Shown: positions 1-64,000 of the stretch, piece after piece
How the letters are laid out: every line of letters starts with the position of its first letter
Position numbering within the stretch: position 1 is the first letter of the stretch
Origin: an uncultured Thermoleophilia bacterium
Lineage (GTDB): Bacteria > Actinomycetota > Thermoleophilia > UBA2241
Direction of reading: 5' to 3'
NCBI GenBank assembly: GCA_963709845.1
Contig: CAVPXV010000005.1
Span: 439,032-503,031, forward strand
DNA: 64,000 nucleotides
Program-made: the position numbers and the translations under genes
Notes under the pieces: generated by a model
What the model was told of the DNA's origin: nothing
The model's input: only the letters and a program-made list of their open reading frames with translations
The model's database searches: none

Positions 1-1
1 G

Positions 2-1849
2 GCGGCCGGCAAAGCGGCGCGCAGCCAGGCCGGGGCGCTCGGCGCGCGCCGCCGCGACGCCGCCGCCACGCGTGTCGTCGAGCTCGACGAGTCGCGCACG
101 CGCGACGCGTCGGACCTCATGCGCACGTCGCTGACGCCGGCCATGGAGTACGGCCCGGCGGTGAGCACGCACACGCCGCGCCTCGTGGACGGCGAGGCGG
201 CCGCCCCGGAGATCTTCGGCGTGCCGTCGCCGCGGCCGTCGGCGCGGCCGCCCGAGCCGGTGGACGCCGCCGACGACGGCGAGCAGCTCTCGCTGGCGCA
301 GGCGGCGGCCGCAGTCCCCGGTGGGGAAGAGGTGGCGCTGGCCTTCGAAGACGCCGAGAAGCGCCACTGGGTGCTACCGGACCCGGGCGTGCTGGAACGG
401 CTCGGGGAGGGCAAGGGCGAGACCGCCGAGACCATCGGGGCGGTCTCGCGACACCTGGTCGAGACGCTCGGCCACTTCGGCATCGAGGCGCACATCATCG
501 GCACCGTCTCGGGGCCTCGCGTGACCCGCTACGAGCTGCAACTGGCGCCGGGCATCAAGGTGAGTCGCGTCTCCGGCCTCAAGGACGACATCGCCTACGC
601 GCTGGCCGCTACCGACGTACGCGTCCAGGCGCCGATCCCGGGCAAGACGGCCGTCGGCGTCGAGGTGCCCAACATCCAGGCCAACTACGTGTCGCTGGGG
701 GACATCCACGGCCTCTTCCCGCCGCACGCCTCGCCCATGGCCTTCTGGCTGGGCAAGGACGTCACCGGCAAGGCGGTCCTCGCCGACCTCGTGAAGATGG
801 TGCACCTGCTCATCGCCGGCACCACCGGCTCGGGCAAGAGCGGCTGCCTGAACGCCCTCATCAGCTCGATCCTGCTGCGCGCCACGCCGGACCAGGTGCG
901 CATGATCATGATCGACCCCAAGAAGGTGGAGCTCTCCAACTTCGACGGCATCCCGCACCTGCTGGCGCCGGTCGTCACCAACATGAAGCAGGCCACCTAC
1001 GTGCTCGACAACATCTGCCGCGAGATGGACAGGCGCTACGACGTGCTCTCGCGCAACGGCTGCCAGGACATCCGCGCGCTCAACAAGAAGCTCGTGCGCG
1101 CCGGCGAGGAGCCGATGCCCTACATCATGGTGATCGTCGACGAGCTGGCCGACCTCATGATGGTCGCGCCCAGCGAAGTCGAGGACTCCATCATCCGGCT
1201 CGGCCAGCTGGGCCGCAGCTCGGGCGTGCACCTCGTGGTCGCCACGCAGCGGCCCTCGGTCGACGTCGTCACCGGGATGATCAAGACCAACATCCCCTCG
1301 CGCATCGCCTTCGCGGTGTCGTCGCAGACCGACTCGCGCATCATCCTCGACCAGGGCGGCGCCGAGAGCCTGCTCGGCATGGGCGACATGCTCTTCAGCC
1401 CGATGGGCAGCAACCGCCTGCTGCGCGTACAGGGCGCGCTGATCACCGCGCACGAGATGCGCCTGCTCACCGGGCACTGGCGGCGCCAGGCCAAGCCGGA
1501 CTTCCGCGAGGATCTCCTCGAGAACCCATCCGGACCCGATGCCGACCAGTCGCAGGCGGCGGCCGGGGGCGACGAGCTCCTTGGCGAGGCCATCAAGACC
1601 GTCGTGAACACCGGCGCCGCCTCCGTCGCCCTGCTGCAGCGCCGCCTGCGCGTGGGCTACGCGCGTGCCGGCCGGCTCATCGACATCATGGAGGAGATGG
1701 GGATCATCTCCGGCTATGACGGCAGCAAGGCGCGCGCCGTGCTCATCGACGAGGAACAGCTGCCGGCGACGCTGGCGCGGCTCGCGGGGGGCGAGCCACT
1801 GCTCGGCGCCGGGGAGGAGCCCGAGCCAGAAGACGTCGCGGGCTCCTGA
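2..1849 (+). CDS. ftsK: DNA translocase FtsK/SpoIIIE, motor + gamma domain (5' end outside window)
   Basis: Walker A GTTGSGKS and Walker B VIVDELADLM in ORF 119..1849. C-terminal winged-helix gamma domain (LLQRRLRVGYARAGRLIDIMEEMGII). Frame is open back to nt 2 with no stop, so the gene starts upstream of the window. Confidence 0.9.
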   Translation, partial: AAGKAARSQAGALGARRRDAAATRVVELDESRTRDASDLMRTSLTPAMEYGPAVSTHTPRLVDGEAAAPEIFGVPSPRPSARPPEPVDAADDGEQLSLAQAAAAVPGGEEVALAFEDAEKRHWVLPDPGVLERLGEGKGETAETIGAVSRHLVETLGHFGIEAHIIGTVSGPRVTRYELQLAPGIKVSRVSGLKDDIAYALAATDVRVQAPIPGKTAVGVEVPNIQANYVSLGDIHGLFPPHASPMAFWLGKDVTGKAVLADLVKMVHLLIAGTTGSGKSGCLNALISSILLRATPDQVRMIMIDPKKVELSNFDGIPHLLAPVVTNMKQATYVLDNICREMDRRYDVLSRNGCQDIRALNKKLVRAGEEPMPYIMVIVDELADLMMVAPSEVEDSIIRLGQLGRSSGVHLVVATQRPSVDVVTGMIKTNIPSRIAFAVSSQTDSRIILDQGGAESLLGMGDMLFSPMGSNRLLRVQGALITAHEMRLLTGHWRRQAKPDFREDLLENPSGPDADQSQAAAGGDELLGEAIKTVVNTGAASVALLQRRLRVGYARAGRLIDIMEEMGIISGYDGSKARAVLIDEEQLPATLARLAGGEPLLGAGEEPEPEDVAGS

Positions 1850-1959
1850 TCGCCGGGGCCGGGCGCGCCGCTCAGTTGTCTTAGCCTCAGCCGCTTACTA
1901 GACTGGACGATCGGATGCCCTGACCGGGGCCGGCGCCGACCGAGGAGACCTCACCCGCC

Positions 1960-2703
1960 GTGTTCGAGATAGGCAACACGCTGCGCGAGGCACGCGTACG
2001 GCGCAACCTCACGCTCCAGCAGGTCGAGGAGGACACGAAGATCCGTGTCAAGTACGTCCAGGCCATGGAGAACGAGGACTTCGACGTCATGCCCGGAGAC
2101 ACGTACGTCAAGGGCTTCCTGCGCACCTACGCGACGTATCTGGGTCTGGACCCCGCGCTCATCATCGATGAGTACCGCTCGCGCACCGGGGGCGCGCCCG
2201 TGCGCCTGGAGCCTTTCGGGGGCACCTCGACGCTCGGCAAGCCGCACAGCCACCGGGGTCGCAACACGCTCGCATTCGTCGCCGTCATCTGCCTGCTCGT
2301 GCTGGCTGTGATCTGGATCCTGGGATCTCACGGTGGCCAGCCGAAGACCCCGGTGACCAAGCCGAGCGCGCTCGGCATCCAGAGCGGGTCGCCCTCGCCG
2401 ACGGCGTCGCCCACCAGGTCGGCCACGCCGGCGCCCGTGCTGGCCAACGTCCTCAAGGTCGCCGCCGTCAACGGTGACTGCTGGGTCCAGGTGAAACGCG
2501 GCTCCGCCCAGGGAACGACCCTCTACACCGGGACGATCACCAAGGGACAGGCGAAGCGGTTCAAGGGCGCGACGCTCTGGATGCGGCTGGGCAGCCCCAC
2601 GATGGTCAAGCTGACTGTCGCGGGTAGACCCCAGCCGCCGCTGACCGGCGCCAACCCGGCCGACTACATCGTGAGCCACGGAAAGGTGAAGAGGACGACC
2701 TGA
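1960..2703 (+). CDS. RodZ-like cytoskeleton protein (N-terminal XRE-type HTH, TM segment, Ser/Pro-rich linker, DUF4115-like C-terminus)
   Basis: GTG start. N-terminus LREARVRRNLTLQQVEEDTKIRVKYVQAMENEDFD is typical of RodZ. Hydrophobic stretch LAFVAVICLLVLAVIWIL, then Pro/Ser/Thr linker and a beta-rich C-terminal domain. Confidence 0.7.
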   Translation: MFEIGNTLREARVRRNLTLQQVEEDTKIRVKYVQAMENEDFDVMPGDTYVKGFLRTYATYLGLDPALIIDEYRSRTGGAPVRLEPFGGTSTLGKPHSHRGRNTLAFVAVICLLVLAVIWILGSHGGQPKTPVTKPSALGIQSGSPSPTASPTRSATPAPVLANVLKVAAVNGDCWVQVKRGSAQGTTLYTGTITKGQAKRFKGATLWMRLGSPTMVKLTVAGRPQPPLTGANPADYIVSHGKVKRTT

Positions 2704-2704
2704 C

Positions 2705-3196
2705 ATGAGCAAGGAATCGTCGTTCGACATCGTCTCCCGGGCGGACCTCAACGAGGTGCGCAACGCGGTCAACATGACGCAGAAGGAGATCGCCACCAGG
2801 TACGACTTCAAGAAGAGCGCCAGCGCCGTGACGCTGGAGGGCGACGCCCTCGTGCTCGTCTCCGACAACGAGGGCAAGCTCAAGCAGGTCGTCGACGTCC
2901 TCGAGGACAAGCTGGTGCGCCGCAAGGTGCCGCTCAAGGCCCTGCAGTACGGCCGGATCGAGGAGGCACTGGGGGGCACGGTGCGCCAGCGCGTACCGAT
3001 CGCCCAGGGCATCCCCGATGAGAAGGCGAAGGCGATGAACAAGCTCCTGCGCCAGCGCTTCAAGAAGGTGAAGGTGCAGATCCAGGGCGACACCGTGCGC
3101 GTGTTCTCGTCGAGCAAAGACGAGCTCCAGGCCGCGATGGCGGCGCTGCGCGAAGAGGACTGGGGCATCCCCCTTCAGTTCGTCAACTATCGCTGA
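2705..3196 (+). CDS. yajQ: YajQ/UPF0234 family nucleotide-binding protein
   Basis: 163 aa with MSKESSFDIVSRADLNEV...DALVLVSDNEGKLKQV...GDTVRVFSSSKDELQ. Full-length match to the DUF520/YajQ fold pattern. Confidence 0.85.
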   Translation: MSKESSFDIVSRADLNEVRNAVNMTQKEIATRYDFKKSASAVTLEGDALVLVSDNEGKLKQVVDVLEDKLVRRKVPLKALQYGRIEEALGGTVRQRVPIAQGIPDEKAKAMNKLLRQRFKKVKVQIQGDTVRVFSSSKDELQAAMAALREEDWGIPLQFVNYR

Positions 3197-3197
3197 G

Positions 3198-4493
3198 GCG
3201 GCCACGGGCGCCGGGTTCTTCATCCAGACGCTCGGGTGCCCGAAGAACGAGGCGGACTCGGACGCGCTGGCGCGCCGGCTGCGTGCCGCCGGTCACCGGT
3301 CGGTCTCGCCGGCGGCGGCGTCCCTCGTCGTCGTCAACACCTGTGGCTTCATCGACGCCGCCAAGGAAGAGTCTATCGCCGCGATCCTCGAGGCCTCGGA
3401 GTACGCCCACGCGCGCGGCGCGAAGGTCGCCGTCGTCGGCTGCCTCGTGGAGCGCTACCGCGAACAGCTCGCGGCGGAGCTCCCCGAAGTCGACGTCTGG
3501 TGCGGTCTCGACTGGAGTCCGCTGCTCGCCCAGCTGGGGGCCGAGAGCGGCGAGGCGGCGCCCGGCGCCGTTGCCGTGCCGCGCCGCCCGCGCCCGGTGA
3601 GCGCGTTCATCAAGATCTCCGACGGCTGCGACCGGCGCTGCGCCTACTGCGCTATCCCGCTGATCAAAGGCGAGTACGAGACCGTGCCCGCGGTCGAGAT
3701 CGTCCGCGCCTCGCGCGCGGCCCTCGCCGCCGGCGCCCTCGAGCTGGTCCTCGTCGGCCAGGACACCTCACGCTGGGTGCAGCCCGGATGGGGCGGGCTC
3801 GGGCGCCTCCTCGCGGAGCTGACGGCGCTCGCGCCCGCCCCGGCGTGGCTGCGTCTCCTCTACCTGCAGCCGGACGGCGTCGATGACGGCCTTCTGGAGG
3901 CCCTGGGGCGCTACGCGACGCCCTACCTCGACATCCCCCTGCAGCACGCCTCTGGCGGCGTCCTGAGGCGCATGGGACGCGGCGGGGACGGCGCCGCCCA
4001 CCTCAGCCTTCTCTCACGCGTGCGGCGGGCGCTGCCGGGCGCGGCCGTGCGTTCGACGTTCATCACCGGCTTCCCCGGCGAGAGCGAGGAAGACGTGGAC
4101 GAGCTCGTGGCCTTCGTGCGCGCCGCCGGACTGAGCGCGGCCGGCGTCTTCGCCTTCGACGCGCAGGAGGGGACGCCGGCGGCGCGCCTGCCGGGCCAGG
4201 TGTGGCCGGAGGTGGCCTCTGAGCGCGCCGCCCGCGTCGGGCAGGCGATCGACGAGGTCGCCGAGGGCTTCTGGGCGGGGCTCATCGGGTGCGAGATCGA
4301 CGTCCTCGTCGAGCGCGGCACCTCGCGCGCGGACGGCGTGGCCGTGGGGCGCTGCGCCCTGCAGGCGCCGGACATCGACGGGCGCGTGCTGCTTGCCGGC
4401 GCCCCCATGCGCCGTGGACAGCTCGTGCGCGCGTCCGTGACCGGGAGCGTCGGGTATGATGTCGAGGCCGTAGCCGGGAGCACGAAGCCGTGA
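3198..4493 (+). CDS. rimO: Ribosomal protein S12 methylthiotransferase RimO (radical SAM MTTase with C-terminal TRAM); start codon unclear
   Basis: Conserved N-terminus FIQTLGCPKNEADSDAL...VVNTCGFI lies in frame upstream of the ORF-track start 3447. Radical SAM CDRRCAYC and a C-terminal TRAM domain are present. There is no ATG/GTG/TTG in frame between the yajQ stop and the conserved N-terminus. Confidence 0.8.
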   Translation, partial: AATGAGFFIQTLGCPKNEADSDALARRLRAAGHRSVSPAAASLVVVNTCGFIDAAKEESIAAILEASEYAHARGAKVAVVGCLVERYREQLAAELPEVDVWCGLDWSPLLAQLGAESGEAAPGAVAVPRRPRPVSAFIKISDGCDRRCAYCAIPLIKGEYETVPAVEIVRASRAALAAGALELVLVGQDTSRWVQPGWGGLGRLLAELTALAPAPAWLRLLYLQPDGVDDGLLEALGRYATPYLDIPLQHASGGVLRRMGRGGDGAAHLSLLSRVRRALPGAAVRSTFITGFPGESEEDVDELVAFVRAAGLSAAGVFAFDAQEGTPAARLPGQVWPEVASERAARVGQAIDEVAEGFWAGLIGCEIDVLVERGTSRADGVAVGRCALQAPDIDGRVLLAGAPMRRGQLVRASVTGSVGYDVEAVAGSTKP

Positions 4494-5083
4494 GCAGCCA
4501 GCTGAACCTCGCCAACGCCATCACCATCGCGCGGATCCTGCTCATCCCGGTGTTCCTGGTGCTGCTGCTGTCGGGCATCCCCGAGCCCTACGGGGACATC
4601 GCCGCCGCCGCCGTGTTCATACTGGCGGCGGCCACCGACAAGCTGGACGGCTACGTGGCGCGCCGCAGTAAGCAGATCACCACCCTAGGCCAGTTCCTCG
4701 ATCCGCTCGCCGACAAGCTCCTGATCGCGGCGGCGCTCATCGCCCTCGTCAGCCAGGGGAGGGTGGCGGCCTGGGTCGCCACGCTCATCATCGTCCGCGA
4801 GATCGCCGTCAGCGTCCTGCGCATCGTCGGCGTCTCGCAGGGCGTGTCGATCCCCGCCGACAAGTACGGCAAGCTCAAGACCGTCCTCCAGATCGTCTAC
4901 ATCGTGTACATCCTCGTGCCCACGGAACAGATCGCGCGCTTCATCCACGTGTCCACCGACGTCGCCATCGTGATCCAGTGGGTCCTCGCCGCGGTGGTGG
5001 TGGTGGTCACGCTCGCCAGCGGCGTGCGCTACTTCCTCAACGCCCGCGGCGTGATCCGCATGCCGGGCAGCGTGCCGCGATGA
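4490..5083 (+). CDS. pgsA: CDP-diacylglycerol--glycerol-3-phosphate 3-phosphatidyltransferase
   Basis: CDP-alcohol phosphatidyltransferase signature DKLDGYVARR...GQFLDPLADKLL with multi-TM hydrophobicity. Start overlaps the rimO stop. Confidence 0.85.
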   Translation: MSSQLNLANAITIARILLIPVFLVLLLSGIPEPYGDIAAAAVFILAAATDKLDGYVARRSKQITTLGQFLDPLADKLLIAAALIALVSQGRVAAWVATLIIVREIAVSVLRIVGVSQGVSIPADKYGKLKTVLQIVYIVYILVPTEQIARFIHVSTDVAIVIQWVLAAVVVVVTLASGVRYFLNARGVIRMPGSVPR

Positions 5084-6330
5084 ACCCGCGGGCGCCGCGG
5101 GCGGCCGTCGTGCTGAGCGGCAACGAGCTGCTCGACGGCCGCACGCAGGACACCAACGGCGCCTTCGTGAGCGCCGACCTCAGCGGCCGCGGCGCCAAAG
5201 TCACCAGCGTGCTCACGGTGGCGGACGACGCCGAGCGGCTCACGGCGGCGCTGCGCTTCTCCCTCGCCGCCGAACCCGATCTCCTCGTCGTCGGCGGCGG
5301 CCTGGGCACGACGCACGACGATCTCACCGCCGCCTGTCTGGCTACGGCGCTGGGGGCGGGCCTCGAAGAGCACGCCGAGGCGCTGCGCATGGTGGAGGAG
5401 CGCGTGCGCGTCGTCGCCGAGCGACGGCACCTGGACTTCGACGAGGTCTTCTCCCTCGCCCGCCGCCAAGCCCTGTTGCCGGCCGGGGCGGCGCCCGTGC
5501 CCCCGGCCGGCGTCGCCCCCGGGATCGCCGCGAGGCGCGGCCCCACTCGCATCTACGCCTTCCCCGGCGTGCCCTGGGAGTTCGAGGCCATGTGGGCGGC
5601 GGTCGCCGCGGGTCTCGCAGCCGCGGACTTCTTCCCCGACGCGGTCGTGCGCGTGGTGCGCGTCTTCGGCGTCGGCGAGCTGCAGGTGGGCCCGCTGCTG
5701 GAGCCGTTGCCGCGTGACCTCCTGGAGACGGGGATCAACGTGGGCAGGGGAGAGGTGACCGTCCGCCTGCGCTACCTGCGCGACGAGGCATCGGCGGCGC
5801 AGGCCGACGCCGTGGTCGCGGCGCTGCGCGCCGGGGCGCCGGTGTTCAGCAGCGACGGGCGCACGGTGGACGAGATGGTCGCCGATCTGCTGCGCGCCCG
5901 CGGCGAGACGGTGGCGCTGGCGGAATCGTGCACCGGCGGCATGCTCAGCGCCCGTCTCACCGAGCGTCCCGGCAGCTCGGACTACGTGCTCGGCGGGGTC
6001 GTCAGCTACGCCGACGCGGTCAAGACGAGCCTGCTGGGCGTGCCGCCGGCGTTGCTCGCCGGGTATGGCGCCGTGTCGGAGCAGGTCGCCGCCGCCATGG
6101 CCGAAGGCGCGCGCGAGGCCACCGGGGCGGATCACGCCCTCAGCGTCACCGGCATCGCCGGCCCGGACGGGGGATCGCCCGAGAAGCCGGTCGGCCTCGT
6201 CTACCTAGGCTGCTCCTCGGCGACCGGCACGAGAGTCGTGCGCGGGTCGTTCCCGGGCGACCGCGCGACCGTGCGCGAGTTCAGCGTCACCGCCGCGCTG
6301 CATCTGCTGCTCGCCGCGCTGACGCGATGA
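5080..6330 (+). CDS. cinA: Competence/damage-inducible protein CinA (MoCF-binding domain + C-terminal PncC-like amidase domain)
   Basis: MNPRAPRAAVVLSGNELLDGRTQDTNG N-terminus and C-terminal LAESCTGGMLSARLT CinA motif. ATG overlaps the pgsA stop (ATGA). Confidence 0.85.
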   Translation: MNPRAPRAAVVLSGNELLDGRTQDTNGAFVSADLSGRGAKVTSVLTVADDAERLTAALRFSLAAEPDLLVVGGGLGTTHDDLTAACLATALGAGLEEHAEALRMVEERVRVVAERRHLDFDEVFSLARRQALLPAGAAPVPPAGVAPGIAARRGPTRIYAFPGVPWEFEAMWAAVAAGLAAADFFPDAVVRVVRVFGVGELQVGPLLEPLPRDLLETGINVGRGEVTVRLRYLRDEASAAQADAVVAALRAGAPVFSSDGRTVDEMVADLLRARGETVALAESCTGGMLSARLTERPGSSDYVLGGVVSYADAVKTSLLGVPPALLAGYGAVSEQVAAAMAEGAREATGADHALSVTGIAGPDGGSPEKPVGLVYLGCSSATGTRVVRGSFPGDRATVREFSVTAALHLLLAALTR

Positions 6331-6881
6331 GCGCCCGCGGGCAGGCCGCGACGCTTCGCCTGTTCGTGGCCTGCGAGCTTCCCGCCGAGGTCGTCCGCGG
6401 CATCTCGGCTTGGCAGCGCACGGCGCTCGCCGGCCGCCCCGACGTGCGCGCCAATCACGCGCTGCACCTCACCCTGGTCTTCCTCGGCAGCCTGCCGGAG
6501 GAGCGCGTCCCCGAGATCGGCGCCGTGCTTGCGGCGATCCCTTTCCCGGCGGCGTCCGTCAGCGTCGAGGCGCCGGCCTTCCTGCCGGCGCGCGGCCTCA
6601 AGCGCGTGGTCGTTCTGCCGCTGCGCGAGAGCGGGGGAGAGCTGGCCGCCCTGCAGACGCGCGTCGGCGACGGGCTCGCGCGCGCCGGCCTGTACTCACC
6701 CTCGGCGCGCCCGTGGCTGCCACACGTCACGGTGGCCCGATTCCGCCGTCCGGGTCACCCGTTTCCCCTGCAAAACGTGAACATTCCGCGGTTTGGTGTC
6801 GTCCGGATGGTCTTGTATAGTAGCCTCCTGGAGCGGGCAGGCGCCGTGCACACCCCCCTGGCAGACTTCCACGCGTCCTGA
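6327..6881 (+). CDS. thpR: RNA 2',3'-cyclic phosphodiesterase (2H family, LigT/ThpR)
   Basis: Two H-x-T-x motifs (HLTLVFLG and HVTVARF) at the expected spacing. ATG overlaps the cinA stop. Confidence 0.8.
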
Positions 6882-6900
6882 GCGAGAGAGGAGCGCTACG

Positions 6901-7977
6901 TTGGACAAGGACAAAGCCCTCGAGGCGGCCGTCACGCAGATCGAGCGACAGTTCGGCAAGGGCAGCGTCATGCGTCTCGGCGACCACCCCGTGAGCGACG
7001 ACATGCTGTTCGTGCCGACGGGGTCTCTCGCGCTCGACATCGCCCTCGGCGTCGGCGGCATCCCGCGGGGCCGCATCATCGAGATCTACGGCCCCGAGTC
7101 GTCGGGCAAGACGACGATGGTCTATCACCTCATCGCCGAGGCCCAGCGTCTCGGTGGCCAGGCTGCGTTCATCGACGCCGAACACGCCATGGACCCCATC
7201 TACGCCAAAGCCATCGGCGTCGATGTGGACAATCTGCTGGTGTCGCAGCCCGACTACGGCGAGCAGGCGCTCGAGATCGCCGAGATGCTGGTGCGCAGCG
7301 GCGCGCTCGACATCGTCGCCATCGACTCCGTGGCGGCGCTCACCCCGAAGGCCGAGATCGAGGGGGAGATGGGCGACAGCTTCGTCGGCCTGCAGGCCCG
7401 ACTCATGAGCCAGGCACTGCGCAAGCTGGCGGGCTCGCTGAACCGTTCGGGCACCATCTGCTGCTTCACCAACCAGCTGCGCGAGAAGATCGGCGTGATG
7501 TTCGGCAACCCCGAAGTCACGACCGGTGGTAAAGCGCTCAAGTTCTACGCCACCATCCGCCTCGACATCCGCCGCATCGAGACGCTCAAGGACGGCACCG
7601 AGGCGGTCGGCAACCGCGTCCGCGTCAAGGTCGTCAAGAACAAGGTCGCGCCGCCGTTCAAGCAGGCGGAGTTCGACATCATGTACGGGCAGGGCATCTC
7701 GCGCGAGGGCACCCTGCTCGACCTCGGCGTGCTCCACGACGTCGTCGCCAAGAGCGGCGCCTTCTTCAGCTACAACGACGAGCGCCTCGGGCAGGGCCGC
7801 GCCAACGCCAAGGTGTTCCTCAAGGACAATCCGGACATCGCCGACGCCATCGAGGCCCAGATCCGCGAGAAGGCCGGGTTGCCGGTCGCGGCCGCCCCGG
7901 CCCCCGGCGCCGCTCCCGTGGAGCCGGCCGTGGCGGTGCCGGCGGGCGTCGATCCGGTCACCGGCGAGGTCCTCTAG
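6901..7977 (+). CDS. recA: Recombinase RecA
   Basis: [29 protein letters not shown]-terminus, Walker [10 protein letters not shown] and the full RecA core. TTG start preceded by GAGAGAGGAG. Confidence 0.95.
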
Positions 7978-7987
7978 AGGCCGGCCC

Positions 7988-8638
7988 GTGCCCGTCGTCA
8001 CCGCCCTGCGCGCCACGCGCCGGGGAGCGGTGGCGCTGCACGTCGACGGCGAGTATGTCTGCGTCATCGGCGAGGCGTTCGTGGCGCGCTGGCGCCTCTT
8101 CAAGGGGCGCGAGCTCGCCGCCGAGGACGTGGCCGCCATCCGCCGGCAGTCCTCCGCCGAGCGGGTCCTCGGCGACGCCTACCGGCTCCTCGGCCACCGG
8201 GCCCGGAGCCGTGCCGAGCTCCGGCGCCGCCTGCTGCAGAAGGAGCACGAGGAGAGCGTGGTCGACGAGGCCGTGGCGCGGCTCGTCGCCGAAGGCCTCC
8301 TCGACGACGCGCAGTTCGCGCGCAGCTACGTGGCCGACAAGCGTGCCCTGAGCGGCTGGGGCGAGCAGCGCATCCGCCGCGGGCTGGCCGAGCTGGGCGT
8401 CGACGCCGCCTCCGCCGACGCCGCCCTCGGCGCGGCCACGGAGGCGTCGGGCGACGAAGAGCTCGAACGCGCGTTGGCGCTGCTGCGCGGCAAGGGCGCG
8501 CCGCGGGCGCCGCTCGAGGCGGCGCGGCGGCGCGCCTACCAGGCGCTCCTGCGCCGCGGCTTCGCCGGCGGCGTGGCCTACGCCGCCGTCCGCCTGTGGA
8601 GCGGCGAGGCACAGGAGAGCGGTGGCGGGCAGGAGTGA
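7988..8638 (+). CDS. recX: Recombination regulator RecX
   Basis: Immediately downstream of recA, in frame with the ORF-track entry 7526..8638. Three-helix-repeat RecX pattern (ALRLLGHRARSRAELRRRL..., YVADKRALSGWGEQRIRRGL). Confidence 0.85.
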   Translation: MPVVTALRATRRGAVALHVDGEYVCVIGEAFVARWRLFKGRELAAEDVAAIRRQSSAERVLGDAYRLLGHRARSRAELRRRLLQKEHEESVVDEAVARLVAEGLLDDAQFARSYVADKRALSGWGEQRIRRGLAELGVDAASADAALGAATEASGDEELERALALLRGKGAPRAPLEAARRRAYQALLRRGFAGGVAYAAVRLWSGEAQESGGGQE

Positions 8639-8678
8639 CGCGGCCGGCGCCGGTGCGCGCGGCGCGCCGGCCGCCGAA

Positions 8679-8708
8679 TTGACTTTGGCGGAGCCAATCG
8701 CCTAACAT
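8679..8708 (+). promoter_or_regulatory. Candidate sigma-70-like promoter upstream of rny (TTGACT-N18-TAACAT)
   Basis: Near-consensus -35 and -10 hexamers sit in the 330-bp recX-rny gap, which is relatively AT-rich for this genome. Confidence 0.3.
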
Positions 8709-8971
8709 CGTCGTGCGCGACGTCTGCGCGTGCTTTGTGTATTTCACTCTCGCTCTTGCATAGCGATACACGCGGCGCTTCGGCGCCGATTGGCTGAGAT
8801 CGGACAGGGGTCGACCATGACAGCTCTGGGAGGTGGCGCCACCGCACACCCGTCCTGACCCCTGGACGCCGACCTAGCTGCAGACCCTGTATCACATGCA
8901 TGTGCGAGCGTGGCACCGGCCGGGCGCGTTGCCCGGCTTTTTGTGTGCCGCGCGACCTGTGAAGGGAATGA

Positions 8972-10513
8972 ATGATGACCGCTGTGTTGGTAGTCCTGAT
9001 CATCGTGGGGTTCGTGGTCGGCATCGGCCTCGGCTATGTGATCCGCCGCAACCTCGCCTCCACCAAGATGGCGAGCGCCGAGCGCGAGGCCGAGAAGCTG
9101 CTCCACGACGCCAAACGCGAGGCCGACGCTACGCTCAAAGAGGCGCGCCTCGAGGCCAAGGAAGAGGTCCACAGGGTCCGAGACGAGGTCGAGGCCGAGC
9201 TTCGCGAGCGGCGCGAGGAGCTGAGCAAGGCGGAGGCCCGGCAGCTGCAGCGCGACGAGCAGCTCGACGCACGCGCCGCCGAGCAGGAGCGCCGCGAGCA
9301 GTCGCTGCGCGACCGCGACGCCACCACGCAGAAGCAGGCCGACGAGGTGCGCCTCGCCCACGAGGAGATCACCATCCAGCTCGAGCGCATCTCAGGCATG
9401 AGCGCCGCCCAGGCCAAGGACATGCTGCTCAAGCAGACGGAGGACGAGGCCCGGCACGAGATGGCCAAGCTCGTGCGCCAGGTGGATGAAGAGGCGCGCC
9501 GCGAGGCCGACCGGCGCGCCAGGAACATCCTCTCGCTCAGCATCCAGCGCACGGCCGCCAATCACGTCGCCGAGACCACCGTCTCCGTGGTCAACCTGCC
9601 CTCGGACGACATGAAGGGTCGCATCATCGGCCGCGAGGGACGCAACATCCGCACCCTCGAGAACACCACCGGCATCGACTTCATCATCGACGACACGCCG
9701 GAGGCGGTGGTGCTCTCCGGATTCGACGGCGTGCGCCGCGAGACCGCCCGCCTCACGCTCACCAAGCTGATCGCCGACGGCCGCATCCACCCGGCACGCA
9801 TCGAGGAGATGTACCTTCAGGCCAAGGCCGAGGTGGAAGCGGCGATGGAAGAGGCCGGCGAGCAGGCCTGCTTCGACACCAACGTGCACGGCGTGGCGCC
9901 CGAGCTCGTCAGGGTCCTCGGGCGCCTCAAGTACCGCACGAGCTACGGCCAGAACGTGCTGAACCACTCGGTCGAGGTCGCGCACCTCGCCGGCGTCATG
10001 GCCGCCGAGCTGGGCGCCAACGTCAAGATCGCCAAGCGCGCCGGCCTCCTGCACGACATCGGCAAGGCGGTCGACCACGAGGTCGACGGCTCACACGCCG
10101 ACATCTCGCAGCAGCTCTGCAAGAAGTACCGCGAGTCGCAGAGCGTCTGCCACGCCATCCAGGCCCACCACCAGGACATCGAGCCGCAGACGGTCGAGGC
10201 CGTGCTGGTGCAGGCCGCCGACGCCATCTCGGCGGCGCGCCCGGGCGCCCGGCGCGAGTCGCTCGAGAACTACGTCAAGCGTCTCGAGTCGCTCGAGCAG
10301 ATCGCCGAGAGCAAGAAGGGCGTGGAGAAGTGCTTCGCCATGCAGGCGGGCCGCGAGGTGCGCGTGATGGTCAAGCCGGGCGAGATCGACGACGACGCCA
10401 CCGCGCTGCTGGCGCACGAGATCGCCAGGGACATCGAGAGCCAGCTCGACTACCCCGGCCAGATCCGCGTCACCGTGATCCGCGAGAGCCGCGCCGTCGA
10501 CATCGCCAAGTAG
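8972..10513 (+). CDS. rny: Ribonuclease Y
   Basis: N-terminal TM helix, coiled-coil, KH domain ([21 protein letters not shown]) and HD domain ([10 protein letters not shown]...LLHDIGK). Confidence 0.9.
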
Positions 10514-10539
10514 GCGACGGCGCGCGGCGCGCGCATCAG

Positions 10540-11862
10540 ATGCACACCTACTACCTGCGCTCGTTCGGCTGCCAGATGAACGAGCACGACGCCGAGCGCA
10601 TCAGGGCGCTGCTCGAAGGTCGTGGGCTGCGGCCGGTGAAGGTGCCCGACGAGGCCGACGTGCTCGTGTACAACACCTGCACCGTGCGCCACAGCGCCGA
10701 TGAACGGCTGGCGGGCCATCTGGGCACGGCGGCCCGCCTCAAGCGCCTCGACCCGGAGCGCATCGTGCTGGTCACGGGCTGCCTGCCGCAGGCCGAGCAG
10801 CGCGACTTCTTCCGCCGCTTCCCGTTCGTCGACGGCGCCCTCGGGCCCCAGAACCTCCACCGCCTGGCCGAGCTGCTCGAGGCTGCCGTGAAGCCGGTCG
10901 CCGCGGAGGCTCCCCCGGCGTTCCTCGACGACGGGCCGGCCATGAGCGGGGAGCTGCCCGGTCGCCGGGAACGGCCCTTCCAGGCGTGGGTGCAGATCAT
11001 GTCCGGCTGCACGAACTTCTGTACGTACTGCATCGTGCCGCGCGTGCGCGGGCCCGAGCGCAGCCGCGGCGCGTCGTCGATCGTCGCCGAGGTGCGCGAC
11101 CTGGTCGCGGACGGGGTGCGCGAGGTCACCCTGCTCGGCCAGAACGTCAACGCCTATGGGCGGGACCTGAGCGCCGCGGGGCGCGCCGGGGCGCCGGACT
11201 TCCCGGCGCTGCTGCGCGCCCTCGACGCGCTTCCGGGGCTGGAGCGCGTGCGCTTCATGACGTCGCACCCCGGGGATCTCACTGACGCCCTGATCGCCGC
11301 CGTCGCCGAGCTGCGCACCGTCTGCGAGCACGTGCATCTGCCGGCGCAGTCGGGGTCGGACGCCATCCTCGCGGCGATGGGTCGCGGCTACACCGCGAAC
11401 GGGTTCGTCGAGCGCGTGCGCTCGCTGCGCGCGGCCGTGCCCGACGTGAGCATCACCACGGACCTCATCGCCGGGTTCCCGGGGGAGAGCGACGCCGACT
11501 TCGAGCGCACCATGGACCTCGTGCGCACGGCGGCCTTCGACGCGGCGTTCACGTTCGTGTTCTCGCCGCGCCGCGGCACCGCCGCCGCGGACCTCCCAAA
11601 CCAGGTCCCCGACGAGGTCAAGCGGGCTCGGGTCGAGCGTCTCATCGGCCTCACCCAGGAGACGGCGCTGGCACGCCGCCGTGCCTGGATCGGCCGCCGC
11701 GCGGAGGTTCTCGTCGAAGGGCCCAGCCGCGACGCGTCGGGGTGGCGCGGGCGCACGCGGCAGAACGTGACGGTCAACGTGGCGGGGGCCGCCGAGCCCG
11801 GTGCTATAGTTCACGTGGAGGTCGTGGGCGCGACCTCGACCACCCTTCGCGGGCGGGTCTGA
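10540..11862 (+). CDS. miaB: tRNA-2-methylthio-N6-dimethylallyladenosine synthase MiaB
   Basis: MHTYYLRSFGCQMNEHDAE N-terminus (MTTase domain), radical SAM CTNFCTYC and a C-terminal TRAM domain. ATG sits in frame within the longer ORF-track entry. Confidence 0.9.
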   Translation: MHTYYLRSFGCQMNEHDAERIRALLEGRGLRPVKVPDEADVLVYNTCTVRHSADERLAGHLGTAARLKRLDPERIVLVTGCLPQAEQRDFFRRFPFVDGALGPQNLHRLAELLEAAVKPVAAEAPPAFLDDGPAMSGELPGRRERPFQAWVQIMSGCTNFCTYCIVPRVRGPERSRGASSIVAEVRDLVADGVREVTLLGQNVNAYGRDLSAAGRAGAPDFPALLRALDALPGLERVRFMTSHPGDLTDALIAAVAELRTVCEHVHLPAQSGSDAILAAMGRGYTANGFVERVRSLRAAVPDVSITTDLIAGFPGESDADFERTMDLVRTAAFDAAFTFVFSPRRGTAAADLPNQVPDEVKRARVERLIGLTQETALARRRAWIGRRAEVLVEGPSRDASGWRGRTRQNVTVNVAGAAEPGAIVHVEVVGATSTTLRGRV

Positions 11863-11888
11863 CCAGACGGACTCAGGAGGTGCCGGCC

Positions 11889-12695
11889 ATGCAAGGGTGC
11901 ATCTGCCCCCATCCTCCGCTCCTCATCCCCGAGGTGGGAGGGGCCTCGCGCGCCAAGGTGGCGAAGACCGTCCAGGGCATGCAGGAGCTCGCCGCCTCCG
12001 TCGGGGAGCCCGAGACCATCGTCGTCATCTCGCCGCACAGCGAGGGATACGGCACCTCGCACGTGGTCCGCACGGCGCGCCGCCTGCGCGGCGACTTCGG
12101 GCGCTTCCGTCACCCCGAGGCGTCGTTCGCCTACGACGCCGACGTGCCGTTCGCCGAGCTCCTGCTGGCGCTGGCCGGCGACTATCACAAGCTCCGCCTC
12201 GTGCCGGACGACAGTGAGATCCTCGACTGGGGCGTGCTCGTGCCCCTCAGCTTCCTGCCCAGCGTCCCCATCGTCTCCCTGTCGATCGTCAACGAGTACG
12301 CCGAACATCGCACCCTCGGACAGCTCGTGCGCCGCTGCGCCGAGGAGCTGGGCCGCGACACCCTGTTCGTCGCCTCCGGCGACCTCTCGCACGCCCTCAC
12401 GCACGAGGCTCCGGCGCCCTACGATCCTCGCGGCAAGCTGTTCGACGATGAGGTCGTGCAGCTGCTCGGGACCGGCGACTTCCTCGGCCTGACGCGCATG
12501 GACTCCATCCTTCTCGAGGGCGCGGCGGAGTGCGGTCTGCGCAGTTTCATCACCCTGGGCGGCTTCCTCGGCGACGACGCGCTCGTCGATCCGCGGGTCA
12601 TGAGCTACGAGGGCCCGTTCGGGGTGGGCTACATGGTGGCGCGTTTCGGTGCCGCGCGCCGCGCTCGCGATGAGGCCGGCGAGGCCGATGGCTGA
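11889..12695 (+). CDS. Memo/LigB-fold protein; candidate AmmeMemoRadiSam system protein B
   Basis: Sits directly upstream of an AMMECR1 gene and overlaps it. Shows the VVISPHSEG (aromatic-ring-opening dioxygenase / Memo-like) pattern. Assignment to the Memo rather than LigB clade is inferred from context. Confidence 0.55.
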   Translation: MQGCICPHPPLLIPEVGGASRAKVAKTVQGMQELAASVGEPETIVVISPHSEGYGTSHVVRTARRLRGDFGRFRHPEASFAYDADVPFAELLLALAGDYHKLRLVPDDSEILDWGVLVPLSFLPSVPIVSLSIVNEYAEHRTLGQLVRRCAEELGRDTLFVASGDLSHALTHEAPAPYDPRGKLFDDEVVQLLGTGDFLGLTRMDSILLEGAAECGLRSFITLGGFLGDDALVDPRVMSYEGPFGVGYMVARFGAARRARDEAGEADG

Positions 12696-13263
12696 GGCAC
12701 GTCACGGCGCGCCCGGGCCGGCCGACTACGCCCGCGCCTGCGTCGAGAACCTCGTCTGCGGCCGCCCGCTTCCCGAGCCCCCAGCCGGCGAGTTCTTCGC
12801 GCAGGCAGCTTCATGCTTCGTCTCGCTCAAGAAGCGGGGTGCGCTCCGCGGCTGCATCGGCACCCTCGAGCCGGCGGAGCGCGACCTCGCCGCCGAGATC
12901 GCGCGCAACGCCTGCTCGGCGGCCATGCGCGACCCGCGCTTTCACCGCGTGCGCGAGGACGAGCTCGAGGACTTGTCCTGTTCGGTGGACGTCCTCAGCG
13001 CCAGCGAGGCTTGCTCGCTCGAGGACCTCGACCCCTGCGAGTACGGTGTCATCGTGACCTGCGGCCTGCGCCGCGGCGTCCTGCTGCCGGACCTCGAGGG
13101 GATCGACACCGTGGGGCAGCAAGTGGGGGTCGCGCTCCAGAAGGCGGGGATCAGCCCGGACGAAGCCTTCGAGGTCGCCCGCTTCACGGTGTGCCGGTAC
13201 CGCGAAGGCGAGGCCCCGCGCGGCGCTGCTGCGGAGACGGAGCACCCAGAGCCGGATGGCTGA
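12688..13263 (+). CDS. AMMECR1 domain protein (AmmeMemoRadiSam system protein A)
   Basis: Conserved CFVSLKK.GALRGCIG core and C-terminal GVLLP motif. Start overlaps the upstream stop (ATGGCTGA). Confidence 0.8.
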   Translation: MAEARHGAPGPADYARACVENLVCGRPLPEPPAGEFFAQAASCFVSLKKRGALRGCIGTLEPAERDLAAEIARNACSAAMRDPRFHRVREDELEDLSCSVDVLSASEACSLEDLDPCEYGVIVTCGLRRGVLLPDLEGIDTVGQQVGVALQKAGISPDEAFEVARFTVCRYREGEAPRGAAAETEHPEPDG

Positions 13264-14179
13264 ACCGCTGTTCGCCCTGTTCGGGGCGACGGCGCTCGGC
13301 AAGACCGAGGTCGCCCTGGCGCTTGCCGAGACGCTCGGGGCCGAGATCGTCGTCGCCGACTCCATGCAGGTGTACCGCGGCCTGCCCATCGTCACCAATC
13401 AGCCCGACGAGGCGCAGCGGCGACGCGCGCCGCATCACCTTGTCGGCTTCGTCGATCCGCGCCGCGAGTTCACGGTCGCGGAGTACGCGCGCCGCGCACA
13501 CGAGGTCATCGACGGGTTGCTCGCGGCGGGCCGCCGGGTCGTCGTAGAGGGCGGCTCGGGACTCTACTTGCGCGCCGCGCTCGGCGACCTGCGCTTCGCT
13601 CCGGCGCCTTCCCCTGGCGCGCGAGAAGCGCTCGAGGCGCGCTGGGCGCGCGACGCGGACGGAGTCATAGCAGAGCTGCGGGCGCTGGACCCTGCGACCT
13701 GCGCCCGTCTCGACGTGCGCAACCCGCGGCGCGTGCTCCGCGCCCTCGAGGCGGTGCAGGCCGCGGGCCGGCCGCTCCAGGCCGCGGAGGCCGACCAGCT
13801 GTGGCGGCCGGCAGAACGCTACCCACACCGCCTCGTCGCCTTGCTGCCCGACGCCGATCGCGAGGCGCTGCGGGCGGCGATCGACCGCCGCGTCGATCGC
13901 ATGCTCGCCGCCGGCGCGCTCGAGGAGGTGGCGGCCTGTCGCGCCGCGGGCACGCTCTCGCGCACGGTGATGCAGGCGATCGGCGTGCGCGAGCTCTGCG
14001 CTTGCCTCGACGGCGAGCTCACGTCCGCCGAGGCGGCCGCGAGGATGAAGACGCGCACGCACGCTCTGGCCCGCCGCCAGCTGACCTGGATGCGCAAGCT
14101 GCCCGCCTCCGCGCTGGTGGCGGCGTCGGGGCGGCCGGCGGCGCAGGTCGCCGCCGACATCCTGCGCGGAGCGTCCTGA
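13256..14179 (+). CDS. miaA: tRNA dimethylallyltransferase MiaA
   Basis: P-loop FGATALGKTEVAL, DSMQVYRGLPIVTNQP and downstream IPP-transferase motifs. Confidence 0.9.
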   Translation: MAEPLFALFGATALGKTEVALALAETLGAEIVVADSMQVYRGLPIVTNQPDEAQRRRAPHHLVGFVDPRREFTVAEYARRAHEVIDGLLAAGRRVVVEGGSGLYLRAALGDLRFAPAPSPGAREALEARWARDADGVIAELRALDPATCARLDVRNPRRVLRALEAVQAAGRPLQAAEADQLWRPAERYPHRLVALLPDADREALRAAIDRRVDRMLAAGALEEVAACRAAGTLSRTVMQAIGVRELCACLDGELTSAEAAARMKTRTHALARRQLTWMRKLPASALVAASGRPAAQVAADILRGAS

Positions 14180-14250
14180 GGCCCATGGTACGATGTGCAC
14201 TTCAGTCGCGCGCAGCGGCCGACGTGTCGTCTCACAGGAGGTCGTGACGG

Positions 14251-15120
14251 GTGCAGTCCACGTGGCAGGGTCTCGGCAAGGTCCGCTTCTCCAAGTGGCA
14301 GGGCCTCGGCAACCACTACATCGTGCTCCACGCTGAGGAGCTCCCGTTCGCGCTCACCCCGGAGCGGGTCAAGCTGCTCTGCGACCGCAACCTCGGCATC
14401 GGCTCGGACGGGATCATGGTCATCGGCGCGCGCACCGGCGAGGACCGCTTCGAGGTGCGCATCTTCAACCCGGACGGCAGCGAGGCGGAGATGTGCGGCA
14501 ACGGGGTGCGCATGGTCGCGCGCAAGCTGCGCATGGAGGGATCGGTGCGCGGCGACTCCATGGTGCTCGAGACGCCGGCCGGCGAGATCGTGCCCAAGCT
14601 GGGCGACGGCTACATGGTCACCGTGGACATGGGCATCGCCCGGTTCGGCGGCGAGAAGCTCAGCGGCTTCGAGGGGGAGTGCGTCGAGGAATCGCTGCAC
14701 GCCGCCGGCCGCAGCTTCACGTTCACGTTCGTCGACGTGGGCAACCCGCACGCCGTCATCCAGTCGCCGTGGCCGCTCGAACTCGTGCCCCTGCATGAGG
14801 TCGGGCCCATGATCGAGGAACACCACTACTTCCCGCGCAAGGCCAACGTCGAGTTCGTCAAGGTCCTCGGCGAGCACGACGCCAAGTTGCGCGTGTGGGA
14901 GCGCGGCGTGGGGGAGACGAGGGCCTGCGGCACGGGGGCGGTGGCCACCGCCGTCGCGCTCGTGCGCACCGGCCAGTGCACCTCGCCGGTGTCCGTCGAG
15001 CTGCCCGGCGGCAAGCTCGTCGTGGACGTGGGGCCGGACTGGCGTGTGTTCATGACCGGTCCGGCGGAGGAGATCTACCACGGCGACCTCTCGCAGGAGT
15101 TCCTCGATCACCTCGAGTAG
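14251..15120 (+). CDS. dapF: Diaminopimelate epimerase
   Basis: GTG start after AGGAG. Both catalytic Cys regions (FNPDGSEAEMCGNG and GETRACGTGA) are present. Confidence 0.9.
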   Translation: MQSTWQGLGKVRFSKWQGLGNHYIVLHAEELPFALTPERVKLLCDRNLGIGSDGIMVIGARTGEDRFEVRIFNPDGSEAEMCGNGVRMVARKLRMEGSVRGDSMVLETPAGEIVPKLGDGYMVTVDMGIARFGGEKLSGFEGECVEESLHAAGRSFTFTFVDVGNPHAVIQSPWPLELVPLHEVGPMIEEHHYFPRKANVEFVKVLGEHDAKLRVWERGVGETRACGTGAVATAVALVRTGQCTSPVSVELPGGKLVVDVGPDWRVFMTGPAEEIYHGDLSQEFLDHLE

Positions 15121-15156
15121 CGCCCCCTCGCCCACGTCCAGCATCCCAGGAGAGCG

Positions 15157-16320
15157 ATGAGATTCTCACAGCGCGTGCAGAGCCTGCCGCCGTACCTGTT
15201 CGCCGGCATCGAGCGCAAGATCGCCGAACGGCGGGCGTCCGGCAGGGACGTCATCAGCCTCGGGATCGGCGATCCCGACCTGCCCACGCCAGCGCACATC
15301 GTGGCGGCGCTGGCCGAGGCGGCCGCCGACCCGGCGACGCACCAGTATCCGAGCAACCAGGGCGAGCCCGCGTTCCGCGAGGCTGTGGCCGGGTTCTACT
15401 CCACGCGCTTCGGCGTGGAGCTCGACCCGGCCTCCGAGATCATCCCGCTCCTCGGGGCGAAGGAGGGCGTCGCGCACATCTGCCTCGCCCTCCTCGACCA
15501 GTGCGACGTCGCCCTCGCCGCCGACCCGGGCTATCCCGTGTACACCACGGGGCCCCTGCTCGCCGACGGCACCGCCGTCGCCCTGCCGCTCCTGCCCGAG
15601 CTCGGCTTCCAGCCCGACCTCGAAGCCATCGAGCCGAGCGTGCTCGCCAAGGCCAAGATGGTCTTCGTCAGCTACCCGAACAACCCGACGGGCGCCGTCA
15701 TCGAGGACGATTTCTTCGCTCGCCTCGTCGCCTTCGCGCGCGAGTACGACCTGGTGGTGGTGCACGACAACGCCTACGCCGACATCACCTACGACGGCTA
15801 CGTGGCGCCGAGCTTCCTCGGGACGCCCGGCGCCAAGGACGTCGGCGTCGAGATGTTCAGCCTCTCCAAGAGCTACAACATGACCGGCTGGCGCTCCGGC
15901 GCCGTCGTCGGCAACCGCGACGTCGTGGACGCCTTCTGGCGCCTCAAGACCAACATGGACTCCGGCATGTTCGCGGCCGTGCAGCGCGCCAGCGTCGCGG
16001 CCCTCAGCGGCTCGCAGGAGTGCGTCGCCGAGATGTGCCGCGTGTACCGCCGCCGCCGCGACCTCCTCGTGGAGGCGCTGCGCGCGGTCGGCGTGCAGGT
16101 CACGCCTCCCAAGGGCACCATCTATCTATGGGTGCCGGTGCCGCAGGGATACACGTCCGCCGGCTTCACCGAGCAGGTGCTCGAACAGGCGGACGTCGTG
16201 GTGACGCCGGGCGCCGCCTACGGCGCCTGCGGCGAGGGCTACGTGCGCCTCTCGCTCACGGTGCCCGACGACCGCCTGCGGGAGGCCGTGCGGCGCATCG
16301 AGGAGCGCGTACGCCTGTAG
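15157..16320 (+). CDS. dapL: Class I/II PLP aminotransferase, probable LL-diaminopimelate aminotransferase (DapL-type)
   Basis: N-terminal LPPYLFAGIERKI motif characteristic of DapL. PLP lysine region SLSKSYNMTGWRSG. Adjacent to dapF. Confidence 0.7.
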   Translation: MRFSQRVQSLPPYLFAGIERKIAERRASGRDVISLGIGDPDLPTPAHIVAALAEAAADPATHQYPSNQGEPAFREAVAGFYSTRFGVELDPASEIIPLLGAKEGVAHICLALLDQCDVALAADPGYPVYTTGPLLADGTAVALPLLPELGFQPDLEAIEPSVLAKAKMVFVSYPNNPTGAVIEDDFFARLVAFAREYDLVVVHDNAYADITYDGYVAPSFLGTPGAKDVGVEMFSLSKSYNMTGWRSGAVVGNRDVVDAFWRLKTNMDSGMFAAVQRASVAALSGSQECVAEMCRVYRRRRDLLVEALRAVGVQVTPPKGTIYLWVPVPQGYTSAGFTEQVLEQADVVVTPGAAYGACGEGYVRLSLTVPDDRLREAVRRIEERVRL

Positions 16321-16330
16321 AGGCCTCACC

Positions 16331-17665
16331 GTGACGCCCGTCGAGGCACAGGGCGCGGAGAACGGCGCGACGACGCCGCGCCCGCGCGCCGTGGTCTTCG
16401 CCGTGATGCGCGGCGGTCACGGCGGACCCGGCGAGGACGAGCCGCTCAACGAGATCAAGGAGCTGCTGCGCTCGGCCGAGATGGACTGGGCCGCCGACGT
16501 GATCCAGCACCGTGACCTGCCCGATCGCCATACCTACCTGGGCAAGGGCAAGATGACGGACCTCAAGGCGGCGGTCGTCGACAGCGGGGCGACCGTAGCC
16601 GTCTGCGAGGACGATCTCAGCCCGGCGCAGGTGGGGGCGGTGCTCGATGCGGTCGACGTAGACGTCCTCGACCGCACCGAGCTCATCCTCAGCGTGTTCA
16701 GCAAGCACGCGCACACCCTCGAGGGCACGTTGCAGGTGCACCTGGCACAGCTCGAATACGAGCTCACGCGCATGCGCGGCAAGGGTCTCGTGTTGTCGCG
16801 TCTCGGCGCCGGCGTGGACATGCGCGGCCCCGGCGAGACCAAGATGGAGGTCGACCGGCGTGTGGTGCGCAAGCGCATCCAGACTCTGCGCCGGCGCATC
16901 GACCAGATGGCGCGGACGCGGCGCACGCAGCGTGCCCGCCGCGTCCGCTCGGCCGTGCCCCTGATCGCGCTCGCCGGCTACACCAACGCCGGCAAGTCGA
17001 CCTTGCTGAACGCGCTCACCGACGCCCACGTGTCGGTCAACGACCGTCTGTTCGAGACGCTCGACCCCACGTCGCGCTCGTACCGCTTCCGCGATCGCGA
17101 CTACGTCGTCACCGATACGGTCGGGTTCATCCGCAAGCTGCCGCACACGCTCGTCGACGCCTTCGCCTCGACGCTCGAGGAGACCACGCTTGCCGACGTG
17201 GTACTCGTGGTCGCCGACGCCAGCCTCGAGCCCTCCGAGATCGCCGTGCGCGAGGAGACCGTAGCCGAGGTGCTCGACATGATCGGCTCCCGGGCGCCGC
17301 GCGTGGTCGTGTTCAACAAGATCGACCGTGTCGACGCGGGCAGGCTGATGCGCCTGCATGCCTTGTACCCGGAGGCGGAGTTCGTCTCCGCGGCCCGAGG
17401 CGAAGGTCTCGGCGCCCTCCAGACGCGCCTCGCCGACTTCTTCGACCGCGCTCTGCGGCCGGTCCGCCTGCTGTTCCCCTATACGGAGACCGCCGCCATG
17501 CATCGCCTGCGCGGCATCGCCAGCGACGTCCGCGAAGAGCACAGGGAGGACGGCGTGATCTTCGAGGCGCGCCTGCCGGTCGCCGAAGCGGGCCGCTACG
17601 CCCGCTTCGTCACGGACATCGACTCGGAAGACGCCGACGTCGAAGGGAGCGCCGGTGAGCGCTGA
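16331..17665 (+). CDS. hflX: GTPase HflX
   Basis: HflX N-terminal domain plus G-domain (G1 GYTNAGKSTLLNALT, DTVGFI, NKID). Confidence 0.9.
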   Translation: MTPVEAQGAENGATTPRPRAVVFAVMRGGHGGPGEDEPLNEIKELLRSAEMDWAADVIQHRDLPDRHTYLGKGKMTDLKAAVVDSGATVAVCEDDLSPAQVGAVLDAVDVDVLDRTELILSVFSKHAHTLEGTLQVHLAQLEYELTRMRGKGLVLSRLGAGVDMRGPGETKMEVDRRVVRKRIQTLRRRIDQMARTRRTQRARRVRSAVPLIALAGYTNAGKSTLLNALTDAHVSVNDRLFETLDPTSRSYRFRDRDYVVTDTVGFIRKLPHTLVDAFASTLEETTLADVVLVVADASLEPSEIAVREETVAEVLDMIGSRAPRVVVFNKIDRVDAGRLMRLHALYPEAEFVSAARGEGLGALQTRLADFFDRALRPVRLLFPYTETAAMHRLRGIASDVREEHREDGVIFEARLPVAEAGRYARFVTDIDSEDADVEGSAGER

Positions 17666-17706
17666 GTTCCTGAGCTGCGACGACTGCGGCCGCGCGAGGG
17701 ATCATC

Positions 17707-18144
17707 GTGCCGGTCAAGCTGCTCACGCCGCAGGCGCGGTCACCCGAGCGCGCCTACGAGCACGACGCCGCGTTCGACCTGTACGCGGCGGAGGCGGCGC
17801 GACTCGCGCCGCTCGCGCGCGCCGTCGTGGGCACGGGCATCGCACTGGGCTTGCCCCCGGGCCTCGCGGCCCTCACGCTCCCGCGCTCCGGGCTCGCCGC
17901 GCGCCATGGCGTCTCGATCGTCAACGCTCCCGGCCTCATCGATCCCGGGTATCGTGGCGAGGTCCGTATCATCCTGCTCAACACCGACCACCAGACGCCC
18001 TTCGAGGTCGCCGTGGGAGATCGCCTCGCGCAGTTGCTCTTCCTGGCGTTGACCGATGTATCCTTGATGACCACGCAGGCGCTGGACGATACGCACCGCG
18101 GCGAGCAGGGCTTCGGCTCGAGCGGCAAGGGGGAGAGGGCATGA
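17707..18144 (+). CDS. dut: dUTP diphosphatase
   Basis: dUTPase motifs (AAFDLYA, RSGLAARHGVSIVNAPGLIDPGYRGEV, GDRLAQLLF). GTG start. Confidence 0.85.
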   Translation: MPVKLLTPQARSPERAYEHDAAFDLYAAEAARLAPLARAVVGTGIALGLPPGLAALTLPRSGLAARHGVSIVNAPGLIDPGYRGEVRIILLNTDHQTPFEVAVGDRLAQLLFLALTDVSLMTTQALDDTHRGEQGFGSSGKGERA

Positions 18145-18659
18145 CTACGGGGTACGAAGGCGACACCAGCATGACGACATCGGTGGGGCGCGACCCGGCG
18201 CCCGACGTCGCGCCCGCCGCCGACAAGCCTACGATACGTGTAGCAGGCATGCTCGTCGACGAGGGTCGTATTTTGATGGTAGAGCAGGCCCGCGGGGAGG
18301 AGAGGTACTGGCTCCTGCCGGGAGGCGGCGTCCAGTTCGGCGAGACGCTCACCGACGCGCTGCGCCGCGAGTTCCTCGAGGAACTCGGCCTGCGCGTCGG
18401 CGTCTCGAAGCTCCTGGCGATCGTCGAGTCGATCTCACCGGACCCGGACTACGCGAAGCACGTCGTGCACCTGGTGTTCGAAGTATCGGCGCCGCACGAC
18501 TCGACGCCGGAGCCCGGCGAGGAGAAGGTCATCAGCGCCGCCTATCTCGACGAGAGCACGTTGCAGCGCCTCGACGTGCGCCCGCCGATCACGGAATTCC
18601 TCGCCGCCTGCGTGCGCGAGCTGCCCTCGTCGCCGCAGTATCTCGGCCGGCGCTGGTGA
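18141..18659 (+). CDS. NUDIX hydrolase
   Basis: Nudix box GGGVQFGETLTDALRREFLEELGL. ATG overlaps the dut stop; shares a frame with ORF 17655..18659. Confidence 0.75.
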   Translation: MTTGYEGDTSMTTSVGRDPAPDVAPAADKPTIRVAGMLVDEGRILMVEQARGEERYWLLPGGGVQFGETLTDALRREFLEELGLRVGVSKLLAIVESISPDPDYAKHVVHLVFEVSAPHDSTPEPGEEKVISAAYLDESTLQRLDVRPPITEFLAACVRELPSSPQYLGRRW

Positions 18660-18781
18660 CGGCCTGGCGCGTCAGTCGACGGCGCGGGGACTCGCGGGGA
18701 GGCTCGACGGCTCCTCTCACAGCCCGGACCGCAGCCTGAGAGCGCCGCCTCGAGCACCTCAGTGGCCGCGGTGCGCCTCGA

Positions 18782-18810
18782 TTGCAGCGCACGATAATCT
18801 CCGTTATGTA
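18782..18810 (+). promoter_or_regulatory. Candidate promoter (TTGCAG-N17-TATGTA) in a 620-bp gene-free gap; possible sRNA or orphan promoter
   Basis: The only AT-rich patch in the 18660-19280 gap (cgataatctccgttatgtaaag). No protein-like ORF lies downstream on the + strand before the convergent apt gene. Confidence 0.2.
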
Positions 18811-19280
18811 AAGCTGGCCAGTGAGAGGCGCCGATGCCCGCCTCAGGCCGCGCGGCTTGGCCGTCTCCCCTCCCGACTCTGCCACCGGATGCAGTGGCGG
18901 CTGTATCGACTCGTCCCTGCGGGCGTGCGGGCTTCTTCGCGCGGAGCGCGTGCGTTGCTCCGGGTCCTTACGGCCGCGAGCCACCGGAGCTGCGCGCGCC
19001 ACGTCGCCGGACTTCCGCGTCGTCTCAGGCGGCGCGCATCCATCTCGCCCCCGCGTTGATCCCCCAGCGTCGGCCGGCGGTTACGTGCGCCTCGGATCCG
19101 ACAATCTTGCGGGAGATCGTCCAGGGCAGCGGCGGATGCTGGGACGGCGGTCCCAGGGTGACTGAGCACGCACTCGCCGTCGACGACCCGGCGGGTAGGC
19201 GCTGCGCGGCCGCGAGACGAACAGGTGTTCGCCTCTGGATCGGACGGACGGCTGCTCGCCGGCGCCGCGCGGCGCCGCGA

Positions 19281-19808
19281 TCAGTACGTGATCAGGCTGA
19301 AGACGTCGTAGCCCTTGATCTTCTCGCGGCCGTTGAGGTCGGCGAGCTCGATCAGGAAGGCACAGCCGACGACCGTGCCTCCGAGCTGCTCGACGAGGTC
19401 GATCTTCGCCTTGGCGGTGCCGCCGGTGGCCAGGAGATCGTCGTGGACGAGCACGTTCTGCCCCGGCTTGATGGCGTCCGCGTGGATCTCGAGGCGATCG
19501 GTGCCGTACTCGAGGTCGTATTCCGCCGCGATCGTGCGGTACGGCAGCTTGCCCGGCTTGCGCGCGCAGACGAAGCCGGCGCCGAGGCCGTAGGCGACCG
19601 CGGCGCCGAGGATGAAGCCACGCGCCTCCGCCCCGAGCACGACGTCGACGTGCTTGCCGGTGCCGTACTCGATGATGCGGTCGACGGCCTCACGCAAGGC
19701 TACGGGGTCCTGCAGCAGCGGCATGATGTCGCGGAAGAGGATGCCCTCCTTGGGGAAATCCGGGATGTCGCGTACGTGCTTGCCGAGGTCGATGCGGCCG
19801 TCGGTCAT
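19281..19808 (-). CDS. apt: Adenine phosphoribosyltransferase
   Basis: 175 aa with the PRPP-binding VLVHDDLLATGGTA motif and an Apt-type N-terminus. Confidence 0.9.
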   Translation of the reverse strand: MTDGRIDLGKHVRDIPDFPKEGILFRDIMPLLQDPVALREAVDRIIEYGTGKHVDVVLGAEARGFILGAAVAYGLGAGFVCARKPGKLPYRTIAAEYDLEYGTDRLEIHADAIKPGQNVLVHDDLLATGGTAKAKIDLVEQLGGTVVGCAFLIELADLNGREKIKGYDVFSLITY

Positions 19809-19823
19809 GGAGTCTCTCCTTGG

Positions 19824-20522
19824 TCAGCGGCCGTCGCGGCCGCCGCTGAGGCGCCGCACGCCGCGCGCGAGCAGCAGCTGGCGCAGCTGCGTGGTCGCCT
19901 GGACGATGTCGTCGAGCTGCTCGAGGCCCTCACGCCGGCGCTCCGGCCGGTTCGACTTGAGCGCCGGCAAGAGCACCTGCTCGATGAGCCCGACCTCACG
20001 GTCGATGGCGCTCTTGAGGACGCGCAGGTTCTTGGGGCGCAGGCCGAGCGGCGCCAGCTGAGCCGCGGCGCCGACGATGCCGGCGTCGGTCTCCGTGTAG
20101 CGCCGCACGCCGCTCACCTGGCGCGCGCGCACCAGCTCGTACTCCTCGAGCTCGCCGAGCAGCGCCTGGTCGGCGCCGGTCATCTGCACGATCTCCTCGG
20201 CGGTGTACTCGCGCTCCTCGCCCACGCTGAGGAGCGCCGTCTTGCGCAGGCTCTGGCGCGCCGCCGGCGGGCTCGCCGGGCTGCGCTCGAGCTCCCGGCG
20301 GATGACCTTGAGCGGCAGGTACTCGTCGCGCTGCATGGCGAGCACGCGCACCAGCCGGCTGAAGTCGTCCTGCGAGTAGAGGCGGTACCCTGACTTGGTG
20401 CGGCGCGGCGTCACCAGGCCCTGTTCCTCGAGATAGCGGAGCTTGCTGACGCTGATGTCCGGGAACTCGCCGTGCAGGCGCTCCACGACGGCGCCGATGG
20501 TGAGCAGTTTCTCGTCGCCCAC
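19824..20522 (-). CDS. MerR-family transcriptional regulator
   Basis: N-terminal MerR HTH (LLTIGAVVERLHGEFPDISVSKLRYLEEQGLVTPRRTKSGYRLY). Sits downstream of an FHA gene, as in the actinobacterial GarA-FtsR arrangement. Confidence 0.8.
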   Translation of the reverse strand: MGDEKLLTIGAVVERLHGEFPDISVSKLRYLEEQGLVTPRRTKSGYRLYSQDDFSRLVRVLAMQRDEYLPLKVIRRELERSPASPPAARQSLRKTALLSVGEEREYTAEEIVQMTGADQALLGELEEYELVRARQVSGVRRYTETDAGIVGAAAQLAPLGLRPKNLRVLKSAIDREVGLIEQVLLPALKSNRPERRREGLEQLDDIVQATTQLRQLLLARGVRRLSGGRDGR

Positions 20523-20549
20523 GTCGAACAGGAGTTCGGCGGTGTCGCG

Positions 20550-21005
20550 TCATGGCGCGAGGTAGGTGAGCTTGTACTTGCCGATCTGGATCTCGTCGCC
20601 GTCGCTCAGCACGGTGCGCTCGCCGCGGCGGCGATTCACGTACGTGCCGTTGAGGCTGCCCTCGTCGACGATGACCCACTCCCCGCCCTCGCGCTTCACG
20701 ATCGCGTGATTGCGTGAGACGGTGACGTCGTCGAGGAAGATGGTGGCGTCCGGGTGGCGCCCGATGGTCACCTGCTCGCCGCGCAGCGGGAAGGTCTCGC
20801 CGGCGCGGCCGCCGCCGCTGCGGAAGACGAGGCACGCCTCGTCCCCGGCGGTCGCGGTGAAGGCGTTGGCTTCGGCGTCCTCGTCGCCGGGCTGGTAGCT
20901 CATCGTCGTCGCGGAGTCGGGCTGGCCGCCGATGAGGCTGGCGCCACAGCGCACGCAGAAGCTGGCGCCCTCGGAGTTCCGCAGGCCGCACTCGGGGCAG
21001 AACAC
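20550..21005 (-). CDS. FHA-domain protein with N-terminal zinc ribbon
   Basis: GTG start after GGAGGA. CPECG...CVRCG zinc ribbon, then FHA core (GRHPDATIFLDDVTVSRNHAIV...GSLNGTYVN). The upstream ORF-track extension is spurious. Confidence 0.8.
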   Translation of the reverse strand: MFCPECGLRNSEGASFCVRCGASLIGGQPDSATTMSYQPGDEDAEANAFTATAGDEACLVFRSGGGRAGETFPLRGEQVTIGRHPDATIFLDDVTVSRNHAIVKREGGEWVIVDEGSLNGTYVNRRRGERTVLSDGDEIQIGKYKLTYLAP

Positions 21006-21006
21006 C

Positions 21007-21303
21007 TCAGTCCTCCGTGGAGCCCTCGGGGGCCGGCGAGCCCTCGCCGGCCGTCTCCCCCGTCTCCGGCATCTGGCCGGCCAGGATGCGCGACAGCCCG
21101 CGCACATCGTCGGCCGAGATCACCGACTCGCCCTCCGCGTGCTTGCGCTGCAGGCGCATCACGAGCTCGGCGCGCAGGATGTCAAGCTTGCCTTGAAGGA
21201 TGCGCCGCTGGCGCGAGATCTCGCGCTCTTCCGCCTCGAGCTCGGCGACCAGCGCGCGGAGCTCGTCGTCAGACCGTGAGACCAGGTCCACGATATCGTC
21301 CAT
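21007..21303 (-). CDS. Small acidic coiled-coil protein (hypothetical), translationally coupled to the FHA gene
   Basis: 98 aa with heptad-like LRALVAELEAEEREISRQRRILQGKLDIL. Its stop is 1 nt from the FHA gene GTG start. Confidence 0.5.
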   Translation of the reverse strand: MDDIVDLVSRSDDELRALVAELEAEEREISRQRRILQGKLDILRAELVMRLQRKHAEGESVISADDVRGLSRILAGQMPETGETAGEGSPAPEGSTED

Positions 21304-21360
21304 GGCGCATCTCCTCTTGGTAGGTCGAGGGCTGGGCTCAGAAGCGTATCGCAGCGGGCG

Positions 21361-21957
21361 TCAAGGTTCAAGCTCAGGTTGAGGCCGCTCCTCGGCGACC
21401 TCTGGGCCCGCCGCAGGCGCCTCCACACGCACGATGCCGCGTGCCACGAGCCTCTCCATGGCCTCGAGGGCGACGCGCTCGTCCAGCGAGCCGCCGCCGC
21501 TGACGGCCGCGACGACTTCGCCGAGGTTCTGAGGGCCAAGGCCGAGGCGGGCGACGAGCGCGGCCTCGGCCTCACCCTCAGGGTGACCGCCGATGAGGGT
21601 CACGTTCGCCCCGGAGGGCAGCTCCCGGCGAAGCTGCTGCAGCTCGTCGAGGCGGCGCATGCCCTCGATCAGCAGGGACTCGAGCGGGAGGGCCTCGTCG
21701 TCGGCCGCCTCCCCCACCTCTCCCTGCGGATCGAAGTCGAACGTGCCCGTCGAGACCGCGAGGACGGCCAGGAAGGCGGACGCGCCGCTGAGGTGCCCAC
21801 AGGACGCGCCCACGAGGAGGCCGGCGCGGAAGACGAGCGCGCCGGCGAGCGCGCCGCCGGCGTCGCAGACCGTGAGGAGTCCCGTCTTGCCGCCGAGCGC
21901 CGTCATCTGCACGAGGTCCGGCAGCGGGAGCTCGGAGAGGCTGCCCTTCAGGCCCAT
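21361..21957 (-). CDS. DUF4388-domain protein
   Basis: MGLKGSLSELPLPDLVQM N-terminus matches the DUF4388 pattern. Divergently oriented from mglB/mglA. The TTG-extended ORF to 22005 is less likely. Confidence 0.65.
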   Translation of the reverse strand: MGLKGSLSELPLPDLVQMTALGGKTGLLTVCDAGGALAGALVFRAGLLVGASCGHLSGASAFLAVLAVSTGTFDFDPQGEVGEAADDEALPLESLLIEGMRRLDELQQLRRELPSGANVTLIGGHPEGEAEAALVARLGLGPQNLGEVVAAVSGGGSLDERVALEAMERLVARGIVRVEAPAAGPEVAEERPQPELEP

Positions 21958-22159
21958 GGCGGCCGCGGGCGTGCGTTGCGTGTCAGAGGCGTCATGTGCT
22001 ACCAAGCTTCGCAGCGCGGCGCCGGCTTCCTGCCGCCGGCGCCGGCCTCGCGACCAGGGCGGCCGCAGGTCTCATGCTTTCGCGCCCAAAAGTCGATACA
22101 GGGGACGCAGGGCGGGCTGGTATACTTCGCTGGCAACGCACGTGTATTGGAGGGCGTAC

Positions 22160-22645
22160 GTGGCGCGACGCAAAGGACTCGTCATCAACGATCGGCAGCT
22201 CGACCGCTGCGACGAGCTCCTGCAGAAGCTCAAGGACGTCTCCGGGTCCAGCTTCCTGGCGCTGATCAGCACGTCCGGGCAGCCGATCACCACGGCCGCC
22301 GACGCCTACCACCCAGAGACGCTGTCTCTCGCCTCGCTCGCGGCGAGCTCGTTCGCGGCCACGCAGCAGCTCGCCAAGATCCTCGACGAGAGCGAGTTCA
22401 CGCTCCTCTTCCACGAAGGCAAGGCCCTCAATCTGCACGTCTCCCAGGTCAACGAGCAGGTGCTGCTCATCGTCACCTTCGGGCGCGACACGCAGGTCGG
22501 CAAGGTGCGCCTCTACACGCAGCGCGCCATCGAAGTGCTGCGCCAGATCTTCGAAGGTCCTGACGACGGCACCACGCCGACGATGGACGCCGATTTCGAG
22601 GCCACCGCCGGCGACGCCATCGACGACCTGTTCAAAGACGTCTGA
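22160..22645 (+). CDS. mglB: Roadblock/LC7-domain protein, MglB-like GTPase-activating partner
   Basis: GTG start after GGAGGG. Roadblock fold pattern (LQKLKDVSGSSFLALISTSGQPI...LLIVTFGRDTQVGKVRLY). Immediately upstream of mglA. The long 5' ORF-track extension is a GC artefact. Confidence 0.7.
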   Translation: MARRKGLVINDRQLDRCDELLQKLKDVSGSSFLALISTSGQPITTAADAYHPETLSLASLAASSFAATQQLAKILDESEFTLLFHEGKALNLHVSQVNEQVLLIVTFGRDTQVGKVRLYTQRAIEVLRQIFEGPDDGTTPTMDADFEATAGDAIDDLFKDV

Positions 22646-22655
22646 GAGCCTGCCG

Positions 22656-23234
22656 ATGCCGCTGATCAATTTCGCCGCCCGCGAGATCAACTACAAGATC
22701 GTCTACTACGGCTGCGGGCTCTGTGGGAAGACCACGAACCTGCAGTACGTGCACCGCAAGATCAACCCCGACGCGCGCGGCAAGCTGGTGAGCATCGCCA
22801 CCGAGGAGGAACGCACCCTCTACTTCGACTTCCTCCCGCTCACGCTCGGCACCGTCAAGGGCATGCAGACGCGCTTCCATCTCTACACCGTGCCCGGCCA
22901 GAGCTACTACAACGCCAGCCGCAAGCTCGTGCTGCAGGGCGTCGACGGCGTCGTCTTCGTGGCCGACTCGCAGATCACACGCCTGGACGAGAACGTCGAG
23001 AGCTACCTCAACCTCTGGGACAACCTCCTGGGCCAGGGCGACGACCTCACCAAGCTGGGGTTCGTCGTGCAGATGAACAAACGGGACCTCACCGACATCT
23101 TCTCGGTGGAGGACCTCAACGAGCTGCTCAACCACACCCAGTCGCCCGTCGTCGAGTCGAGCGCGGTCAGCGGCGAGGGCGTGTTCGAGACGCTCAAAGT
23201 CGTCTGCAAGCAGGTCATCGCCAAGACCGGCTGA
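22656..23234 (+). CDS. mglA: Ras-like small GTPase MglA
   Basis: End-to-end similarity to Myxococcus/Thermus MglA (INYKIVYYGCGLCGKTTNLQYV, FHLYTVPGQSYYNASRKLVLQGVDGVVFVADSQ, NKRDL). Confidence 0.9.
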   Translation: MPLINFAAREINYKIVYYGCGLCGKTTNLQYVHRKINPDARGKLVSIATEEERTLYFDFLPLTLGTVKGMQTRFHLYTVPGQSYYNASRKLVLQGVDGVVFVADSQITRLDENVESYLNLWDNLLGQGDDLTKLGFVVQMNKRDLTDIFSVEDLNELLNHTQSPVVESSAVSGEGVFETLKVVCKQVIAKTG

Positions 23235-23278
23235 GGGCGGCCGCGGCGTCAGCCGCACCGGCCGCCCGGGGCGGGCAT

Positions 23279-25078
23279 TCACGTCCCGACGCGCTTCACC
23301 CAGTCCATGGGCGCGTAGTGCGACACGAACGCGTCGCGGAACAGCAGCGCGCCGGCGGCGCTGCGCACCGTCCGCTCCACCCTGATGCTGCGTCCGTCGA
23401 TGCCCTGCTGCCAGCGTACGAGGCCCCGCCCCAGGTCGCTGTCGTAGATCACGCGCGGGTGGGCCTTGCCGTAGGCGGGTTTGCGCACGTCGTAGAAGGC
23501 GCCCGTGACGTAGGTCACCTTGCGGCCTGTCCTGCCGATGATCGCCACGGTGACGTGGTCGCCCTGCACCCAGCTGCGGATGGTCAGCGGCCTTGCGGTG
23601 TCGTTGCGGAACCTGAAGTCGGCGCTGCCCCAGGAGACCGTCGCGTCGCGCCCGATCGGGTAGTGCGAGATGTACAGCGAATGCGCGTGCCGCTCGACCA
23701 CGGGCAGCCCCGCGAAGAAGACGGCGTTGAACAGCGTCGTCGCGTACTGGCAGATGCCGCCCCCCACCCCCTGCCGCAGCACGTTGTCGGCGGCGATCAC
23801 CGGCGCGTAGTCGAAGCCCCGGTTGGTGGTGCGCGGCCCGAGCGCCGCGTTGAGCGAGAACGTCGCGCCGGGGCGCACCACGGTGCCATCGACGATGCCG
23901 GCGGCGAGCGCGATGTTCTTGACGCGCGTCGTGTTGCGCGGGTCGAAATAGGTCACGAACTGCGAGCCCTGTGAGGCAAAGCCGTCCGCCGCGAGGGCGC
24001 CGGCCGTGAGCGCAGGCACGGCGGGCTGGACGGCCACGAAGACGCTGCGCAGGCCGCCGCCCGTGACGGCGGCGTCGAGGTCGCCGAGCAGGACGGCCAT
24101 GTCGAGGACCTGCCCCTCGCGGCTCGGCGTGATCGTGACGCTGCCGTCCGAGTGCACGACGAGCCGGGCGTCGACCGGCTTCACCTCGGCCGCGGCCAAC
24201 AGCCGGTGGAGCGCGGCCCTCGCCCGGTCGTTGCGGAACGTGAGCGGGTACTCCGAGGCGTCGGCGCCGGTGTTGACGCTCAGCATCGCCGCCATCTGCG
24301 CCGGGCCGAGGACCACGGACGTGCCTCGGTAGCGCAGCGTCACCGGGCGAGAAAGGTAGGAGGCCGCCGCCGCGGCCCGCGACTGCGCGACGGCCGTGCT
24401 CACCTGCGGCGGCACGGCCTTGAGCGGCAGCGGCCCCGAGTAGCTCCGGCCGGCGGCGACGCTGGCGCGGATGGCGCGCTCGAGCGCGAGCGCGTCCACC
24501 GTGCTGCCCGCCGCCGAGGGCACGACGTCGACGACGCCGCCGCGCACGGTGAGGCGCGCGTCCCGGGCGGGCACGTCCACCTGCTTGCGCACCGCCTCGA
24601 GGGCGGCGTCGTAGGCGCCGGCCGAGACGTCGAGCGCGGGCGCCAGCACGGCGCCGCTCCCGGGCAGCCACACGCTGACGCCGAGCGGCAGCCGGTGACG
24701 GCCGGCGGCGAGGGCGGCACGCACGGTCGCCGCGGTATCGAGCTTCATGCCCAGCGTGCCGAGGGTGAACGAGACCGGCGCGCTGCCCGCGCGCTGCAGG
24801 CGCACCGCGTCGACGCGCGGCGCCAGCTCGCGCGCCAAGGTCGCCCGCGCTTGCGCGGCGCTCTGCCCCTGCAGGCTCACGCCGGCCACCGTGACCCCGT
24901 CGCCGACGCGGCCGTGCATCGCCACCTGGACGGCCGCGAACCCGCTCAGCACGACGAGGAACACGAGGCCGAGCGTCAGCGTCCAAGCGTGCCGTCGGTA
25001 CCAGCCTGCGAACCGGCGTAGGCGACCCGGTGCGGCGGCCTGCACCTCAGGAGTCATGCGATCGTCCATGGCGCTCAT
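23279..25078 (-). CDS. VanW-family protein (N-terminal TM plus repeated peptidoglycan-binding-like domains, C-terminal VanW domain)
   Basis: VanW core GGGICQYATTLFNAVFFAGLPVVERHAHS and FSLNAALGPRTTNRGF. TM helix LTLGLVFLVVLSGFAAV. The ORF-track 1515-aa readthrough is an artefact. Confidence 0.8.
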   Translation of the reverse strand: MSAMDDRMTPEVQAAAPGRLRRFAGWYRRHAWTLTLGLVFLVVLSGFAAVQVAMHGRVGDGVTVAGVSLQGQSAAQARATLARELAPRVDAVRLQRAGSAPVSFTLGTLGMKLDTAATVRAALAAGRHRLPLGVSVWLPGSGAVLAPALDVSAGAYDAALEAVRKQVDVPARDARLTVRGGVVDVVPSAAGSTVDALALERAIRASVAAGRSYSGPLPLKAVPPQVSTAVAQSRAAAAASYLSRPVTLRYRGTSVVLGPAQMAAMLSVNTGADASEYPLTFRNDRARAALHRLLAAAEVKPVDARLVVHSDGSVTITPSREGQVLDMAVLLGDLDAAVTGGGLRSVFVAVQPAVPALTAGALAADGFASQGSQFVTYFDPRNTTRVKNIALAAGIVDGTVVRPGATFSLNAALGPRTTNRGFDYAPVIAADNVLRQGVGGGICQYATTLFNAVFFAGLPVVERHAHSLYISHYPIGRDATVSWGSADFRFRNDTARPLTIRSWVQGDHVTVAIIGRTGRKVTYVTGAFYDVRKPAYGKAHPRVIYDSDLGRGLVRWQQGIDGRSIRVERTVRSAAGALLFRDAFVSHYAPMDWVKRVGT

Positions 25079-25134
25079 TGTACGGCACGGGTTCGCGCAC
25101 GGCGGCCCGCCACCTGCACCGGCGCCCGCTGCGC

Positions 25135-27657
25135 CTAGTCGTTCTCCGCGATCACGTCGCGCACCACCGCGAGCAGGTCCTCGGCCAGGCGCTCCGACTC
25201 GGCGTGGTCCGCGCCCTCGGCGTAGACGTGGAAGACGGGCTCGTCGGCGTCCGGCAGGAGCTGGACCCAGCTGCCGTCGTGCCGCATCCTGATCCCGTCC
25301 AAAAGGCTGATCTCGGCGCCGGCGGCGGCGCGCTGCTGCAGACCCTCCGTCGCCGTGCGCATCACCGTGCCCTTGAGCGACCAGGGGCAGGCCACGGTCT
25401 TGTGTACCAGGGTGCTGGCGGGGATGTCGGCGACCTGCGCGCTGAGGGGCCGCGCCTGCGGCGCCAGCAGCTCCAGCAGCTTGCCCAGGCTCATGACGGC
25501 GTCGAAGGCGGGCAGGAACTGCGGGAAGATGTAGCCGCCGCCGAGCGCCCCGGCGAACACGACGCCGTCCTCGAGTGACGCCTTGGCGAGCTCCGGCAGC
25601 GAGACTTTGGTGCGCACGATCTCGACGCCGAACTCGCCGGCGAGCTGCTCGGCGAGGTGCGTGATGGTGAGCGGCAGCACGATCTTCTCGCCCCTGCCCG
25701 CCTGCTGCGCCACGAGCTTCACGAACAGGAGGAGCGCCTTCTCGAGAGGCACCTCGGCGCCCGAGTCGTCGATGATGTAGATGCGCTCGGCGCCCGGGCC
25801 GATGACCACGCCGAGGTCCGCCTCCATGGTACGCACCAGGCGCTGCACCTCGGCGATGTTGGCGCCGAGCTGCTCCGCGTCGAGGCTCACGTGGCGCTGA
25901 TCGTTGAAGGCGCGCACCGAGAGGACCTCGGCGTCGAGGTCGCCGAGGATGTTGGGCAGCGAGAGCGAAGCGGGTGAGTGCGAGTAGTCGATCACGAGGC
26001 GGTAGGCGCGGCTGCGGATGCGCTCCCCGTCCCACGAGCCTTTGAGGCCGCGCACGTAGGTCTCCATCGCCCTGTCGGGGAACTGGAGCTCGCCGAACTC
26101 GCTGTAGAAGGCGCGGCGGAAGTCCTCGCGCCCGTAGTACTTCTCGATGTCCTTCTGGCGTTTCTCGCTGAGGTTGAGGCCGGGGGGCTCGAACACCTGG
26201 ATCTGGATCATCTCCGGGTCCCAGCTCGAGATGCGCACGTGCATGCCGCCGTCGGCGCTCCCCGTCCTGGCCTCGTACCTGTTGATGGCGCTGCTGGCGA
26301 CGCGCAGATCGCGCACGATGACGCCGGTGGAGTTGAGGCCGCAGATGAGGGCGCGCTTGATGACCCGCGAGGCCGGATGGGCGTCGCGGCTCGTGGTGAC
26401 GCTGGCGCCCTTCTTGAGCGCCGTGCCGTAGGCCATCGCCAGCTTGAGCGCGAGCTCGGCGGTGATGTCGACGTTGATCAGGCCGGTGACGCCGTCCTTG
26501 CCGAAGAGCTGCGCCGTGCCGCGTGACTCCCAGATGATGCTCGAGTTGACCTGCGCGCCGGCCTCGACCGTCTTGAACGGGTAGACCTTGACGTCCGGGG
26601 CGATGTAGGCCTGCTCGCCGATCACGCACTCGTCGCCGATGGCGACGCCCTCGCTGAAGGTGGCGCCGGCCTTGACGTCGCAGTTCTTGCCGACGATGGT
26701 GCCGTACACCTTGGCCGACGAGCCGATGTACGTGTTGGCGCCGATGACGCTGTTGCGCGTCTCGGCGTGCCCTTTGACCACGACGTTGCTGCCCAGGACG
26801 GAGTACCTGCCGATGGACGCCGTGGCGTCGATCTTGGCGTAGTTGCCGATGAACGCCGGACCGCTCATGTTCTCGAGCGAGTCGAGGTTGATGCCGTCGC
26901 CGAGGAAGATGCGGTCGTGAAGCTCGATGCCGGGGATCTCGGCCTCGACCTTGCCGTCGAGGAGGTCGCGGTTGGCGGCGAGGTACTGCGGCAGGCTGCC
27001 GATGTCCTGCCAGTAGCCCTCCGCGACGTAGCCGAAGAGGGGCGCGCCCATCTCGAAGAGCTTCGGAAACAGGTCCTGGCTGAAGTCGTACTGGGTGTCG
27101 GCCGGGATGTGGTCGAAGACCTCGGGCTCGAGCACGTAGATGCCGGTGTTGACCGTGTCGCTGAACACCTGGCCCCAGGTGGGCTTCTCGAGGAAGCGCT
27201 CGATGCGGCCTTCCTCGTCGACGACGACGACGCCGAAGTCGAGGGGGTTCTCGACGCGCTTGAGCGCGATGGTGACCATGGCGCCGCGGCGCTTGTGGAA
27301 GGCGACGATCTCGCTGAGGTCGAAGTCGGTGAGCGCGTCCCCCGAGATGACGATGAAGGTGTCGTCGCGCAGGTGGTCCTCGGCCAGCTTCACGCTCCCG
27401 GCGGTGCCGGCCGGCGCCTGCTCCACGGAGTAGTTCATGCTCACGCCCAGCGACGAGCCGTCGCCGAAGTAGTCGCGGATGACCTTGGGCAGGAACATCA
27501 GCGTGACCACGGTCTCGTCGATGCCGTGCCGCTTGATGAGCTCGACGATGTACTCCATGCAGGGCTTGCCGCAGAGCGTCACCATCGGCTTGGGCTGGTT
27601 GCTGGTGAGCGGGCGCAGCCTGGTGCCCTCGCCGCCTGCCATGACGACCGCACGCAT
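25135..27657 (-). CDS. Sugar-phosphate nucleotidyltransferase (left-handed beta-helix C-terminus) fused to a phosphomannomutase/phosphoglucomutase-like domain
   Basis: ATG after [26 protein letters not shown] nucleotidyltransferase motif with hexapeptide repeats. The C-terminal alpha/beta PGM/PMM-like domain lacks a canonical TASHNP phosphoserine loop ([13 protein letters not shown] instead). Confidence 0.8.
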
Positions 27658-27773
27658 GGGCCTCACCTGTGCTTTCGCTCGAGAGGACTGGACGTCGTGC
27701 GGCAATCGTACCAGAGCGCGGCGAGCGCGGGCCACGTTGCCGCGGGGGGCTCGCCGGAGAGGCGGCGCGGGGC

Positions 27774-28334
27774 TCAGGCGGCAGCGCCGCCCCCTCCCCG
27801 CGCCCGGCGCACGAAGGCGACGGCACGGTGCAGGTACAGAAGACCGCTGGCCACGTAGAGCGTCGCGCCCACGGCGAAGAACGACCAGCCCACGACGCGG
27901 AAGTCGATGATGAACCACTGGATGGCGCAGATCAGGATGAAGTTGCCGGCCTTGCCCCAGCGGCTGATCTGTGGCCCCTGCCGCGTGTAGCGCCGCGTCG
28001 GCGCCACCAGCACCAGGATGACGCCGTCGCGGACCAGGAGCGGAAGCACGGCCCACCAGGGCAGTGTGCCGAAGTACCAGAGCATCGCCACAAGTGTGAA
28101 GAAGAAGAGCCGGTCGACGATGGGGTCCAGCCAGCGCCCGAACTCGCTCTGCAGGTGGTAGCGCCGCGCGATGATCCCATCGGCGACGTCGCTGAGCGCC
28201 GCGAAGAGGACGATCCAGGCCGTCGTCCAGCTGGCGCCGGGCGCGTAGAGGCCGTAGGTCCAGACGACGAAAGGCAGGGCCACGAGGCGCGCGACGGTGA
28301 GGACGTTGGGCACGTGGCGCAGGAGGCGTTCCAT
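27774..28334 (-). CDS. CDP-alcohol phosphatidyltransferase family protein
   Basis: Signature [10 protein letters not shown]...G...DPIVDR with 5-6 TM segments. Confidence 0.8.
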
Positions 28335-28446
28335 TGGCGGGCAGTCTAGCAGGCCGCTGTGGAAGCCGCCGCGCGGCCCCTCACCGGCCCCTCTCCCCCA
28401 CGCCGACGCCTCCGCGTGCCTATGCTAGAATACGGCGCTGTACGGT

Positions 28447-28524
28447 CGGCGTGTGGCGCAGCCTGGTTAGCGCACTAGTCTGGGGGACTAGGGGTCGCCG
28501 GTTCAAATCCGGCCACGCCGACCA
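28447..28524 (+). tRNA. tRNA-Pro (anticodon GGG)
   Basis: Manually folded cloverleaf: 7-bp acceptor CGGCGTG/CACGCCG, D-arm GCGC/GCGC, anticodon stem CTAGT/ACTAG with loop CTGGGGG, T-arm GCCGG-TTCAAAT-CCGGC, encoded CCA. Confidence 0.85.
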
Positions 28525-28932
28525 TCTTCTTTCTCCTGCAAAACCCACACTTTCACGTTACGCTGACCGCAGATTTCTGCCTGCCTAGGTATTCGTAGAG
28601 ACGATCTCTGTCCCGATTTCGGCCGTTTGTCTGGAGTGGCCGCCGACCGTGCGCCGGCGGTCGGCGCGCATCGAGGCCGCGGCACCCCGCACGGCCGAGG
28701 TCGTTGAGATGCGTGTGAGGTCGGCGTGGCCGAGCTGGTCGGCGATCGCCGCAGCCGACGTCGTTGAGTGCCGACGGGGCCAGGAGTGCCGCTGCCGTGA
28801 TGTCGGAGCTGCGGCAGCCCTGCCCCATGCGCAACCTTCTGGAATGTGGGCATTCGGTCATTCGACTCCGGTGAGTACGAGCGGGTGCTCCGCGGCCGCT
28901 GCAGGGAATGATCTCCCTGCTGGACTGCGGCT

Positions 28933-29487
28933 ATGAGGACTCGACGCACAGTGGTCGTGATGACGGTGGCGGTGCTGGCGCTCGCCGGCTTCACCGCGAC
29001 CTACCTGACGAGGTTCACCTTCGGCGACCCGTTCTCGGGAACGTGGACGCTGTCCCCGGACGTCCCCTACGCCGTGGTGATCAAGCTCGCGAGGGGCGGG
29101 TACTGGGTCGCCGTTGCGGACGGACAGACCGACAGTGGTTGGGTCGCCGCCAGGCGCAGCGGATGGGTGTTGACACCCAGAGGTGTGGTCTTGACGACCA
29201 CGCCGGTGTTCCGCTTGTGGAACGGCCATCTGATCGAGACCGACAATGGCCTGAACACGCTCCTCACGAAGATGAGTGGCAGCACTTCGCTACCGCCACG
29301 GCAGTCCCCGGCGGTCTATGGGATCCTCAACGGCATGCGGAAAGAAGTCGGTCACGACCTGGCAGCGCTGCCGGTCGCCGGCATGCAGCGGAAGGCTGAG
29401 CGGCTGGCCGCCATGAGTGCGAGTCCCAGTGTGCGCCGGCACATAGGGCGTTTCGCTACGCCAAACGGCCCGCCGGGGGCAACGTGA
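28933..29487 (+). CDS. Hypothetical secreted/lipoprotein-like protein
   Basis: N-terminal hydrophobic segment VVVMTVAVLALAGF and protein-like composition. Its 3' end runs into the direct repeat at 29442. Confidence 0.4.
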   Translation: MRTRRTVVVMTVAVLALAGFTATYLTRFTFGDPFSGTWTLSPDVPYAVVIKLARGGYWVAVADGQTDSGWVAARRSGWVLTPRGVVLTTTPVFRLWNGHLIETDNGLNTLLTKMSGSTSLPPRQSPAVYGILNGMRKEVGHDLAALPVAGMQRKAERLAAMSASPSVRRHIGRFATPNGPPGAT

Positions 29488-29501
29488 GAGCGGCGGGCCG
29501 C
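29442..29501 (+). repeat. Direct repeat copy A (CATAGGGCGTTTCGCTACGC..GGCCCGCCG-loop-CGGCGGGCC hairpin)
   Basis: Near-identical to 38793..38849, including an identical 9-bp stem and a GGGGCAACG(T)GAGA loop. Confidence 0.6.
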
Positions 29502-30153
29502 AGCGGGTAACAGCGGGGAGTCCCCTCCCTCTCACCGCTATGGCGACGATACAGCACCGGTGACGTGTTGACAGCGATGTCGCCGCTGCGGACAACGCTT
29601 TCGGCGGCCGGCGGTTTGCGCGCTGGATGAGACGCATAGAGAGCCGTCGCACGAGTGTGGAGAAGCAGGGTAGTTCCCCGACGCGGAACGGCCCGTCGCG
29701 CCGGCTAATGGAGGCCAAGCGTGACGGGCCTACGACGCCACTCCTCTCTCCAGACGGTGACGCCGTGCACCATACGTTCCCGCAGCGTGGATGCAGGACA
29801 CGCGAACGGACGTCTCGATGTTGTCCGGTCAGGCTACGTCCGGCCGCGGGTGCGCCGTAGCGCCTGGCAGCCGCCGCGAGGGGTGACGACGAGGCGGACA
29901 CGGTGACAATGCCCCAGGACGCAAAGCGGGCCTGAGGTCGCTCCAGACTCCCAGGCCCGACGCCGTGCCCCCGTAGACTCGGCAATCTCCGATTGTTCCC
30001 CGTTTCGCGGGCGCCAGCCACGCTGCGACCATCGCCGCGCAGGTCTCCTCCTCATGGCGAGGCGCGGCCGGACGGGTCAGGGCCCTTTATTACGTCGCTG
30101 CGCCCACCTAGTATCTGACTGCACCTGCTCAGGCCGGCACGAGGACGGGGGAC

Positions 30154-30441
30154 ATGGCACTGCTCATCATCCAGCACAAGGTGGGGGACTACGCGACGTT
30201 CGTGCAGGTCTTCATGGACGACCAGGAACGCCGCAGAAGGGCGGGCTGCCTGGGCGCGCGGGTCCATCGCCGTGCCGACGACCCTAACGACGTCTGGGTG
30301 GTCCTCGAGTTCGACACGGCCGAGCACGCTCGCGAGCATGCCGAGGGGCTGGAACTGCGCGAGGCCATCAACTGGGCCACGAGCAACGTGTCGATGCCCA
30401 GCTTCGTAGTGCTCGAACAGCAGATGGAGACCGACGCCTAG
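30154..30441 (+). CDS. ABM-domain (antibiotic biosynthesis monooxygenase-like) small protein
   Basis: 95 aa following the ABM pattern (..GCLGARVHRRADDPNDVWVVLEFDTAEHAREH..). Confidence 0.55.
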   Translation: MALLIIQHKVGDYATFVQVFMDDQERRRRAGCLGARVHRRADDPNDVWVVLEFDTAEHAREHAEGLELREAINWATSNVSMPSFVVLEQQMETDA

Positions 30442-30482
30442 CTGGCGCAGACGTTTGACTCGCGTAGGCGGCAGTCACTTTT

Positions 30483-30508
30483 GGCGGCCGAGCCTCCGCT
30501 CGGCGGCC
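30483..30508. terminator. GC-rich hairpin between convergent genes (candidate bidirectional terminator)
   Basis: GGCGGCCGAGC-ctcc-GCTCGGCGGCC stem-loop between the ABM gene (+) and a hypothetical gene (-). Confidence 0.3.
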
Positions 30509-30581
30509 GGTGGAAGACCGCCAGCTCCGACGGTGGCCGCCCGACCCAAGAGGGCGGCGGGCCTCTGCTCGGCGCGAGACT

Positions 30582-30848
30582 CTAGGCGATCCGCACCGCG
30601 CCTTGGGCGCAGAGCTGCCCGCCGATCGCTTCCTCCTCGAGCAGCTGCAGCCGCTCGCGGAGCGCGTTCAGGATGTCGACGCAGAGCGCGAGCTGCTCGC
30701 TCGCTCGACCGATGCCCGCGGCGTTGCCGTCCTTCGCGTCCTGCAGCAGGTCACCCGCCGCCGCCAGCAGGTCGTTGACCGTCGCCGCCACCGTGCCCGG
30801 CACGTCGATCTCGAGGTCAGCGATCCTCTCGTCCAATGCCGTGGTCAT
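30582..30848 (-). CDS. Hypothetical protein (about 88 aa, helical)
   Basis: Start MTTALDERIADLEIDVPG. The upstream part of the ORF-track entry is Arg-rich artefact. Confidence 0.35.
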   Translation of the reverse strand: MTTALDERIADLEIDVPGTVAATVNDLLAAAGDLLQDAKDGNAAGIGRASEQLALCVDILNALRERLQLLEEEAIGGQLCAQGAVRIA

Positions 30849-31188
30849 GCCCGCCCCCCACTCGAATGCTCCGGCGCACCGCCACGTGCGCCGAGGCTCT
30901 GGGCGGCCCGCCGCGCCGTCAAGATGGCGGAGTGCGATGGGCCTGCGCAAACGCTACACCACGCGCAACGGGCGCAGCCCCAACGTAGCCGTCGCCGACA
31001 ACGCCTTTGGCGGCGCGGAGGCGGCGGCGCAGGCGCATCGGCCCTTCCGCCGGCGCTGAAGAGGATTCGCCTGGACTCCGGCCCGTCGGATCCCGTAAAC
31101 GGAGAGCGTCCGCACGGAATCGGATACGTTAGCGGTGCCGACGTCACGCCGTGACGAGGCTCATCACAGGCTCGGGCAGGGGGACACG

Positions 31189-32766
31189 ATGGAGGAGCGC
31201 GTAGCGGGCAAGGGCGATCTGCGGGACGGCCAGATGACGACCGTGCTCGTCGGCGGCAAGAAGGTCCTGCTGGCCAAGGTCGACGGTCGCTTCTACGCGA
31301 CCTCGGCGCGCTGCCCGCACTGGGGCGGGCCGCTGCCCGAGGGTACCCTGAACGGCCCGCGCCTCCTCTGCCCCTGGCACAAGGCCACCTACGACGTGCG
31401 CCGCGGCGACCTCCTGGAGCCGCCGTCCCTCGACGGCATCGCCGCCTTTCGCGTACGCGTCGAGGGCGAAGACGTGTTCGTCGACCGCTCCGAGGAGCCG
31501 CGCCGCGGGCGCACGATGCCCATGTACGCCTGCGACCTCGCGGCCGACGCGCGCGTCGTGGCCGTGATCGGCGGCGGCGGCGGCGCGGCCGCGGCCGTCG
31601 AGGCGCTGCGCCAGGAGTGCTTCATCGGCCGCATCGTGATGATCAGCCCCGAAGAGGAGTGGCCCTACGACCGCCCCAACCTGAGCAAGGACTTCCTCGC
31701 CGGAGAGCTGGACGCGAAGTGGCTGCCGCTGCGCTCGCCGGAGTTCTACGACGAGCACACCATCGAGCATCTCGTGGCGCGCGTGACGGAGCTCGACGTC
31801 GGCACGCGCCGGCTCACGCTCGAGGACGGGAGCACCATGACGCCCGACGCCGTGCTCATCGCCGGCGGTGCGCGGCCTCGCCGCCTGGACGTGCCGGGCG
31901 CGGATCTGGCGGGCGTCTTCACTCTGCGCTCGCAGGCGGACGCCGTGGCCCTCGGCGCCGCCGCCGCCGGCGCCCGGCGCGCCGTCGTCGTCGGCGCTAG
32001 CTTCATCGGCATGGAGGCCGCGGCCAGTCTCGCGCGGCGCGGCCTCGAGGTGATCGTGACCGGTCCCGAGTCGACGCCGTTCGAGCGCATCCTCGGCGAG
32101 GACGTCGGCCGCGTCGTGCAGGCGTGCCACGCCGAGCACGGCGTGCGTTTCGCGCTCGGGCGCGGCGTCGCACGCTTCGTGGGGGAGGGCACAGTCCGCG
32201 CCGTCGAGCTCGACGACGGGACGGCGCTCGACGCCGACCTCGTCGTGGTCGGCGTCGGCGTGCGCCCGGCGACCGAGTTCGTGCGCGGCGTCGAGCTCGA
32301 CGCCGACGGCGGTCTGCCCGTGGACGAGCGCCTGCGCGTCGCGCCGGGCGTGTGGGCGGCCGGTGACGTAGCCCGCTACCGCGAGCCCCACACCGGCCGC
32401 GACGTGCGCATCGAGCACTGGCGCCTCGCCGAGCAGCACGGCCGCGCCGCCGCCGCCGACATCGCCGGCAGGGGCGGGCCGTTCGCCGGCGTCCCCTTCT
32501 TCTGGACGCAGCACTTCGACCTCGAGCTCGGCTACGCCGGCGTCGGCCAGGGCTGGTCGGAGGTCATCCTCACCGGCGAGCCTGAGCAGCGCGACTTCAC
32601 CGCGTTCTACGCCGACGGTGACCGGCTCGTGGCCGCCTGCGGCACCCAGCGCGCCGAGATCGGCGCCTTCGTCGAGCTCATGCGCGAGGGTCGCCTGCCC
32701 GGACCGGGCGACATGCGCGGGCGCCGGCGGGCCGGCCTCGCGGAGCTTCTCGCGCGCCGCGCCTGA
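31189..32766 (+). CDS. Rieske [2Fe-2S] domain fused to an FAD-dependent pyridine nucleotide-disulfide oxidoreductase (AIF/ferredoxin-reductase-like)
   Basis: Rieske CPHWGGPL...CPWHKATYD, then FAD/NAD Rossmann motifs VIGGGGGAAAAVEAL and VVVGASFIGMEAA. ATG after GGGGGA. Confidence 0.85.
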   Translation: MEERVAGKGDLRDGQMTTVLVGGKKVLLAKVDGRFYATSARCPHWGGPLPEGTLNGPRLLCPWHKATYDVRRGDLLEPPSLDGIAAFRVRVEGEDVFVDRSEEPRRGRTMPMYACDLAADARVVAVIGGGGGAAAAVEALRQECFIGRIVMISPEEEWPYDRPNLSKDFLAGELDAKWLPLRSPEFYDEHTIEHLVARVTELDVGTRRLTLEDGSTMTPDAVLIAGGARPRRLDVPGADLAGVFTLRSQADAVALGAAAAGARRAVVVGASFIGMEAAASLARRGLEVIVTGPESTPFERILGEDVGRVVQACHAEHGVRFALGRGVARFVGEGTVRAVELDDGTALDADLVVVGVGVRPATEFVRGVELDADGGLPVDERLRVAPGVWAAGDVARYREPHTGRDVRIEHWRLAEQHGRAAAADIAGRGGPFAGVPFFWTQHFDLELGYAGVGQGWSEVILTGEPEQRDFTAFYADGDRLVAACGTQRAEIGAFVELMREGRLPGPGDMRGRRRAGLAELLARRA

Positions 32767-32961
32767 GCCTCAGACCAGCGCGCGGCCGCCTCAGGCACGG
32801 CCGCCCTGGATCGACGTCTGCCCGGGCGGCGCGCCGGCGTCCCCCCGGCGCGGCCACACAACGCGCCCGCGTTACTCACCCTCGTGCGCGGGGCAAGTGA
32901 AACCTGCGAGACGGCCTGCGAGGCCCTACGGACACGTCGGCGACACAGGAAATGAGCGATC

Positions 32962-33786
32962 ATGGCACGCCCACTCTGGAAGGGAAGCATCAGTTTCGGA
33001 CTCGTCTCCATCCCCGTCCACGTGTACTCGGCGACCCGCGCGCGAGCGCTGCGCTTTCGTCAGCTCGATCGTCGCGACAAGTCCCCGATCCGCGAACAGC
33101 GGATCAACGAGACGACCGGCCGCGAGGTGCTCTGGGAGGACATCGTCAAGGGCTACGAGTACGAGAAGGACTCCTTCGTGATCGTCGAGCCCGAGGATTT
33201 CGAACGCGCCAACGTCAAGGCGACCGAGACCATCGAGATCATGCAGGCCGTGCCGCGCGACGCGCTGGCGCCTGAGTACCTCGAGACTCCGCTGTTCGTG
33301 GTGCCGACCAAGGCCGGCATCAAGGCCTACCACCTGCTGCGCGAGACCCTGCGCCACAGCGACCGGCTGGCGATCGCGACGATCGTCATGCGCGGGCATC
33401 AGCACCTGGCCGCGCTGATCCCCCACGAGGACGTCATGATGCTGGAGCTCCTGCGCTTCGCTCACGAGCTCAAGGCGCTCTCCGATCTCGACCTCGACTA
33501 CGACATCTCGGCGCCGGAGACGAGGCCCGCCGAGATCGAGATGGCGGAACAGCTGGTCGCGGCGCTCGACGCACCGTGGCAGCCCAAGCAGTACCGCGAC
33601 GAGTACCGCGACGACCTGCTGGCGTTCATCGAGCGCAAGGCGAAGAGCGGCGAGAAGCCGGTGCGCAGCGCCGGCCGCGCCGACCGCGGCGAGCCCGCCG
33701 AAGTGGTGGACATCATGGAGCTGCTCAAGCAGAGCGTCGGCGAGGCGCGCGGCCGCGGCCGCTCGCGCCAGCGCAAGGCGAGCTGA
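32962..33786 (+). CDS. ku: Non-homologous end joining protein Ku
   Basis: MARPLWKGSISFGLVSIPVHVYSAT N-terminus and full Ku core. Confidence 0.9.
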   Translation: MARPLWKGSISFGLVSIPVHVYSATRARALRFRQLDRRDKSPIREQRINETTGREVLWEDIVKGYEYEKDSFVIVEPEDFERANVKATETIEIMQAVPRDALAPEYLETPLFVVPTKAGIKAYHLLRETLRHSDRLAIATIVMRGHQHLAALIPHEDVMMLELLRFAHELKALSDLDLDYDISAPETRPAEIEMAEQLVAALDAPWQPKQYRDEYRDDLLAFIERKAKSGEKPVRSAGRADRGEPAEVVDIMELLKQSVGEARGRGRSRQRKAS

Positions 33787-33801
33787 CGAGCAGGCTCAGG
33801 G

Positions 33802-36372
33802 ATGAGCCCGCTCGAGACATACCGCGACAAGCGCGACTTCGAGAAGACGGCGGAACCCGAGGGCCGTGCGTCGCGGCGGCGCTCGCGCGCCGCCGAAGCG
33901 GGCGGCGCCTTCGTCATCCACAAGCACGCGGCGCGCCGGTTGCACTACGACCTGCGCCTGCAGATGGACGGCGTGCTGCGCAGCTGGGCGGTGCCCAAAG
34001 GGCCCAGCCTGGACCCCGCGGTGAAGCGCCTCGCCGTCCACGTCGAGGACCATCCCCTGGAGTACGGCGCGTTCGAGGGGGTGATCCCCAAGGGCGAATA
34101 CGGCGGAGGGACGGTCATGATCTGGGACGCCGGCCTCTGGGAGGCGATCGGCGACGCGCCGGCCGGCTACCTCCGCGGCGAGCTCAAGTTCCGTCTCGAC
34201 GGTCAGCGCCTGCACGGCGCCTGGGTGCTCGTGCGCCTCAAGGGCCGCTCGGAGTCGGGAGAGGGCGCCGGAGACGGCCGCGACTGGCTGCTGATCAAGG
34301 AACGCGACGCCGAGGCGCAGCCGGGCGGCGCCGACCCGTGGGGCGACGAGGACCGCAGCGTGACGAGCCGGCGCACGATGAGCGAGATCGCGGCGGCCAG
34401 TCCACCGCCGGCGGCGCGCGGGCAGGCGTCGCGCACCGCCTCGCGCCGGCCGCGCACCGGTGGGCGGTCCTCCCCACCGCCCGCCGCGGCGAGCGTCACG
34501 CTGGCCACGCTCGTCGACGGTCCGCCCGACGGTGACGACTGGCTGCACGAGATCAAGTTCGACGGCTACCGCATCCTGGCGCGCCTGGACCACGGCCACG
34601 TGACGCTGCTTTCGCGCAACGGCCTCGACTGGACGCACCGCTTTCCGACGCTGGCCAAGGAGGTGGCGGAGCTGGAGACGGACGGCGCCCTGCTCGACGG
34701 CGAAGTCGTCGCCTACCGGGCGGACGGCGTCAGCGATTTCGGCGCCCTGCAGCGCGCCTTGAGCGAGGCCGACGACCGCAGCCTGACCTACATGGCGTTC
34801 GACCTCCTGCACGCCGACGGCGCCGACCTGCGGCGGCTGCCGCTGGCGAGGCGCAAGGCGCGCCTCGCCGAGTTGCTGCGAGCGGGAGAGGCCGGCGGCT
34901 CGGGCATCATCCGCGTCAGCGACCACGTCGCCGGCCACGGGGCGGCCTTCTACGCGGAGGCCTGCCGCCTCGGGCTCGAGGGCGTCGTCTCCAAGCGCGC
35001 CGACAGCGCCTACGCCGGCCGGCGCTCGCGCTCCTGGCTCAAGAGCAAGTGCGGCAAGCGTCAGGAGTTCGTCGTCGGCGGCTTCACGGACCCTGCCGGC
35101 AGCAGGACCGGGTTCGGCGCCCTCCTCGTCGGCGCCCGCGAGGCCGACGGCAGCCTGCGCTTCGCCGGCAAGGTCGGCTCCGGCTTCAGCGACGCCGACC
35201 TTCGGCGCCTGGCGCCGCGCCTGAAGGCCGCGGCGCGCCGGTCCTCGCCGTTCGCCGCGGCCGCCACGGTGCGCGGCGCGCACTGGGTCACGCCGAGACT
35301 GGTGGTCGAGGTCGCGTTCGCGGGCTGGACGAACGAGGGACGCCTGCGCCAGCCCGTGTTCAAGGGCGTGCGCGAGGACAAGCCGGCCGCGGCCGTGCGC
35401 CGCGAAGGCGCGGCCGCCAAGGCGTCCGCGCCCGCGAAGCCGCCGGCGGACCCGGACGCGGGTGCCGGCAAGCGCCCGAAGGCCGGCGCCCCTGTCTCCG
35501 TGGCCGGCGTGAGGATCTCGCACCCCGAGCGCCTCGTGTATCCCGACGTCGGGATGACCAAGCTCGAGGTCGTCAGCTACTACGAGGCGGTCGCGGAGCG
35601 CATGGTCCCGCAGCTCGACGGCCGGCCGCTCACCGTCGTGCGCTGCCCCGAGGGCGCCGCCGAGGAGTGCTTCTTCCAGAAGCGCGCGGCCGCGTCGATC
35701 CCCGACCGGGTCGAGAGGGTGACCGTCGCGCCGGGGCGCGGCAACCGCGGCACCATGGTCTACCCCGCCGTCACGAGCACGGCGGCGCTGATCACGATGG
35801 TGCAGATGGGCGCCCTCGAGTTCCACATCTGGGGATCGCGCGAGGCCACGCTCGAGGCTCCGGACAGGGTGGTGTTCGACCTCGACCCCGCCCCGGAGGT
35901 GAGGTGGGCCGAGGTGCGCACGGCGGCCCTGCGCCTGCGCGACGATCTGCGCGAGCGGGGGCTCGAGAGCCTGGTGATGACGTCCGGCGGCAAGGGGCTG
36001 CACGTCGTCGTCCCGCTGCGGCCGCAGGCCGGCTGGGATGCCGTCGCCGGCTTCGCCCGCGAGGTCGCCGAGGGTCTCGTGGCGCAGTATCCGCAGCAGT
36101 ACGTCGCCACCATGTCGAAGGCAAAGCGCGCCGGCAAGGTGTTCATCGACCACTTCCGCAACGGTCGCGGCGCGACGGCGATAGCGCCGTACTCACTGCG
36201 CGCCCGCGACGGCGCGGCGGTGGCCACGCCTCTGGCGTGGGACGAGCTCGCGAGGACCGCGGGAGGGGCCGTCTGGACGGCGCCGCGGGTGCTCCGCCGG
36301 CTGCGCTCCCGCGAGGATCCGTGGGCTGAGGCGGGCTCGCTCGGCCGGCAGACCTGGAGGCAGCGGCGATGA
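33802..36372 (+). CDS. ligD: Multidomain ATP-dependent DNA ligase LigD (phosphoesterase-ligase-polymerase order)
   Basis: N-terminal PE domain (FVIHKHAARRLHYDLRL), ligase motif I EIKFDGYR, C-terminal primase-polymerase domain (SHPERLVYPDVGMTKLEVVSYYEAVAERM). Confidence 0.9.
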   Translation: MSPLETYRDKRDFEKTAEPEGRASRRRSRAAEAGGAFVIHKHAARRLHYDLRLQMDGVLRSWAVPKGPSLDPAVKRLAVHVEDHPLEYGAFEGVIPKGEYGGGTVMIWDAGLWEAIGDAPAGYLRGELKFRLDGQRLHGAWVLVRLKGRSESGEGAGDGRDWLLIKERDAEAQPGGADPWGDEDRSVTSRRTMSEIAAASPPPAARGQASRTASRRPRTGGRSSPPPAAASVTLATLVDGPPDGDDWLHEIKFDGYRILARLDHGHVTLLSRNGLDWTHRFPTLAKEVAELETDGALLDGEVVAYRADGVSDFGALQRALSEADDRSLTYMAFDLLHADGADLRRLPLARRKARLAELLRAGEAGGSGIIRVSDHVAGHGAAFYAEACRLGLEGVVSKRADSAYAGRRSRSWLKSKCGKRQEFVVGGFTDPAGSRTGFGALLVGAREADGSLRFAGKVGSGFSDADLRRLAPRLKAAARRSSPFAAAATVRGAHWVTPRLVVEVAFAGWTNEGRLRQPVFKGVREDKPAAAVRREGAAAKASAPAKPPADPDAGAGKRPKAGAPVSVAGVRISHPERLVYPDVGMTKLEVVSYYEAVAERMVPQLDGRPLTVVRCPEGAAEECFFQKRAAASIPDRVERVTVAPGRGNRGTMVYPAVTSTAALITMVQMGALEFHIWGSREATLEAPDRVVFDLDPAPEVRWAEVRTAALRLRDDLRERGLESLVMTSGGKGLHVVVPLRPQAGWDAVAGFAREVAEGLVAQYPQQYVATMSKAKRAGKVFIDHFRNGRGATAIAPYSLRARDGAAVATPLAWDELARTAGGAVWTAPRVLRRLRSREDPWAEAGSLGRQTWRQRR

Positions 36373-36408
36373 TCGCCTGCCCCGCGGAGTTCCGGCCGGA
36401 GTAGATGC

Positions 36409-37374
36409 CTAGGGCGCCGTCCGCACGATCTGGTGCAGCGTCCAGCTGTCGCCGAGGTGCTTCTTCCAGCCGTCGCTCGACCTCATCCAGAACATGCGGC
36501 CCGTGACGACCCCGGTCGCGCTCATCGTCACCGTGACGTACCCGTACCGGGGTGAACTGGTGGTCGAGGCGAGGGTCTTGACGTCGCGCGCGTCGAGGGC
36601 CGCGGCGGAGGCGGCGTAGGGCGGCGCGCCCGCCATGCCCTCGGTCACGTAGTCGGTGCCGTCCGCCTGATGATGGCGGCGGTAGTTGTGGATGTCGCCT
36701 TGGGCGACGAGGTCGACGCCGTAGGCGCGGAAGAGCCTCACGAGTGCGTTGCGCTCACTCTTCGCGGTGGTCGCGAAGGCGGCGCCCTGCTTGGGGTCGA
36801 GCAGGGGGTGATGCAGCGCCACGACGATCCAGGCGCGCTTGTCGGCGATGGCGCGCAGCGTGCGCACGAGCCAAGCCGCCTGGGCGCTGTTGCGCGAATC
36901 GCCGACCCCGTAGAACCCGATGCGGCCCGAGTAGCCGGGCTCGTTTGTGTTGAGGACGATGACGTGGAACGGCCCGTCCGTGACCGCGTAGTAGCCCGGC
37001 GCGGCGTGGACCCGGCTGGCGTAAGCCGCGCGCGCAGCGGCGCTGACCGCCTCGTGGTTGCCCATGACGTAGTCGGTCTTCACGCCGACGCTGCCGTAGG
37101 CGGCGAAGAAGGCGTCGTACTTGGCGGCGATCGTCGCTCGCGAATCGCCGCTGCCGAGACAGACGTAGTCGCCGCCCGCGATCGCGTGGTCGGCGCCTTC
37201 GGCGCGCATCGCCCTCGAGACGACCTTCAGCCCGCTCGAGACCGTGGCTCCCGAGGTCGTCCATGGCCGGCAGTCGCCCCAGACCAGGAGCTTGTAGGGC
37301 GTCGCGCCGAGCGCGGTGCCGGGCAGGAGCAGGAAGGGAAGCAGGATCAGGCCGGCCGCCAGCAGACGTCTCAA
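36409..37374 (-). CDS. Secreted calcineurin-like metallophosphoesterase
   Basis: Signal peptide MRRLLAAGLILLPFLLLPGTALG. Metallophosphoesterase motifs (GDxxY..., GNHE, GDIHNYRR). Confidence 0.8.
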   Translation of the reverse strand: MRRLLAAGLILLPFLLLPGTALGATPYKLLVWGDCRPWTTSGATVSSGLKVVSRAMRAEGADHAIAGGDYVCLGSGDSRATIAAKYDAFFAAYGSVGVKTDYVMGNHEAVSAAARAAYASRVHAAPGYYAVTDGPFHVIVLNTNEPGYSGRIGFYGVGDSRNSAQAAWLVRTLRAIADKRAWIVVALHHPLLDPKQGAAFATTAKSERNALVRLFRAYGVDLVAQGDIHNYRRHHQADGTDYVTEGMAGAPPYAASAAALDARDVKTLASTTSSPRYGYVTVTMSATGVVTGRMFWMRSSDGWKKHLGDSWTLHQIVRTAP

Positions 37375-37482
37375 GGAACCTCCTCGTACCGGGGTCCCAT
37401 GATGCGGCGCACGCGCGCGACGCGCAACCCCTCGCGGCGCACTGCGGGCCTTGAGGCGACCACCGACTGGAGGCAGGCCCGG

Positions 37483-38595
37483 CTAGCGCTCCGCTCCGGC
37501 GGCGGCCTGCATCGCTCGCCTGAGGTTCCTCAGCGACTCGTGGAAGAGCGTGAGGACCTGCCGCCAGGCAAGGTCCCAGCTGTCTGGCGGGTAGCGGAGG
37601 CCGAGGTCGGCGAAGACCCGCGTCTCGTCCGCTTGGCCGTGCAGCGGGTGCAGGTTCCGGAGCTTCTGGATGCTGCGCAGTCGCTCCGCGTCGTCGACCA
37701 CGCTGCCGTACTTCTCCGTCACCAGTGCGACCAGGCGAGGCACCGCGCCGTCGCCCGCGTTCCCGTTGGTCGCCGGCACCACGAGCTTGTCCAGCAGGTC
37801 CGCGACCGCCGCCGCGCGCAGACTGAAGTCCTTGTAGTCGACGCAGGGCCCGAAGAGCGCCGCAGCGCTGCGTGCCCGCGGGATCGGCCACGGCCTGCGC
37901 TTGCCCGTGGCCAAGCGAAAGGCGACCGTGAAGAAGTCGATCTCGTCGACCACGCGATCGCCGATGTCCGCCGAGGGTTCGGCCGGGACCCTCTCGACCT
38001 GGACCCTGCGCTTCCAGCAAGAGCGCAGCTTCAAGTCGGGGTTGCAGTCCGGGCCAGGGTGGCGTTCGCCGGAATCGCAGAGCACGCCGGCCAGATTCCG
38101 GCCGAAGGCGCCGCCCTTCACCGCCTGCGTGACGGGATGCACGAAATCCGCGCAACGCAGGCGGTCGTCGGCGACCGCGCAGGTGCGGCAGGCGAAGGCC
38201 GTGGTCATCGCCGGTCCCTCGTCGCCGCAGGCCCGGCACTCCGGCCCGGATCGGCCCGCCTCCACCCAGCGGCAGCGCTTGTGGTCTCCGGCCGTCGCGC
38301 GGAGCTCGTCCACGTTCTCGGCCGAGATGAACAGGTGGATGGGGTCCGAGCCCTCGCACGACAATGCGCCGTCGCGGAACGCCGATTCGATCCCGGGAAG
38401 CGCGTAGCGCAGCATGGTCGGTGTCGCCAGACTCACGCCGCCAGGCGCAAAGCAGCTGTACACCTCGTAGGGAAGGTGTATCTGCACGGCGCGACGGCCA
38501 CCGCCATCACGAGCCACCAGCTGAAGGATCCAGTCGCCGTGAGAGTAGTCGTCGCGAATGAGCCCGGCGCATTGGATCTCGACATCGGCCCGCAT
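37483..38595 (-). CDS. Hypothetical Cys-rich protein (370 aa)
   Basis: Protein-like composition with clustered Cys (CRWVEAGRSGPECRACGDEG, CRTC...C). I recognise no family. The ORF-track extension above 38595 is an artefact. Confidence 0.55.
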   Translation of the reverse strand: MRADVEIQCAGLIRDDYSHGDWILQLVARDGGGRRAVQIHLPYEVYSCFAPGGVSLATPTMLRYALPGIESAFRDGALSCEGSDPIHLFISAENVDELRATAGDHKRCRWVEAGRSGPECRACGDEGPAMTTAFACRTCAVADDRLRCADFVHPVTQAVKGGAFGRNLAGVLCDSGERHPGPDCNPDLKLRSCWKRRVQVERVPAEPSADIGDRVVDEIDFFTVAFRLATGKRRPWPIPRARSAAALFGPCVDYKDFSLRAAAVADLLDKLVVPATNGNAGDGAVPRLVALVTEKYGSVVDDAERLRSIQKLRNLHPLHGQADETRVFADLGLRYPPDSWDLAWRQVLTLFHESLRNLRRAMQAAAGAER

Positions 38596-38792
38596 AGTCC
38601 CCCCGTTCGACCTCGCAAGCCTATCCCGACCATGAGGCACCAACAATGGGAGGAAGACGTAACCTCGGCTGCCCGGACGCGGCGCGGCCAGTCGCCGGCA
38701 CCTGGCAGAGGACGTTCCGCCATGCAAAAAGCGACCCGCCGTTGCCCTGCGGGTCGCTTCGATACATCCTTCGGCCGGAGCGGTGCCCGCTC

Positions 38793-38849
38793 CATAGAAC
38801 GTTCCGCTACGCGGGGCGGCCCGCCGGGGGCAACGAGACGGCGGGCCGC
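38793..38849 (+). repeat. Direct repeat copy B (matches 29442..29501)
   Basis: CATAGAACGTTCCGCTACGC..GGCCCGCCGGGGGCAACGAGACGGCGGGCCGC, lying 9351 bp downstream of copy A in the same orientation. Confidence 0.6.
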
Positions 38850-39011
38850 GGGTGCAGCCGGGACTACCCCAGCCGCGCCTTAGCGGCAAGGATACGACAG
38901 CGACGACCGCTTCAAGGCTTTGTAGCCGCCGCCGACAACGCTTCCTCGAAGCGAGCAGGTGACGGCAAGATCCCCCTGCTTGCCATCACCGCCTCCCGGC
39001 GCGGGTCCTGC

Positions 39012-39200
39012 TCAGCGCTCGCGCGCCTTCCGCTTCACCTGCCTGCGGTCCAGGTAGAAGCGACCGCCGATCGTCTTCCCCCACAAGTCCCCGGCCACGA
39101 CCATGCGCCGGATCTCGAAGACGTCGATGCAGAGCAACTCGGCGGCCTCTCTCGTGGTCATCACCGGACATTCGGCTTGCGATCGCTGCTCCAGGGCCAT
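39012..39200 (-). CDS. xis: Excisionase/Xis-like HTH DNA-binding protein
   Basis: 62 aa with TTREAAELLCIDVFEIRRMVVAGDLWGKTIGGRFYLDRRQV (excisionase-family HTH pattern). Strong RBS GAGGAGGGA. Confidence 0.55.
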   Translation of the reverse strand: MALEQRSQAECPVMTTREAAELLCIDVFEIRRMVVAGDLWGKTIGGRFYLDRRQVKRKARER

Positions 39201-39844
39201 GTCCGTCCCTCCTCGCGGTCAAGCGCCGGCCACGACCATGCATTCAACCCGATCCGGGATTCACCTCTAGCGAGACGCCCCTTGCGCCGGAACGTGGAGG
39301 GTCAGCGGCTTGACGAGAAAGGCGACGGCCACGCGGTGGCGGCCATGCCGGCCCCGAGCAGGGGCCTGCGCGTGCCGCCGGTCGGGATCGTCCCACGGAA
39401 GAGGCCCGGCGCGCCGGTAAGGCTTCGCGGCTTCGCAACGGGCCTGTACGGACCCTATACCACGCGATCCCGAATGCAGCCACATCGTCGTCGTTGCCGA
39501 CAACGCTTTGGGTCGTCGGTGAGACGCGGGGGTGACGAAACGCAGAGGCGACCCGTCTGCCCCGGGACGGGTCGCCTCGATAGATACATCGACCCTGGCG
39601 CCAGGCTGCTGCATAGGACGTTTGGCCATGCCGAGCGGCTCGGGGGCGCGGGGCGGGCACGCGCGACCCGCCCCGCGATGGGGGTGTACGTCGGGGGGCG
39701 CGGGGGCGGGCAGGTCCTTGGCCCCCCGACGCAAGCGCTGCTTCGCCGCTGCCGGCCTCCCTCCTGCACAGCGAAGTAGTATGCAGCGTGAGGGCGCCGC
39801 CCGAGCGCCAGACTGTCCCCGGTCGTTCCCGAAGGAGGCGAGCG

Positions 39845-40143
39845 ATGATGACTACCGACCCCGCAGCTGCGGATCTGGTGGGTCTGCAGTTCTCCGTCTA
39901 CCCCCTACGCCAGGCGCACGTGCGCCCGGCCATCCAGGCCGCCGTCGGCGCCGCGGCAGCGGCCGGCGTGAACGTCAACGTGGGCCGCCTCAGCACCTTC
40001 GGCCCGGGCGACGAGGACTCCGTCTTCGCCGCGGTGCGGGCGGCGTTCGACGCGGCCCGTTCGTTCGGACCCGCGGTGATGGTGGTGACCCTGTCCAGCG
40101 GCCTCCCGAGCGAGCGAGACCGTCGGGGAGATCGAGCGAGCCG
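39845..40143 (+). CDS. MTH1187/YkoF-family small ligand-binding protein; 3' end uncertain (possible frameshift)
   Basis: MMTTDPAAADLVGLQFSVYPL...GRLSTFGPGDEDSVFAAVRAAFDAA...AVMVVTLSSG fits the family. The annotated ORF continues as Arg/Ala-rich junk to 40426. Confidence 0.45.
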
Positions 40144-40781
40144 CGCACGACTGAGCCGGCGGGACCGACCTCATCGTGCAGGCCGCGCGTCTCACCCCGT
40201 CAGCTTGGCCTTGAAGGCCGCGAGCTCCACGTCGGTCATGGCGACGGCGGCGGCGGGGGCGACGAGAAGCTCGCCCTGCTCCGCCGGGGCCATCGCGGCG
40301 CCTCAAGCAGGCCCCGCCGGCAGCCCTGCCAGTCTTGCGGCCACGCGCGTGAGCAGGGCCAGCCCGGCTGCCCGCCGGGCGCCGCTGTCGTTTGGCCCGG
40401 CCGCGAACGGGTCGCTGTGCCAGTAGCGCTCGGCGCGGCCCTGCGCCCAGCCCACGCCGATGAACTCGAGGCGCAGCGTGGAGCGCGGCTCGAGGGGGCG
40501 CTCCCGGGCTGCGCTCGAGGCGTCGCGCTCGGCTGGGTCGTCAGCGTGAACGGCTGTGCGCCGAACGCCAGCCAGCGCTCGCCGGACGCGGCGAAACAGC
40601 GCGCGTGGCCGGCGTCGCGCCTCTCCTCGGGATCGTTCAGCCAGCGCCACTCCATCGCGACACCCCGCATCTCGGGCTTGTGGCCAGCGTGCCGTCTGGG
40701 GAAGCCGCGTCGGTCTGACCCTGTAGAGTCTACCCGTCCTCGCGTGGCGCCGCCGGGCCGGGCGTTGCGGAGCCGCACGCT

Positions 40782-41066
40782 TCACTCCGGCAGCGGCTCC
40801 GCATCGTCCTCGGAGGTCTCGGCGTGGCGCAGGGCCTCGATCTCGCGGAGCCGGTCCTCGAGGCCCTCCAGCAGCGCGATCGCGACCGTGACCTGCTCCG
40901 CGGCGCGGTCCTCGCGCCCTTCCTGCAGGCGCGCGTAGGCCGCGTCGAGCGTCGCGTCCAGCGCCACGCGCACGTGCCCGACCGCCCCGCCGCCGGGGAC
41001 GAGAGCGGGGCGCAGATCCCCCATGCGATCGGCCAGGAGAGCCTTGATCCTCTCGACGTCGTCCAT
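40782..41066 (-). CDS. Hypothetical small acidic protein
   Basis: 94 aa, helical and acidic (MDDVERIKALLADRMGDL...), with non-artefactual composition. Confidence 0.35.
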   Translation of the reverse strand: MDDVERIKALLADRMGDLRPALVPGGGAVGHVRVALDATLDAAYARLQEGREDRAAEQVTVAIALLEGLEDRLREIEALRHAETSEDDAEPLPE

Positions 41067-41592
41067 CGACCCTCTTCCCTTGCGCGTGTGTCCCGAGCGG
41101 AGTCCAGCTTACGGGAAAGACCGCGCCGCGCATCGCACGCTGACGAGCGCCGCTTGCGGCAGTACGCGGCGGCCAGTACGACACCGGCGCGACTCTTGAC
41201 GGCTGCTCGGCGCCGACGTAGGGTTGATAGTGCCGCTCCAGGCAGCCTGCCGCCGCGGCCCAGCGCGTGCGTGACCGGGGATCACGCGCGCCTCGTGAAA
41301 GGGTGCTCGTGGGCACACAGCCCGGCAGTCGCTCTCGCTCTGACCGACTCGCGATCGGGTCGCACCGTCCCACGACGCGCCGACGCCTCTTCCCCATCGC
41401 CCACCACGGGCGCGCCGCGGCGCGCCCGACGCTGTCCGTCATCGCCGAGAGCGCGCCGCGGCGCCCGCGTCCGGACCAGCCGGACGGGAGGTGAGTGCCT
41501 GCCACGCGTGAGTACAGCGCGCCCGGGCGTGACCCAGCCGCTACTCGCGGCTCCGCGCCCACGCGCGAGGGGAACAAAGGGGGAATCGCACG

Positions 41593-43014
41593 ATGAGAAG
41601 GTCACTCGCTCTACTCTGCGTCGTCGCGTGCCTGGCGGTGCTGGCGCTCATGCTCACCGCCGGCTTGGCGTCGGCACAAGACCGCAGCCGCCCGCCCCGC
41701 CGGCGGTCGACTGGACGCAGATGCTCAACTACGACCAGATGTCGCAGATGCTCCAGGACCTGAACACCGCCTACCCGAAGACGACCAAGCTGTTCTCCAT
41801 CGGGCACTCGTGGCAGGAGCGCCAGCTCTGGTGCCTCGAGCTCTCGGCGCCGATCGCGGCCGCCAAGCACAAGACCGGCGTCGCCTTGTTCGGCAACATC
41901 CACGGCGGCGAGCAGCAGGGCGGCATGGGCGCCGCCTACACCGCCTGGTGGCTCGCCACCCGGTACGGCAAGGACGCCACGGCGACCAAGATCCTCGGCA
42001 AGTACAACGTGTACATCGTGCCGCTGATCAACCCCGACGGCTATCAGCGGTCCTTCCTCGTCTCGACGCGCCAGAACATGCGCCCCACCGACGAGAACGG
42101 CGTCGCGGGGCCGTTCAGCGACCCGCGCTTCGACACCAACGGGGACGGCATCATCGCGCAGATCTACCAGCAGAACACGGGGACCCCGCCGGCCGTGGGC
42201 ACGATCGTGACGGGCGCCAACCCCGATCCCACGAACATCACGCCGCTTCAACTCTCCCGCGCAGTCCACGGTGTATGAGAGCCTGAGGCCGTGGCGGCAA
42301 CGGCGTGTGGATGGACCTCGACCGCAACGGCCTCTGGGGCGACGACGACTTCGGCAGCCTCGTCGACATGAACCGCAACTTCGACTACCTGTGGAACTAC
42401 CACGACGTGTCGGTGGTCCCGAACCTGGGCGCCAACGCCTGGACGAGCGCCGGCCCCGACGCGGCCTCCGAGCCCGAGGTCAAGGCCGTCCAGAACTTCC
42501 TCATCAGCCACCCGGTGGCGGCGCTCTCGACGCTGCACACCGGCGAGCAGTCGGTGCTGTGGCCGTGGTGCTACACTCCTGCGCCGACCACCGACGACGC
42601 CTTCATGGGCGCCACGTCCGCGCCATGGCCGCGGCGTGGTCCACGACGACCGGTCGTGGCATGTACACCATGACGTCCTACAACGACTACCCCACCTCCG
42701 CCGAGCTGATCGACTGGGCCTGGGGACGCCTGCACATCCACGCCTACACGCAGGAGGTCTACCAGGGCTACAGCGCCAGCAACCCGGACACCTGGTATCC
42801 GCGCACGACGCCGCCGGACCAGTGGATCTACATGGGCGACTGGCAGGGCCTGCACGAACATCTGGTTCCGCAACACCGGCTCCGCCCAGTTGCAGGGCAA
42901 GGCCTGCCGTTCCAGGACAAGCTGGTGGCCGGCGTCAAGGACAGCTTCGTCGTGATGGCCCTCAGCGAGCCGAACGGGATGGGCGCGATCGTCCCGGACT
43001 GGATCGTCTGGTGA
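41593..43014 (+). pseudogene. Secreted M14-family zinc carboxypeptidase, interrupted by three -1 frame changes
   Basis: Signal peptide in one frame (MRRSLALLCVVACLAVLALMLTAGLASAQ). M14 motifs in three other frames (LFSIGHSWQERQLWCLELS, GNIHGGEQQG, YIVPLINPDGY, DMNRNFDY, later NDYPTSAELIDWAW). Confidence 0.75.
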
Positions 43015-43111
43015 AGTGAGGCGACGCCAAGCGTTCGATTGACACTCTGACAGCCTGACGACGACGACGAGGCCGGGGCCCGGGTACTGGGGCCCCGGCC
43101 TCGTCACGTGA

Positions 43112-43282
43112 CTAGCGGTAGAGGCGCACGAGGACGCTGTAGCCGCACAGCCACACGACGAAGAAGAGGGCGAGGAACAGCGGGATCGCGACGCCGCGGG
43201 TGAACCACAGGGCGACCCCCGCGCTGACGATCAGCCAGATGATGTGCGCGCCGCGGCGCGTCGGCTTGCGTAGTCTCGGCAT
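43112..43282 (-). CDS. Small membrane protein (57 aa), not in ORF track
   Basis: MPRLRKPTRRGAHIIWLIVSAGVALWFTRGVAIPLFLALFFVVWLCGYSVLVRLYR with two predicted TM helices, upstream of the Mth938-like gene. Confidence 0.3.
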   Translation of the reverse strand: MPRLRKPTRRGAHIIWLIVSAGVALWFTRGVAIPLFLALFFVVWLCGYSVLVRLYR

Positions 43283-43358
43283 CCTCGGCGCAGTGTACAG
43301 GAGCGCGGCCGGCCGTGCCCCCGGCGGCGGCCGCGCGTGCGCCCGGCTCCTGCACGGG

Positions 43359-43712
43359 TCAGCAGGTGACGTGGAGGACGGCGTGGACGTCCTTGTCCCG
43401 CGCCTCGGTCACCAGGCGCAGCGCCGCCTCGGTGGGCAGGGCGACCAGCTCGATGCCGCGCCGCTTCGCCTCCTCCCCCACCTCCGGCATGACCGGCAGG
43501 CTGCCGGTCTCCCCGGTGCCCACGATGAGCGTGGCGCCGCCCCACGGGATGTCCTCGGCGAGGGACAGCGGGGTGTGGCCGTAGCGGCCGCGGTAGGGCT
43601 TGGAGGGCTTCTTGACGCGCTTGCGCACCGCGCCGGCGTCGATCACCACGTCGTGCGCGTACCGCCGGCCGTCGATCTCGATCTCGCCGAACTCGATCCA
43701 GCGCGCCTTCAC
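43359..43712 (-). CDS. Mth938-like domain protein (DUF498)
   Basis: 117 aa with MKARWIEFGEIEIDGRRYAHDVVID...TLIVGTGETG pattern. Confidence 0.7.
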   Translation of the reverse strand: MKARWIEFGEIEIDGRRYAHDVVIDAGAVRKRVKKPSKPYRGRYGHTPLSLAEDIPWGGATLIVGTGETGSLPVMPEVGEEAKRRGIELVALPTEAALRLVTEARDKDVHAVLHVTC

Positions 43713-43933
43713 GCTCCACCTCCCGCTGCGTTGCGTCCCCGGAACGAGAAACGGCCCCGGTGGGGGCTACCGCTCCGGGGCCAAGTCCCAGCAAGGGTAA
43801 GACAAGGGACGGCCTGACTCTACAACGAGGCCGCGCGGACGCAAGTGTCTTGCCGTTGACCGCGGCCGGGAGCGGGGCGAAAGACAGTCCGACCGTCCTC
43901 GGGGCGATAGACCGAAGCGCGGGCCGGCCGCCG

Positions 43934-44725
43934 TCAGGGGCAGCCGGCCCGCGTGCTGGCGCTCCGGGCCTGATGCAGGCGCCGGCTCACCAGTGGTCGT
44001 ACTGGTAGCGGTGCAGCTTGCTGAGGAGCTCGTGGGGACGGTCGCCGAGCGGCTTCCCGAGGGACTCCAGCGTCTTCAACAGGCCACGCACGTGGCCGCG
44101 GAACGCAGTCGTGTCGTTCGTGTCCATAGATGCCCTTTCGTTGCTGGCCCCTGATGGTTCCCGCAGGCGGCGCCGCGAAACCCCGACCGCGGCGGCAAGC
44201 TCGGTTCGCACGCACGCGCCAGGACCGGCACCGTACGCGCGACGACCGGCCCCTCGACCGGTCGTGGTGTTGTTCCCGAGTGAGCGCGAGACTACAGGTC
44301 AGAAGCCCACGGCGTCCGACTCCGAGCGTCCGGCCGCCACCGTTCCCGCCGTTGCCGGGGCGGGGACGAGACAGCGACTCGACGAAGTCGTCCGGGACCG
44401 GCAGCTGGCGCAGGAGGATGCCGTAGAGCTTGTCGGCGAGCTCGGGGGCGCAGTTGAGCACCTCCGTCACCTTGCGCAGGCGGAACTCGAGGAAGAAGTC
44501 CGGTTCCACGAGGAGCGCCGCGGCGATCACCGCGAGCACGTTGTCGGCCGGCACCGGCCGGGTCCCCTTGGTGAGGTGGTTGAGGTACCCGGCCGACAGC
44601 TTGGTCTTGTAGGCGAGCTGCCGGTAGCTCAGATGGCGCTCCTCCATCAGCCCCTTGAGGGCCTCCGGAAAGCGCTCCTGCGAGAAGCGGTTCTTGGCGA
44701 TCGGCGTGGTGTACATCGTGTTCAT
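43934..44725 (-). CDS. XRE-family HTH transcriptional regulator; 3' half of the ORF probably non-coding
   Basis: N-terminal Cro/C1 HTH (FPEALKGLMEERHLSYRQLAYKTKLSAGYLNHLTKGTRPV). Beyond about aa 120 the ORF is Arg/Gly-rich and overlaps a better small ORF. Confidence 0.6.
   Translation of the reverse strand: MNTMYTTPIAKNRFSQERFPEALKGLMEERHLSYRQLAYKTKLSAGYLNHLTKGTRPVPADNVLAVIAAALLVEPDFFLEFRLRKVTEVLNCAPELADKLYGILLRQLPVPDDFVESLSRPRPGNGGNGGGRTLGVGRRGLLTCSLALTREQHHDRSRGRSSRVRCRSWRVRANRACRRGRGFAAPPAGTIRGQQRKGIYGHERHDCVPRPRAWPVEDAGVPREAARRPSPRAPQQAAPLPVRPLVSRRLHQARSASTRAGCP
43987..44127 (-). CDS. Small protein (46 aa), possibly DUF397-like partner of the upstream XRE regulator
   Basis: MDTNDTTAFRGHVRGLLKTLESLGKPLGDRPHELLSKLHRYQYDHW with RBS AAAGGG. 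Sits directly downstream of an XRE-family HTH gene. Confidence 0.35.
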   Translation of the reverse strand: MDTNDTTAFRGHVRGLLKTLESLGKPLGDRPHELLSKLHRYQYDHW

Positions 44726-44859
44726 GACACTAAGAGATATCGCCCGCGGCGCCCGGATACTTGAGTGGCAACGCCGCGTGCGTTGTCACAGCGGACAACG
44801 CGAGGAGCTCTCCCCCAGCCTCGAAGGCGGCGTTGCCGCGCCGCGAGGCGGCCCTGGGG

Positions 44860-46565
44860 TCAGCGGTCGAGCAGCTCCCGCAGAGCGGCGGCGAGCTCGG
44901 CCACGGGCACGTCGCGGCGCTCGCCGCCGGCGCGGTCCTTGAGCTCGACGACGCCCTCGGGCGCGCGTTTGCCGACGACCACCTGCGCCGGGCAGCCGAG
45001 CAGGTCGGCGTCCTTGAACTTGATGCCCGGGGCTCAGGTCGCGGTCGTCGTAGAGCACCTCGAAGCCGGCGGCGGCGAGCTCGGCGTAGAGCCGCTCGGC
45101 GAGCGCCGCCTGCGTCTCGTCGGAGGCGCGCACGAGCACGAGGTGCACGTGGAACGGCGCGATCGCCGCCGGCCAGACGATGCCGTTGCCGTCGTGGTGC
45201 TGCTCGATGGCGGCGGCGGCGATGCGCGCCAGGCCGATGCCGTAGCTGCCCATGACGATGTCCTGCTCCTTGCCGTCCTCGTCGAGGTAGGTGGCGCCCA
45301 TGGGGTGCGAGTACTTGGTGCCGAGCTGGAAGATGTTGCCGACCTCGATCACCCGGGCGCCCTCGAGCTGCGTGGGCGCAGCGCGCGCAGGGGTCGCCCG
45401 GGCGCGCCTGGCGCAGGTCGCGGAACTCGGCCTGCGGGATCTGCGCCGGCGAGACGCCGCCGCGGTGGTAGTCGGGCTTGTTGGCGCCGGCGACGTAGGA
45501 GCCCCGGCGCAGCGCCTCGTCGGCGATCACCGGCAGCGAGGTCGGCACGGGGCCGACGAAGCCCGGCTCGATGCCCTGGGCAGCGAGCACCTCGTCGGCC
45601 GTCGCCATGCGCAACTCGGCGCCGAGCGCCTTGCGCAGCTTGAGCTCGCTGAGCTCGTGGTCGCCGCGCAGCAGGACCATGACGGCGCGGCCCTCGCCGC
45701 CCTCCGCGTCCTCGGCGATCACCACGAGCGCCTTCACGAAGCCGCGCGCCGGCACGCCGAGGAAGGCGCTCACCTCGGCGATGGTGCGCGCCCCGGGCGT
45801 GTGCAGCTCGCCCTCGCCGGGCACCTCGGCCGGCGCCTCCGCATCGGCGCCGGCGACGGCCGTCTCCACGTTGGCCGCGTAGCCGCACTCGCGGCAGTAG
45901 ACGATCTCGTCCTCGCCGGCCTCGGCGAAGGCCATGTACTCGTGCGAGACGTCGCCGCCCATCATCCCCGAGTCGCCCTCGACCATCATCACCGCGAGGC
46001 CGCAGCGCGCGTAGATGCGCTCGTAGGCGCCGATGTGCTTGCGGTAGCTCTCCTGGAGGGCCTCGAAGCTCACGTCGAGGCTGTAGGAGTCCTTCATGAT
46101 GAACTCGCGCGTGCGCAGCACGCCGCTCTTGGGCCGCGCCTCGTCGCGCTCCTTGGTCTGGATGTGGTACCAGAGCTGCGGCAGCTGCTTGTAGCTGTGG
46201 ACCTCGCGCGCCGCCAGCCAGGTGATGACCTCTTCGTGGGTCATCGCCAGCGCCATGTCGGCGCCCTTGCGGTCCTTGAGGCGGAAGAGCTCCTCGTCGA
46301 TGGCGTCCCAGCGGCCCGACTGCTGCCAGATCTCGGCCGGGTTGATGACCGGCATGAGCATCTCCTGGCAGCCGATGGCGTCCATCTCCTCGCGGATGAT
46401 GGCGGCGATCTTCTGCATCACGCGCCAGCCGGCCGGCAGGTACACGTAGACGCCGGCGGCGAGCTGGCGCACGAGGCCGGCGCGCACCATCAGCTTGTGG
46501 CTGATGGCCTCGGCGCCGGCCGGATCCTCTTTGACGGTGGGCAGGAGCAGCTGACTGGCGCGCAT
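44860..46565 (-). pseudogene. proS: Proline--tRNA ligase (bacterial type), two frame changes near the 3' end
   Basis: N-terminal 400 aa intact in ORF 44730..46565 (MRASQLLLPTVKEDP..., class II motifs). The anticodon-binding domain continues in ORF 44786..45352 ([18 protein letters not shown]...). The last about 55 aa ([10 protein letters not shown]...LLDR) are in a third frame. Confidence 0.8.
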
Positions 46566-46609
46566 GTGACCTCGCGATGGTGTGGTGTGGCGGGCGAGGC
46601 CCTATGCTA

Positions 46610-48856
<2,247 letters not shown>

Positions 48857-48913
48857 GCCGGCGATTGTATCAGCCGGCGCCGCCCGCCCGATGTCGGGGA
48901 CTGGCGACCGTTG

Positions 48914-50067
48914 TCAGGCTCGCACGAGCCTTCGCGCGTACTTCGTCGCCAGACGCAACGGCCTGTAGGGCCAGTACAGTGCCGTGAAGGCCGGCTTCAG
49001 ATCGAGCGCCACCCAATCCCCGGGGCCGGGCGTAAAGAGCCTTCGCAGCACGGATTCTGCCGCCGCCAGCGCCGAATCCTCGCTGAGCGCCATCCTGGCC
49101 AGGCTGCGCAGCTCGGCGCCGACCCCGGAAGAGCGGCCTTCGTGAAGCTGGAGAAGAGCCGCGCGAGCCAGCGACTCCGCGAGTGGGTCGCCGGAGAGCT
49201 CGGCCTGGACCTCCAGCGGCAGTGGCAGGTCGAGGGCCACACTCACGACGCGCGCGCCGATCAGACCACGGCGCAAGCAGCGCCAGCGGCGGGCGTCATC
49301 GAGGAAGATCCGCCACTGCGTCGGTGTCATCATGCGCATGACTCTCCCCGCGACCACCACTAGTTCAAGCCGGTCCCACTCGTGCCTTGCGCCGTGCACG
49401 CAGAGCATGAGCAGCGTGTCGTCCAGGCTCGGAGCGGCCACCGACCTGTCAAGTAGGTCAATCGAGTCGAGCGTTCGATGAGATGGTCCGCCGGGATAGA
49501 TGTGGCCTTCAGTAGCGTGCCGACGCGCTCGTGCACCTCCAGCAGGCAGTCGAGGGCTGGGCTGTCGAAGGCCAGCTCCCCGCCCTGCGCGAGATGCGAC
49601 GCGTCGTGCTCCGGTGGCCAGCCGCCGCGACGCGTGAACCCTTCCCGCAGCAGCGCTTCCGTCGCGAGCGGCACCTGCTCGTGAGGGACCAGCACGTCGA
49701 GGTCGGCCGGGGCTCTCAAGCCCGGGTCACCGAACGCTTGCACACTCAGCACGGGGCCCTTGTACGGCAGCGCCGTGATGCCGGCGGCAGACAGTAGGTC
49801 GAGCACGCGGCACAGTCGTGAGGACATGAAGAGGCCGCGCTGCACGGAAGATCGGTAGAGGCTCTGCAGGGTGTCCTTGGCGTCGGCCGGGCACAGGGAC
49901 GGATCCAGCGAGAGCACCTGCTTGTAGAGGAGCGCGCTGAGCCGGTGGTCGATGCTCTGCTGGATTACGGTGGGCCAGTCGACGGTGGCCCGAGCCGCCC
50001 GCTCGAGGTCGCTCGTCGAGGCCGCGCCGACCGCGACGCGCGCGCACGCCACCAGGAGCGGCGACAA
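48914..50067 (-). pseudogene. Nucleotidyltransferase-family protein (PF14907-like, RiPP-cluster associated), one frame change near 49400
   Basis: N-terminal part ...ITALPYKGPVLSVQAFGDPGLRAPADLDVLV; C-terminal part LLMLCVHGARHEWDRLEL in the adjacent frame. Confidence 0.65.
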
Positions 50068-50077
50068 GCCGGGCGCG

Positions 50078-51223
50078 TCAGCCAGTGTCCTCTCTCCTAT
50101 CGCCCGAGGATGGGCCGGGCGCCGGCGCCGCCAGTCGCCCGGCCGGGAACAGGCCGTCCTGCTCGGCGAGCTCGCAGAACCAGTAGGCGCCGAGCACGTC
50201 GCCGGAGCGGTAGTAGTTCTGGGCGATGCAGGAGCCGAGGCAGGCGGCGCGCATCAGGCAACGGCCACACACACCGCCGAGGCCGTCGGGCAGACCCTCG
50301 CGGATGCGCACGAGCACCGGGTGCTCGCGCCAAACGTGCGCCAGCTCGCCCTCGCCGGCGCGACCGAATACCAGCTCCGGCACGTGCTCGCCGATGCCGC
50401 ACAGCGCGTAGCTGCCATCGGCCAGCAGGCCCAGGATCCCACGGATGCCGCAGATGCCGCAGCCGTCGCCGCCGAGGTACTCCCCGAGGGGGCGGAAGGC
50501 CGCGGGGACGTCGACGTAGATCGGCAGGGAGAACCGCTGCCGGAGGTCGTCGCGCACCCGCGAGTGAAGCTCCAGGTACTCGCCGATCGACAGCCCCTCC
50601 CCGCTGGCGTAGATGTCCTCGCCGCGCAGCGTCGGCTGGATGAAGTTGATCTTCACGGAGCCGACGCCCAGCTCCTCGGCGAGCTCCAGCACCGCCTCGA
50701 GCTCGCCGACGTTCGTGCGCATCGCGCTCGTGATGAACTGCGTGTCGAGCCCTGCGGCGACCAGGTTGCGCGTGCCCTCGAGCGTGCGCGCATGCGCCCC
50801 GCGCACGCCGCGGATGGCGTCGTGCACGTCCGCGGAAGCGCCGTCGAGGCTCACGGAGACGAAGTCCACGCCGGCCTCCAGGAGGTGCTCCGCCAAGGCG
50901 CTGGTGACCAGGAGGCCGTTGGTCTCCATGTGCCCGCCGAGCCCGTGATGTGCCTGGATGTCCAGCAGCTCGCCGAAGGCCGGGTGCAAGGTCGGCTCTC
51001 CGCCCGTCCACTTGAGCGTCGTCAGGCCGAGCGGCTTGGCCTCCTCGATGGCGGCGTCCAGGGCGGTAGGCGTGAGGAAGCGCGCGGCGCGGCCGCCGCC
51101 CGCCTTCTTGGCAGGTACGATCCAGCAGTGCCTGCAGGCGCAGTTGCAGCCGTCGGTCACGTACACGTAGAGCTGGCGCAGGGGCGGCGTGCTCACGCTC
51201 GCCGGCGACTCCGTCACTTCCAC
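50078..51223 (-). CDS. Radical SAM/SPASM-domain peptide-modifying enzyme
   Basis: Cx3Cx2C cluster DGCNCACRHCW and a Cys-rich C-terminal SPASM region (CGICGI...CGIGE...CGRCLMRAACLGSC). Confidence 0.85.
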   Translation of the reverse strand: MEVTESPASVSTPPLRQLYVYVTDGCNCACRHCWIVPAKKAGGGRAARFLTPTALDAAIEEAKPLGLTTLKWTGGEPTLHPAFGELLDIQAHHGLGGHMETNGLLVTSALAEHLLEAGVDFVSVSLDGASADVHDAIRGVRGAHARTLEGTRNLVAAGLDTQFITSAMRTNVGELEAVLELAEELGVGSVKINFIQPTLRGEDIYASGEGLSIGEYLELHSRVRDDLRQRFSLPIYVDVPAAFRPLGEYLGGDGCGICGIRGILGLLADGSYALCGIGEHVPELVFGRAGEGELAHVWREHPVLVRIREGLPDGLGGVCGRCLMRAACLGSCIAQNYYRSGDVLGAYWFCELAEQDGLFPAGRLAAPAPGPSSGDRREDTG

Positions 51224-52318
51224 CCCGCGATCCCCTCGGCCTCGAGCTCCGCCTCAAAGCGGCGCAGGCAGGCGTCGGGGCTCGGCCGATTGGCGTCGCC
51301 GAGCAGCGAAAGGGCTCCACCGGCGCAGTTGCCGGTGCACGACTCGATGTAGTCGCAGCCCGCGCACTCCTCGAACTCGGCCAGCGCTTTCTGCCGGCGC
51401 GCGCGCAGCTCCTGCAGCGCCGGCGCGCTCTGCCACACGTCCACAAGCCGGTCTTCGCCGATGTGGCCGAGTACGATCTGCGGCAGCGCCACGCACGGCA
51501 CGTAGGCGCCGTCGGCGCGCACCGCAAGTTGCTTCAGCATGCAGCCGCAGCCCACGAGTTTGCCATGCCCTGGGATGGGCTCTCCCGCCTCCCGCGCCAG
51601 CTCCAGGGCGCAGAACATGTGCCAGTCAGCGAGAGGGCCGGCCATGGCAGTCACGCGCCCCGGATAGCGTTCCTCGAGCTCGGCGAGCGTGTGCATGGCC
51701 TGCACCCGCTGCGCCGGCGTGAGGAACATCCCGAGCTCGTACTTCTCGTGGGTGCCCAGCGAGGTGATGGCGTTGGTGCTGAACGTCGGCAGGCCGAGGT
51801 CGTCGAGCAGGAGCGCCGCCAGCGCCGGCAGGTCGTCGAGGTTGGCGCGCGTTCACAGTCACGCGCACGGTCGTCGGCAGCCCGGCCGCCTGCAGCGTGC
51901 GGATCGCGCGCAGTGCAGGCTCGAAGGTGCCGGGGCCGCGCAGGCGCTCGTGCGCCGCTGCGGTGGAGCCGTCCAGGGAGACCTGGACGGACGAGCACCG
52001 CCGCGTCGCCGCCAGCGCCTGCGCGAGCTCAGCCGTGACGAACCACCCGTTGGTGAGCACGCGAAAGCGGATGTTGCGGCTGCCGAGCTCCTCGGCCAGC
52101 TCGACGAAGTCGGGCCGCATCAGCGGCTCTCCGCCCGCCAGCGTGGCTTCGAGGACCTTTGCCTCGGCGAGTTCGTCGAAGAAGGCGAGCCACGCCGACG
52201 TGGGCAGGTCCTCGTAGCGCACGCCCTCGTTCTTCAGGTAGTAGCAGTAGGCGCAGCGCGCGTTGCAGCGGCTGGTGAGCTCCAGGTCGACCTCGAGAGG
52301 CGTGCGCGGCAGCGAGGC
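51214..52318 (-). pseudogene. Second radical SAM/SPASM-domain enzyme, one frame change near 51680
   Basis: Radical SAM half LELTSRCNARCAYCYY...LAGGEPL in ORF 51626..52504. SPASM half (CGCMLKQLAVRADGAYVPCV...CAGCDYIESCTGNCAG) in ORF 51214..51729. Confidence 0.75.
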
Positions 52319-52323
52319 CAGCG

Positions 52324-52623
52324 TCACGAAGCCACCCTCAGCGCACCCGCGTCGGCCAGGGCGCCCAGCAGCTCCACCACCTCGCGGCTCCCCTCCTGGT
52401 CGAAGCCGTCGAAGCCGCGGCGGAGTTCCGCCAGCAGGTCTCCGACCGTGCGTTCGCCGACCACAAGCCTCCACACGGCAACCGTCGAGCGATTCGCGAC
52501 CCACACCTCGCCGGTGTCCGCGTCGAACAGGATCGCCTCGCCGCCATCTTCCTCCCTGAGCACCCAGCTCGGGTTGATGGTGACTCGCGCGCCCGCGTCC
52601 AAATCGGGTCGATCAGCTCGCAT
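52324..52623 (-). CDS. PqqD-family peptide chaperone (RiPP recognition element)
   Basis: 99 aa with WVLREEDGGEAILFDADTGEVWVANRSTVAVWRLVVGERTVGDLLAEL, the PqqD pattern. Confidence 0.7.
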   Translation of the reverse strand: MRADRPDLDAGARVTINPSWVLREEDGGEAILFDADTGEVWVANRSTVAVWRLVVGERTVGDLLAELRRGFDGFDQEGSREVVELLGALADAGALRVAS

Positions 52624-52676
52624 CGTGCCTCCACTCCCCGCGACTCCTCGACGTCTCGCGCCGGAGTCGCGCTACA

Positions 52677-53681
52677 ATGGCCCCGCTGACTTTCACCGCA
52701 ACGTCAGGCGGTGTCAACCGACCTCAGAGGCCATGTTGCCTTCTCATCCTGTCGACAAGAGGAACGCCTCGCGACCGCATCGGGCGCATCTCCTTCGGCC
52801 CACTGCAGTACGAGCTTGTCGCCGCCGACGACTGGGGCGATGCCACACTGGACGACGTACGTCGACACGTCGAGATGCAGACCTTCGAGGGCGCCTCGCT
52901 GCGGCGCGTGATCTACGCCGGTGTCGAGACTACACAAGCGGAACGGCGGATGGTGGATGGGGGCCGTTTGCCAGCCCCCCTCCAGGCTGCTCACGCCGGC
53001 GCCCTGCCGGCGGACGGGTGGCGGGTCACCGGTGACGACGCCGGCAGCATCCTTTGGCTGCACCCGGGTTCGCCCGTCACCTTCTTGACACCCAGCCCCC
53101 TGCCGCCGCCGCTGCGCGCGCGCATCCGCCTGCCCTGGCAGGCGATCGTGCAGGACGTCGTGGGCTACGGTGGCGCCGTCGTGCACGCAGCCCTCGTGAC
53201 GCACGCCGACAGGGCCTACCTGCTCACCGCTCCCCCTGGGGGCGGCAAGACGAGCACCGTCGCACGCCTGCCCAAGGGTTGGACGCTGCTGGGTGACGAC
53301 GGCTGCCTGCTGTGGGCTGGCAGCGGGCAGTTCTTCGCCAGCCCGCTGCCCACGTGGAGCCACGTGCTGGGCGTAGGCGCAGCGCCGGTCGGGGTCGTGA
53401 CATGGCGCGTCGCTGACGCAGTACCAGTGTACGGCCTTGTCCTGCTGACGAAGGCAGCGCGAGACTCGCTCGCAGAGCTGGACCCCCTCGGAGCCACGGT
53501 GGCGTTCTACCGCGCCTTCTCGGAGCACCCCGCTGTCGTTGGCGCGAGGACAGAGCTGCGTGCTCACCTACTCGAGACGGTCGGCGCTCTCGCGGATACT
53601 GTACCTTGCCACGAGGCACGATTGGCCCTCGCTGCGGCACCGCTCGACGATCTCTTCTGCGCACTGGCTGATGCTGGCTGA
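52677..53681 (+). CDS. HPr-kinase-like (HprK C-terminal-like) P-loop protein of RiPP clusters
   Basis: GGAVVHAALVTHADRAYLLTAPPGGGKTSTVARLPKGWTLLGDDGCLL matches the HprK-related kinase core. Confidence 0.65.
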   Translation: MAPLTFTATSGGVNRPQRPCCLLILSTRGTPRDRIGRISFGPLQYELVAADDWGDATLDDVRRHVEMQTFEGASLRRVIYAGVETTQAERRMVDGGRLPAPLQAAHAGALPADGWRVTGDDAGSILWLHPGSPVTFLTPSPLPPPLRARIRLPWQAIVQDVVGYGGAVVHAALVTHADRAYLLTAPPGGGKTSTVARLPKGWTLLGDDGCLLWAGSGQFFASPLPTWSHVLGVGAAPVGVVTWRVADAVPVYGLVLLTKAARDSLAELDPLGATVAFYRAFSEHPAVVGARTELRAHLLETVGALADTVPCHEARLALAAAPLDDLFCALADAG

Positions 53682-54306
53682 GCGCGCCGACAGGGACGTA
53701 CGACACTTCGTCTACCGCGGGCGAAGCATGTGGCCGCTGTTCCGGGACGGTGACGTCCTCATGGTGCGGCCGGTGCGTGGGCGATCGATACGCCTGGGGG
53801 ACTGCGTCGTGTTTTGCTCGCGACCCGGCCTGCCGCCGATAGTCCACCGTGTCGTTGGCCGCACGGGCGGTTACAGAACGAGAGGCGACGCGCACGCCGA
53901 GTACGACGATCAAGTACTGGGCTCGCTAGACGTGATCGGCGTCGTCTCTGCGCGAGTCCGGGCCGGAGCCGTCAGTAGGGTGTCAAGAGGTTGGAGGGGC
54001 CTCGGCGCGGCGAGCATCGCTCGCCAGGCCGCGAAGCTCGATCCTGCGCTCGACTCGCGAGGCGGCGCACTGGCTCGCGTGCTGAGGCGCACGCTGACGC
54101 GGGCGGCGGACAACCTGGGCCGCCGTGTGACCCACGTGCCTCAGCCTCAGGGTCAAGGAGATCGCGTGGTGCGGCTGGAACTGCTGGGGAAGGTCGTCGG
54201 CGTGCACACCATGCGGCACAGGCACATCGACGTCGACGTGTTCTGGCCGTGGACGCTGCTCTTCACAGCTGAAGCCCTCGAGGAGGGTATCTGCGGGCGA
54301 AGCTAG
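53671..54306 (+). CDS. S26/LexA-like signal-peptidase family protein (candidate leader peptidase)
   Basis: GRSMWPLFRDGDVLMV...GDCVVF...PIVHRVV...TRGDAHAEYDDQV...VIGVV, the SPase I / S24-S26 motif order. ATG overlaps the upstream stop. Confidence 0.65.
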   Translation: MLAERADRDVRHFVYRGRSMWPLFRDGDVLMVRPVRGRSIRLGDCVVFCSRPGLPPIVHRVVGRTGGYRTRGDAHAEYDDQVLGSLDVIGVVSARVRAGAVSRVSRGWRGLGAASIARQAAKLDPALDSRGGALARVLRRTLTRAADNLGRRVTHVPQPQGQGDRVVRLELLGKVVGVHTMRHRHIDVDVFWPWTLLFTAEALEEGICGRS

Positions 54307-54333
54307 GCTTCAGCGCCAGACCGCCGCTCAGGT

Positions 54334-54522
54334 CTACCTGCTGGAGCCGACCTGGCAGTTGCCCTGAAAGTGAGTCCCGCCGGTCTGACAGTGGTTGCCG
54401 GAGGCCGCGGTGCTGCCCGTCTCACAGACGCCGGTCGTCACTGTAGAACCGTTGCTGCACGCCCCAAAGACTTCGGGTAGGGACTCAAGTTTGACTAACT
54501 TTGGTGTCTCCCAACGCTCCAC
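54334..54522 (-). CDS. Candidate RiPP precursor peptide (62 aa, 4 Cys in 11-12-residue repeats)
   Basis: GTG start with RBS AAAGGGG. MERWETPKLVKLESLPEVFGA leader-like part, then CSNGSTVTTGV/CETGSTAASGNH/CQTGGTHFQGN/CQVGSSR. Codon usage is A/T-ending (tta, aaa, ttt, aca, tct, tgt), unlike the rest of the window. Confidence 0.6.
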   Translation of the reverse strand: MERWETPKLVKLESLPEVFGACSNGSTVTTGVCETGSTAASGNHCQTGGTHFQGNCQVGSSR

Positions 54523-54895
54523 AGTTCGGCCCCTTTGTGTGCGTTTCCCGCTCGGTTGCGCGCCATCCTACTTCGTTCGGGGTTCCGGACGCAAGAGTCA
54601 GGATGGTGTCAAGCATGCCTTTCGCGACCAGGTCCTCGACGAACGCGAGGAGGTCACCGAGCAAGTCGTCTGGCGCCGCGTCGAATCGCGTGGCCGCTCC
54701 GCCGACCACGTCGCGCAGCGGTCGAGAGCCGTCGATGAGCTCCCAGATCGCCTGCCCTGTCGCGTTGAGCGTGAACAGATCGTCGAGCGGGTCGCCGGCA
54801 TCCGCGTGCAGGGGCGCGAGGACGACGCGGCCGCCGACCAGGCGGGCCGCGACGTCCGGCGAGTGGATCAGGACGGTGTCGGGTGAGAGCGTCAC
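54485..54895 (-). CDS. Second PqqD-family protein
   Basis: GTG start. VLAPLHADAGDPLDDLFTLNATGQAIWELIDGSRPLRDVVGGAATRF pattern. The 3' end overlaps the precursor ORF start in another frame. Confidence 0.6.
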   Translation of the reverse strand: MTLSPDTVLIHSPDVAARLVGGRVVLAPLHADAGDPLDDLFTLNATGQAIWELIDGSRPLRDVVGGAATRFDAAPDDLLGDLLAFVEDLVAKGMLDTILTLASGTPNEVGWRATERETHTKGPNCGALGDTKVSQT

Positions 54896-55074
54896 GGTCG
54901 CGCCATTATGCCACGCCGCGCCCGCCCCTCCTCCCCCACCGGGCGCATTCTCTGTAGTATCTGGGCGGGCCGCGCCCGCCGCAGGGGGAGCGCGGCCCGG
55001 GCCCGAGGAGGCCGGCGCTGAGCGAGGAGCAACGCAAGCCCCAGATCCGCGACGCCCTGCACCTCGTCGACGCG

Positions 55075-56862
55075 GTGCGGCTGGTGTGGCGCGCCGCCCC
55101 GGGCTGGACCGTCCTCACCGTCTCCCTCGCCTTCGTCCAGGGCATCCTGCCGCTGTTCGCCGTCTACCTGATGAAGCTCATCGTCGACGCGGTGACGCAG
55201 GGCATCACGCAGGCCGACCACGCCGCCGCCTTCCGCACCGCCGCCTTCTACATCGCCCTGGCGGCGCTCGTCGGCCTCGCCACGGCGCTCCTGCGCTCGC
55301 TCGGCGCCGTCGCCAGCGAGGCCATGGGCCAGGTGGTCACCGACCACGTCAGCGACCTCATCCACGAGAAGTCCATCGCCGTCGACCTCGAGTACTACGA
55401 GAACGCCGAGTACTACGACACCCTGCAGCGCGCCCAGAACGAGGCGCCCTCGCGCCCCACGCAGATCGTCAACGACCTGCTGAGCACCGGCCAGAGCCTC
55501 ATCTCCGTGATCGCCATGGTCGGCCTGCTGCTCACGCTGCAGTGGTGGGTCGGCGCGATCGTCGTCGCTCACCGCCATCCCCGGCGCCCTCGTGCGCGTG
55601 CGCTACTCGCACCGCCTCTACGACTGGCAGCGCGGGCGCACCTCCACCGAGCGCCGCGCCTGGTACGCGCACTGGCTGCTCACCAGCGGGCCGCACGCCA
55701 AGGAGGTGCGCCTCTTCGGCCTCGGCGAGCTCTTCCGCGGCATGTACAGCGACCTGCGCCGCGTCCTGCGCACCGAGCGCATCGGCATCGCCAAGCGGCG
55801 CGCCGCCGCCGACTTCGCCGCCGGCGCCCTGGCCGTGCTCGCCATCTTCGGCACCTTCGCCTACATCGTCTGGGAGACGATCATCGGCGCCATCAGCCTG
55901 GGCTCCATGGTGATGTACTACCAGGCCTTCCAGACCGGCCTCACCTCGCTGCAGGCCGTGCTCGGCGGCATGGCCGGGCTCTACGAGGACAACCTCTTCC
56001 TCACCTACTACCACGAGTTCATGGCGCTGGAGCCGCGGGTGCTGCCGCCGGCGCAGCCGGCGCCGGTCCCGCGGCCGATGAGCGAGCGGCGTCCACTTCG
56101 AGGCCGTCGACTTCGCCTACCCGGACACGGAGCGCCAGGCGCTCGCCGACGTCACCCTCGACATCCGCCCCGGCGAGGTCGCCGCCCTGGTCGGCCCCAA
56201 CGGCTCCGGCAAGACCACGCTCGTCAAGCTCCTGTGCCGGCTCTACGACCCCACGGCCGGCGCCATCACCCTCGACGGCACCCCGACCGAGCGCCTTCGA
56301 CGTCAGCGAGCTGCGCCGCCAGATGAGCGTCATCTTCCAGGACTTCTCGCAGTACCAGTTCACGGCGCGCGAGAACATCCGCATCGGCAACGTGGAGCTG
56401 GCGGCGGGCGACGCCGGCGGCGGAGGCGGCGGTGGAGGCCGCCGCCCGCGAGGCCGGCGCCGACGAGGTCATCCGCAGCCTGCGCCACGGCTACGAGACG
56501 ATGCTCGGGCAAGCTGGTTCGAGGAGGGCGAGGAGCTGAGCGTGGGCGAGTGGCAGAAGGTGGCGCTCGCCCGCGCCTTCGTGCGCGACGCGCAGATCCT
56601 CGTCCTCGACGAGCCCACGAGCGCGCTCGACCCGGAGGCCGAGTGGCAGATCTTCCAGCACATCCGCGAGCTCGCGCGCGGCCGCGCCGTGGTGCTCATC
56701 AGCCACCGCTTCAGCACCGTGCGCACGGCCGACCGCATCCACATCCTCGACGGCGGCCGCATCGTCGAGAGCGGCAGCCACGACGAGCTCGTCGCCCTCG
56801 GCGGCCGCTACGCGCGCATGTACGAGGTGCAGGCGCGCGCATACACCACCGGCGACGGATAG
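55075..56862 (+). pseudogene. ABC exporter (fused TMD-NBD, MsbA/MdlB-like), at least 5 frame changes
   Basis: TMD in ORFs 55075.. and 55592..56326. NBD motifs split across frames (Walker A GPNGSGKTTLVKLL, Q-loop, signature LSVGEWQKVALARAF, Walker B ILVLDEPTSALD, H-loop ISHR). Confidence 0.8.
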
Positions 56863-56910
56863 TGCGGGTCGCGCCGCGCGGGGCGGCGTCGTTCGTATAG
56901 ACTCAGCACC

Positions 56911-58146
56911 GTGATCGACGCCGGCCCAACCACACGACCAGCATCGCGCCTCTGGAGGCGCTGCACGGCCGGCGCGGCGCCTCGCCGCGGTCGCCTCCGT
57001 CACGCCACCCGCCTGGCCGCCGTCGCGGCTCTCGTGCTCCTCGGGTTCGCCGGCTCGGCCGCCGCCCTGGCGGCGGCCCCGCCGCCCGCCTCAGCCCTCT
57101 CCAAGGGCCTCATCGAGCCCCGCTACGAGCAGTCCACGACGGACCTGGTTCGCGCCAGGCTCATCACGCAGATGGGGTCGCAACTCCACACCGGCTGGGT
57201 GCTCATCAACGTCGATTGGGCCAAGCCTGGAGCCCACGCGCGGCCTCTACGACCCGGTCGAGGTCGCGCGCCTCGACACACTCGTCAACGGCCTGCACAA
57301 GGCCGGCATCAAGGTCATGCTCTCTCCCTGCTACGTGCCGGCGTGGGCCTCGCAGACCTCGTGGTGGACGAAGCCGCCGCCGAGCTACGGCGTCGGGCTA
57401 CCAGCCCTTCTACCCCATCCGCTCGGACGCCCTGCCGGACCTCACCCGTCTGGGCAAGTTCCTTGCCACCCACTTCAGCGGCCGCGTGCAGGCGCTGCAG
57501 TGCTGGAACGAGCCCAACCTGTGGCCGTTCCTCTACCCGCAACGCACCAGCGACGACGCCTACTTCGGGGCGCGCACCTACCTGGGCATGCTCAAAGCGT
57601 TCCACGCCGGCGTCACGCAGGCGCACACCAAGGTCCAGGTCGTCGCCGGCGCCACGGCGCCGATCGGCCTCAACGACTCCATGCGCACCAGCCCTCAGCG
57701 CTTCGCCGGCTTCCTCGCCCGCAACCACGCGGGCAGCTACTTCGACGCCTACTCGCACCACCCGTACACGCCCGGCGGCACCATCTTCCAGCGCCCCGAC
57801 CAACCGCCCAACGACCCTTCGGTGACGGTCACGCTCTACAACCTGAGCACGCTGCTGCGCCTCTTCCCCACCAAGCCCTTCTACCTCACCGAGTACGGCT
57901 ACAACACGCACCCGTCGATGGCGTTCGGCTACTTCACGGTGAGCGCCGCCAAGCAGGCGGTGTACCTGCGGCTGGCGTACGCGCGGGCGCGCAAGTACCC
58001 GCAGGTCAAGGTGCTGTTCTGGTACCTGCTCTACGATTCGCGCCCGACGTCCGGGCCGGCCGAGCAGGGGCGTCTACACGGGCCTACGAGAGGGCAACGG
58101 GACGCGCAAGCCGGCCTGGTACTCGTTCCGCGACCTGCCCAGGTAA
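56911..58146 (+). pseudogene. Secreted GH5-like glycoside hydrolase, 3 frame changes
   Basis: Signal peptide, then WNEPNL (catalytic acid region) and TEYGYN (nucleophile region) split over ORFs 56911.., 57317.. and 57216.. Confidence 0.6.
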
Positions 58147-58208
58147 CGAAAGGGCGCCGCGCGGCGCAGACTCTGCGTCGGCGCGCGGCGCCCCGATCCA
58201 GAACCGTG

Positions 58209-58960
58209 CTACTTCTTGACGGTGAGCGTCGAGCTGTTGCCGGTGGTCGTGGCGGCGAGGTACGGAGCCGCCTTCGTTGCGTTGGTGTAGGCCTGGAAGC
58301 GGTACTTCCCAGCGGAGCCGAGCTGGAGCGTGAGCGAGTACTTGCTGTAGGCGCCGCTATTCGAGTTGGTCGCCGTGTAGGTCTTGTACGTGCTCCATTT
58401 GCCGTTCTTGTAGCGGAAAGCGCTGATGTGCACGGGATTGACGCCCGGCCCGGCCTGCGGCTTGAGCGTGCCGGTGATGGTGAAGTTCTTGTTGATCTTG
58501 ACGGAGGCCGGCACCTTGGGGACGGTCAGCGACGGCTTGACGTGGATGAGCAGCGAGTTGCTGAGGGACGGGATCGTACGGAGGGTTGCCGAGGAATACG
58601 AAGCGGTAGTAGGTGAGCTGCTGGGGGTACACCACGGCGGCGTATTGGCCGGTGGCGTACTGCCCCGGGTCGGTGGTGAGCGTGGCGAGGAGCGTCCACG
58701 GAGAGGGTGACCGGTGGGCGACCACTCCAGACGCACGAACTGGCCGCCGAGGGCCGTGAGCGTGACGTATCCATGAGGGTGCCGGTGACGATCTTGTAGC
58801 CGCCCCAGGTGATGGTCGAGTTGGTCGGGACGGCCGTGAGGCTCGTCGTGTCGGCGGCGGCGATGGCCGGGACGACGAGCATCACCAGCATCGCCGCGAC
58901 GACGACGAGCAACACCGGCACCTTCATCCGGGCGGGCTTGATCGCGGACCTTGCGTTCAT
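58209..58960 (-). pseudogene. Secreted beta-sandwich (Ig-like) protein, 2 frame changes
   Basis: Signal peptide MKVPVLLVVVAAMLVMLVVPAIAAA in ORF 58526..58960. Beta-rich Thr/Ser domain in ORF 58209..58736. Confidence 0.45.
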
Positions 58961-59015
58961 GACATGGCCTCCAATGTCGTCACGGCGTGGCGTGCCTCAA
59001 TCTACGGACGCAAGT

Positions 59016-60698
59016 CTATGCGAGTGGCGCGGCGGAACAAAGGGGGACGACGCTTCTGGCCGCCGCCGTGGGCGGCGCCGAGGAGGCCGTCAGGCGATCG
59101 GCGCTGCCGGCTTGCTCGTCTTGGCCTCGTACTTCTTGCCGCTCCGGCTGTACGAGTAGCCGGACGAATAGGAGGAGTAGTAGCGCCCCTGCCGGTGCTC
59201 GCCGTCGGTGCGCACGATGATGCCGAGCGCGGCGCACGGGAGCTTGCCGAGCTGCTCGGCCGCGCGCTCCAGCATCGGCCTCGTCGCGACGTGCATGTCG
59301 ACCAGGAACACGAGTCCGTCCACCGTCGAGGCCAGCGCCGCCGTGTCGCCCACGGCAAGCAGCGCCGGCGAATCCACGAGCACGATGTCGGCCGTTGAGA
59401 CAAGCGTCTCGATCATGCCGGCGAACCGCCGGGACGCGACGATCTCGCCCGGGTTCGGCGGCAGCGGCCCGCTGGTGAGCACGTAGAGGGAAGTGACGCC
59501 CTCGCTGCCGGCCGCCCATCCCTCGAAGTCCACACCGTTGGCCCCGTTGCCGCTCGAGGTCACCACGACCTTCTGCAGCGCCGAGTCCAGCGGGCCCTTC
59601 CCGGTCGTGACGGTGCTCACGCCGTGTTCGTTGTCGAGCCCGAAGTACTGATGCTGGCGCGGGCGCCGCAGGTCCCCGTCCACGACGATGACCTTCTTGC
59701 CGGCGAGCGCCATGGCCACCGCCAGGTTGGCGACGGTGACGCTCTTGCCCTCGCCCTGGATGCCGCTCGTCACGAGCAGCGAGTGCACGTGGGCATCGAC
59801 GCTCATGAAGTCGAGATTCGTGCGCACGAGGCGGAACGCCTCGGCGGCGTGCCCGTCGGGGTCGCTCAGAGTCGCGACGGTGTGCTCGCCCAAGAGCCGC
59901 TTGGAGATGCGCGGGATGCGACCGAGGACGGGCTGACGAAGGACCTGGGCCACTTCCTCGGAGCGCCGTACGCGCGTGTCGAACTGCTCGAGGAGGAAGG
60001 CCAGGCCGATCGCCAGCGAGGAGCCCGACGCCGAAGCCGAGCACGGCGCTGCGCAGCGGCTTTGGCGAGACCGGCGCTGCGGGCGGCGTCGCCGGCACCA
60101 GCACGCGGAAGTTGCCCGTGGCGGTCGCCTTGAGGATCCTGAGGTCCTGCAGGCGCTGTGCGAGGACGAGGTAGTCGGTGCTCTGCTGGGCCGCTCCCTG
60201 ATAGGACTTGAGCTGCGTCTTGGTCGCGTGCGATGGCCCGCTGGATCTGCGTGGCGGTCTGCTCGCGTGCGCCAGCGCGACGAACGCCACCGCGTAGGCG
60301 TTGGCGGCCGCGGCCGCCAGCCTGGGGCTCGAGCTCGTGGCGGTGATGCGCACCACGTTGCTCGTCGTCGTCGTGGCCGCCGCCCCGGTGTCGGTGACGG
60401 GCTGCGACGAGACCGTGAAGCCGGTGACCGCGACGCCCTTGTCGCGCAGCACTCGAGCGGCTCGCCGCGTCATGTCCGGGCTCGCCAGCACGCTCCCTAC
60501 GCTGGCCAGCTCGAGGTTGCGCGCGGTGGGGTCGGTGTACGTCTGCCCGGTCAGCGGATTGGAGAGGTCCAGCTGCTGCTCGTAGATGAGGTCGGCGCTG
60601 GCCTCATACTGTTTGGTCTGGCGCGCCGAGAAGAAGTAGGCCGAGCCCGTGGCCACAGCGACCACCAGCAGGATGATCCACTTGCGGCGCCAGAGCAC
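59016..60698 (-). pseudogene. Fused Wzz-type chain-length determinant + BY-kinase (polysaccharide tyrosine autokinase), one frame change near 60020
   Basis: N-terminal TM/Wzz part LWRRKWIILLVVAVATG. Kinase part with Walker A GIQGEGKS, VVDGDLRRP and a Tyr cluster YYSSYSSGYSYS in ORF 59090..59953. Confidence 0.8.
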
Positions 60699-61074
60699 GG
60701 CCAGGTAGTCGCCAAGCGTGATGGCTCGGCCCTCGCCAAGTTCGCTCGCCGCGCTGGGCGGAGCCGCCTGGCTGGTGGGCGGGGGAATCGTTTGTGGGGG
60801 TCACTTGATCCCTTCGATCAATCGCGGCGCCACGACCGGCCGCTGGGCACACATGCAGACAGTAGCAGGACGAGACTCCCAGTCCAACCGCGGCGAAGCG
60901 AGGGCTGCCGTGCCGGCAGGACGCATGGCGGGCCACCATCGAGGTGTGACCCTGCTTGTGAACGGAAATTGCGAGCGTCGTCAGCCACTTCACAGTAAGA
61001 TGTGCCCCTGAGGCCGCTAACGGGGGTCCGCGGGCAATGACCGTCACGAGAGGTCGCGCTCAATCGAGACATGC

Positions 61075-62528
61075 GTGCGCCACGGCTGCTGCCGTCGCGC
61101 AGCCGGGCTGCTGCGCGCGCATTCGCTGCGACGTGGCCTCAGCGTCCTCGCCCTCATGGCGACTGACGTCGGGGCGTTCGCTCTGTCGTACGCACTCGTA
61201 TCGCTGGCATCGGGACTCGCGCGACTCGCGGCGTGGCACGGCGTGTCTCGTCGCGGGTTCTTCACCGCCGAGCGTGGCCATCGTGGTGCACATGCGCTGC
61301 TGAAGGGGCTCTACGGTCGCCTCCACGCTCGCCACTCCGCCAGAACGGATCCTCTCTGCGTGGGGCATCGCCGCGTTGGTGACGACGCTGGTGCTCGTCG
61401 TCATCGATGGTGACAGCATCGGGCTCCGGCTTCTCGTCGTGTGGTGTCTCGCCACGGCGATTTCGCTGGCGGCAGGTGGGCCTACGACACGTGCGTGTGG
61501 CTCGCTACGGGCAGGAGGCAGAGCACCCGCCCTGCCCTGCTCCTCGGCAGCCTGGACTCGTGCCAGCGGGCCCTGCCCGTGCTTCCGGCGCTTCCGCCCG
61601 AGAGTCCGGGTCTCGGTCGTCGGCTTCGTCGTGCCGTCGAGAAGAGAGTGGCTCGACCGTGGCACACGGAGGGCCACCCCCGTCGTCGGCACTCTCGACC
61701 AGCTGGCAGGGTCGGCGAGGAGTACGGGAGCGACGAGGTCGTCATAGCGGATCGCGACTCGGTCAACGGGCAGCTGAGCGGCGTCATGGACGCGTGCCGC
61801 ACCCACGGCGTCGGCGCTCAAAATGATGGCGACGGGCTCTCAATCTGAATGGCGACCGCGTGACCTACGTGCCGGGATTCGACTGCCCGATCTTCGTCGA
61901 TGCAGACGAAGCCAGGCCGGGCACGCGAGCTTCCTCGCCAAGCAGGTCCTGGATCGAGTACTCGCTGCGCGTCCTTGCTCCTCCTCCTGAGTCCACTGCT
62001 GGCGGGGCTTGCCCTGGCGATCAAGCTGACGTCAGCAGGGCCTGTGTTCTTCGTCGATGAGCGGGTGGGCATCGGGCAGCAGCCGTTTCGCCTGTACAAG
62101 TTCCGCACGATGGTCGCAGACGCCCGAGAGACGCAAGCCGCTCTCGAGTCCGAGAACGAGGCAGGCGAACGTGCTGTTCAAGATCCAGGAGGACCCCAGG
62201 GTGACGCCGCTGGGTCGCGTCCTGCGGCGGTTCAGCCTCGACGAGCTGCCGCAGCTCGTCGAACGTTCTCAAGGGCGACATGAGCCTCGTGGGTCCCCGC
62301 CCGCTGCCGCTGCGCGATTGCGCGCTGATGGAGGACTGGCAGCGACAGCGGCACGTCGTCCTCCCGGGCATCACCGGGCTGTGGCAGGTGAGCGGCCGCA
62401 GCTGTCTCGACTTCGACGATATGATGGACCTCGATCTGCGCTACATCGAGACGTGGTCGCTGACCAGCGACCTGCACATACTCTGGAGGACTGCCGACGC
62501 AGTCGTCCGTTCGCGTGGCGCCTGCTGA
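61075..62528 (+). pseudogene. Polyprenyl-phosphate glycosyl-1-phosphate transferase (WbaP-like sugar transferase), about 4 frame changes
   Basis: Bac_transf motifs LLLLLSPLLAGLALAIKLTSAGPVFFVDERVGIGQQPFRLYKFRTM, VLFKIQEDPRVTPLGRVLRRFSLDELPQL and MSLVGPRPL...PGITGLWQVSGRS in successive frames. Confidence 0.7.
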
Positions 62529-62563
62529 ATTCCCGCCGGTCGCTCTGTCGAAAGGGATCGCCA

Positions 62564-63501
62564 ATGCCCACATCTGTCGTGACCGGCGGCGCCGGATTCC
62601 TCGGGTCACACCTTTGCGAGTACCTGCTGAAGAAGGGCTCACCGAGTCATCTGCCTGGACAATCTCGATACTGGCACCCTCGAGAACATCGAGCACATGC
62701 GCGACGACGGCTTCGAGTTTCGTGCCGTGGACGTCAGCGAGCTATATCGCCATCGACGAGCCCGTGGACTTCGTCTTTCATCTCGCGAGCCCCGCGAGCC
62801 CGATCGACTACCTGCGACTGCCTCTTCACACGCTGAAGGTGGGCTCCTACGGTACACACAACGCGCTCGGTCTCGCCAAGTTCAAACGCGCGCGGTTTCT
62901 GCTTGCCTCAACTTCCGAGGTCTACGGCGACCCGCTGGAGCACCCCCAGAAGGAGACCTACTGGGGCAACGTGAATCCCATCGGTCCCCGAGGCGTCTAC
63001 GACGAGGCGAAGAGGTATGGTGAGGCGCTGACGATGGCCTACCATCGCCAGCAAGGTGTGGACACGTGCATCGCACGAATCTTCAACACCTACGGACCTC
63101 GCATGCGGGCAAACGACGGTCGGGCAGTGCCGACATTCATTACGCAGGCTCTCAATCATCAGCCTCTCACGGTGTTTGGCAACGGCTCTCAGACACGGTC
63201 ATTCTGCTACGTCGACGACCTCGTCGAAGGCCTCTTCCGGCTCGCGAGCCATGACGTCCACGAGCCCGTCAACCTAGGCAATCCCGACGAGTACACGCTG
63301 ACGGAACTGGCCGAAATCGTGCTCCGAGCTACCGGAAGCTCCAGCCGAGTCGTCTACGAGGCTTTGCCGACGGATGACCCCAAGGTGCGACGCCCGGACA
63401 TCACTCGCGCCACCAAGCTGCTCGGCTGGGCTCCGGGTGTGCCGCTAACTGAGGGGATGACCCACACCGTCGAGTTCGAGCGGCAACGCCGAACTGGCTA
63501 G
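62564..63501 (+). pseudogene. UDP-glucuronate decarboxylase / NAD-dependent epimerase (UXS-like), 2-3 frame changes
   Basis: [25 protein letters not shown] (Rossmann), then [18 protein letters not shown]-type segment and the intact 3' two thirds ([11 protein letters not shown]...). Confidence 0.75.
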
Positions 63502-63633
63502 CTGAATGTCGCCCTCCCGTAATCGCCCCTCGGGCCAGACAGTATCTTCGCCCGGCCCCGCGGAGCGTCCACTCGCTCTTGCGTGCGATTGGCCGAAGCC
63601 AGTCACCTCACGCGATGGAGAAGCCTGGTCTCA

Positions 63634-64000
63634 TCACGCAGTAAGTGCCTCTTCAAGCGCCTTCTCGAATGCCGCCAAGACCGCCCCGCGAGAAAGGTGC
63701 TTCTGCGCGTAGGCGAGAGCGTTTGCGCCAAAGCGGGTCCTGAGATCCTTGTCGTCTGCCAGCGTGAGAATGGCTCGCACCAGGGCCTCCGAATCGTCCG
63801 GCGGAACAACTATGCCACGGTCCTGAACCACGAGAGCGAGCTCGGTGTTCTCGGCGCAGGTCGCCACCACCGGGGCACCACTGGCCAGCATTCCGGTGAG
63901 TTTGGAGGGCATGACGAGATCGGCCGCGCCAGCCTGCTGAGGCAAGAGGTGAATGTCCGCCATATTCAGGAGTTCCGCGAGACGCTCCACCGGTTGGAGA
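63634..64000 (-). CDS. Glycosyltransferase family 1 (GT4-like), C-terminal part; N-terminus beyond window end
   Basis: ADIHLLPQ...PSKLTGMLASGAPVVAT, the C-terminal GT1 nucleotide-sugar binding pattern. Confidence 0.55.
   Translation of the reverse strand, partial: LQPVERLAELLNMADIHLLPQQAGAADLVMPSKLTGMLASGAPVVATCAENTELALVVQDRGIVVPPDDSEALVRAILTLADDKDLRTRFGANALAYAQKHLSRGAVLAAFEKALEEALTA

What the first reader, a model, noticed from the sequence alone, without database searches (positions are those of the whole stretch)
38646..39780. Hairpin-dense repeat patch: many degenerate copies of a short motif each followed by a GC stem-loop
Within 1.1 kb I count motif copies near 38706, 38793, 39147 (weak), 39400 (weak) and 39612. 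The consensus is about AGRACGTTYCGCYAYGC, each followed 5-25 nt later by a different GC-rich hairpin (for example GCGACCCGC-cgttgccct-GCGGGTCGC, or CGCGGGGCGGG-cacgcgcgac-CCGCCCCGCG). There are two copies of a second hairpin repeat GCCGACAACGCTTT at 38931 and 39497, also at 29591 and 31011. A GGGTCGCYTCGATA-ACATC segment is duplicated at 38745 and 39571. The periodic motif makes the + strand ORF read RTFRHA / RTFRYA / RTFGHA. Conserved head plus variable hairpin resembles REP/BIME or MITE families. Next to an Xis-like gene it could also be an oriT or att regulatory region.
Basis: seen in the sequence. Interest (0 to 1): 0.55.

Follow-up and report, generated by a model that had tools for sequence, protein, structure and literature searches.

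The report
Local hairpin-rich non-coding repeat family
The patch is real: it consists of decaying, same-direction copies of one modular non-coding unit with perfect GC hairpins, found only in a strain-variable island next to a tRNA-Pro gene, and it belongs to no known repeat or RNA family, so it is a modest lineage-specific curiosity.

Summary
A 20-nt head (CAKAGRRCGTTYSGCYAYGC) occurs exactly four times in 64 kb, at 29442, 38706, 38793 and 39612, always on the + strand. Each copy has a short variable hairpin before it and a perfect GC hairpin 3-15 nt after it. A 22-nt tail (GTNGYCGYNGCSGACAACGCYT) also occurs four times.

Heads, hairpins and tails are parts of one unit of about 160-250 nt. 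It is present as six copies or fragments at two loci 9 kb apart. The DNA is non-coding by GC3, and the 377-aa + strand ORF has no homologue among 1.84 billion proteins. The copies lie in a strain-variable island that starts at the 3' end of tRNA-Pro, beside a decayed integrase.

Rfam, plasmid, phage, viral, genome and metagenome scans found no relatives. The features that define REP/BIME, MITE, attC, att and oriT elements were tested and not met.

Head, hairpin and tail are far better conserved than the rest (83% against 41% identity). This points to constraint or gene conversion. Function is unresolved. My best guess is structured single-strand boundary elements that work like a REPIN.

The parts
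38687..38706 (+). Short variable hairpin (GCCAG..CTGGC) immediately 5' of head B0
   Evidence: Read from the sequence. A different short hairpin sits at the same place before every head.
38706..38725 (+). Head copy B0: CAGAGGACGTTCCGCCATGC
38729..38759 (.). Perfect 11-bp hairpin with a 9-nt loop. Read on the minus strand the loop is AGGGCAACG and the stem is followed by TTTTTG, so it looks like a terminator downstream of the xis-like ORF. It is an inverted relative of hairpin 38816-38849.
   Evidence: (I20, I21).
38750..38776 (+). CGGGTCGCTTCGATACATCC segment, duplicated at 39568-39594
   Evidence: D2, 81%; 38750-38823 matches 39568-39642, E 4e-6.
38777..38793 (+). Short hairpin GGAGCGG-tgc-CCGCTCC 5' of head B. 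One substitution in strain L001 breaks a pair.
38793..38812 (+). Head copy B: CATAGAACGTTCCGCTACGC
38816..38849 (.). Perfect 11-bp hairpin, loop GGGGCAACGAGA. The 10-bp stem it shares with the hairpin at 29466-29500, and the first nine loop bases (GGGGCAACG), are identical in the two.
   Evidence: (I18).
38922..38943 (+). Tail copy B: GTAGCCGCCGCCGACAACGCTT
   Evidence: (D3).
39012..39200 (-). 62-aa ORF with a weak excisionase-family helix-turn-helix (HTH) match, enclosed by the repeat units. No homologue was found other than itself.
   Evidence: (HTH_17, E 0.0012, below the cut-off).
39403..39512 (+). Unit C', homologous to 30905-31010, ending in the tail GTCGTCGTTGCCGACAACGCTT (39487-39508)
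   Evidence: (71%, E 6e-9).
39545..39578 (.). Perfect 13-bp hairpin with an 8-nt loop. It shares GCGACCCG(Y)C in inverted orientation with 39647-39677.
   Evidence: (I9, I13).
39594..39605 (+). Short palindrome CCTGGCGCCAGG 5' of head D
39612..39631 (+). Head copy D: CATAGGACGTTTGGCCATGC
39647..39677 (.). Perfect 11-bp hairpin CGCGGGGCGGG-cacgcgcga-CCCGCCCCGCG
   Evidence: (I22).
39689..39731 (.). 11-bp stem CGTCGGGGGGC..GCCCCCCGACG with a 21-nt loop
   Evidence: (self-inverted hit 39689-39731).
39741..39762 (+). Degenerate tail of unit D, at the spacing from its head that units A and B predict
   Evidence: alignment. Weak; not detected by nhmmer.
29442..29600 (+). Unit A, outside the finding: head 29442-29461, hairpin 29466-29500, tail 29579-29600. 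It overlaps the stop codon of the 184-aa ORF.
   Evidence: (70% over 159 nt to unit B, E 1e-13).
30905..31010 (+). Unit C, outside the finding: degenerate head and hairpin, tail 30985-31006. It lies between the divergent 88-aa gene and the Rieske/FAD reductase gene.
28447..28524 (+). tRNA-Pro(GGG). Synteny with an 81%-identical relative ends exactly at its 3' end, which marks the left edge of the island that holds all the units.
28560..28800 (-). Frameshifted remnant that reads like the C-terminus of a tyrosine integrase (..LRHH.. / ..IADQLGHADLTRISTTSAV..)
   Evidence: six-frame translation read by eye. Not confirmed by a profile search.

Best explanation
What it is. The patch is non-coding DNA built from decaying copies of one modular unit of about 160-250 nt, all pointing the same way. 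The modules run in this order: a short variable hairpin, the 20-nt head, a perfect GC hairpin, a spacer of about 70 nt, and the 22-nt tail. In two places the unit is preceded by an inverted relative of the GC hairpin plus a TCGATACATC segment, which gives a REPIN-like doublet. Six copies or fragments exist: A, C, B0, B, C' and D. All lie inside a strain-variable island that starts at the 3' end of tRNA-Pro. This part is shown.

Origin (inferred). The copies arose by local duplication or recombination of island backbone DNA, not by genome-wide spread.

How it works (inferred, weakly supported). The head, GC hairpin and tail are kept by sequence-level constraint. They act as single-stranded (RNA, possibly ssDNA) stem-loop modules that mark and insulate the boundaries between accessory gene modules. 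At least one of them, 38729-38759 on the minus strand, acts as an intrinsic terminator. In operation this resembles REPIN/BIME or BOX-type mosaic repeats, but the patch is not a member of those families.
For: Non-coding status. There is no GC3 periodicity across 38600-39800 apart from the small xis-like ORF. The + ORF has no Pfam match and no homologue among 1.84 billion representative proteins. tblastn finds no paralogue fragments of island proteins in these stretches.

A real repeat family. Self-BLAST gives E values from 1e-13 to 4e-6. nhmmer profiles find exactly 4 heads and 4 tails, all on the + strand, and the next-best hits have E > 0.3.

Hairpin excess. The patch has 4 perfect stems of at least 11 bp, against 0.006 in shuffles. 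The two doublets fold with z scores of -2.7 to -3.6.

Constraint. In the A/B alignment, the head, hairpin and tail blocks are identical at 64 of 77 positions and the rest at 34 of 82 (Fisher p = 5e-8, blocks chosen after the fact). The shared hairpin stem and the first nine loop bases (GGGGCAACG) are identical.

Restricted to the island. There are no copies in the remaining roughly 45 kb of the window, in the unique part of L001, in the 8.3 kb of alternative island DNA in L189, or in about 100 kb from relatives.

Island context. Similarity to the 81%-identical relative L177 stops at the tRNA-Pro 3' end. An integrase-like remnant lies beside it. GC3 is lower between 28.5 and 44 kb.

Terminator-like feature. 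Hairpin 38729-38759 followed by TTTTTG lies on the minus strand downstream of the xis-like ORF.
Against: No single role fits every position. Unit A lies between two + genes and B0/B between two - genes. C and C'/D lie between divergent genes, where no terminator is needed, yet all units face the same way.

Only one hairpin has a clear U-tract, and the consensus scan found no terminators or promoters.

Whole-unit folding is only modestly better than shuffles, with z from +1.0 to -2.4.

The hairpin formed by the head itself pairs in 87.5% of cells, against 25-47% when the partner strand is slid. With four sequences, however, the shuffle control is not significant, and the minimum-free-energy folds use different pairing registers.

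Strains 1.5-1.8% diverged show no clear lack of substitutions in the units, and one change breaks a short hairpin.

Gene conversion could explain the conserved blocks without any function.

The rest of the genome could not be read, so 'local only' rests on about 64 kb plus relatives.
Confidence: 0.4

Rival explanations
1. Promoter-plus-leader or small-RNA modules read on the minus strand. The tail would be an upstream protein-binding site, followed 32-41 nt later by a TANNNT -10 box. The hairpins and the head would be transcribed. Unit B would give an RNA of about 165 nt ending at the terminator 38729-38759.
For: On the minus strand a TANNNT box (TATCGT, TATCCT, TAGCGT, TAGGGT) sits in the same aligned column in all four tail-bearing copies. 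Its T, A and T are invariant and the middle three bases vary (alignment, read by eye). Three of the four copies point towards minus-strand genes: the 88-aa gene, the xis-like ORF and the 370-aa gene. U-rich tracts follow hairpins only on the minus strand.
Against: Unit A would fire antisense into the 184-aa gene. Unit D lacks the box. The spacing from tail to box varies. The consensus promoter scan found nothing. The head hairpin uses G-U pairs that exist only on the + strand. The 370-aa gene has its own promoter-like TTGTTG-N17-TAGGCT closer to its start (read by eye).
Confidence: 0.2
2. A non-autonomous mobile element, of the REPIN, MITE or IS200/IS605-derived palindrome type, moved in trans by a transposase encoded elsewhere in the genome and inserting beside existing hairpins.
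For: The units follow the head-plus-hairpin design. There are two inverted hairpin doublets of 121 and 133 nt. Every copy has the same orientation, as expected for single-strand transposition. Head and tail share an imperfect inverted match around CGTT/AACG. A different short hairpin abuts every head. The units are confined to this lineage, as REP families usually are (PMC2817692).
Against: There are only 4-6 copies, all within 10 kb, and none in the surrounding core DNA or the alternative island DNA. No target-site duplication or clear terminal repeats were seen. Three strains show no presence/absence difference. No transposase is among the called genes within 10 kb. Copies are 70% identical, so any movement is old.
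Confidence: 0.15
3. Double-stranded DNA binding sites, operator or arm-type, for an island-encoded protein such as the 62-aa excisionase-family helix-turn-helix (HTH) protein that the units enclose.
For: The head and tail are short blocks of 20-22 nt conserved in sequence within diverged DNA. Three heads and two tails flank the xis-like ORF. The tail contains an imperfect dyad, CGYYG-N4-CAACG, which is perfect in unit C'.
Against: The HTH match is below the family cut-offs and the ORF has no homologues. Spacings of 87 and 819 nt and 9 kb do not resemble an att arm or an operator array. There is no intact integrase. This idea does not explain the perfect hairpins or their conserved loop.
Confidence: 0.12
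4. Functionless relics of segmental duplication in a decaying island. The conserved blocks would be kept alike by gene conversion and the palindromes made by template switching.
For: The island is decaying: it has an integrase-like remnant and a frameshifted YkoF-like gene. Copies range from well preserved to barely recognisable. The identical run in units A and B is contiguous, 19 nt followed by about 12 nt, as in a conversion tract. Close strains show no deficit of substitutions.
Against: There are five perfect stems of 10-13 bp without a single mismatch, while the flanking DNA is about 41% identical between copies. Three separate blocks are conserved rather than one tract.
Confidence: 0.13

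Closest known systems
REP / BIME / REPIN elements (repetitive extragenic palindromes moved by RAYT transposases; PMC2817692, PMC3733652, PMC3337134)
   Same: Intergenic and GC-rich. Stem-loops sit next to a short conserved unpaired motif. Related hairpins occur in inverted pairs with a spacer of about 60-70 nt. The modules are arranged as a mosaic. The family is specific to one lineage. Some copies lie downstream of genes.
   Different: REPs are 20-40 bp with a conserved palindrome sequence, occur at more than 100 copies per genome, carry a GTAG or CGTC tag, and alternate in orientation within BIMEs. Here the unit is 160-250 nt, there are 4-6 copies within 10 kb, all heads and tails face the same way, the short hairpin beside the head differs in every copy, there is no consistent tag, and no RAYT gene is in reach.
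Modular mosaic repeats such as pneumococcal BOX (boxA-boxB-boxC) and Neisseria Correia elements (from my own knowledge, not checked here)
   Same: Units of about 100-200 nt are built from separable modules that occur in full and truncated combinations. They form stable stem-loops in transcripts and can carry promoter- or terminator-like signals.
   Different: Those families have tens to hundreds of dispersed copies, and Correia elements have defined terminal inverted repeats with a TA target duplication. Neither feature is seen here.
Intrinsic terminators of high-GC Actinobacteria, including hairpins without a U-tail ('I-shaped'; terminology as used in PMC3013805)
   Same: Perfect GC stems of 10-13 bp lie in intergenic DNA. 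One (38729-38759, minus strand) has a canonical U-tract. One (29466-29500) spans a stop codon.
   Different: Three strong hairpins lie between divergent genes. The loop sequence is conserved between copies, which a generic terminator does not need. The hairpins come embedded in a longer conserved unit.
Integron attC sites in cassette arrays (from my own knowledge)
   Same: Structured repeats of the same orientation separate unrelated accessory genes next to a tyrosine-recombinase-like remnant. One repeat overlaps the 3' end of an ORF.
   Different: There are no complementary RYYYAAC / GTTRRRY boxes; head and tail share only 4 complementary bases, in the wrong polarity. There is no IntI gene. 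One 'cassette' would be 7.6 kb. Strain breakpoints do not fall at the units.

Membership tests
REP / BIME | Small (20-40 bp) palindromic unit at high copy number, more than 100 per genome (PMC2817692, PMC3733652) | tested here: not met
   There are 4 heads and 4 tails in 64 kb, all between 29.4 and 39.8 kb. None are in the remaining core DNA, the L001-specific DNA, L189 or about 100 kb from relatives. The full genome could not be read.
REP / BIME | Conserved unpaired GTAG or CGTC tag at one end of the palindrome (PMC3733652) | tested here: not met
   GTAG is present, on the minus strand, in units A and B only, and on the 3' side of the GC hairpin. CGTC is present on the minus strand in B0 and D, and in A of strain L175, but 3-9 nt from a hairpin whose sequence is not conserved.
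REP / BIME | Regularly spaced REPs in alternating orientation (PMC2817692) | tested here: inconclusive
   All heads and tails are on the + strand. However, the GC hairpins form two inverted pairs, 38729-38759 with 38816-38849 and 39545-39578 with 39647-39677.
REP / BIME | A cognate RAYT (Y1 transposase) gene flanked by REPs | not testable with these tools
   None is among the called genes within 10 kb of the patch or among my window ORFs (not all scanned against Pfam).
MITE | Terminal inverted repeats and a target-site duplication | tested here: not met
   Head and tail share only an imperfect inverted match of about 12 nt centred on CGTT/AACG. No duplicated flanking bases lie at the A/B homology boundaries.
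MITE | Dispersed copies with presence/absence differences between strains | tested here: not met
   The units are present and collinear in the window, in L001 (98.5% identical) and in L175/L189 (unit A).
Any Rfam RNA family | Covariance-model match | tested here: not met
   Only the tRNA reaches the gathering threshold. In E-value mode nothing scores below E = 2.8 in 38550-39900 or 29350-31250.
Integron attC | Complementary R'' (RYYYAAC) and R' (GTTRRRY) boxes closing one long imperfect hairpin, with an IntI gene nearby | tested here: not met
   By inspection, the boxes are absent and only 4 bases are complementary. The only recombinase trace is an integrase-like remnant abutting the tRNA.
att site or arm-type sites of an integrative element | A direct repeat of the tRNA 3' end bounding the element, and an adjacent intact integrase | tested here: not met
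   No second copy of the tRNA-Pro 3' end exists in the window. The integrase-like sequence is only a frameshifted remnant 10 kb away.
oriT | A nearby relaxase or mobilisation gene, with a nick site beside inverted repeats | tested here: not met
   The precomputed Pfam hits of called genes within 10 kb include no relaxase, coupling-protein or replication-protein domain.
Intrinsic terminator (hairpin plus U-tract) | A GC stem followed by a run of U on the transcribed strand, downstream of a gene | tested here: inconclusive
   Met by eye for 38729-38759 on the minus strand (TTTTTG), downstream of the xis-like ORF. Weak for 39545-39578 and 29466-29500. Absent for the others.
Repeat protein encoded by the + strand ORF | Coding signal and homologues | tested here: not met
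   There is no GC3 periodicity, no Pfam match and no hit among 1.84 billion representative proteins.

The most novel reading that the evidence does not exclude
The units are strand-specific recombination or boundary sites of a previously undescribed cassette-type array in an uncultured high-GC, probably actinobacterial, lineage. Structured repeats of one orientation would separate unrelated accessory gene modules downstream of a now-decayed tyrosine recombinase at tRNA-Pro, and would be recognised as folded single strands. This would be functionally analogous to integron attC sites but unrelated to them in sequence.
Probability: 0.05. Interest if true: 0.8.

Novelty: new variant of a known kind. 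Interest (0 to 1): 0.3.

Why it matters
If the conserved head, hairpin loop (GGGGCAACG) and tail are true recognition elements, this would be a compact new example of modular structured repeats organising an accessory-gene island, in a poorly sampled high-GC lineage where no such families are described. As things stand, it mainly shows three things. The long + strand ORF is an artefact. The region is a decaying tRNA-linked island. The repeat is local and lineage-specific rather than a genome-wide REP or MITE family. That is useful for annotation but not surprising to a specialist.

Tried and rejected
1. Known RNA families. Rfam at the gathering threshold and in E-value mode found nothing.

2. 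A wide family. The head pattern in genome contigs gave 42 single hits in unrelated taxa with no flank similarity. Head plus gap plus GACAACGC in metagenomes gave 0 hits. Eight viral hits look like chance. Plasmid and phage blastn found no match.

3. Orthologous loci. The 370-aa neighbour has only 3 distant homologues, at 54-58% identity. The upstream DNA I read for two of them lacks the motifs: L002 by scan, L003 by eye only. The xis-like protein has no homologue.

4. A pseudogene origin. tblastn of island proteins finds no fragments in the non-coding stretches.

5. A remnant of the tRNA att site. No repeat of the tRNA 3' end was found. The resemblance between the tail and the tRNA end (CGCCGAC.A) is too short to count.

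6. ECF-sigma, sigma-28 (WhiG), RecA-NDp, DosR, GlnR, dif, single-strand-origin CS-6 (TAGCGT) and DGR TR/VR readings. I considered each by eye from memory and dropped each because spacing or conservation failed in at least two copies.

7. A third 'cassette' (unit D - YkoF - 94-aa gene - a putative degenerate unit near 41.2 kb). The 88-aa and 94-aa proteins are weak paralogues, but the DNA similarity is not significant.

8. A type I toxin or small ORF in the units. No conserved start codon, frame or hydrophobic peptide was seen.

9. A consensus structure for the minus-strand transcript model. The alignment was uninformative because the hairpins are not alignable.
Full report
OBSERVATION. The window is 70.6% G+C. 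In 38646-39780 the 20-nt head CAKAGRRCGTTYSGCYAYGC occurs at 38706, 38793 and 39612. A fourth copy lies at 29442, and all four are on the + strand. The pattern was derived from these same copies, so its chance expectation of 0.01 is circular. Independent support comes from a self-BLAST of the region. It gives 38793-38943 matching 29442-29600 (70% over 159 nt, E 1e-13), 39403-39512 matching 30905-31010 (71%, E 6e-9), 39568-39642 matching 38750-38823 (E 4e-6), and 39487-39547 matching 29579-29639. nhmmer profiles built from the copies recover exactly four heads and four tails. The next-best hits have E > 0.3.

Each head is followed 3-15 nt later by a perfect GC stem, at 38729-38759, 38816-38849, 39647-39677 and 29466-29500. 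A 13-bp stem lies at 39545-39578. Four perfect stems of at least 11 bp in 1135 nt compare with 0.006 in 500 dinucleotide shuffles. No other stretch of that length in the 64 kb holds four. The TCGATACATC duplication is also real.

ANATOMY. Heads, hairpins and tails are not independent. In units A (29442-29600) and B (38793-38943) the order is head, GC hairpin, a spacer of about 70 nt, then tail. Unit D (39612-39762) has the same order with a degenerate tail. Units C (30905-31010) and C' (39403-39512) keep the tail and about 80 nt upstream of it, with only traces of the hairpin and head (plus inspection). B0 (38706-38792) is a truncated unit directly in front of B.

A short hairpin of different sequence abuts every head on its 5' side. 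Hairpin 38729-38759, read on the minus strand, has the loop AGGGCAACG. It is an inverted relative of 38816-38849, whose loop on the + strand is GGGGCAACGAGA. Hairpins 39545-39578 and 39647-39677 share GCGACCCG(Y)C in inverted orientation. So there are two doublets, of 121 and 133 nt, each enclosing the TCGATACATC segment, a short hairpin and a head. Both doublets fold well, with z scores of -2.7 to -3.6.

The head can pair with the 8 nt after its YAY triplet. This holds in 28 of 32 cells, against 25-47% when the partner strand is slid, and it uses G-U pairs that exist only on the + strand. With four sequences the shuffle control is not significant, and the minimum-free-energy folds use other pairing registers.

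CODING STATUS AND NEIGHBOURS. GC3 periodicity is absent across 38600-39800, except for a weak signal over the 62-aa minus-strand ORF at 39012-39200. That ORF has a sub-threshold excisionase-family helix-turn-helix (HTH) match and no homologue other than itself. The 377-aa + ORF has no Pfam match and no hit among 1.84 billion representative proteins.

The flanking genes are a 370-aa orphan on the minus strand (three distant homologues only) and a YkoF-family gene on the + strand. Unit A overlaps the stop codon of a 184-aa ORF. Unit C lies between an 88-aa gene and a Rieske/FAD reductase that is followed by Ku and LigD.

The units therefore occupy one interval between two + genes, one between two - genes and two between divergent genes, always in the + orientation. 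No single promoter or terminator role fits all of them.

GENOMIC CONTEXT. A relative 81% identical in DNA (L177) is collinear with the window from 9131 to 28527. It then diverges completely, exactly at the 3' end of tRNA-Pro. Next to the tRNA, the minus strand carries a frameshifted remnant that reads like the C-terminus of a tyrosine integrase (read by eye). The tRNA 3' end is not repeated anywhere in the window.

Close strains differ at 30276-30279, where L189 continues with 8.3 kb of other genes, and beyond about 42.2 kb in L001. All units therefore lie in an old, decaying, strain-variable island. Neighbouring genes carry RsiG, Rv1828_C and conservon-type domains, which suggests an actinobacterial lineage. 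That is an inference.

No units occur in the alternative island DNA, in the L001-specific DNA or in about 100 kb from relatives. The strain breakpoints do not coincide with units.

CONSTRAINT. In the A/B alignment, the head, hairpin and tail blocks are identical at 64 of 77 positions and the rest at 34 of 82 (Fisher p = 5e-8, blocks chosen after the fact). The shared hairpin stem and the first nine loop bases (GGGGCAACG) are identical, although the surrounding DNA is near saturation. Either sequence-level selection or gene conversion is acting.

Close strains add little. L001 has 19 changes between 38550 and 39900, none in a head or in a stem of at least 11 bp, one in a tail and one that breaks a short hairpin. 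Unit A has one change in about 185 nt, against 12 in the next 243 nt. That is not significant given 1.8% overall divergence.

COMPARISON WITH KNOWN SYSTEMS. Rfam finds nothing. The features that define REP/BIME are small size, more than 100 copies, a GTAG or CGTC tag, alternating orientation and a RAYT gene (PMC2817692, PMC3733652). They are not met, apart from the inverted hairpin doublets. MITE features (terminal inverted repeats, target duplication, insertion polymorphism) are not met. The attC boxes, att repeats and oriT-associated genes are all absent.

INTERPRETATION. It is shown that this is a local, lineage-restricted family of decaying, same-orientation copies of one modular, hairpin-rich, non-coding unit inside a tRNA-Pro island. 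It is inferred that the copies arose by local duplication of island backbone DNA.

The mechanism is my best guess, with confidence of about 0.4 for the whole statement. The conserved modules would act as folded single-strand elements that bound or insulate accessory gene modules, and hairpin 38729-38759 would be a minus-strand terminator. This resembles how a REPIN or BIME works, but the patch is not a member of those families.

The rivals are these. First, minus-strand promoter and leader or small-RNA modules, supported by a TANNNT box in the same aligned column in four copies. Second, a trans-mobilised REPIN- or MITE-like element. Third, DNA binding sites for the enclosed HTH protein. Fourth, neutral relics homogenised by gene conversion.

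Transcript mapping and a whole-genome scan would decide between these. The finding is real but of modest interest.

Noticed in passing
window 28447-28527, compared with L177 1264-1340: Collinearity with an 81%-identical relative ends exactly at the 3' end of tRNA-Pro(GGG). Beyond it the relative carries an unrelated 863-aa gene. The window DNA to the right of the tRNA, to at least about 42 kb, is therefore a variable island.
   Followed up: partly
window 28560-28800, minus strand: A frameshifted remnant that resembles the C-terminus of a tyrosine integrase (LRHH.., IADQLGHADLTRISTTSAV) abuts the tRNA. I read it by eye from a six-frame translation and did not confirm it with a profile search.
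   Followed up: partly
window 30276-30279 (inside the ABM-domain gene 30154-30441); L189 11349; start of L001: In sample ERZ25039488, contig_31907 follows the window up to 30279 and then continues with 8.3 kb of different genes (acetyltransferase, peptidase M1 and others). Contig_93812 starts at 30276 with window-like sequence. This marks a strain-level breakpoint or insertion inside a gene, with a 4-nt overlap (CGAC).
   Followed up: partly
window 39846-40151: The YkoF-family gene has a frameshift near 40116 relative to strain L001, where it encodes 101 aa. Rfam detects no TPP riboswitch upstream, although ykoF genes in other bacteria often have one (from my own knowledge).
   Followed up: partly
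window 30582-30848 (-) and 40782-41066 (-): Two small helical proteins, of 88 and 94 aa, are weak paralogues (30% identity over 54 aa, pairwise E 6e-4). Neither matches any Pfam or NCBIfam family.
   Followed up: partly
window 37483-38595 (-): A 370-aa cysteine-rich orphan protein has only three distant homologues among 5.8 billion clustered proteins and matches no Pfam, NCBIfam or PHROG family. A promoter-like TTGTTG-N17-TAGGCT lies about 25-57 nt upstream of its start.
   Followed up: partly
window 31189-36372: A Rieske/FAD-reductase gene followed by Ku and a full-length LigD sits inside the variable island, between repeat units C and B0. In L001 the LigD is called as three genes, probably because of assembly frameshifts.
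   Followed up: no
window 43066-43105: This is the longest perfect hairpin in the window, with a 16-bp stem and an 8-nt loop (GACGAGGCCGGGGCCC..GGGCCCCGGCCTCGTC). It is unrelated in sequence to the repeat units.
   Followed up: no
window 29626-29868: The non-coding stretch just after unit A is unusually variable between strains: 12 changes in 243 nt, against 1 in the 185 nt of unit A and about 1.8% overall.
   Followed up: no

Follow-up and report, generated by a model that had tools for sequence, protein, structure and literature searches.

Many adjacent genes are frameshifted in pseudogene-rich decaying genomes, such as those of Mycobacterium leprae and of recent host-restricted symbionts. 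There, the frameshifts come together with stop codons, nonsynonymous changes, deletions and a loss of codon bias, essential genes are spared, and bacterial gene decay in general shows a deletion bias. Frameshifted but conserved open reading frames (ORFs) are also found in endosymbionts, where they are rescued by transcriptional slippage on poly-A – a rescue that depends on the shift lying in a long homopolymer.

The indel errors of Nanopore metagenomes – measured with IDEEL and corrected with tools such as proovframe (PMC9262707; PMC13087279; bioRxiv 10.1101/2021.08.23.457338) – likewise take the form of single-base indels that split conserved genes on the long contig of an uncultured organism, and frameshift-aware alignment to homologues likewise restores the proteins. 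In its classical form, the Nanopore error concerns homopolymer length and is spread over low-coverage genomes. Nanopore-only assemblies become near-finished only from ~40x coverage upward (PMC9262707), and only 57–70% of predicted proteins are full-length in soil ONT assemblies (PMC13087279).

The sequence considered here, referred to as the window, is a stretch of 64,000 nucleotides within a 682,755-bp contig from an uncultured Thermoleophilia bacterium, whose closest relatives are Nanopore-only metagenome-assembled genomes (MAGs) produced with Flye and one round of Medaka (PMC12313526). Unlike decay of the Mycobacterium leprae type, the window retains a GC3 of 0.8–1.0 in its corrected frames and intact conserved columns, and the essential gene proS is among those hit. 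Unlike the classical Nanopore error, its indels avoid homopolymers, are insertions in 72–79% of cases and form kilobase-scale zones beside error-free sequence, while the indels of its sister contigs concentrate where SNPs are dense and resemble synonymous SNP alleles. We consider it very likely that the frameshifts arose as consensus errors when long metagenome reads were assembled, and that the organism itself does not carry them.

The frameshifted zone

In the deposited sequence, 14 or more genes of the window are broken by single-base indels that disrupt the frame, ~38–48 in all (roughly 40–50 in a rounder estimate). They begin at ~40.1 kb and continue at least as far as 62.7 kb, and there are none at 0–40 kb. 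A preceding sequence-only reading had counted at least 12 broken genes with one to five shifts each, at about one event per 700 bp, and had found the first 41 kb free of shifts, apart from a missing rimO start. The breakage itself is borne out, as is the clean state of the first 40 kb, whereas the per-gene ceiling is too low (there are seven shifts in gmd and up to ten in a sugar transferase gene) and the actual density is ~1 per 470–600 bp, rising to 1 per 125 bp in gmd/fcl. The onset, too, lies ~1.5 kb earlier than claimed, near 40.1 kb, with the first two shifts at 40115 and 40525. The zone follows a tRNA-Pro gene and belongs to a region of the genome that varies between strains.

The same picture emerges from a Viterbi segmentation on codon usage, for which the long ORFs of the window served as the training set. 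In the 0–39 kb control region, gene boundaries are clean and every segment closes at its own stop codon, with a single spurious mid-gene excursion (34356–34499); beyond 40 kb, there are ~39 same-strand frame switches, a few of which are true gene boundaries. Both insertions and deletions occur, as previously described, yet the mixture is uneven: +1 events make up 11 of the 14 shifts placed by alignment and 28 of the 39 Viterbi junctions (~72–79%), and −1 events about a quarter of the total.

Affected genes and their corrected products

The frame errors begin with an extra C at 40115, relative to the same-species contig L082, in a YkoF-like gene (39848..40151, forward strand); apart from this +1 shift, its product shows 100% identity to that of L082 over 101 aa. 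It is followed by a hypothetical gene of 107 aa (40348..40655, reverse strand), whose product is 95% identical to its L082 counterpart and which is shifted once, by −1, at ~40525, where the window is without a G compared with L082. The next gene, for an M14 zinc carboxypeptidase (41593..43014, forward strand; Peptidase_M14 on the stitched protein), has ~5–6 shifts, placed by comparison with L082 and by Viterbi junctions at ~41680, ~42240, ~42292, ~42433–42613, ~42855 and ~42903; a G present in L082 at 41682 is missing from the window. The M14 copy of L082 is also broken, but at other places.

For proS, gmd and fcl, shift positions were obtained by frameshift-aware protein-to-DNA alignment, with two to four independent references per gene in agreement. 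The essential proS, encoding proline-tRNA ligase (44863..46592, reverse strand), had already been recognised as broken and indeed has a +1 shift at each of two positions, 45374 and 45031; once stitched, ProS matches NF006625 at 713.9 bits in one stretch, with residues 1–557 on positions 5–558 of the 559-position profile. The gmd gene for GDP-mannose 4,6-dehydratase (46702..47928, reverse strand) has seven shifts on which three references agree (47507, 47368, ~47230, 47042, 46978, ~46905 and 46864), and the stitched Gmd scores 568.8 bits against TIGR01472 across all of them; its 388 aa align over 100% of their length, at 84–86% identity, to intact homologues of 384–389 aa. Three references likewise agree on five shifts in fcl, encoding GDP-L-fucose synthase (47876..48877, reverse strand), at 48310, 48225, 48134, ~48005 and 47957; the stitched Fcl matches NF047922 at 423 bits. 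A single-frame tblastn match (64% identity) had made Fcl appear intact in one frame, a reading that was rejected when frameshift-aware alignment gave the five shifts and 82% identity.

Further along the reverse strand, an NTP_transf_5 nucleotidyltransferase gene (48914..50067) is split by a shift near 49400–49440: positions 3–166 of the Pfam profile fall in the ORF at 49360–50067 and positions 177–244 in the ORF at 48914–49441, which is in a different frame. A RiPP-like block (50078..52584, reverse strand), with Radical_SAM in two stretches, SPASM and PqqD, comprises a PqqD-like gene (52340–52584), a radical SAM/SPASM gene (51214–52339) with one shift at ~51849 and a second, seemingly intact radical SAM gene (50141–51228). 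On the forward strand, an ABC exporter with fused permease and ATPase (54958..56862) has five shifts (55566, 56086, 56292, 56421 and 56509), and residues 68–623 of its stitched product align in a single stretch to both TIGR02204 and TIGR02203.

A secreted glycoside-hydrolase-like protein previously read as GH5 (56946..58128, forward strand), for which Pfam support is weak, has ~4 shifts – 56985, ~57163–57225, 57392 and 58047 – according to Viterbi segmentation and frameshift-aware alignment with a relative's ORF (46% identity). Codon usage alone points to shifts at 58769, 58700 and 58584 in a gene for another secreted protein (58212..58942, reverse strand), for which a search for a family match found none. 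In the gene for a Wzz/BY-kinase chain-length determinant (59111..60725, reverse strand), matches to Wzz, GNVR and the TIGR01007 tyrosine autokinase flank a single +1 junction at ~60017. The initiating sugar transferase gene (Bac_transf; 61041..62420, forward strand), with tblastn HSPs in three frames, has up to ten shifts, of which two (62167 and 62258) are secure; the other eight (61098–61968) come from one reference of 43% identity. Finally, a UXS-like NAD-dependent epimerase/dehydratase gene (62576..63501, forward strand) changes frame near 62700–62741, with positions 2–43 of the Pfam Epimerase profile in the frame of the ORF at 62057–62836 and positions 61–240 in the ORF at 62515–63501. 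Nearly all shift positions listed in the sequence-only reading are reproduced within ~20–50 bp, with larger offsets for two of them (51680 against 51849, and 62650 against 62741).

Adding or removing one base per site again yields a full-length conserved protein for ProS, Gmd, Fcl, the ABC exporter and others; stitched proteins also match the radical SAM/SPASM, NTP_transf_5, M14, Wzz/BY-kinase, Bac_transf and UXS-like epimerase families. Corrected ProS and Gmd contain no stop codons and are conserved to the same degree as intact homologues. Private changes affect 2 of 288 invariant columns in ProS (the homologue median being 1) and, despite the seven shifts, 0 of 186 in Gmd.

Comparison with same-species contigs

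Another sample provides three same-species contigs (L081, L082 and L083) that are 97.3–98.9% identical to the window. The direct comparison between assemblies covers 40.1–42.2 kb of the zone, and none of the three shifts that can be tested there (40115, 40525 and 41682) is present in L082. For 43–64 kb, a search for same-species DNA found none, and the best relatives of ProS and Gmd are 83–86% identical. A fragment-targeted search for a second same-species ProS returned the window's own product alone, at an E-value cut-off (1e-150) that would miss short fragments. In frameshift-aware alignments, the reference genes of relatives are unshifted at the window's shift sites.

The contigs of the other sample have indel clusters of their own at loci where the window is intact, affecting LigD and housekeeping genes. 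In L082, LigD contains seven extra single bases as well as a 2-bp deletion; contig_31907 has ten extra bases over window positions 4.0–5.6 kb. Over 13–19 kb, 86 extra bases in contig_31907 stand against 9 in the window, and contig_31907 has none over 21–28.7 kb. This contig departs from the window at 30279; its apparent end at window ~38.7 kb, derived from the coordinate offset alone, was wrong. The gene content of the zone differs in the other sample.

The sister-contig clusters sit in tracts of 20–70 SNPs per kb. Since mismatches in and around them are biased to third codon positions – the LigD cluster differs from the window by 15 synonymous and 2 nonsynonymous mismatches – they represent real strain SNPs. 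At 40–43 kb, frame damage in both assemblies makes the codon-position analysis of mismatches uninformative.

Sequence context of the extra bases

The shifts had been described as lying often at GC homopolymers or CCCGGG-like sites. This does not hold: the homopolymer runs found up to 7 nt from a shift are of background length at their longest and do not exceed 4 at any of the 19 placed shifts – unlike in endosymbiont slippage – and CCCGGG lies near 1 of the 19. A search of the shift sites for slippery homopolymers or a common motif found neither. Homopolymer-type sites account for 0 of the window's 11 placed +1 sites, significantly below the null of 33%. Among 55 exactly placed extra bases, 74.5% are unlike both neighbours (null 48%) and 0 lie in a run longer than 3. 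On these counts, a homopolymer-length error of the Nanopore R9, 454 or Ion Torrent type was rejected.

In the sister assemblies, 65 of 80 isolated extra bases are unlike both flanks (null 35.3 ± 4.4), and 43 of these 65 would be a synonymous replacement for one of their flanking bases (conditional null 28.0 ± 3.9), mostly C or G at third positions. At the window's own 11 placed +1 sites, this two-allele signature is seen 6 times, which does not differ significantly from the null of 40%.

Origin of the frameshifts

The platform and pipeline behind the window's contig were presumably of the long-read type, judging from its length, its lineage and the naming of the sister contigs. From ~40.1 kb on, the consensus caller would have added a single base in about three quarters of the events and dropped one in about a quarter. 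The read pile-up probably mixed co-occurring strains in this strain-variable part of the genome, so that, at a strain SNP, both alleles would be written in series, giving a 1-bp insertion; the inserted base would then be unlike its neighbours and resemble the synonymous alternative of an adjacent third codon position. Locally low coverage may also play a part. Extrapolating from the sister assemblies, where the signature is significant, we take this two-allele mechanism to be the most likely proximate cause in the window too. The model leaves the −1 events (~1/4) unexplained.

The strongest competitor, which we regard as somewhat unlikely, is that the stretch has very low coverage or is unpolished, so that near-raw long-read errors survive and strain mixing plays no role. 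The error zones are of kilobase scale with sharp onsets, about a quarter of the events are deletions, the two-allele signature is not significant in the window itself, and the literature links residual indels to coverage below ~40x (PMC9262707), all of which would fit. Raw-read noise should, however, bring substitutions and homopolymer-length errors as well, whereas the invariant columns of Gmd and ProS are nearly untouched, no run longer than 3 contains any of the 55 exactly placed indels, and synonymous SNP alleles are mimicked far above the rate for random insertion.

Far less probable is that the shifted genes are genuine pseudogenes, the accessory region with its RiPP-like and polysaccharide loci decaying in this strain. 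In favour of this, the deposited record does contain the frameshifts, and the zone is strain-variable, lies downstream of a tRNA-Pro gene and differs in gene content from the other sample. Against this, essential proS carries two shifts, in-frame stops are absent, invariant residues show no excess of change, and seven frameshifts in the 1.2 kb of gmd with its conserved residues undamaged would be an implausible mutation spectrum. Moreover, the insertion bias runs opposite to bacterial decay, the three testable shifts are missing from L082, and like clusters strike LigD and housekeeping genes in the other sample, where the LigD mismatches are overwhelmingly synonymous. The preference for uncorrected assembly indels over decay, voiced in the sequence-only reading, is therefore upheld: proteins are restored free of stops and of substitution damage, an essential gene is broken, insertions predominate, the shifts are not shared, and the clusters are reciprocal between assemblies.

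We give still less credence to dense insertion tracts made in vivo in strain-variable regions and specific to a population, for instance through error-prone repair by the adjoining Ku/LigD. Programmed ribosomal frameshifting or transcriptional slippage would in principle go with perfectly conserved corrected frames, but is hardly credible with up to 7–10 sites per gene in both directions, lacking slippery homopolymers or common motifs and not kept in relatives or same-species contigs.

Implications

The public record holds truncated or chimeric products – for example, a ProS of 611 aa without the anticodon-binding domain (P0286), which is the window's own broken product – and such products will spread to protein databases and to pathway and essential-gene inferences. 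The signature described here – non-homopolymer +1 events in SNP-dense, strain-variable tracts, with mimicry of synonymous alleles – could serve in the quality control of long-read MAGs and could argue for strain-aware polishing, which is a point of method, not a genome discovery.

For the organism itself, consensus error goes together with underlying genes that are, very probably, intact and under normal purifying selection; its proS, gmd/fcl, RiPP-like and polysaccharide genes are almost certainly intact. The frameshifts are an ordinary artefact of low biological interest, and finding them matters for annotation quality only, not for biology.

Extent of the frameshift zone

From 40115 to ~62741, the window carries about 38 well-supported frame-breaking events (up to ~48), or one per 470–600 bp; they are especially dense in gmd/fcl (12 shifts in 1.5 kb) and in the sugar transferase gene. 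Assembly artefacts of this general kind are known, and the zone is one of them, though its signature is somewhat unusual.

As plain ORF lists are uninformative at the 71% G+C of the window, coding regions were delineated with a codon-usage model trained on long ORFs of high GC3 from the window itself, combined with a seven-state Viterbi segmentation. From 0 to 39 kb, almost all coding segments finish within ~30 nt of a stop codon in their own frame – and thus at ordinary gene boundaries – with one spurious mid-gene excursion. Beyond 40 kb, dozens of segments stop hundreds of bases short of any stop and resume on the same strand in another frame; concatenated, they give stop-free proteins. Together with profile matches of the stitched proteins and a custom frameshift-aware protein-to-DNA aligner (two to four independent references per gene), the segmentation confirmed the dense frameshifts described in a sequence-only reading and recovered nearly all of the positions proposed there. 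The onset lies before the 41.6 kb which that reading gave: comparison with same-species products places the start of the zone at 40115 and a second shift at 40525, a YkoF-like gene being 100% identical to such a product over 101 residues, bar one extra C at 40115.

Proteins restored across the junctions

Four stitched proteins match their models as one stretch across the junctions: ProS, with two shifts (NF006625, 713.9 bits, residues 1–557 on profile positions 5–558 of 559), Gmd, with seven (TIGR01472, 568.8 bits), Fcl, with five (NF047922, 423 bits), and residues 68–623 of the ABC exporter (TIGR02204 and TIGR02203). Family models are also matched by two radical SAM/SPASM proteins and by stitched NTP_transf_5, Peptidase_M14, Wzz/GNVR/BY-kinase, Bac_transf and UXS-like epimerase products; for NTP_transf_5 and UXS, successive parts of one Pfam profile are matched by raw ORFs in different frames. 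The shift positions in proS, gmd and fcl are concordant among two to four references per gene. Frameshift-aware alignment raises the identity of Fcl from 64% (single-frame tblastn) to 82%, and stitched Gmd (388 aa; gene at 46702–47928) can be aligned along 100% of its own length with intact homologues of 384–389 aa. In this lineage, Gmd is ~385–389 aa long and has an insertion of ~25–45 aa that the 342-position TIGR01472 model lacks; all close relatives keep this insertion.

Probable source of the assembly

The nearest proteins come from metagenome-assembled genomes of uncultured Thermoleophilia (Actinomycetota), many of them in the Nanopore-only Microflora Danica series, with a top ProS identity of 82–83%. 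One NCBI/ENA contig of 682,755 bp carries 12 intact window ORFs from 0–38 kb, one from 43.4 kb and the broken ProS. Related genomes were made with Flye and one round of Medaka, without short reads (PMC12313526); R10.4 consensus is near-finished only from about 40x coverage (PMC9262707), and full-length predicted proteins make up only 57–70% in soil ONT assemblies (PMC13087279). The window's own contig was probably produced by a Nanopore-only workflow of the Flye/Medaka type.

Reciprocal error zones in same-species contigs

ENA assembly ERZ25039488 holds two same-species contigs, contig_31907 and contig_93812, which are 97.3–98.9% identical to the window. The shifts at 40115, 40525 and 41682 are absent from contig_93812, and both contigs have dense +1 insertion zones of their own: positions 5058–6669 of one compared stretch of contig_31907 (L081), the equivalent of window 13–19 kb in another (L083), and 4125–5418 of the contig_93812 stretch (L082). 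In contig_31907, there are 10 extra bases over window 4.0–5.6 kb, 86 over 13–19 kb (against 9 in the window) and none over 21–28.7 kb. The LigD gene of contig_93812, with seven extra single bases and one 2-bp deletion, is for that reason called as three fragments, whereas LigD in the window is a single unbroken ORF of 856 aa. The zones of the sister contigs likewise fragment DAP epimerase and further housekeeping genes that are whole in the window. Such reciprocal clusters indicate error zones of the same kind, at different loci, in each assembly.

Likely mechanism

In clean stretches, mismatches between the assemblies are almost all synonymous third-position changes (9 of 9), and within the LigD cluster synonymous mismatches outnumber nonsynonymous ones by 15 to 2, which identifies them as true SNPs between strains. 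The insertion clusters fall in tracts rich in SNPs (up to 48–72 per kb), where the third-position bias is retained. Among 80 isolated extra bases of the sister contigs, within genes clean in the window, 65 match neither neighbouring base (random-insertion null 35.3 ± 4.4). Of these 65, 43 would be a synonymous replacement for one of their neighbours (conditional null 28.0 ± 3.9); the great majority are third-position C/G alternatives, with the same spectrum as real SNPs. This signature is as expected if a consensus step, faced with piled-up reads from two or more strains, were to write the two alleles of a SNP one after the other.

For the window's zone, we infer the same cause from its strain-variable setting, the same insertion bias and the same avoidance of homopolymers. 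The shifts had initially been associated with GC homopolymers or CCCGGG-like sites, an association that did not hold: homopolymer-type sites account for 0 of 11 (null 33%), the maximum run length in the 7 nt around 19 placed shifts matches background, and CCCGGG lies near only one of the 19. The two-allele signature itself is found at 6 of 11 sites (null 40%, not significant), and about a quarter of the zone's events are deletions, which serial writing of alleles leaves unaccounted for. The chief competing candidate for the origin of the artefact is low local coverage.

Artefact rather than decay

The initial preference for uncorrected assembly indels is supported by conservation, essentiality, indel spectrum and independent assemblies. 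At columns with an invariance of 97% or more across 120 homologues, corrected ProS is off-consensus at 2 of 288 (homologue median 1) and corrected Gmd at 0 of 186 despite its frameshifts, and neither contains a stop codon; genuine decay is very unlikely, as drift long enough for seven indels would have brought many such changes. The essential proS is broken, its deposited product being a 611-aa chimera without the anticodon-binding domain. Insertions of +1 make up 11 of 14 alignment-placed shifts and 28 of 39 Viterbi junctions; bacterial mutation is deletion-biased, so this opposite excess also argues for an artefact and against decay.

Strain-variable surroundings and other loci

Both sister contigs lose synteny with the window at 30276–30279 and again after ~42.2–42.9 kb. 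At the first break, the match of contig_31907 ends (30279) and that of contig_93812 begins (30276), and a tRNA-Pro(GGG) gene (28447–28524) lies ~1.8 kb upstream; the site resembles a structural junction particular to the strain, or the edge of an island beside a tRNA gene. Within the portion of the M14 gene that encodes the C-terminus (42167–42947), the identity of contig_93812 falls from 98.5% to 86.8%, and unrelated genes (L082 11895–16099) replace proS, gmd and fcl. One relative's locus (L001) keeps the order fcl–gmd–proS, followed by a homologue of the window's 44.3–44.8 kb gene; another (L002) has ~6.5 kb between gmd and proS. Given the arrangement kept in L001, the window's gene order looks native, and contig_93812 appears to carry another.

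The small gene at 43934–44795 (minus strand) is homologous to a ~159-aa protein adjoining proS in relatives; the alignment spans 44795–44315, and in the window the frame remains open to 43934. Either another indel near the 3′ end has removed the stop codon, or this species has a longer version of the protein. The ~2.4 kb that separate the PqqD/radical-SAM block from the ABC exporter (52585–54957) show hardly any recognisable coding signal, the sole hit being a weak Peptidase_S24 match (ORF 53539–54306); RiPP precursor genes may lie in this stretch, or it may be too indel-damaged to read.

In rimO (3194–4493, plus strand), whose missing start was also pointed out initially, there is no in-frame ATG, GTG or TTG from the upstream stop to codon 3447 (3197–3446), and the conserved N-terminus FFIQTLGCPKN begins earlier, at ~3216. 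As L081 shows no difference from the window over 2954–3424, this is not an assembly-specific error. An in-frame ATC lies upstream of the conserved N-terminus, at ~3189, and rimO may start at a non-canonical codon.

Implications

Further ProS database entries without the anticodon-binding domain (P0289, P0293, P0294 and P0296), on long ENA contigs of up to 201,581 bp, suggest that frameshift artefacts like this one are common throughout public assemblies of this class. The content of the zone – the M14 peptidase, proS, gmd/fcl, the PqqD/radical-SAM/NTP_transf_5/ABC-exporter block and the polysaccharide locus – should be treated as intact.

Follow-up and report, generated by a model that had tools for sequence, protein, structure and literature searches.

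The window, that is, the whole 64-kb stretch of DNA analysed here, carries on its minus strand proS, the gene for prolyl-tRNA synthetase (ProRS), with gmd (GDP-mannose 4,6-dehydratase) directly upstream of it, followed by fcl (GDP-L-fucose synthase); the fcl-gmd-proS order is also present in a further locus, L016. A SynChlorMet-type RiPP maturation cassette lies at 49061-56856. The coordinates of these features, together with those of two parts of the window that differ in their content of frame changes, are collected in Table 1.

Table 1. Features of the window, with the frame changes found in them and the profile matches obtained after stitching frame-shifted fragments together
Feature	Positions	Strand	Remarks
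Clean part	1-38418		about 35 genes, zero frame changes (codon model and stop test)
Intact control gene, clean part	25138-27651
tRNA-Pro(GGG)	28447-28524
Excisionase-like HTH ORF	39015-39164
Frameshift-dense part	40500-64000		at least 35 frame changes without a stop nearby; nearly every gene affected
proS as it stands	44860-46565	minus	ATG at 46565, TGA at 44860-44862; three frames
proS segment 1	45378-46565	minus	codons 1-396; class II motifs 1-2 and INS/tRNA_edit domain
proS frameshift site A	45368-45377		10 nt, against 9 in all six relatives
proS segment 2	45033-45367	minus	motif 3 and first part of anticodon-binding domain; ends ...YDDRDLS
proS frameshift site B	45026-45032		coding strand CCCCGGG (7 nt)
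proS segment 3	44860-45025	minus	last 54 codons, ...ELLDR*; further +1
gmd	46699-47874	minus	7 frame changes and one after the GTG start; stitched, PF16363, 332/332 positions, 495.6 bits, 7 shifts crossed
fcl	47875-48856	minus	at least 5 frame changes and a compensated pair
NTP_transf_5	49061-50085		stitched, 1 shift crossed
ScmF radical SAM/SPASM	50086-51223		TIGR04251, 425.6 bits; intact
ScmE radical SAM	51224-52332		stitched, TIGR04250, 351/358 positions, 406.8 bits, above cut-off, 1 shift crossed
ScmD/PqqD-like gene	52333-52599
ScmC/HprK-like gene	52770-53525		weak match
Second PqqD-like gene	54599-54904
ABC exporter	55015-56856		stitched, ABC_tran, 137/137 positions, 3 shifts crossed
Sugar transferase			stitched, Bac_transf, 2 shifts crossed
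GNVR			stitched, 1 shift crossed

In the sequence as deposited proS is recovered as three HSPs, in frames -3, -1 and -2, both by blastx and by tblastn. Segment 1 starts with MRASQLLLPTVKEDPAGAEAISHKLMVRAG and ends in translation with ...RPGDPCARC, matching a state -2 assigned by a codon-usage model over 45374-46553. Past codon 396 its frame stays open for 215 more codons of Arg/Pro/Ala-rich nonsense, the unrepaired ORF measuring 611 aa; the wrong frame remains open so long after each shift because the window is 71% GC throughout. Segment 2, of about 117 codons, is read at +1 relative to segment 1. The shift between them, at site A, is located in three variable codons between the CxxC and LEGAR motifs, just before catalytic motif 3, where the coding strand reads ...TGC GCCCACGCAG CTCGAG. 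No single position can be assigned to the extra base, CAC[G]CAG and GC[C]C both being possible. The shift at site B falls at amino acids 513/514, within the Pfam HGTP_anticodon domain. That proS carries two frame changes, as stated in the original prediction, was confirmed by three-frame translation and by alignment with six relatives. The positions proposed for them, 45010 and 45355, were close but slightly off, the real ones being 45026-45032 and 45368-45377, and the account of a displaced anticodon-binding domain is approximate: the second shift is indeed inside that domain, but the first comes just before motif 3.

With two bases removed, proS encodes a bacterial-type ProRS of 567 aa. The repaired protein scores 722.6 bits against NF006625 (cut-off 558; profile positions 1-558 of 559) and 604 bits against TIGR00409 (cut-off 306.7). 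The 611-aa unrepaired ORF reaches 480 bits against NF006625, below the cut-off of 558, and covers positions 1-395 of 559 only. All three parts of a ProRS were found by Pfam in the repaired protein: the class II core (tRNA-synt_2b, aa 94-457, profile positions 1-179 of 179), the INS editing domain (tRNA_edit, aa 256-367) and the anticodon-binding domain (HGTP_anticodon, aa 479-564). The repaired protein thereby shares with the NF006625/TIGR00409 family an INS-split class II core followed by a C-terminal HGTP anticodon-binding domain. The deposited sequence departs from that family in its lack of single-frame coding; bacterial-type ProRS is encoded in one uninterrupted frame, and the sequence as given is not. 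The unrepaired 611-aa ORF lacks motif 3 and the anticodon-binding domain, and its product would presumably be inactive, judging from what is known of class II synthetases.

A search at E ≤ 1e-100 gave about 8000 ProRS homologues, and the 120 that were listed measure 548-637 aa, none of them departing from normal length. The closest, best among the matches listed from 5.8 billion proteins, are 83% identical and belong to uncultured Thermoleophilia; they differ from the window protein in the variable insert inside INS, which is shorter in the window. Among the matches listed from the GTDB genome scan and from the 5.8 billion proteins, none exceeded 83% identity, and no intact proS of the same species appeared. 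A scan of metagenome DNA yielded two relatives at 82-86% nucleotide identity, not conspecific. Within the 64-kb window a tblastn search with the repaired protein found no second proS locus.

The proS DNA was aligned with that of six relatives, namely the Thermoleophilia MAG loci L001, L002, L003, L005 and L006 and the metagenome contig L081, the latter 86% identical in nucleotides to the proS of the window. The alignment contains exactly two frame-breaking indels specific to the window, and both are 1-nt insertions. At site B the window has AGCCCCGGGCATCAAG, as against AGCCCGGGCATCAAG in L001, L002, L005, L081 and L082, a second metagenome contig that was retrieved with a pattern permitting either run length. 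In these five the site is read AGC-CCG-GGC-ATC (CCCGGG), and against them the originally proposed insertion of 1 nt in CCCCGGGCATCAAG is correct. The loci L003 and L006 show substitutions only at site B, without an extra base, and the Pro codon of L006 is CCC, not CCG. On this evidence, the window may retain at site B the C allele and the G allele next to each other.

Restoration of ProRS in vivo by programmed recoding, through two +1 ribosomal frameshifts or transcriptional slippage, would agree with the +1 direction of both proS shifts, and the C4G3 run at site B could in principle slip. The probability of this reading is nevertheless negligible: six out of six aligned relatives encode the protein in a single frame, none with an extra base at either site, so that a recoding site is not conserved; no slippery motif exists at site A; and unrelated genes nearby contain dozens of comparable shifts in sequences that are not slippery.

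A different expectation follows if proS has truly and very recently become a pseudogene together with the surrounding 24-kb region, while a second ProRS encoded elsewhere supplies charging. The setting for such a loss would be reductive evolution or a redundant duplicated segment. Some bacteria carry two ProRS genes, the frame changes are truly in the sequence, and motif 3 and the anticodon-binding domain are lost from the unrepaired ORF. Selection on the three parts of the gene was analysed in the reading frame of L001. With Nei-Gojobori dS compressed by extreme GC3 bias and dN/dS used as relative values only, the ratio was 0.50 upstream of both shifts (82.6% amino acid identity to L001), 0.25 in the middle part, after site A (85.5%), and 0.18 in the last part, after site B (92.6%), the intact control gene giving 0.21. 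The parts of proS past each shift are conserved at least as well as the upstream part. Relaxed selection past the shifts was looked for through dN/dS and not found, and the corrected proS frames hold no in-frame stops. Purifying selection on the downstream segments, equal to or stronger than that upstream, argues against pseudogenisation.

A census of frame changes along the window was carried out with a codon-usage model trained on the window, as a Viterbi path through six coding frames and a non-coding state, and at every same-strand frame change the distance was measured over which the upstream frame runs to a stop. The model was used in place of blastx against stop-to-stop ORFs of related loci, whose results were noisy, matches turning up in all frames of DNA with 71% GC. 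It was checked against Pfam/NCBIfam, and its path places the limits of the three proS segments only a few bases off. Up to 38.4 kb, wherever two full-length gene segments of the same strand meet, a stop follows within 25 nt; the sole exceptions are three spurious path segments of 13-64 nt. The genes of this part, which include ftsK, rimO, pgsA, recA, recX, rny, miaB, miaA and dapF as well as hflX, dut, apt, ku and ligD, give single full-length blastx HSPs where relatives exist. Were frameshifts as frequent in the first part as in the second, it should contain about 57; 0 were seen. Frameshifted genes in the second part, at 40.5-64 kb, include those for the M14 peptidase, ProRS, Gmd, Fcl, NTP_transf_5, ScmE and the ABC exporter, and also glycosidase-like, Wzz/tyrosine-kinase, sugar transferase and UXS-like genes, among others. 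Shifts of +1 outnumber those of -1 by about 24 to 11 in this part, and the indels that were aligned against relatives are all of 1 nt, except for one insertion of 2 nt. In the genes checked no premature stops, and no large deletions or IS insertions, were seen.

The sequence thus changes sharply in quality inside one contig, with the boundary between the two parts within 38.4-40.5 kb, a region of weak codon-phase signal; strain collapse, patchy polishing and a chimeric join are possible causes. An in-frame TGA at about 40310 was considered as a nonsense mutation and rejected, since it has the appearance of a normal gene end and a start codon comes after it.

The lesions just described are of a different kind from those that characterise pseudogenes. 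Nonsense mutations, deletions of varied size and a deletion bias would be the mark of the latter, and only indels, nearly all of 1 nt, are present here. In reductive genomes, such as those of Mycobacterium leprae and insect endosymbionts, selection is relaxed, stops and deletions of all sizes accumulate, and the decay is spread over the whole genome; real genome decay spares single-copy aminoacyl-tRNA synthetases. What the window shares with such genomes is that genes still recognisable are frameshifted, at times many consecutive ones, but it shows none of their signs of decay. Bacterial mutation is deletion-biased, whereas the shifts of the window are biased to insertion; in the genes checked they come without premature stops, large deletions or IS insertions, and none of the about 35 genes in the neighbouring 38 kb is affected. 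The reading of proS as a pseudogene or as a product of symbiont decay, offered as one option in the original prediction, therefore found no relaxed selection or premature stops in the genes checked to rest on, and the shifts are insertion-biased and confined to 24 kb. Pseudogenisation is accordingly very unlikely. Also very unlikely is a localised, insertion-biased mutational burst that would just have inactivated the 24-kb block, with the only bacterial-type proS in it, in a free-living Thermoleophilia lineage surviving on a second ProRS; such a burst might stem, for instance, from error-prone repair or from some mutagenic process confined to a single segment of the chromosome.

In many unrelated genes a single conserved domain crosses the frame junctions, as found by searching stitched fragments against Pfam/NCBIfam (Table 1). 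A hot spot is the pair gmd and fcl: compared with the intact genes of L001, to which their nucleotide identity is 86%, they contain at least 17 indels in 2.2 kb. The overall amino acid identity of Gmd and Fcl to L001 is about 85%, and the first 121 codons of gmd, its 5' third, are 96% identical in amino acids, with a dN/dS of 0.06. Values of dN in gmd and fcl are 0.087-0.099, as against 0.081 in the clean control, and dS is also similar. The process that made the indels in gmd and fcl made no substitutions. Natural mutation yields many more substitutions than indels, and thus 17 indels without excess substitutions are not the outcome of natural mutation and drift, which again goes against pseudogenisation.

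Several details of these two genes were observed. At 48558/48544 in fcl a -1/+1 pair, 14 nt apart, compensates itself, and the conserved ...EAFAAGVRRLIFLGSSCIYP becomes ...EALPPASSKLIFLGSSCIYP (FAAGVRR to LPPASSK). A gene caller would miss such a pair, so the error load is higher than counts of frame changes indicate. The start of gmd reads GTG AGC [C] AAG, with an extra base (+1) just past the start codon. The last frame of fcl has no stop unless one more base is removed, in 47850-47935, and fcl and gmd probably overlap as GTGA. In the public Thermoleophilia Nanopore MAG MFD00905.bin.2.53 (L005, nt 2-1034) gmd matches two frames, with the junction at about nt 285-298; hence apparent frameshifts exist in at least one other assembly of the clade.

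The proS frame changes are very probably errors of the consensus, within about 24 kb that were badly assembled, and not mutations of the organism. This organism, an uncultured Thermoleophilia-like actinobacterium, most likely encodes a bacterial-type ProRS of 567 aa that is intact. We infer the indel errors themselves from the assembled sequence rather than from observation in reads. The suggestion that proS could serve as an internal control, marking the frameshifts nearby as errors of sequence, is supported by the results.

The identity of the inserted bases points to the way in which the errors may have arisen. In proS, gmd and fcl the added base of 10 out of 11 single-base insertions is an allele that relatives show in the neighbouring alignment column (0.34 expected under the null, P = 1.7e-4), the alleles of relatives, which are other species, being a stand-in for population alleles at 11 sites in three genes. 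To obtain the null, 195 random insertions were simulated and every one was re-aligned. Repeatedly in the multi-species alignments, a pair of unlike bases in the window faces a single base in relatives, among which both bases of the pair occur at that site. Thus, the window has ATC-ACGC-GTG where relatives have ACG or ACC, GTG-CG-TG where they have CTG or GTG, CGAC where they have CAC or CGC, and CCCG, at proS site B, where they have CCG or CCC; CGCG stands against CGG in relatives, CGG and CGC being synonymous codons for Arg. At the deletion at 46857 the column is also variable among relatives. Insertions adjoin third codon positions in 8 of 11 cases against two thirds expected, a comparison without power. 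Natural mutation would not make inserted bases match the alleles of relatives at neighbouring sites, a further point against pseudogenisation, and such matching is expected if the consensus was collapsed from mixed strains.

Length errors in homopolymers, of the 454, Ion Torrent or Nanopore style, were rejected as the main cause, since 10 of the 11 localised insertions do not lengthen a homopolymer, against 0.51 under the null (P = 0.007). A shared motif among the indel sites, such as a methylation site, was sought; nothing beyond GC richness was found, although CACGCAG occurs at two sites.

The most likely origin of the errors is a consensus into which reads of two or more closely related strains would have been collapsed. 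At strain-variable sites both alleles would be kept side by side, giving +1, or neither would be kept, giving -1; in a 71% GC genome the differences between strains would be mostly G/C at third codon positions. Collapse of this kind would concentrate errors in the strain-variable surface-polysaccharide/RiPP region and would spare the conserved core. As a close variant, a plain low-accuracy long-read consensus or a failure of local polishing may be envisaged.

Generic random sequencing error without strain mixing, from a low-coverage or unpolished long-read consensus or from gap filling with raw long reads in a hybrid assembly, would likewise make the frame changes an artefact, differing only in how the errors arose. 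An excess of insertions with few substitutions resembles the error profile of early single-molecule reads, and here insertions exceed deletions by about 2-3 to 1 with few substitutions. Truncation by frameshift is also a known signature of long-read assemblies (10.1101/285049), and the split gmd of the Nanopore MAG comes from the same clade. However, a uniform process does not explain why 0 and at least 35 changes are left in adjacent parts, nor the gmd-fcl hot spot; it keeps some credibility should raw long reads have been used to fill the second part alone. Random insertions predict a match to alleles in about 34% of cases and homopolymer extension in about half, and 10/11 and 1/11, respectively, were seen. 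As an account of the patchiness and of the allele pattern, generic error is inferior to strain collapse, and we regard it as a possible though rather doubtful origin of the errors.

Both kinds of artefact have precedents. Long-read assemblies yield proteins truncated by indels (Watson & Warr, 'Mind the gaps', bioRxiv 10.1101/285049), and the indel pseudogenes of PacBio CLR and Nanopore assemblies (10.1101/285049; Kastor, PMC12007338) resemble those of the window in that 1-nt indels break conserved, even essential genes, that proteins are shorter than their homologues or fall into pieces and that removal of the indels restores full-length matches. The window differs from them in the confinement of its errors to about 24 kb and in that these are mostly not of the homopolymer-length type. 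In Trypanosoma brucei Lister 427, collapsing alleles with nearby variants brings indel errors and apparent frameshifts, which vanish once the haplotypes are separated (PMC8445201). The inserted bases of the window, being the alternative allele of an adjacent site, are alike in this respect; T. brucei is, by contrast, a diploid eukaryote of known haplotypes (PMC8445201), whereas the co-assembled strains of the window are presumed from its sequence.

The proS result has no biological importance, as the organism almost certainly has a normal ProRS. Apparent pseudogenes, split genes and odd ORFs at about 40.5-64 kb should be treated as artefacts of sequence quality, including those in gmd, fcl, the ABC exporter, ScmE, the sugar transferase and the UXS-like gene, while the first 38 kb of the window are trustworthy. 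Indel errors at G/C wobble sites that carry the alternative allele can flag a mixed-strain consensus even without reads.

Other features of the window were noted along with the census. Past the tRNA-Pro(GGG) gene there are about 2.7 kb (to 31200) at a lower GC content of 67% and with little coding signal. The block at 28.5-44.3 kb is missing from L001 between the genes that flank it in the window, and the block may therefore be an integrated element. An intact pair encoding Ku and a multidomain LigD, of non-homologous end joining, is located at 32974-36364 and gives a single 874-aa HSP to L003. At 22178-23231 a roadblock/LC7-like gene adjoins a gene for a small Ras-like (MglA-type) GTPase; both were identified by eye and are intact.

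What the first reader, a model, noticed from the sequence alone, without database searches (positions are those of the whole stretch)
48914..56862. Radical-SAM/SPASM RiPP-type cluster with nucleotidyltransferase, HPr-kinase-like, S26 peptidase, two PqqD-like proteins, ABC exporter and a 4-Cys repeat peptide
Nine adjacent genes have a gene content typical of ribosomal-peptide maturation. They are a PF14907-like nucleotidyltransferase, two rSAM enzymes with the Cx3Cx2C cluster and Cys-rich SPASM C-termini, two PqqD-like recognition elements, an HprK-related P-loop protein, an S26 peptidase, an exporter and a short Cys/Thr/Gly-rich ORF. Two rSAM-SPASM + PqqD + HprK-like is what I recall of the SynChlorMet-type cassette. 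HprK + nucleotidyltransferase pairs occur with lasso peptides. I cannot place this combination with an S26 protease and a C-x11-C repeat core in a named class. That leaves it as a candidate for an undescribed thioether-type (sacti/ranthi-like) product.
Basis: partly seen in the sequence, partly recalled or inferred. Interest (0 to 1): 0.85.

Follow-up and report, generated by a model that had tools for sequence, protein, structure and literature searches.

The report
SynChlorMet-type radical-SAM peptide gene cluster
The nine genes are a real peptide-maturation cluster, but it is a divergent, rearranged member of the already catalogued "SynChlorMet" (SCM) cassette, whose peptide product I could not find described anywhere.

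Summary
Window 48914-56862 carries nine adjacent genes:
- a PF14907 nucleotidyltransferase
- two radical-SAM/SPASM enzymes
- two PqqD-like proteins
- an HprK/PEPCK-fold P-loop protein
- a soluble S26 peptidase
- a 62-aa four-Cys peptide
- an ABC exporter

The two rSAM enzymes pass the NCBIfam equivalog cut-offs for ScmF (425.5 bits, cut-off 400) and ScmE (404.1 bits, after repair of one frameshift). The other three components have ScmD, ScmC and ScmA as their best family hits, all below cut-off.

The supposedly unplaceable extras are normal parts of this cassette. In 37 related loci, the S26 peptidase, ScmC and the ABC exporter travel with ScmE/ScmF wherever enough flank is present. ScmC and the S26 domain are naturally fused in both orders in at least ten proteins. 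PF14907 recurs in three other loci.

The peptide belongs to a conserved precursor family. It has a [W/Y]xxPx[VIL] leader, an invariant Gly two residues before the first Cys, and CxxG repeats.

The frame breaks in ScmE, the nucleotidyltransferase and the ABC gene look like assembly errors.

The chemistry is inferred, not shown: thioether cross-links, phosphorylation, and leader removal by the S26 enzyme. No paper on the cassette turned up.

Verdict: a new member of a known but uncharacterised kind, of moderate interest.

The parts
48914..50067 (-). PF14907 (NTP_transf_5) nucleotidyltransferase, last gene of the scmD-E-F operon. One missing base near 49440-49470 splits it into two ORFs.
   Evidence: Pfam 94.8 + 26.8 bits in pieces. 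Inserting one base restores a 384-aa protein scoring 135 bits over profile positions 3-244 of 249. The hKG...DLDVLV motif is read from the translation. Homologues lie next to SCM genes in L008, L009 and L029.
50078..51223 (-). ScmF, radical SAM/SPASM enzyme (381 aa, intact).
   Evidence: TIGR04251 425.5 bits, cut-off 400, full length. Radical_SAM 88 bits. CNCACRHC and CX11GX4C...CX2CX5CX3C...C read in the translation. Relatives are 45-62% identical in 34 loci and 84% in L016.
51214..52327 (-). ScmE, radical SAM/SPASM enzyme. One extra base near 51845 splits it. The GTG start at 52327 overlaps the scmD stop.
   Evidence: Pieces score 164.5 and 180.8 bits on TIGR04250. Deleting one base gives 370 aa scoring 404.1 bits, cut-off 400. 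tblastn with the L001 and L006 ScmE proteins shows the frame switch between 51786 and 51848.
52324..52623 (-). ScmD, PqqD-family peptide-recognition protein (99 aa).
   Evidence: PF05402 34.1 bits. TIGR04248 is the best hit at 49.3 bits, below the cut-off of 100. 38% identical to L001 ScmD, E 5e-22.
52677..53681 (+). ScmC, HprK/PEPCK-fold P-loop kinase-like protein (334 aa).
53671..54306 (+). Soluble S26B-type (SEC11-like) Ser/His/Asp peptidase, the presumed leader peptidase. Its start overlaps the scmC stop by 11 nt.
   Evidence: TIGR02228 48 bits, cut-off 51.85. A profile of 14 cassette homologues vs PDB hits SEC11A at E 6.5e-12, aligning SMxP, VHRV and T[RK]GD..DD. Invariant S19, H59, D73 and D79. 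Maximum 19-residue hydropathy is 1.22, so no membrane anchor. Fused to ScmC in at least ten proteins.
54334..54522 (-). ScmA-family precursor peptide, 62 aa: MERWETPKLVKLESLPEVFG / ACSNGSTVTTGVCETGSTAASGNHCQTGGTHFQGNCQVGSSR.
   Evidence: TIGR04252 E 9e-4, 19.4 bits, cut-off 35. Aligns with 11 small ORFs from 9 other SCM loci, most of them directly downstream of scmF; invariant P7, G20, C22, C33, G36, C45, C56. 49-61% identical to two precursors in L017. An AGGGG Shine-Dalgarno sequence ends 7 nt before the GTG.
54485..54895 (-). Second discrete PqqD-family protein, immediately upstream of the precursor gene.
   Evidence: PF05402 50.8 bits. 57-67% identical to the gene in the same position in L016 and L017. 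Not orthologous by BLAST to the second PqqD-like gene of the deltaproteobacterial loci.
55075..56862 (+). ABC exporter (fused permease + ATPase, no C39 peptidase domain), divergent from pqqD2. At least 5 frame breaks.
   Evidence: tblastn with the L001 and L008 exporters gives four collinear HSPs in three frames at 38-66% identity. The stitched protein has ABC_tran 109 bits and ABC_membrane. A further out-and-back shift lies between the Q-loop and signature regions. Orthologous exporters sit beside ScmC in most loci.

Best explanation
This is an SCM (SynChlorMet)-family RiPP gene cluster, in a high-GC-lineage arrangement shared with two metagenomic relatives.

Proposed pathway:
1. The 62-aa ScmA-like precursor is bound through its leader ([W/Y]xxPx[VIL], at a fixed 18 residues before the first Cys) by the discrete PqqD-type recognition proteins.
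2. The translationally coupled rSAM/SPASM enzymes ScmE and ScmF, possibly as a complex, modify the core at or around the four conserved CxxG units. The most likely modification is intramolecular thioether cross-links.
3. ScmC, an HprK/PEPCK-fold protein that keeps the His, P-loop Lys and Asp-Asp residues of HprK/P, uses ATP. It either phosphorylates the peptide or gates processing, and it works as a unit with the cytosolic SEC11-like S26 peptidase.
4. That peptidase removes the leader, probably after the invariant Gly (window: ...PEVFG|AC).
5. The PF14907 nucleotidyltransferase is an optional tailoring enzyme. By analogy with pseudomycoidin, it would decorate a phosphate.
6. The ABC transporter exports the product.

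Shown: family membership of the enzymes, conservation of the gene set, the precursor family and its invariant residues, the ScmC fold, the S26 catalytic motifs, and ScmC-S26 fusions.

Inferred: every chemical step, the cleavage site, and the order of events.
For: - ScmF 425.5 bits and repaired ScmE 404.1 bits, both above the 400 cut-off.
- ScmD, ScmC and ScmA are the best family hits for the other three components.
- The gene set is co-conserved in 37 loci from Desulfuromonadales and other deltaproteobacterial MAGs, Armatimonadetes, Margulisiibacteriota, Methanocella, Fermentibacteria and metagenomes. S26 + ScmC are present in 16 loci with enough flank.
- Precursor family: seven invariant positions in 12 sequences. 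The leader-to-first-Cys distance is 18 in 11 of 14. Gly is at +3 in 50 of 60 Cys units.
- L016 and L017 share the window's gene order, and L016 ScmF is 84% identical.
- The S26 profile hits SEC11A at E 6.5e-12 with Ser, His and Asp aligned, and there is no hydrophobic anchor.
- ScmC-S26 fusions occur in both orders.
- Overlapping stop/start codons link scmD-E-F and scmC-S26 (read).
- Residues before the invariant Gly fit the signal-peptidase -3/-1 rule, with Pro at -5 in the window and at -4 or -5 in several relatives (alignment).
- Precedents: an HprK homologue plus a nucleotidyltransferase on lasso peptides (PMC8498205); two rSAM enzymes acting as a complex in thuricin CD (PMC12093266).
Against: - No product has been observed for any SCM cassette in the literature I could search. 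All the chemistry is therefore analogy.
- ScmE and ScmF do not reach the cut-offs of any sacti- or ranthipeptide maturase model. Their next-best hits are AhbD/NirJ2, GeoRSP and MftC.
- Apart from Cys and Gly, no position in the repeat is invariant, so no acceptor residue can be named.
- Precursor C-termini are not conserved as Ser, unlike the substrates of the lasso kinases.
- ScmD, ScmC and ScmA score below the NCBIfam cut-offs.
- The sequence as given has frame breaks in three of the nine genes.
- The S26 structure model was too poor to use (pLDDT 52.7).
Confidence: 0.6

Rival explanations
1. It is the same SCM cluster, but the rSAM chemistry is not thioether formation. ScmE and ScmF might install C-C or C-O cross-links, epimerise residues, or convert Cys into another group. 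The peptide might act as a metal-binding or redox peptide rather than a sacti/ranthi-type product.
For: The nearest non-SCM models for ScmE and ScmF are GeoRSP, AhbD/NirJ2 and MftC, not thioether synthases. Only Cys and the Gly at +3 are conserved in each unit, and no acceptor side chain is conserved. Four evenly spaced Cys could also serve as metal ligands.
Against: Cys-rich cores paired with SPASM enzymes are the hallmark of sacti- and ranthipeptides. Weak hits to StsB, PapB, AlbA and SkfB are present. A dedicated exporter and a leader peptidase point to a secreted product.
Confidence: 0.25
2. The cluster is a decaying, non-functional remnant, and the frame breaks in ScmE, the nucleotidyltransferase and the ABC exporter are real mutations.
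For: There are at least 7 frame breaks in 8 kb of cluster. The breaks are concentrated in window 44.7-60.7 kb, while conserved genes at 3-36 kb are intact.
Against: - The same stretch also breaks the essential prolyl-tRNA synthetase, gmd and fcl.
- Every break is a single-base shift. Repair restores conserved protein with no in-frame stops (ScmE 404 bits, nucleotidyltransferase 135 bits, ABC 38-66% identical in all segments).
- The related contig L016, from the same kind of ENA assembly, is broken in different genes: ScmF, ScmC and the precursor.
Confidence: 0.07
3. ScmC is not a peptide kinase. It would be an ATP-dependent recognition or activation subunit of the S26 peptidase, giving an ATP-gated leader peptidase. 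The nucleotidyltransferase would then act on something other than a phosphopeptide.
For: ScmC and S26 domains are fused in both orders, and their genes overlap in the window. ScmC is present in nearly all cassettes, but PF14907 is in only 4 of about 20 informative loci. No conserved Ser/Thr position exists in the core or at the C-terminus.
Against: The HprK/P catalytic His and Asp-Asp, not only the P-loop, are invariant in ScmC. The documented role of HprK homologues in RiPP clusters is precursor phosphorylation (PMC8498205).
Confidence: 0.2

Closest known systems
SynChlorMet (SCM) cassette: NCBIfam TIGR04248 ScmD, TIGR04249 ScmC, TIGR04250 ScmE, TIGR04251 ScmF, TIGR04252 ScmA; Pfam PF27840 ScmC
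   Same: It has the same five components. ScmE and ScmF are above the equivalog cut-offs. The precursor has four Cys in a Gly/Ser/Thr-rich core. The S26 peptidase and ABC exporter accompany the cassette in most related loci.
   Different: - The gene order is rearranged: precursor + PqqD2 and ScmC + S26 are inserted between the exporter and scmD-E-F. Only L016 and L017 share this order.
- ScmC, ScmD and ScmA fall below the NCBIfam cut-offs. Canonical TIGR04249-positive ScmC proteins are only E about 1e-13 from this one.
- The second PqqD protein is not orthologous to the deltaproteobacterial one.
- An added PF14907 gene is present.
- The host has 71% GC.
Sactipeptide and ranthipeptide systems (AlbA, StsB, PapB; thuricin CD TrnC/TrnD)
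   Same: An rSAM/SPASM enzyme with a full 7-Cys auxiliary-cluster motif acts on a Cys-rich core guided by a PqqD-type recognition element. Two rSAM enzymes work on one pathway, as with TrnC/TrnD (PMC12093266).
   Different: The maturase models score far below their cut-offs: PapB 76 vs 340, StsB about 102 vs 625, AlbA about 60 vs 850. The recognition elements are separate proteins rather than N-terminal fusions. Those systems have no kinase-like protein or S26 peptidase. No cross-link has been demonstrated here.
Phosphorylated and phosphoglycosylated lasso peptides (paeninodin kinase; pseudomycoidin kinase + nucleotidyltransferase)
   Same: An HprK-homologous kinase, a PF14907-type nucleotidyltransferase, a PqqD-type recognition protein and an ABC exporter sit in one RiPP cluster. 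The leader motif resembles the lasso YxxPxL motif, with a weak NF033521 hit for the L004 precursor (PMC8498205).
   Different: None of the nine genes is a lasso cyclase or a B2 transglutaminase-type protease. The precursor does not end in Ser. ScmC matches HprK_rel_A only weakly, 26.9 bits vs 200.
S26B signal peptidases (SEC11, archaeal SPase I) and the NiSOD maturation protease
   Same: The Ser (SMxP), His (VHRV) and T[RK]GD..DD motifs align. The profile E-value to SEC11A is 6.5e-12. There is a weak hit to the soluble NiSOD leader protease model TIGR02754.
   Different: It has no membrane anchor. It has a roughly 120-residue C-terminal extension conserved only among cassette members. It is coupled or fused to ScmC. 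Its substrate would be a cytoplasmic RiPP leader, not a Sec signal peptide.
Mycofactocin and PQQ pathways (MftC/MftB, PqqE/PqqD)
   Same: An rSAM/SPASM enzyme works with a discrete PqqD-family chaperone on a small ribosomal peptide. MftC and PqqE are among the next-best models for ScmE and ScmF.
   Different: Scores are far below cut-off: MftC 109-116 vs 265, PqqE 80-104 vs 381. The precursor has no Gly-Val-Tyr or Glu/Tyr motif. A dedicated exporter argues for a secreted product.

Membership tests
SCM (SynChlorMet) cassette | ScmF-type rSAM/SPASM enzyme (TIGR04251, cut-off 400 bits) | tested here: met
   425.5 bits, profile positions 2-353 of 353.
SCM (SynChlorMet) cassette | ScmE-type rSAM/SPASM enzyme (TIGR04250, cut-off 400 bits) | tested here: met
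   404.1 bits after removing one base near 51845. As given, the two pieces score 164.5 and 180.8 bits.
SCM (SynChlorMet) cassette | ScmD PqqD-family protein (TIGR04248, cut-off 100 bits) | tested here: not met
   49.3 bits. It is the best-scoring family but below cut-off. Orthology is supported by 38% identity to L001 ScmD and by position upstream of scmE.
SCM (SynChlorMet) cassette | ScmC (TIGR04249, cut-off 125 bits; Pfam PF27840) | tested here: inconclusive
   TIGR04249 59.9 bits, below cut-off. PF27840 'ScmC' is recorded for the identical protein P0001 and all close homologues. Canonical TIGR04249-positive proteins are found at E about 1e-13. It is a divergent subfamily.
SCM (SynChlorMet) cassette | ScmA precursor (TIGR04252, cut-off 35 bits): small peptide with four conserved Cys | tested here: not met
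   19.4 bits, E 9e-4. None of the eight precursors taken from other loci beside high-scoring ScmF homologues reaches the cut-off either (best 28.1 bits). The model is therefore narrow. Shared invariant residues are shown in the alignment.
SCM (SynChlorMet) cassette | Components encoded together in one cassette | tested here: met
   All lie within 8 kb with overlapping or closely spaced genes. The same set occurs in related loci.
Sactipeptides / ranthipeptides | Cys sulfur-to-carbon thioether cross-links installed by an rSAM/SPASM enzyme | not testable with these tools
   This needs MS/NMR of the product. Only the Cys-rich core and the SPASM enzymes are shown.
Sactipeptides / ranthipeptides | Maturase belongs to a characterised thioether-synthase family (AlbA, SkfB, StsB, PapB models) | tested here: not met
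   All are far below cut-off for ScmE and ScmF.
Lasso peptides with kinase/nucleotidyltransferase tailoring | Lasso cyclase (asparagine-synthetase-like) and B2 transglutaminase-type leader protease in the cluster | tested here: not met
   All nine genes are assigned to other families. Neither enzyme is among them.
Peptidase family S26 (signal peptidase I type) | Catalytic Ser in SMxP plus His (S26B) or Lys (S26A), and the GD..D box | tested here: met
   S19, H59, D73 and D79 are invariant in 14 homologues and align with the SEC11A catalytic region, profile E 6.5e-12. Single-sequence HMM scores fall just under cut-off.
Peptidase family S26 (signal peptidase I type) | N-terminal membrane anchor placing the active site outside the cytoplasm | tested here: not met
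   Only 18 mostly charged residues precede the catalytic Ser. Maximum 19-residue Kyte-Doolittle hydropathy is 1.22.
HprK/P-PEPCK kinase superfamily | P-loop kinase fold with conserved His, Walker-A Lys and Asp-Asp | tested here: met

The most novel reading that the evidence does not exclude
SCM peptides are an uncharacterised RiPP class. In it, radical-SAM cross-linking of CxxG units is combined with a processing machine not known from any other RiPP: an HprK/PEPCK-fold kinase physically coupled to, and often fused with, a cytosolic SEC11-like S26 peptidase. Leader removal would then be gated by ATP or phosphorylation. In variants that carry PF14907, including this one, the phosphate would be further glycosylated or nucleotidylated.
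Probability: 0.3. Interest if true: 0.7.

Novelty: new member of a known kind. Interest (0 to 1): 0.42.

Why it matters
The SCM cassette is a catalogued but unsolved system. It has curated models in NCBIfam and Pfam, yet I found no paper describing its product.

This window adds a divergent high-GC sub-lineage with its own gene order.

The comparative work also sharpens the picture of the whole family:
- The soluble S26 peptidase and ABC exporter are regular components.
- ScmC and the peptidase form a fused or coupled unit.
- ScmC keeps the HprK/P catalytic residues.
- The precursors share a fixed-register leader and CxxG repeats.

That gives a concrete, testable pathway for anyone who wants to express an SCM cluster. 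It does not reveal a new kind of system. The frame errors also make this copy a poor starting template without re-sequencing.

Tried and rejected
- Exact look-ups of the window's ScmF, precursor and ScmC (P0001) in the gene-position index found nothing. The cluster-member look-up gave no accession or organism. The source taxon therefore stays unknown. Context genes (RNase Y, DapL, LigD, 71% GC) only suggest a high-GC, non-proteobacterial soil-type lineage.
- The local Pfam copy has no model that hits ScmC.
- The AF2 model of the S26 peptidase from a 5-sequence alignment was too poor for a fold search (pLDDT 52.7). I used a profile-vs-PDB sequence search instead.
- A profile search for precursors in 5.8 billion proteins returned only six hits, because such small ORFs are rarely gene-called.
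- Six full-text searches aimed at the cassette or its gene combination (SynChlorMet, TIGR0425x/Scm names, SPASM + HPr kinase, the type organisms, HPr kinase + radical SAM, S26 + RiPP) found nothing relevant; a separate search supplied the lasso-peptide precedent. Term searches inside four candidate papers also found nothing on it.
- Promoter/terminator consensus scans and Rfam found nothing in or next to the cluster.
- Lasso-peptide membership was rejected: no cyclase or B2 protease.
- Mycofactocin/PQQ membership was rejected: scores are far below cut-off and the precursor motif is wrong.
- Real pseudogenisation was considered and judged unlikely (see rivals).

Full report
**Observation**

Domain searches confirm each assignment.
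- Nucleotidyltransferase: PF14907, in two pieces.
- Both rSAM genes: Radical_SAM, about 88 bits each.
- SPASM: found directly for the C-terminal half of the second rSAM gene.
- The two small proteins: PF05402 (PqqD).
- The peptidase: S24/S26 hits just under threshold.

Read from the translations, both rSAM proteins have CX3CX2C and the full CX11GX4C...CX2CX5CX3C...C SPASM pattern. The small ORF at 54334-54522 (minus strand) encodes a 62-aa peptide. Its four Cys are spaced 10, 11 and 10 residues apart. The stated coordinates, 48914-56862, are exact.

**What it is**

NCBIfam places the cluster in the SynChlorMet (SCM) cassette.

| Component | Model | Score (bits) | Cut-off |
|---|---|---|---|
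| ScmF | TIGR04251 | 425.5 | 400 |
| ScmE, two halves | TIGR04250 | 164.5 + 180.8 | 400 |
| ScmE, repaired | TIGR04250 | 404.1 | 400 |
| ScmD | TIGR04248 | 49.3 | 100 |
| ScmC | TIGR04249 | 59.9 | 125 |
| ScmA | TIGR04252 | 19.4 (E 9e-4) | 35 |

The ScmE repair removed one extra base near 51845. The ScmD, ScmC and ScmA models are each the best hit for their protein, although below cut-off. A protein identical to the window's ScmC exists in NCBI/ENA on a 682,755-bp contig and carries Pfam PF27840, named ScmC.

**Co-conservation**

Scans of one-genome-per-species contigs and of metagenome contigs with ScmF returned 34 loci at 45-62% identity. They come from deltaproteobacterial MAGs, Armatimonadetes, Margulisiibacteriota, Methanocella, Fermentibacteria and environmental contigs. 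Three more loci came from ScmC homologues.

A tblastn matrix and ORF maps give the usual order:
- PqqD-like, ScmD, ScmE, ScmF and the precursor on one strand;
- the S26 peptidase and ScmC on the other strand;
- then an ABC exporter.

Where at least 3 kb lies beyond scmF, S26 and ScmC are present in 16 loci, and the exporter in most of them. PF14907 is also present in L008, L009 and L029. So every gene in the window has precedent in other SCM loci.

The window's different order is shared by its closest relatives, L016 and L017. In L016, ScmF is 84%, ScmE 75% and PqqD2 67% identical, and both contigs are about 71% GC. That defines a high-GC sub-lineage.

**Precursor**

Small ORFs directly after scmF in the other loci, plus those in L017, align with the window peptide.
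- Invariant positions are P7, G20, C22, C33, G36, C45 and C56.
- The leader aromatic residue sits exactly 18 residues before the first Cys in 11 of 14 sequences.
- Of 60 Cys units, 50 have Gly at +3. Gly/Ser/Thr/Asn follow at +4 and +5, and Ala/Val/Pro at +6.
- TIGR04252 is a narrow model. None of the eight precursors I took from other loci beside high-scoring ScmF homologues reaches its cut-off.
- A Shine-Dalgarno-like AGGGG ends 7 nt before the GTG start.
- The peptide is apparently not gene-called in public data.

**ScmC**

A profile-vs-PDB search is not significant on its own (E 0.48). It does align the His, P-loop and Asp-Asp with the corresponding residues of L. casei HprK/P, 1jb1. ScmC is therefore a kinase-like protein with an apparently intact active site. 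Activity was not tested.

Against 1.84 billion representative proteins, the family has 31 members at E <= 1e-30 and 144 at E <= 1e-10. The more distant of these are the canonical TIGR04249-positive ScmC proteins, so the window's copy belongs to a divergent branch.

**S26 peptidase**

A profile of 14 cassette-linked homologues hits SEC11A and SEC11C at E about 7e-12, and bacterial signal peptidase I at 6.6e-7. The nucleophile (SMxP), the His (VHRV) and the T[RK]GD..DD box all align, and these residues are invariant.

Only 18 mostly charged residues precede the Ser, and no segment is hydrophobic enough for a membrane anchor. It is therefore a soluble enzyme, comparable in that respect to the NiSOD leader protease, whose model gives weak hits.

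At least ten proteins fuse ScmC and this peptidase domain. Nine are ordered ScmC-S26 and one is S26-ScmC. In the window the two genes overlap by 11 nt. This is strong evidence that they work together.

The residues before the invariant Gly are small or aliphatic at -3, with Pro at -5 in the window and at -4 or -5 in several relatives. That fits signal-peptidase specificity. I therefore predict cleavage after Gly20, which is an inference.

**Frame breaks**

ScmE has 1, the nucleotidyltransferase 1 and the ABC gene at least 5 single-base frame shifts. The neighbouring prolyl-tRNA synthetase, gmd and fcl are broken too.

Repairs restore conserved proteins without in-frame stops. L016 is broken in different genes. 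I read these as consensus errors.

Oddly, conserved genes at 3-36 kb are intact, while 44.7-60.7 kb is riddled with breaks. That may reflect a poorly polished, strain-variable stretch.

**Mechanism**

Shown:
- family membership of the enzymes;
- synteny of the gene set;
- precursor conservation;
- the ScmC fold and its conserved residues;
- ScmC-S26 fusions.

Inferred by analogy:
- leader binding by the PqqD proteins;
- Cys-centred cross-linking by ScmE and ScmF, possibly as a complex as in thuricin CD (PMC12093266);
- phosphorylation or ATP-gated processing by ScmC with the S26 peptidase;
- optional decoration by PF14907, as in pseudomycoidin (PMC8498205);
- export by the ABC transporter.

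**Comparison and novelty**

The cluster is a member of the SCM cassette. That cassette is a curated bioinformatic family for which six targeted full-text searches found no publication. This says only that the library holds nothing on it.

It is not a lasso, mycofactocin or PQQ system. It cannot yet be called a sacti- or ranthipeptide. I rate it a new member of a known kind, of moderate interest.

**Surroundings**

On one side lie proS, gmd and fcl. On the other lie an unassigned secreted-protein region, a Wzz/tyrosine-kinase pair and a sugar transferase. The cassette therefore sits inside a polysaccharide-biosynthesis neighbourhood. No RNA elements lie nearby.

Noticed in passing
window 44700-60700 versus 3000-36400: Single-base frame breaks are very unevenly spread. 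There are at least 15 in 44.7-60.7 kb (proS, gmd, fcl, nucleotidyltransferase, ScmE, the ABC gene, a GH-like ORF, Wzz/kinase). RimO, RecA, RNase Y, DapL, HflX, a 1081-aa ManC-PMM fusion and LigD at 3-36 kb read through intact. This is probably a poorly polished or strain-variable stretch of a long-read assembly.
   Followed up: partly
window 46699-48856 (minus strand); L016 9019-9650: GDP-mannose 4,6-dehydratase and a GDP-fucose-synthase-type epimerase lie directly downstream of the PF14907 gene on the same strand, with a 57-nt gap. The relative L016 also has gmd 3.6 kb from its SCM genes. This could be mere polysaccharide-locus neighbourhood or a sugar-donor supply for tailoring.
   Followed up: no
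P0030, P0101, P0115, P0127, P0128, P0140, P0144, P0158, P0055; L020 2379-3908: ScmC and the S26 peptidase domain occur as natural single-chain fusions in both domain orders. I found no mention of this in the papers searched.
   Followed up: yes
window 54334-54522: The precursor ORF appears not to be gene-called in public data. An exact look-up fails, and a family-profile search of 5.8 billion proteins does not return it.
   Followed up: partly
L004 4354-4578; L017 1797-2306; L010 8144-8383 and 11062-11502; L002 2848-3054 and 6229-6429: Several SCM loci carry two or three precursor genes. The L004 leader gives a weak hit to a lasso-leader model (NF033521, E 0.068), which suggests a shared YxxPxL-type recognition motif.
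   Followed up: partly
window 25138-28380 (minus strand): A single 1081-aa ORF combines a mannose-1-phosphate guanylyltransferase-like region (residues 243-578) with a phosphohexomutase region (624-1072). tRNA-Pro(GGG) sits just upstream at 28447-28524.
   Followed up: no
window 1-44000: The gene content (RNase Y, LL-diaminopimelate aminotransferase, LigD, FtsK, RecA) together with 71% GC suggests a non-proteobacterial high-GC lineage. The organism could not be identified with the available look-ups.
   Followed up: partly
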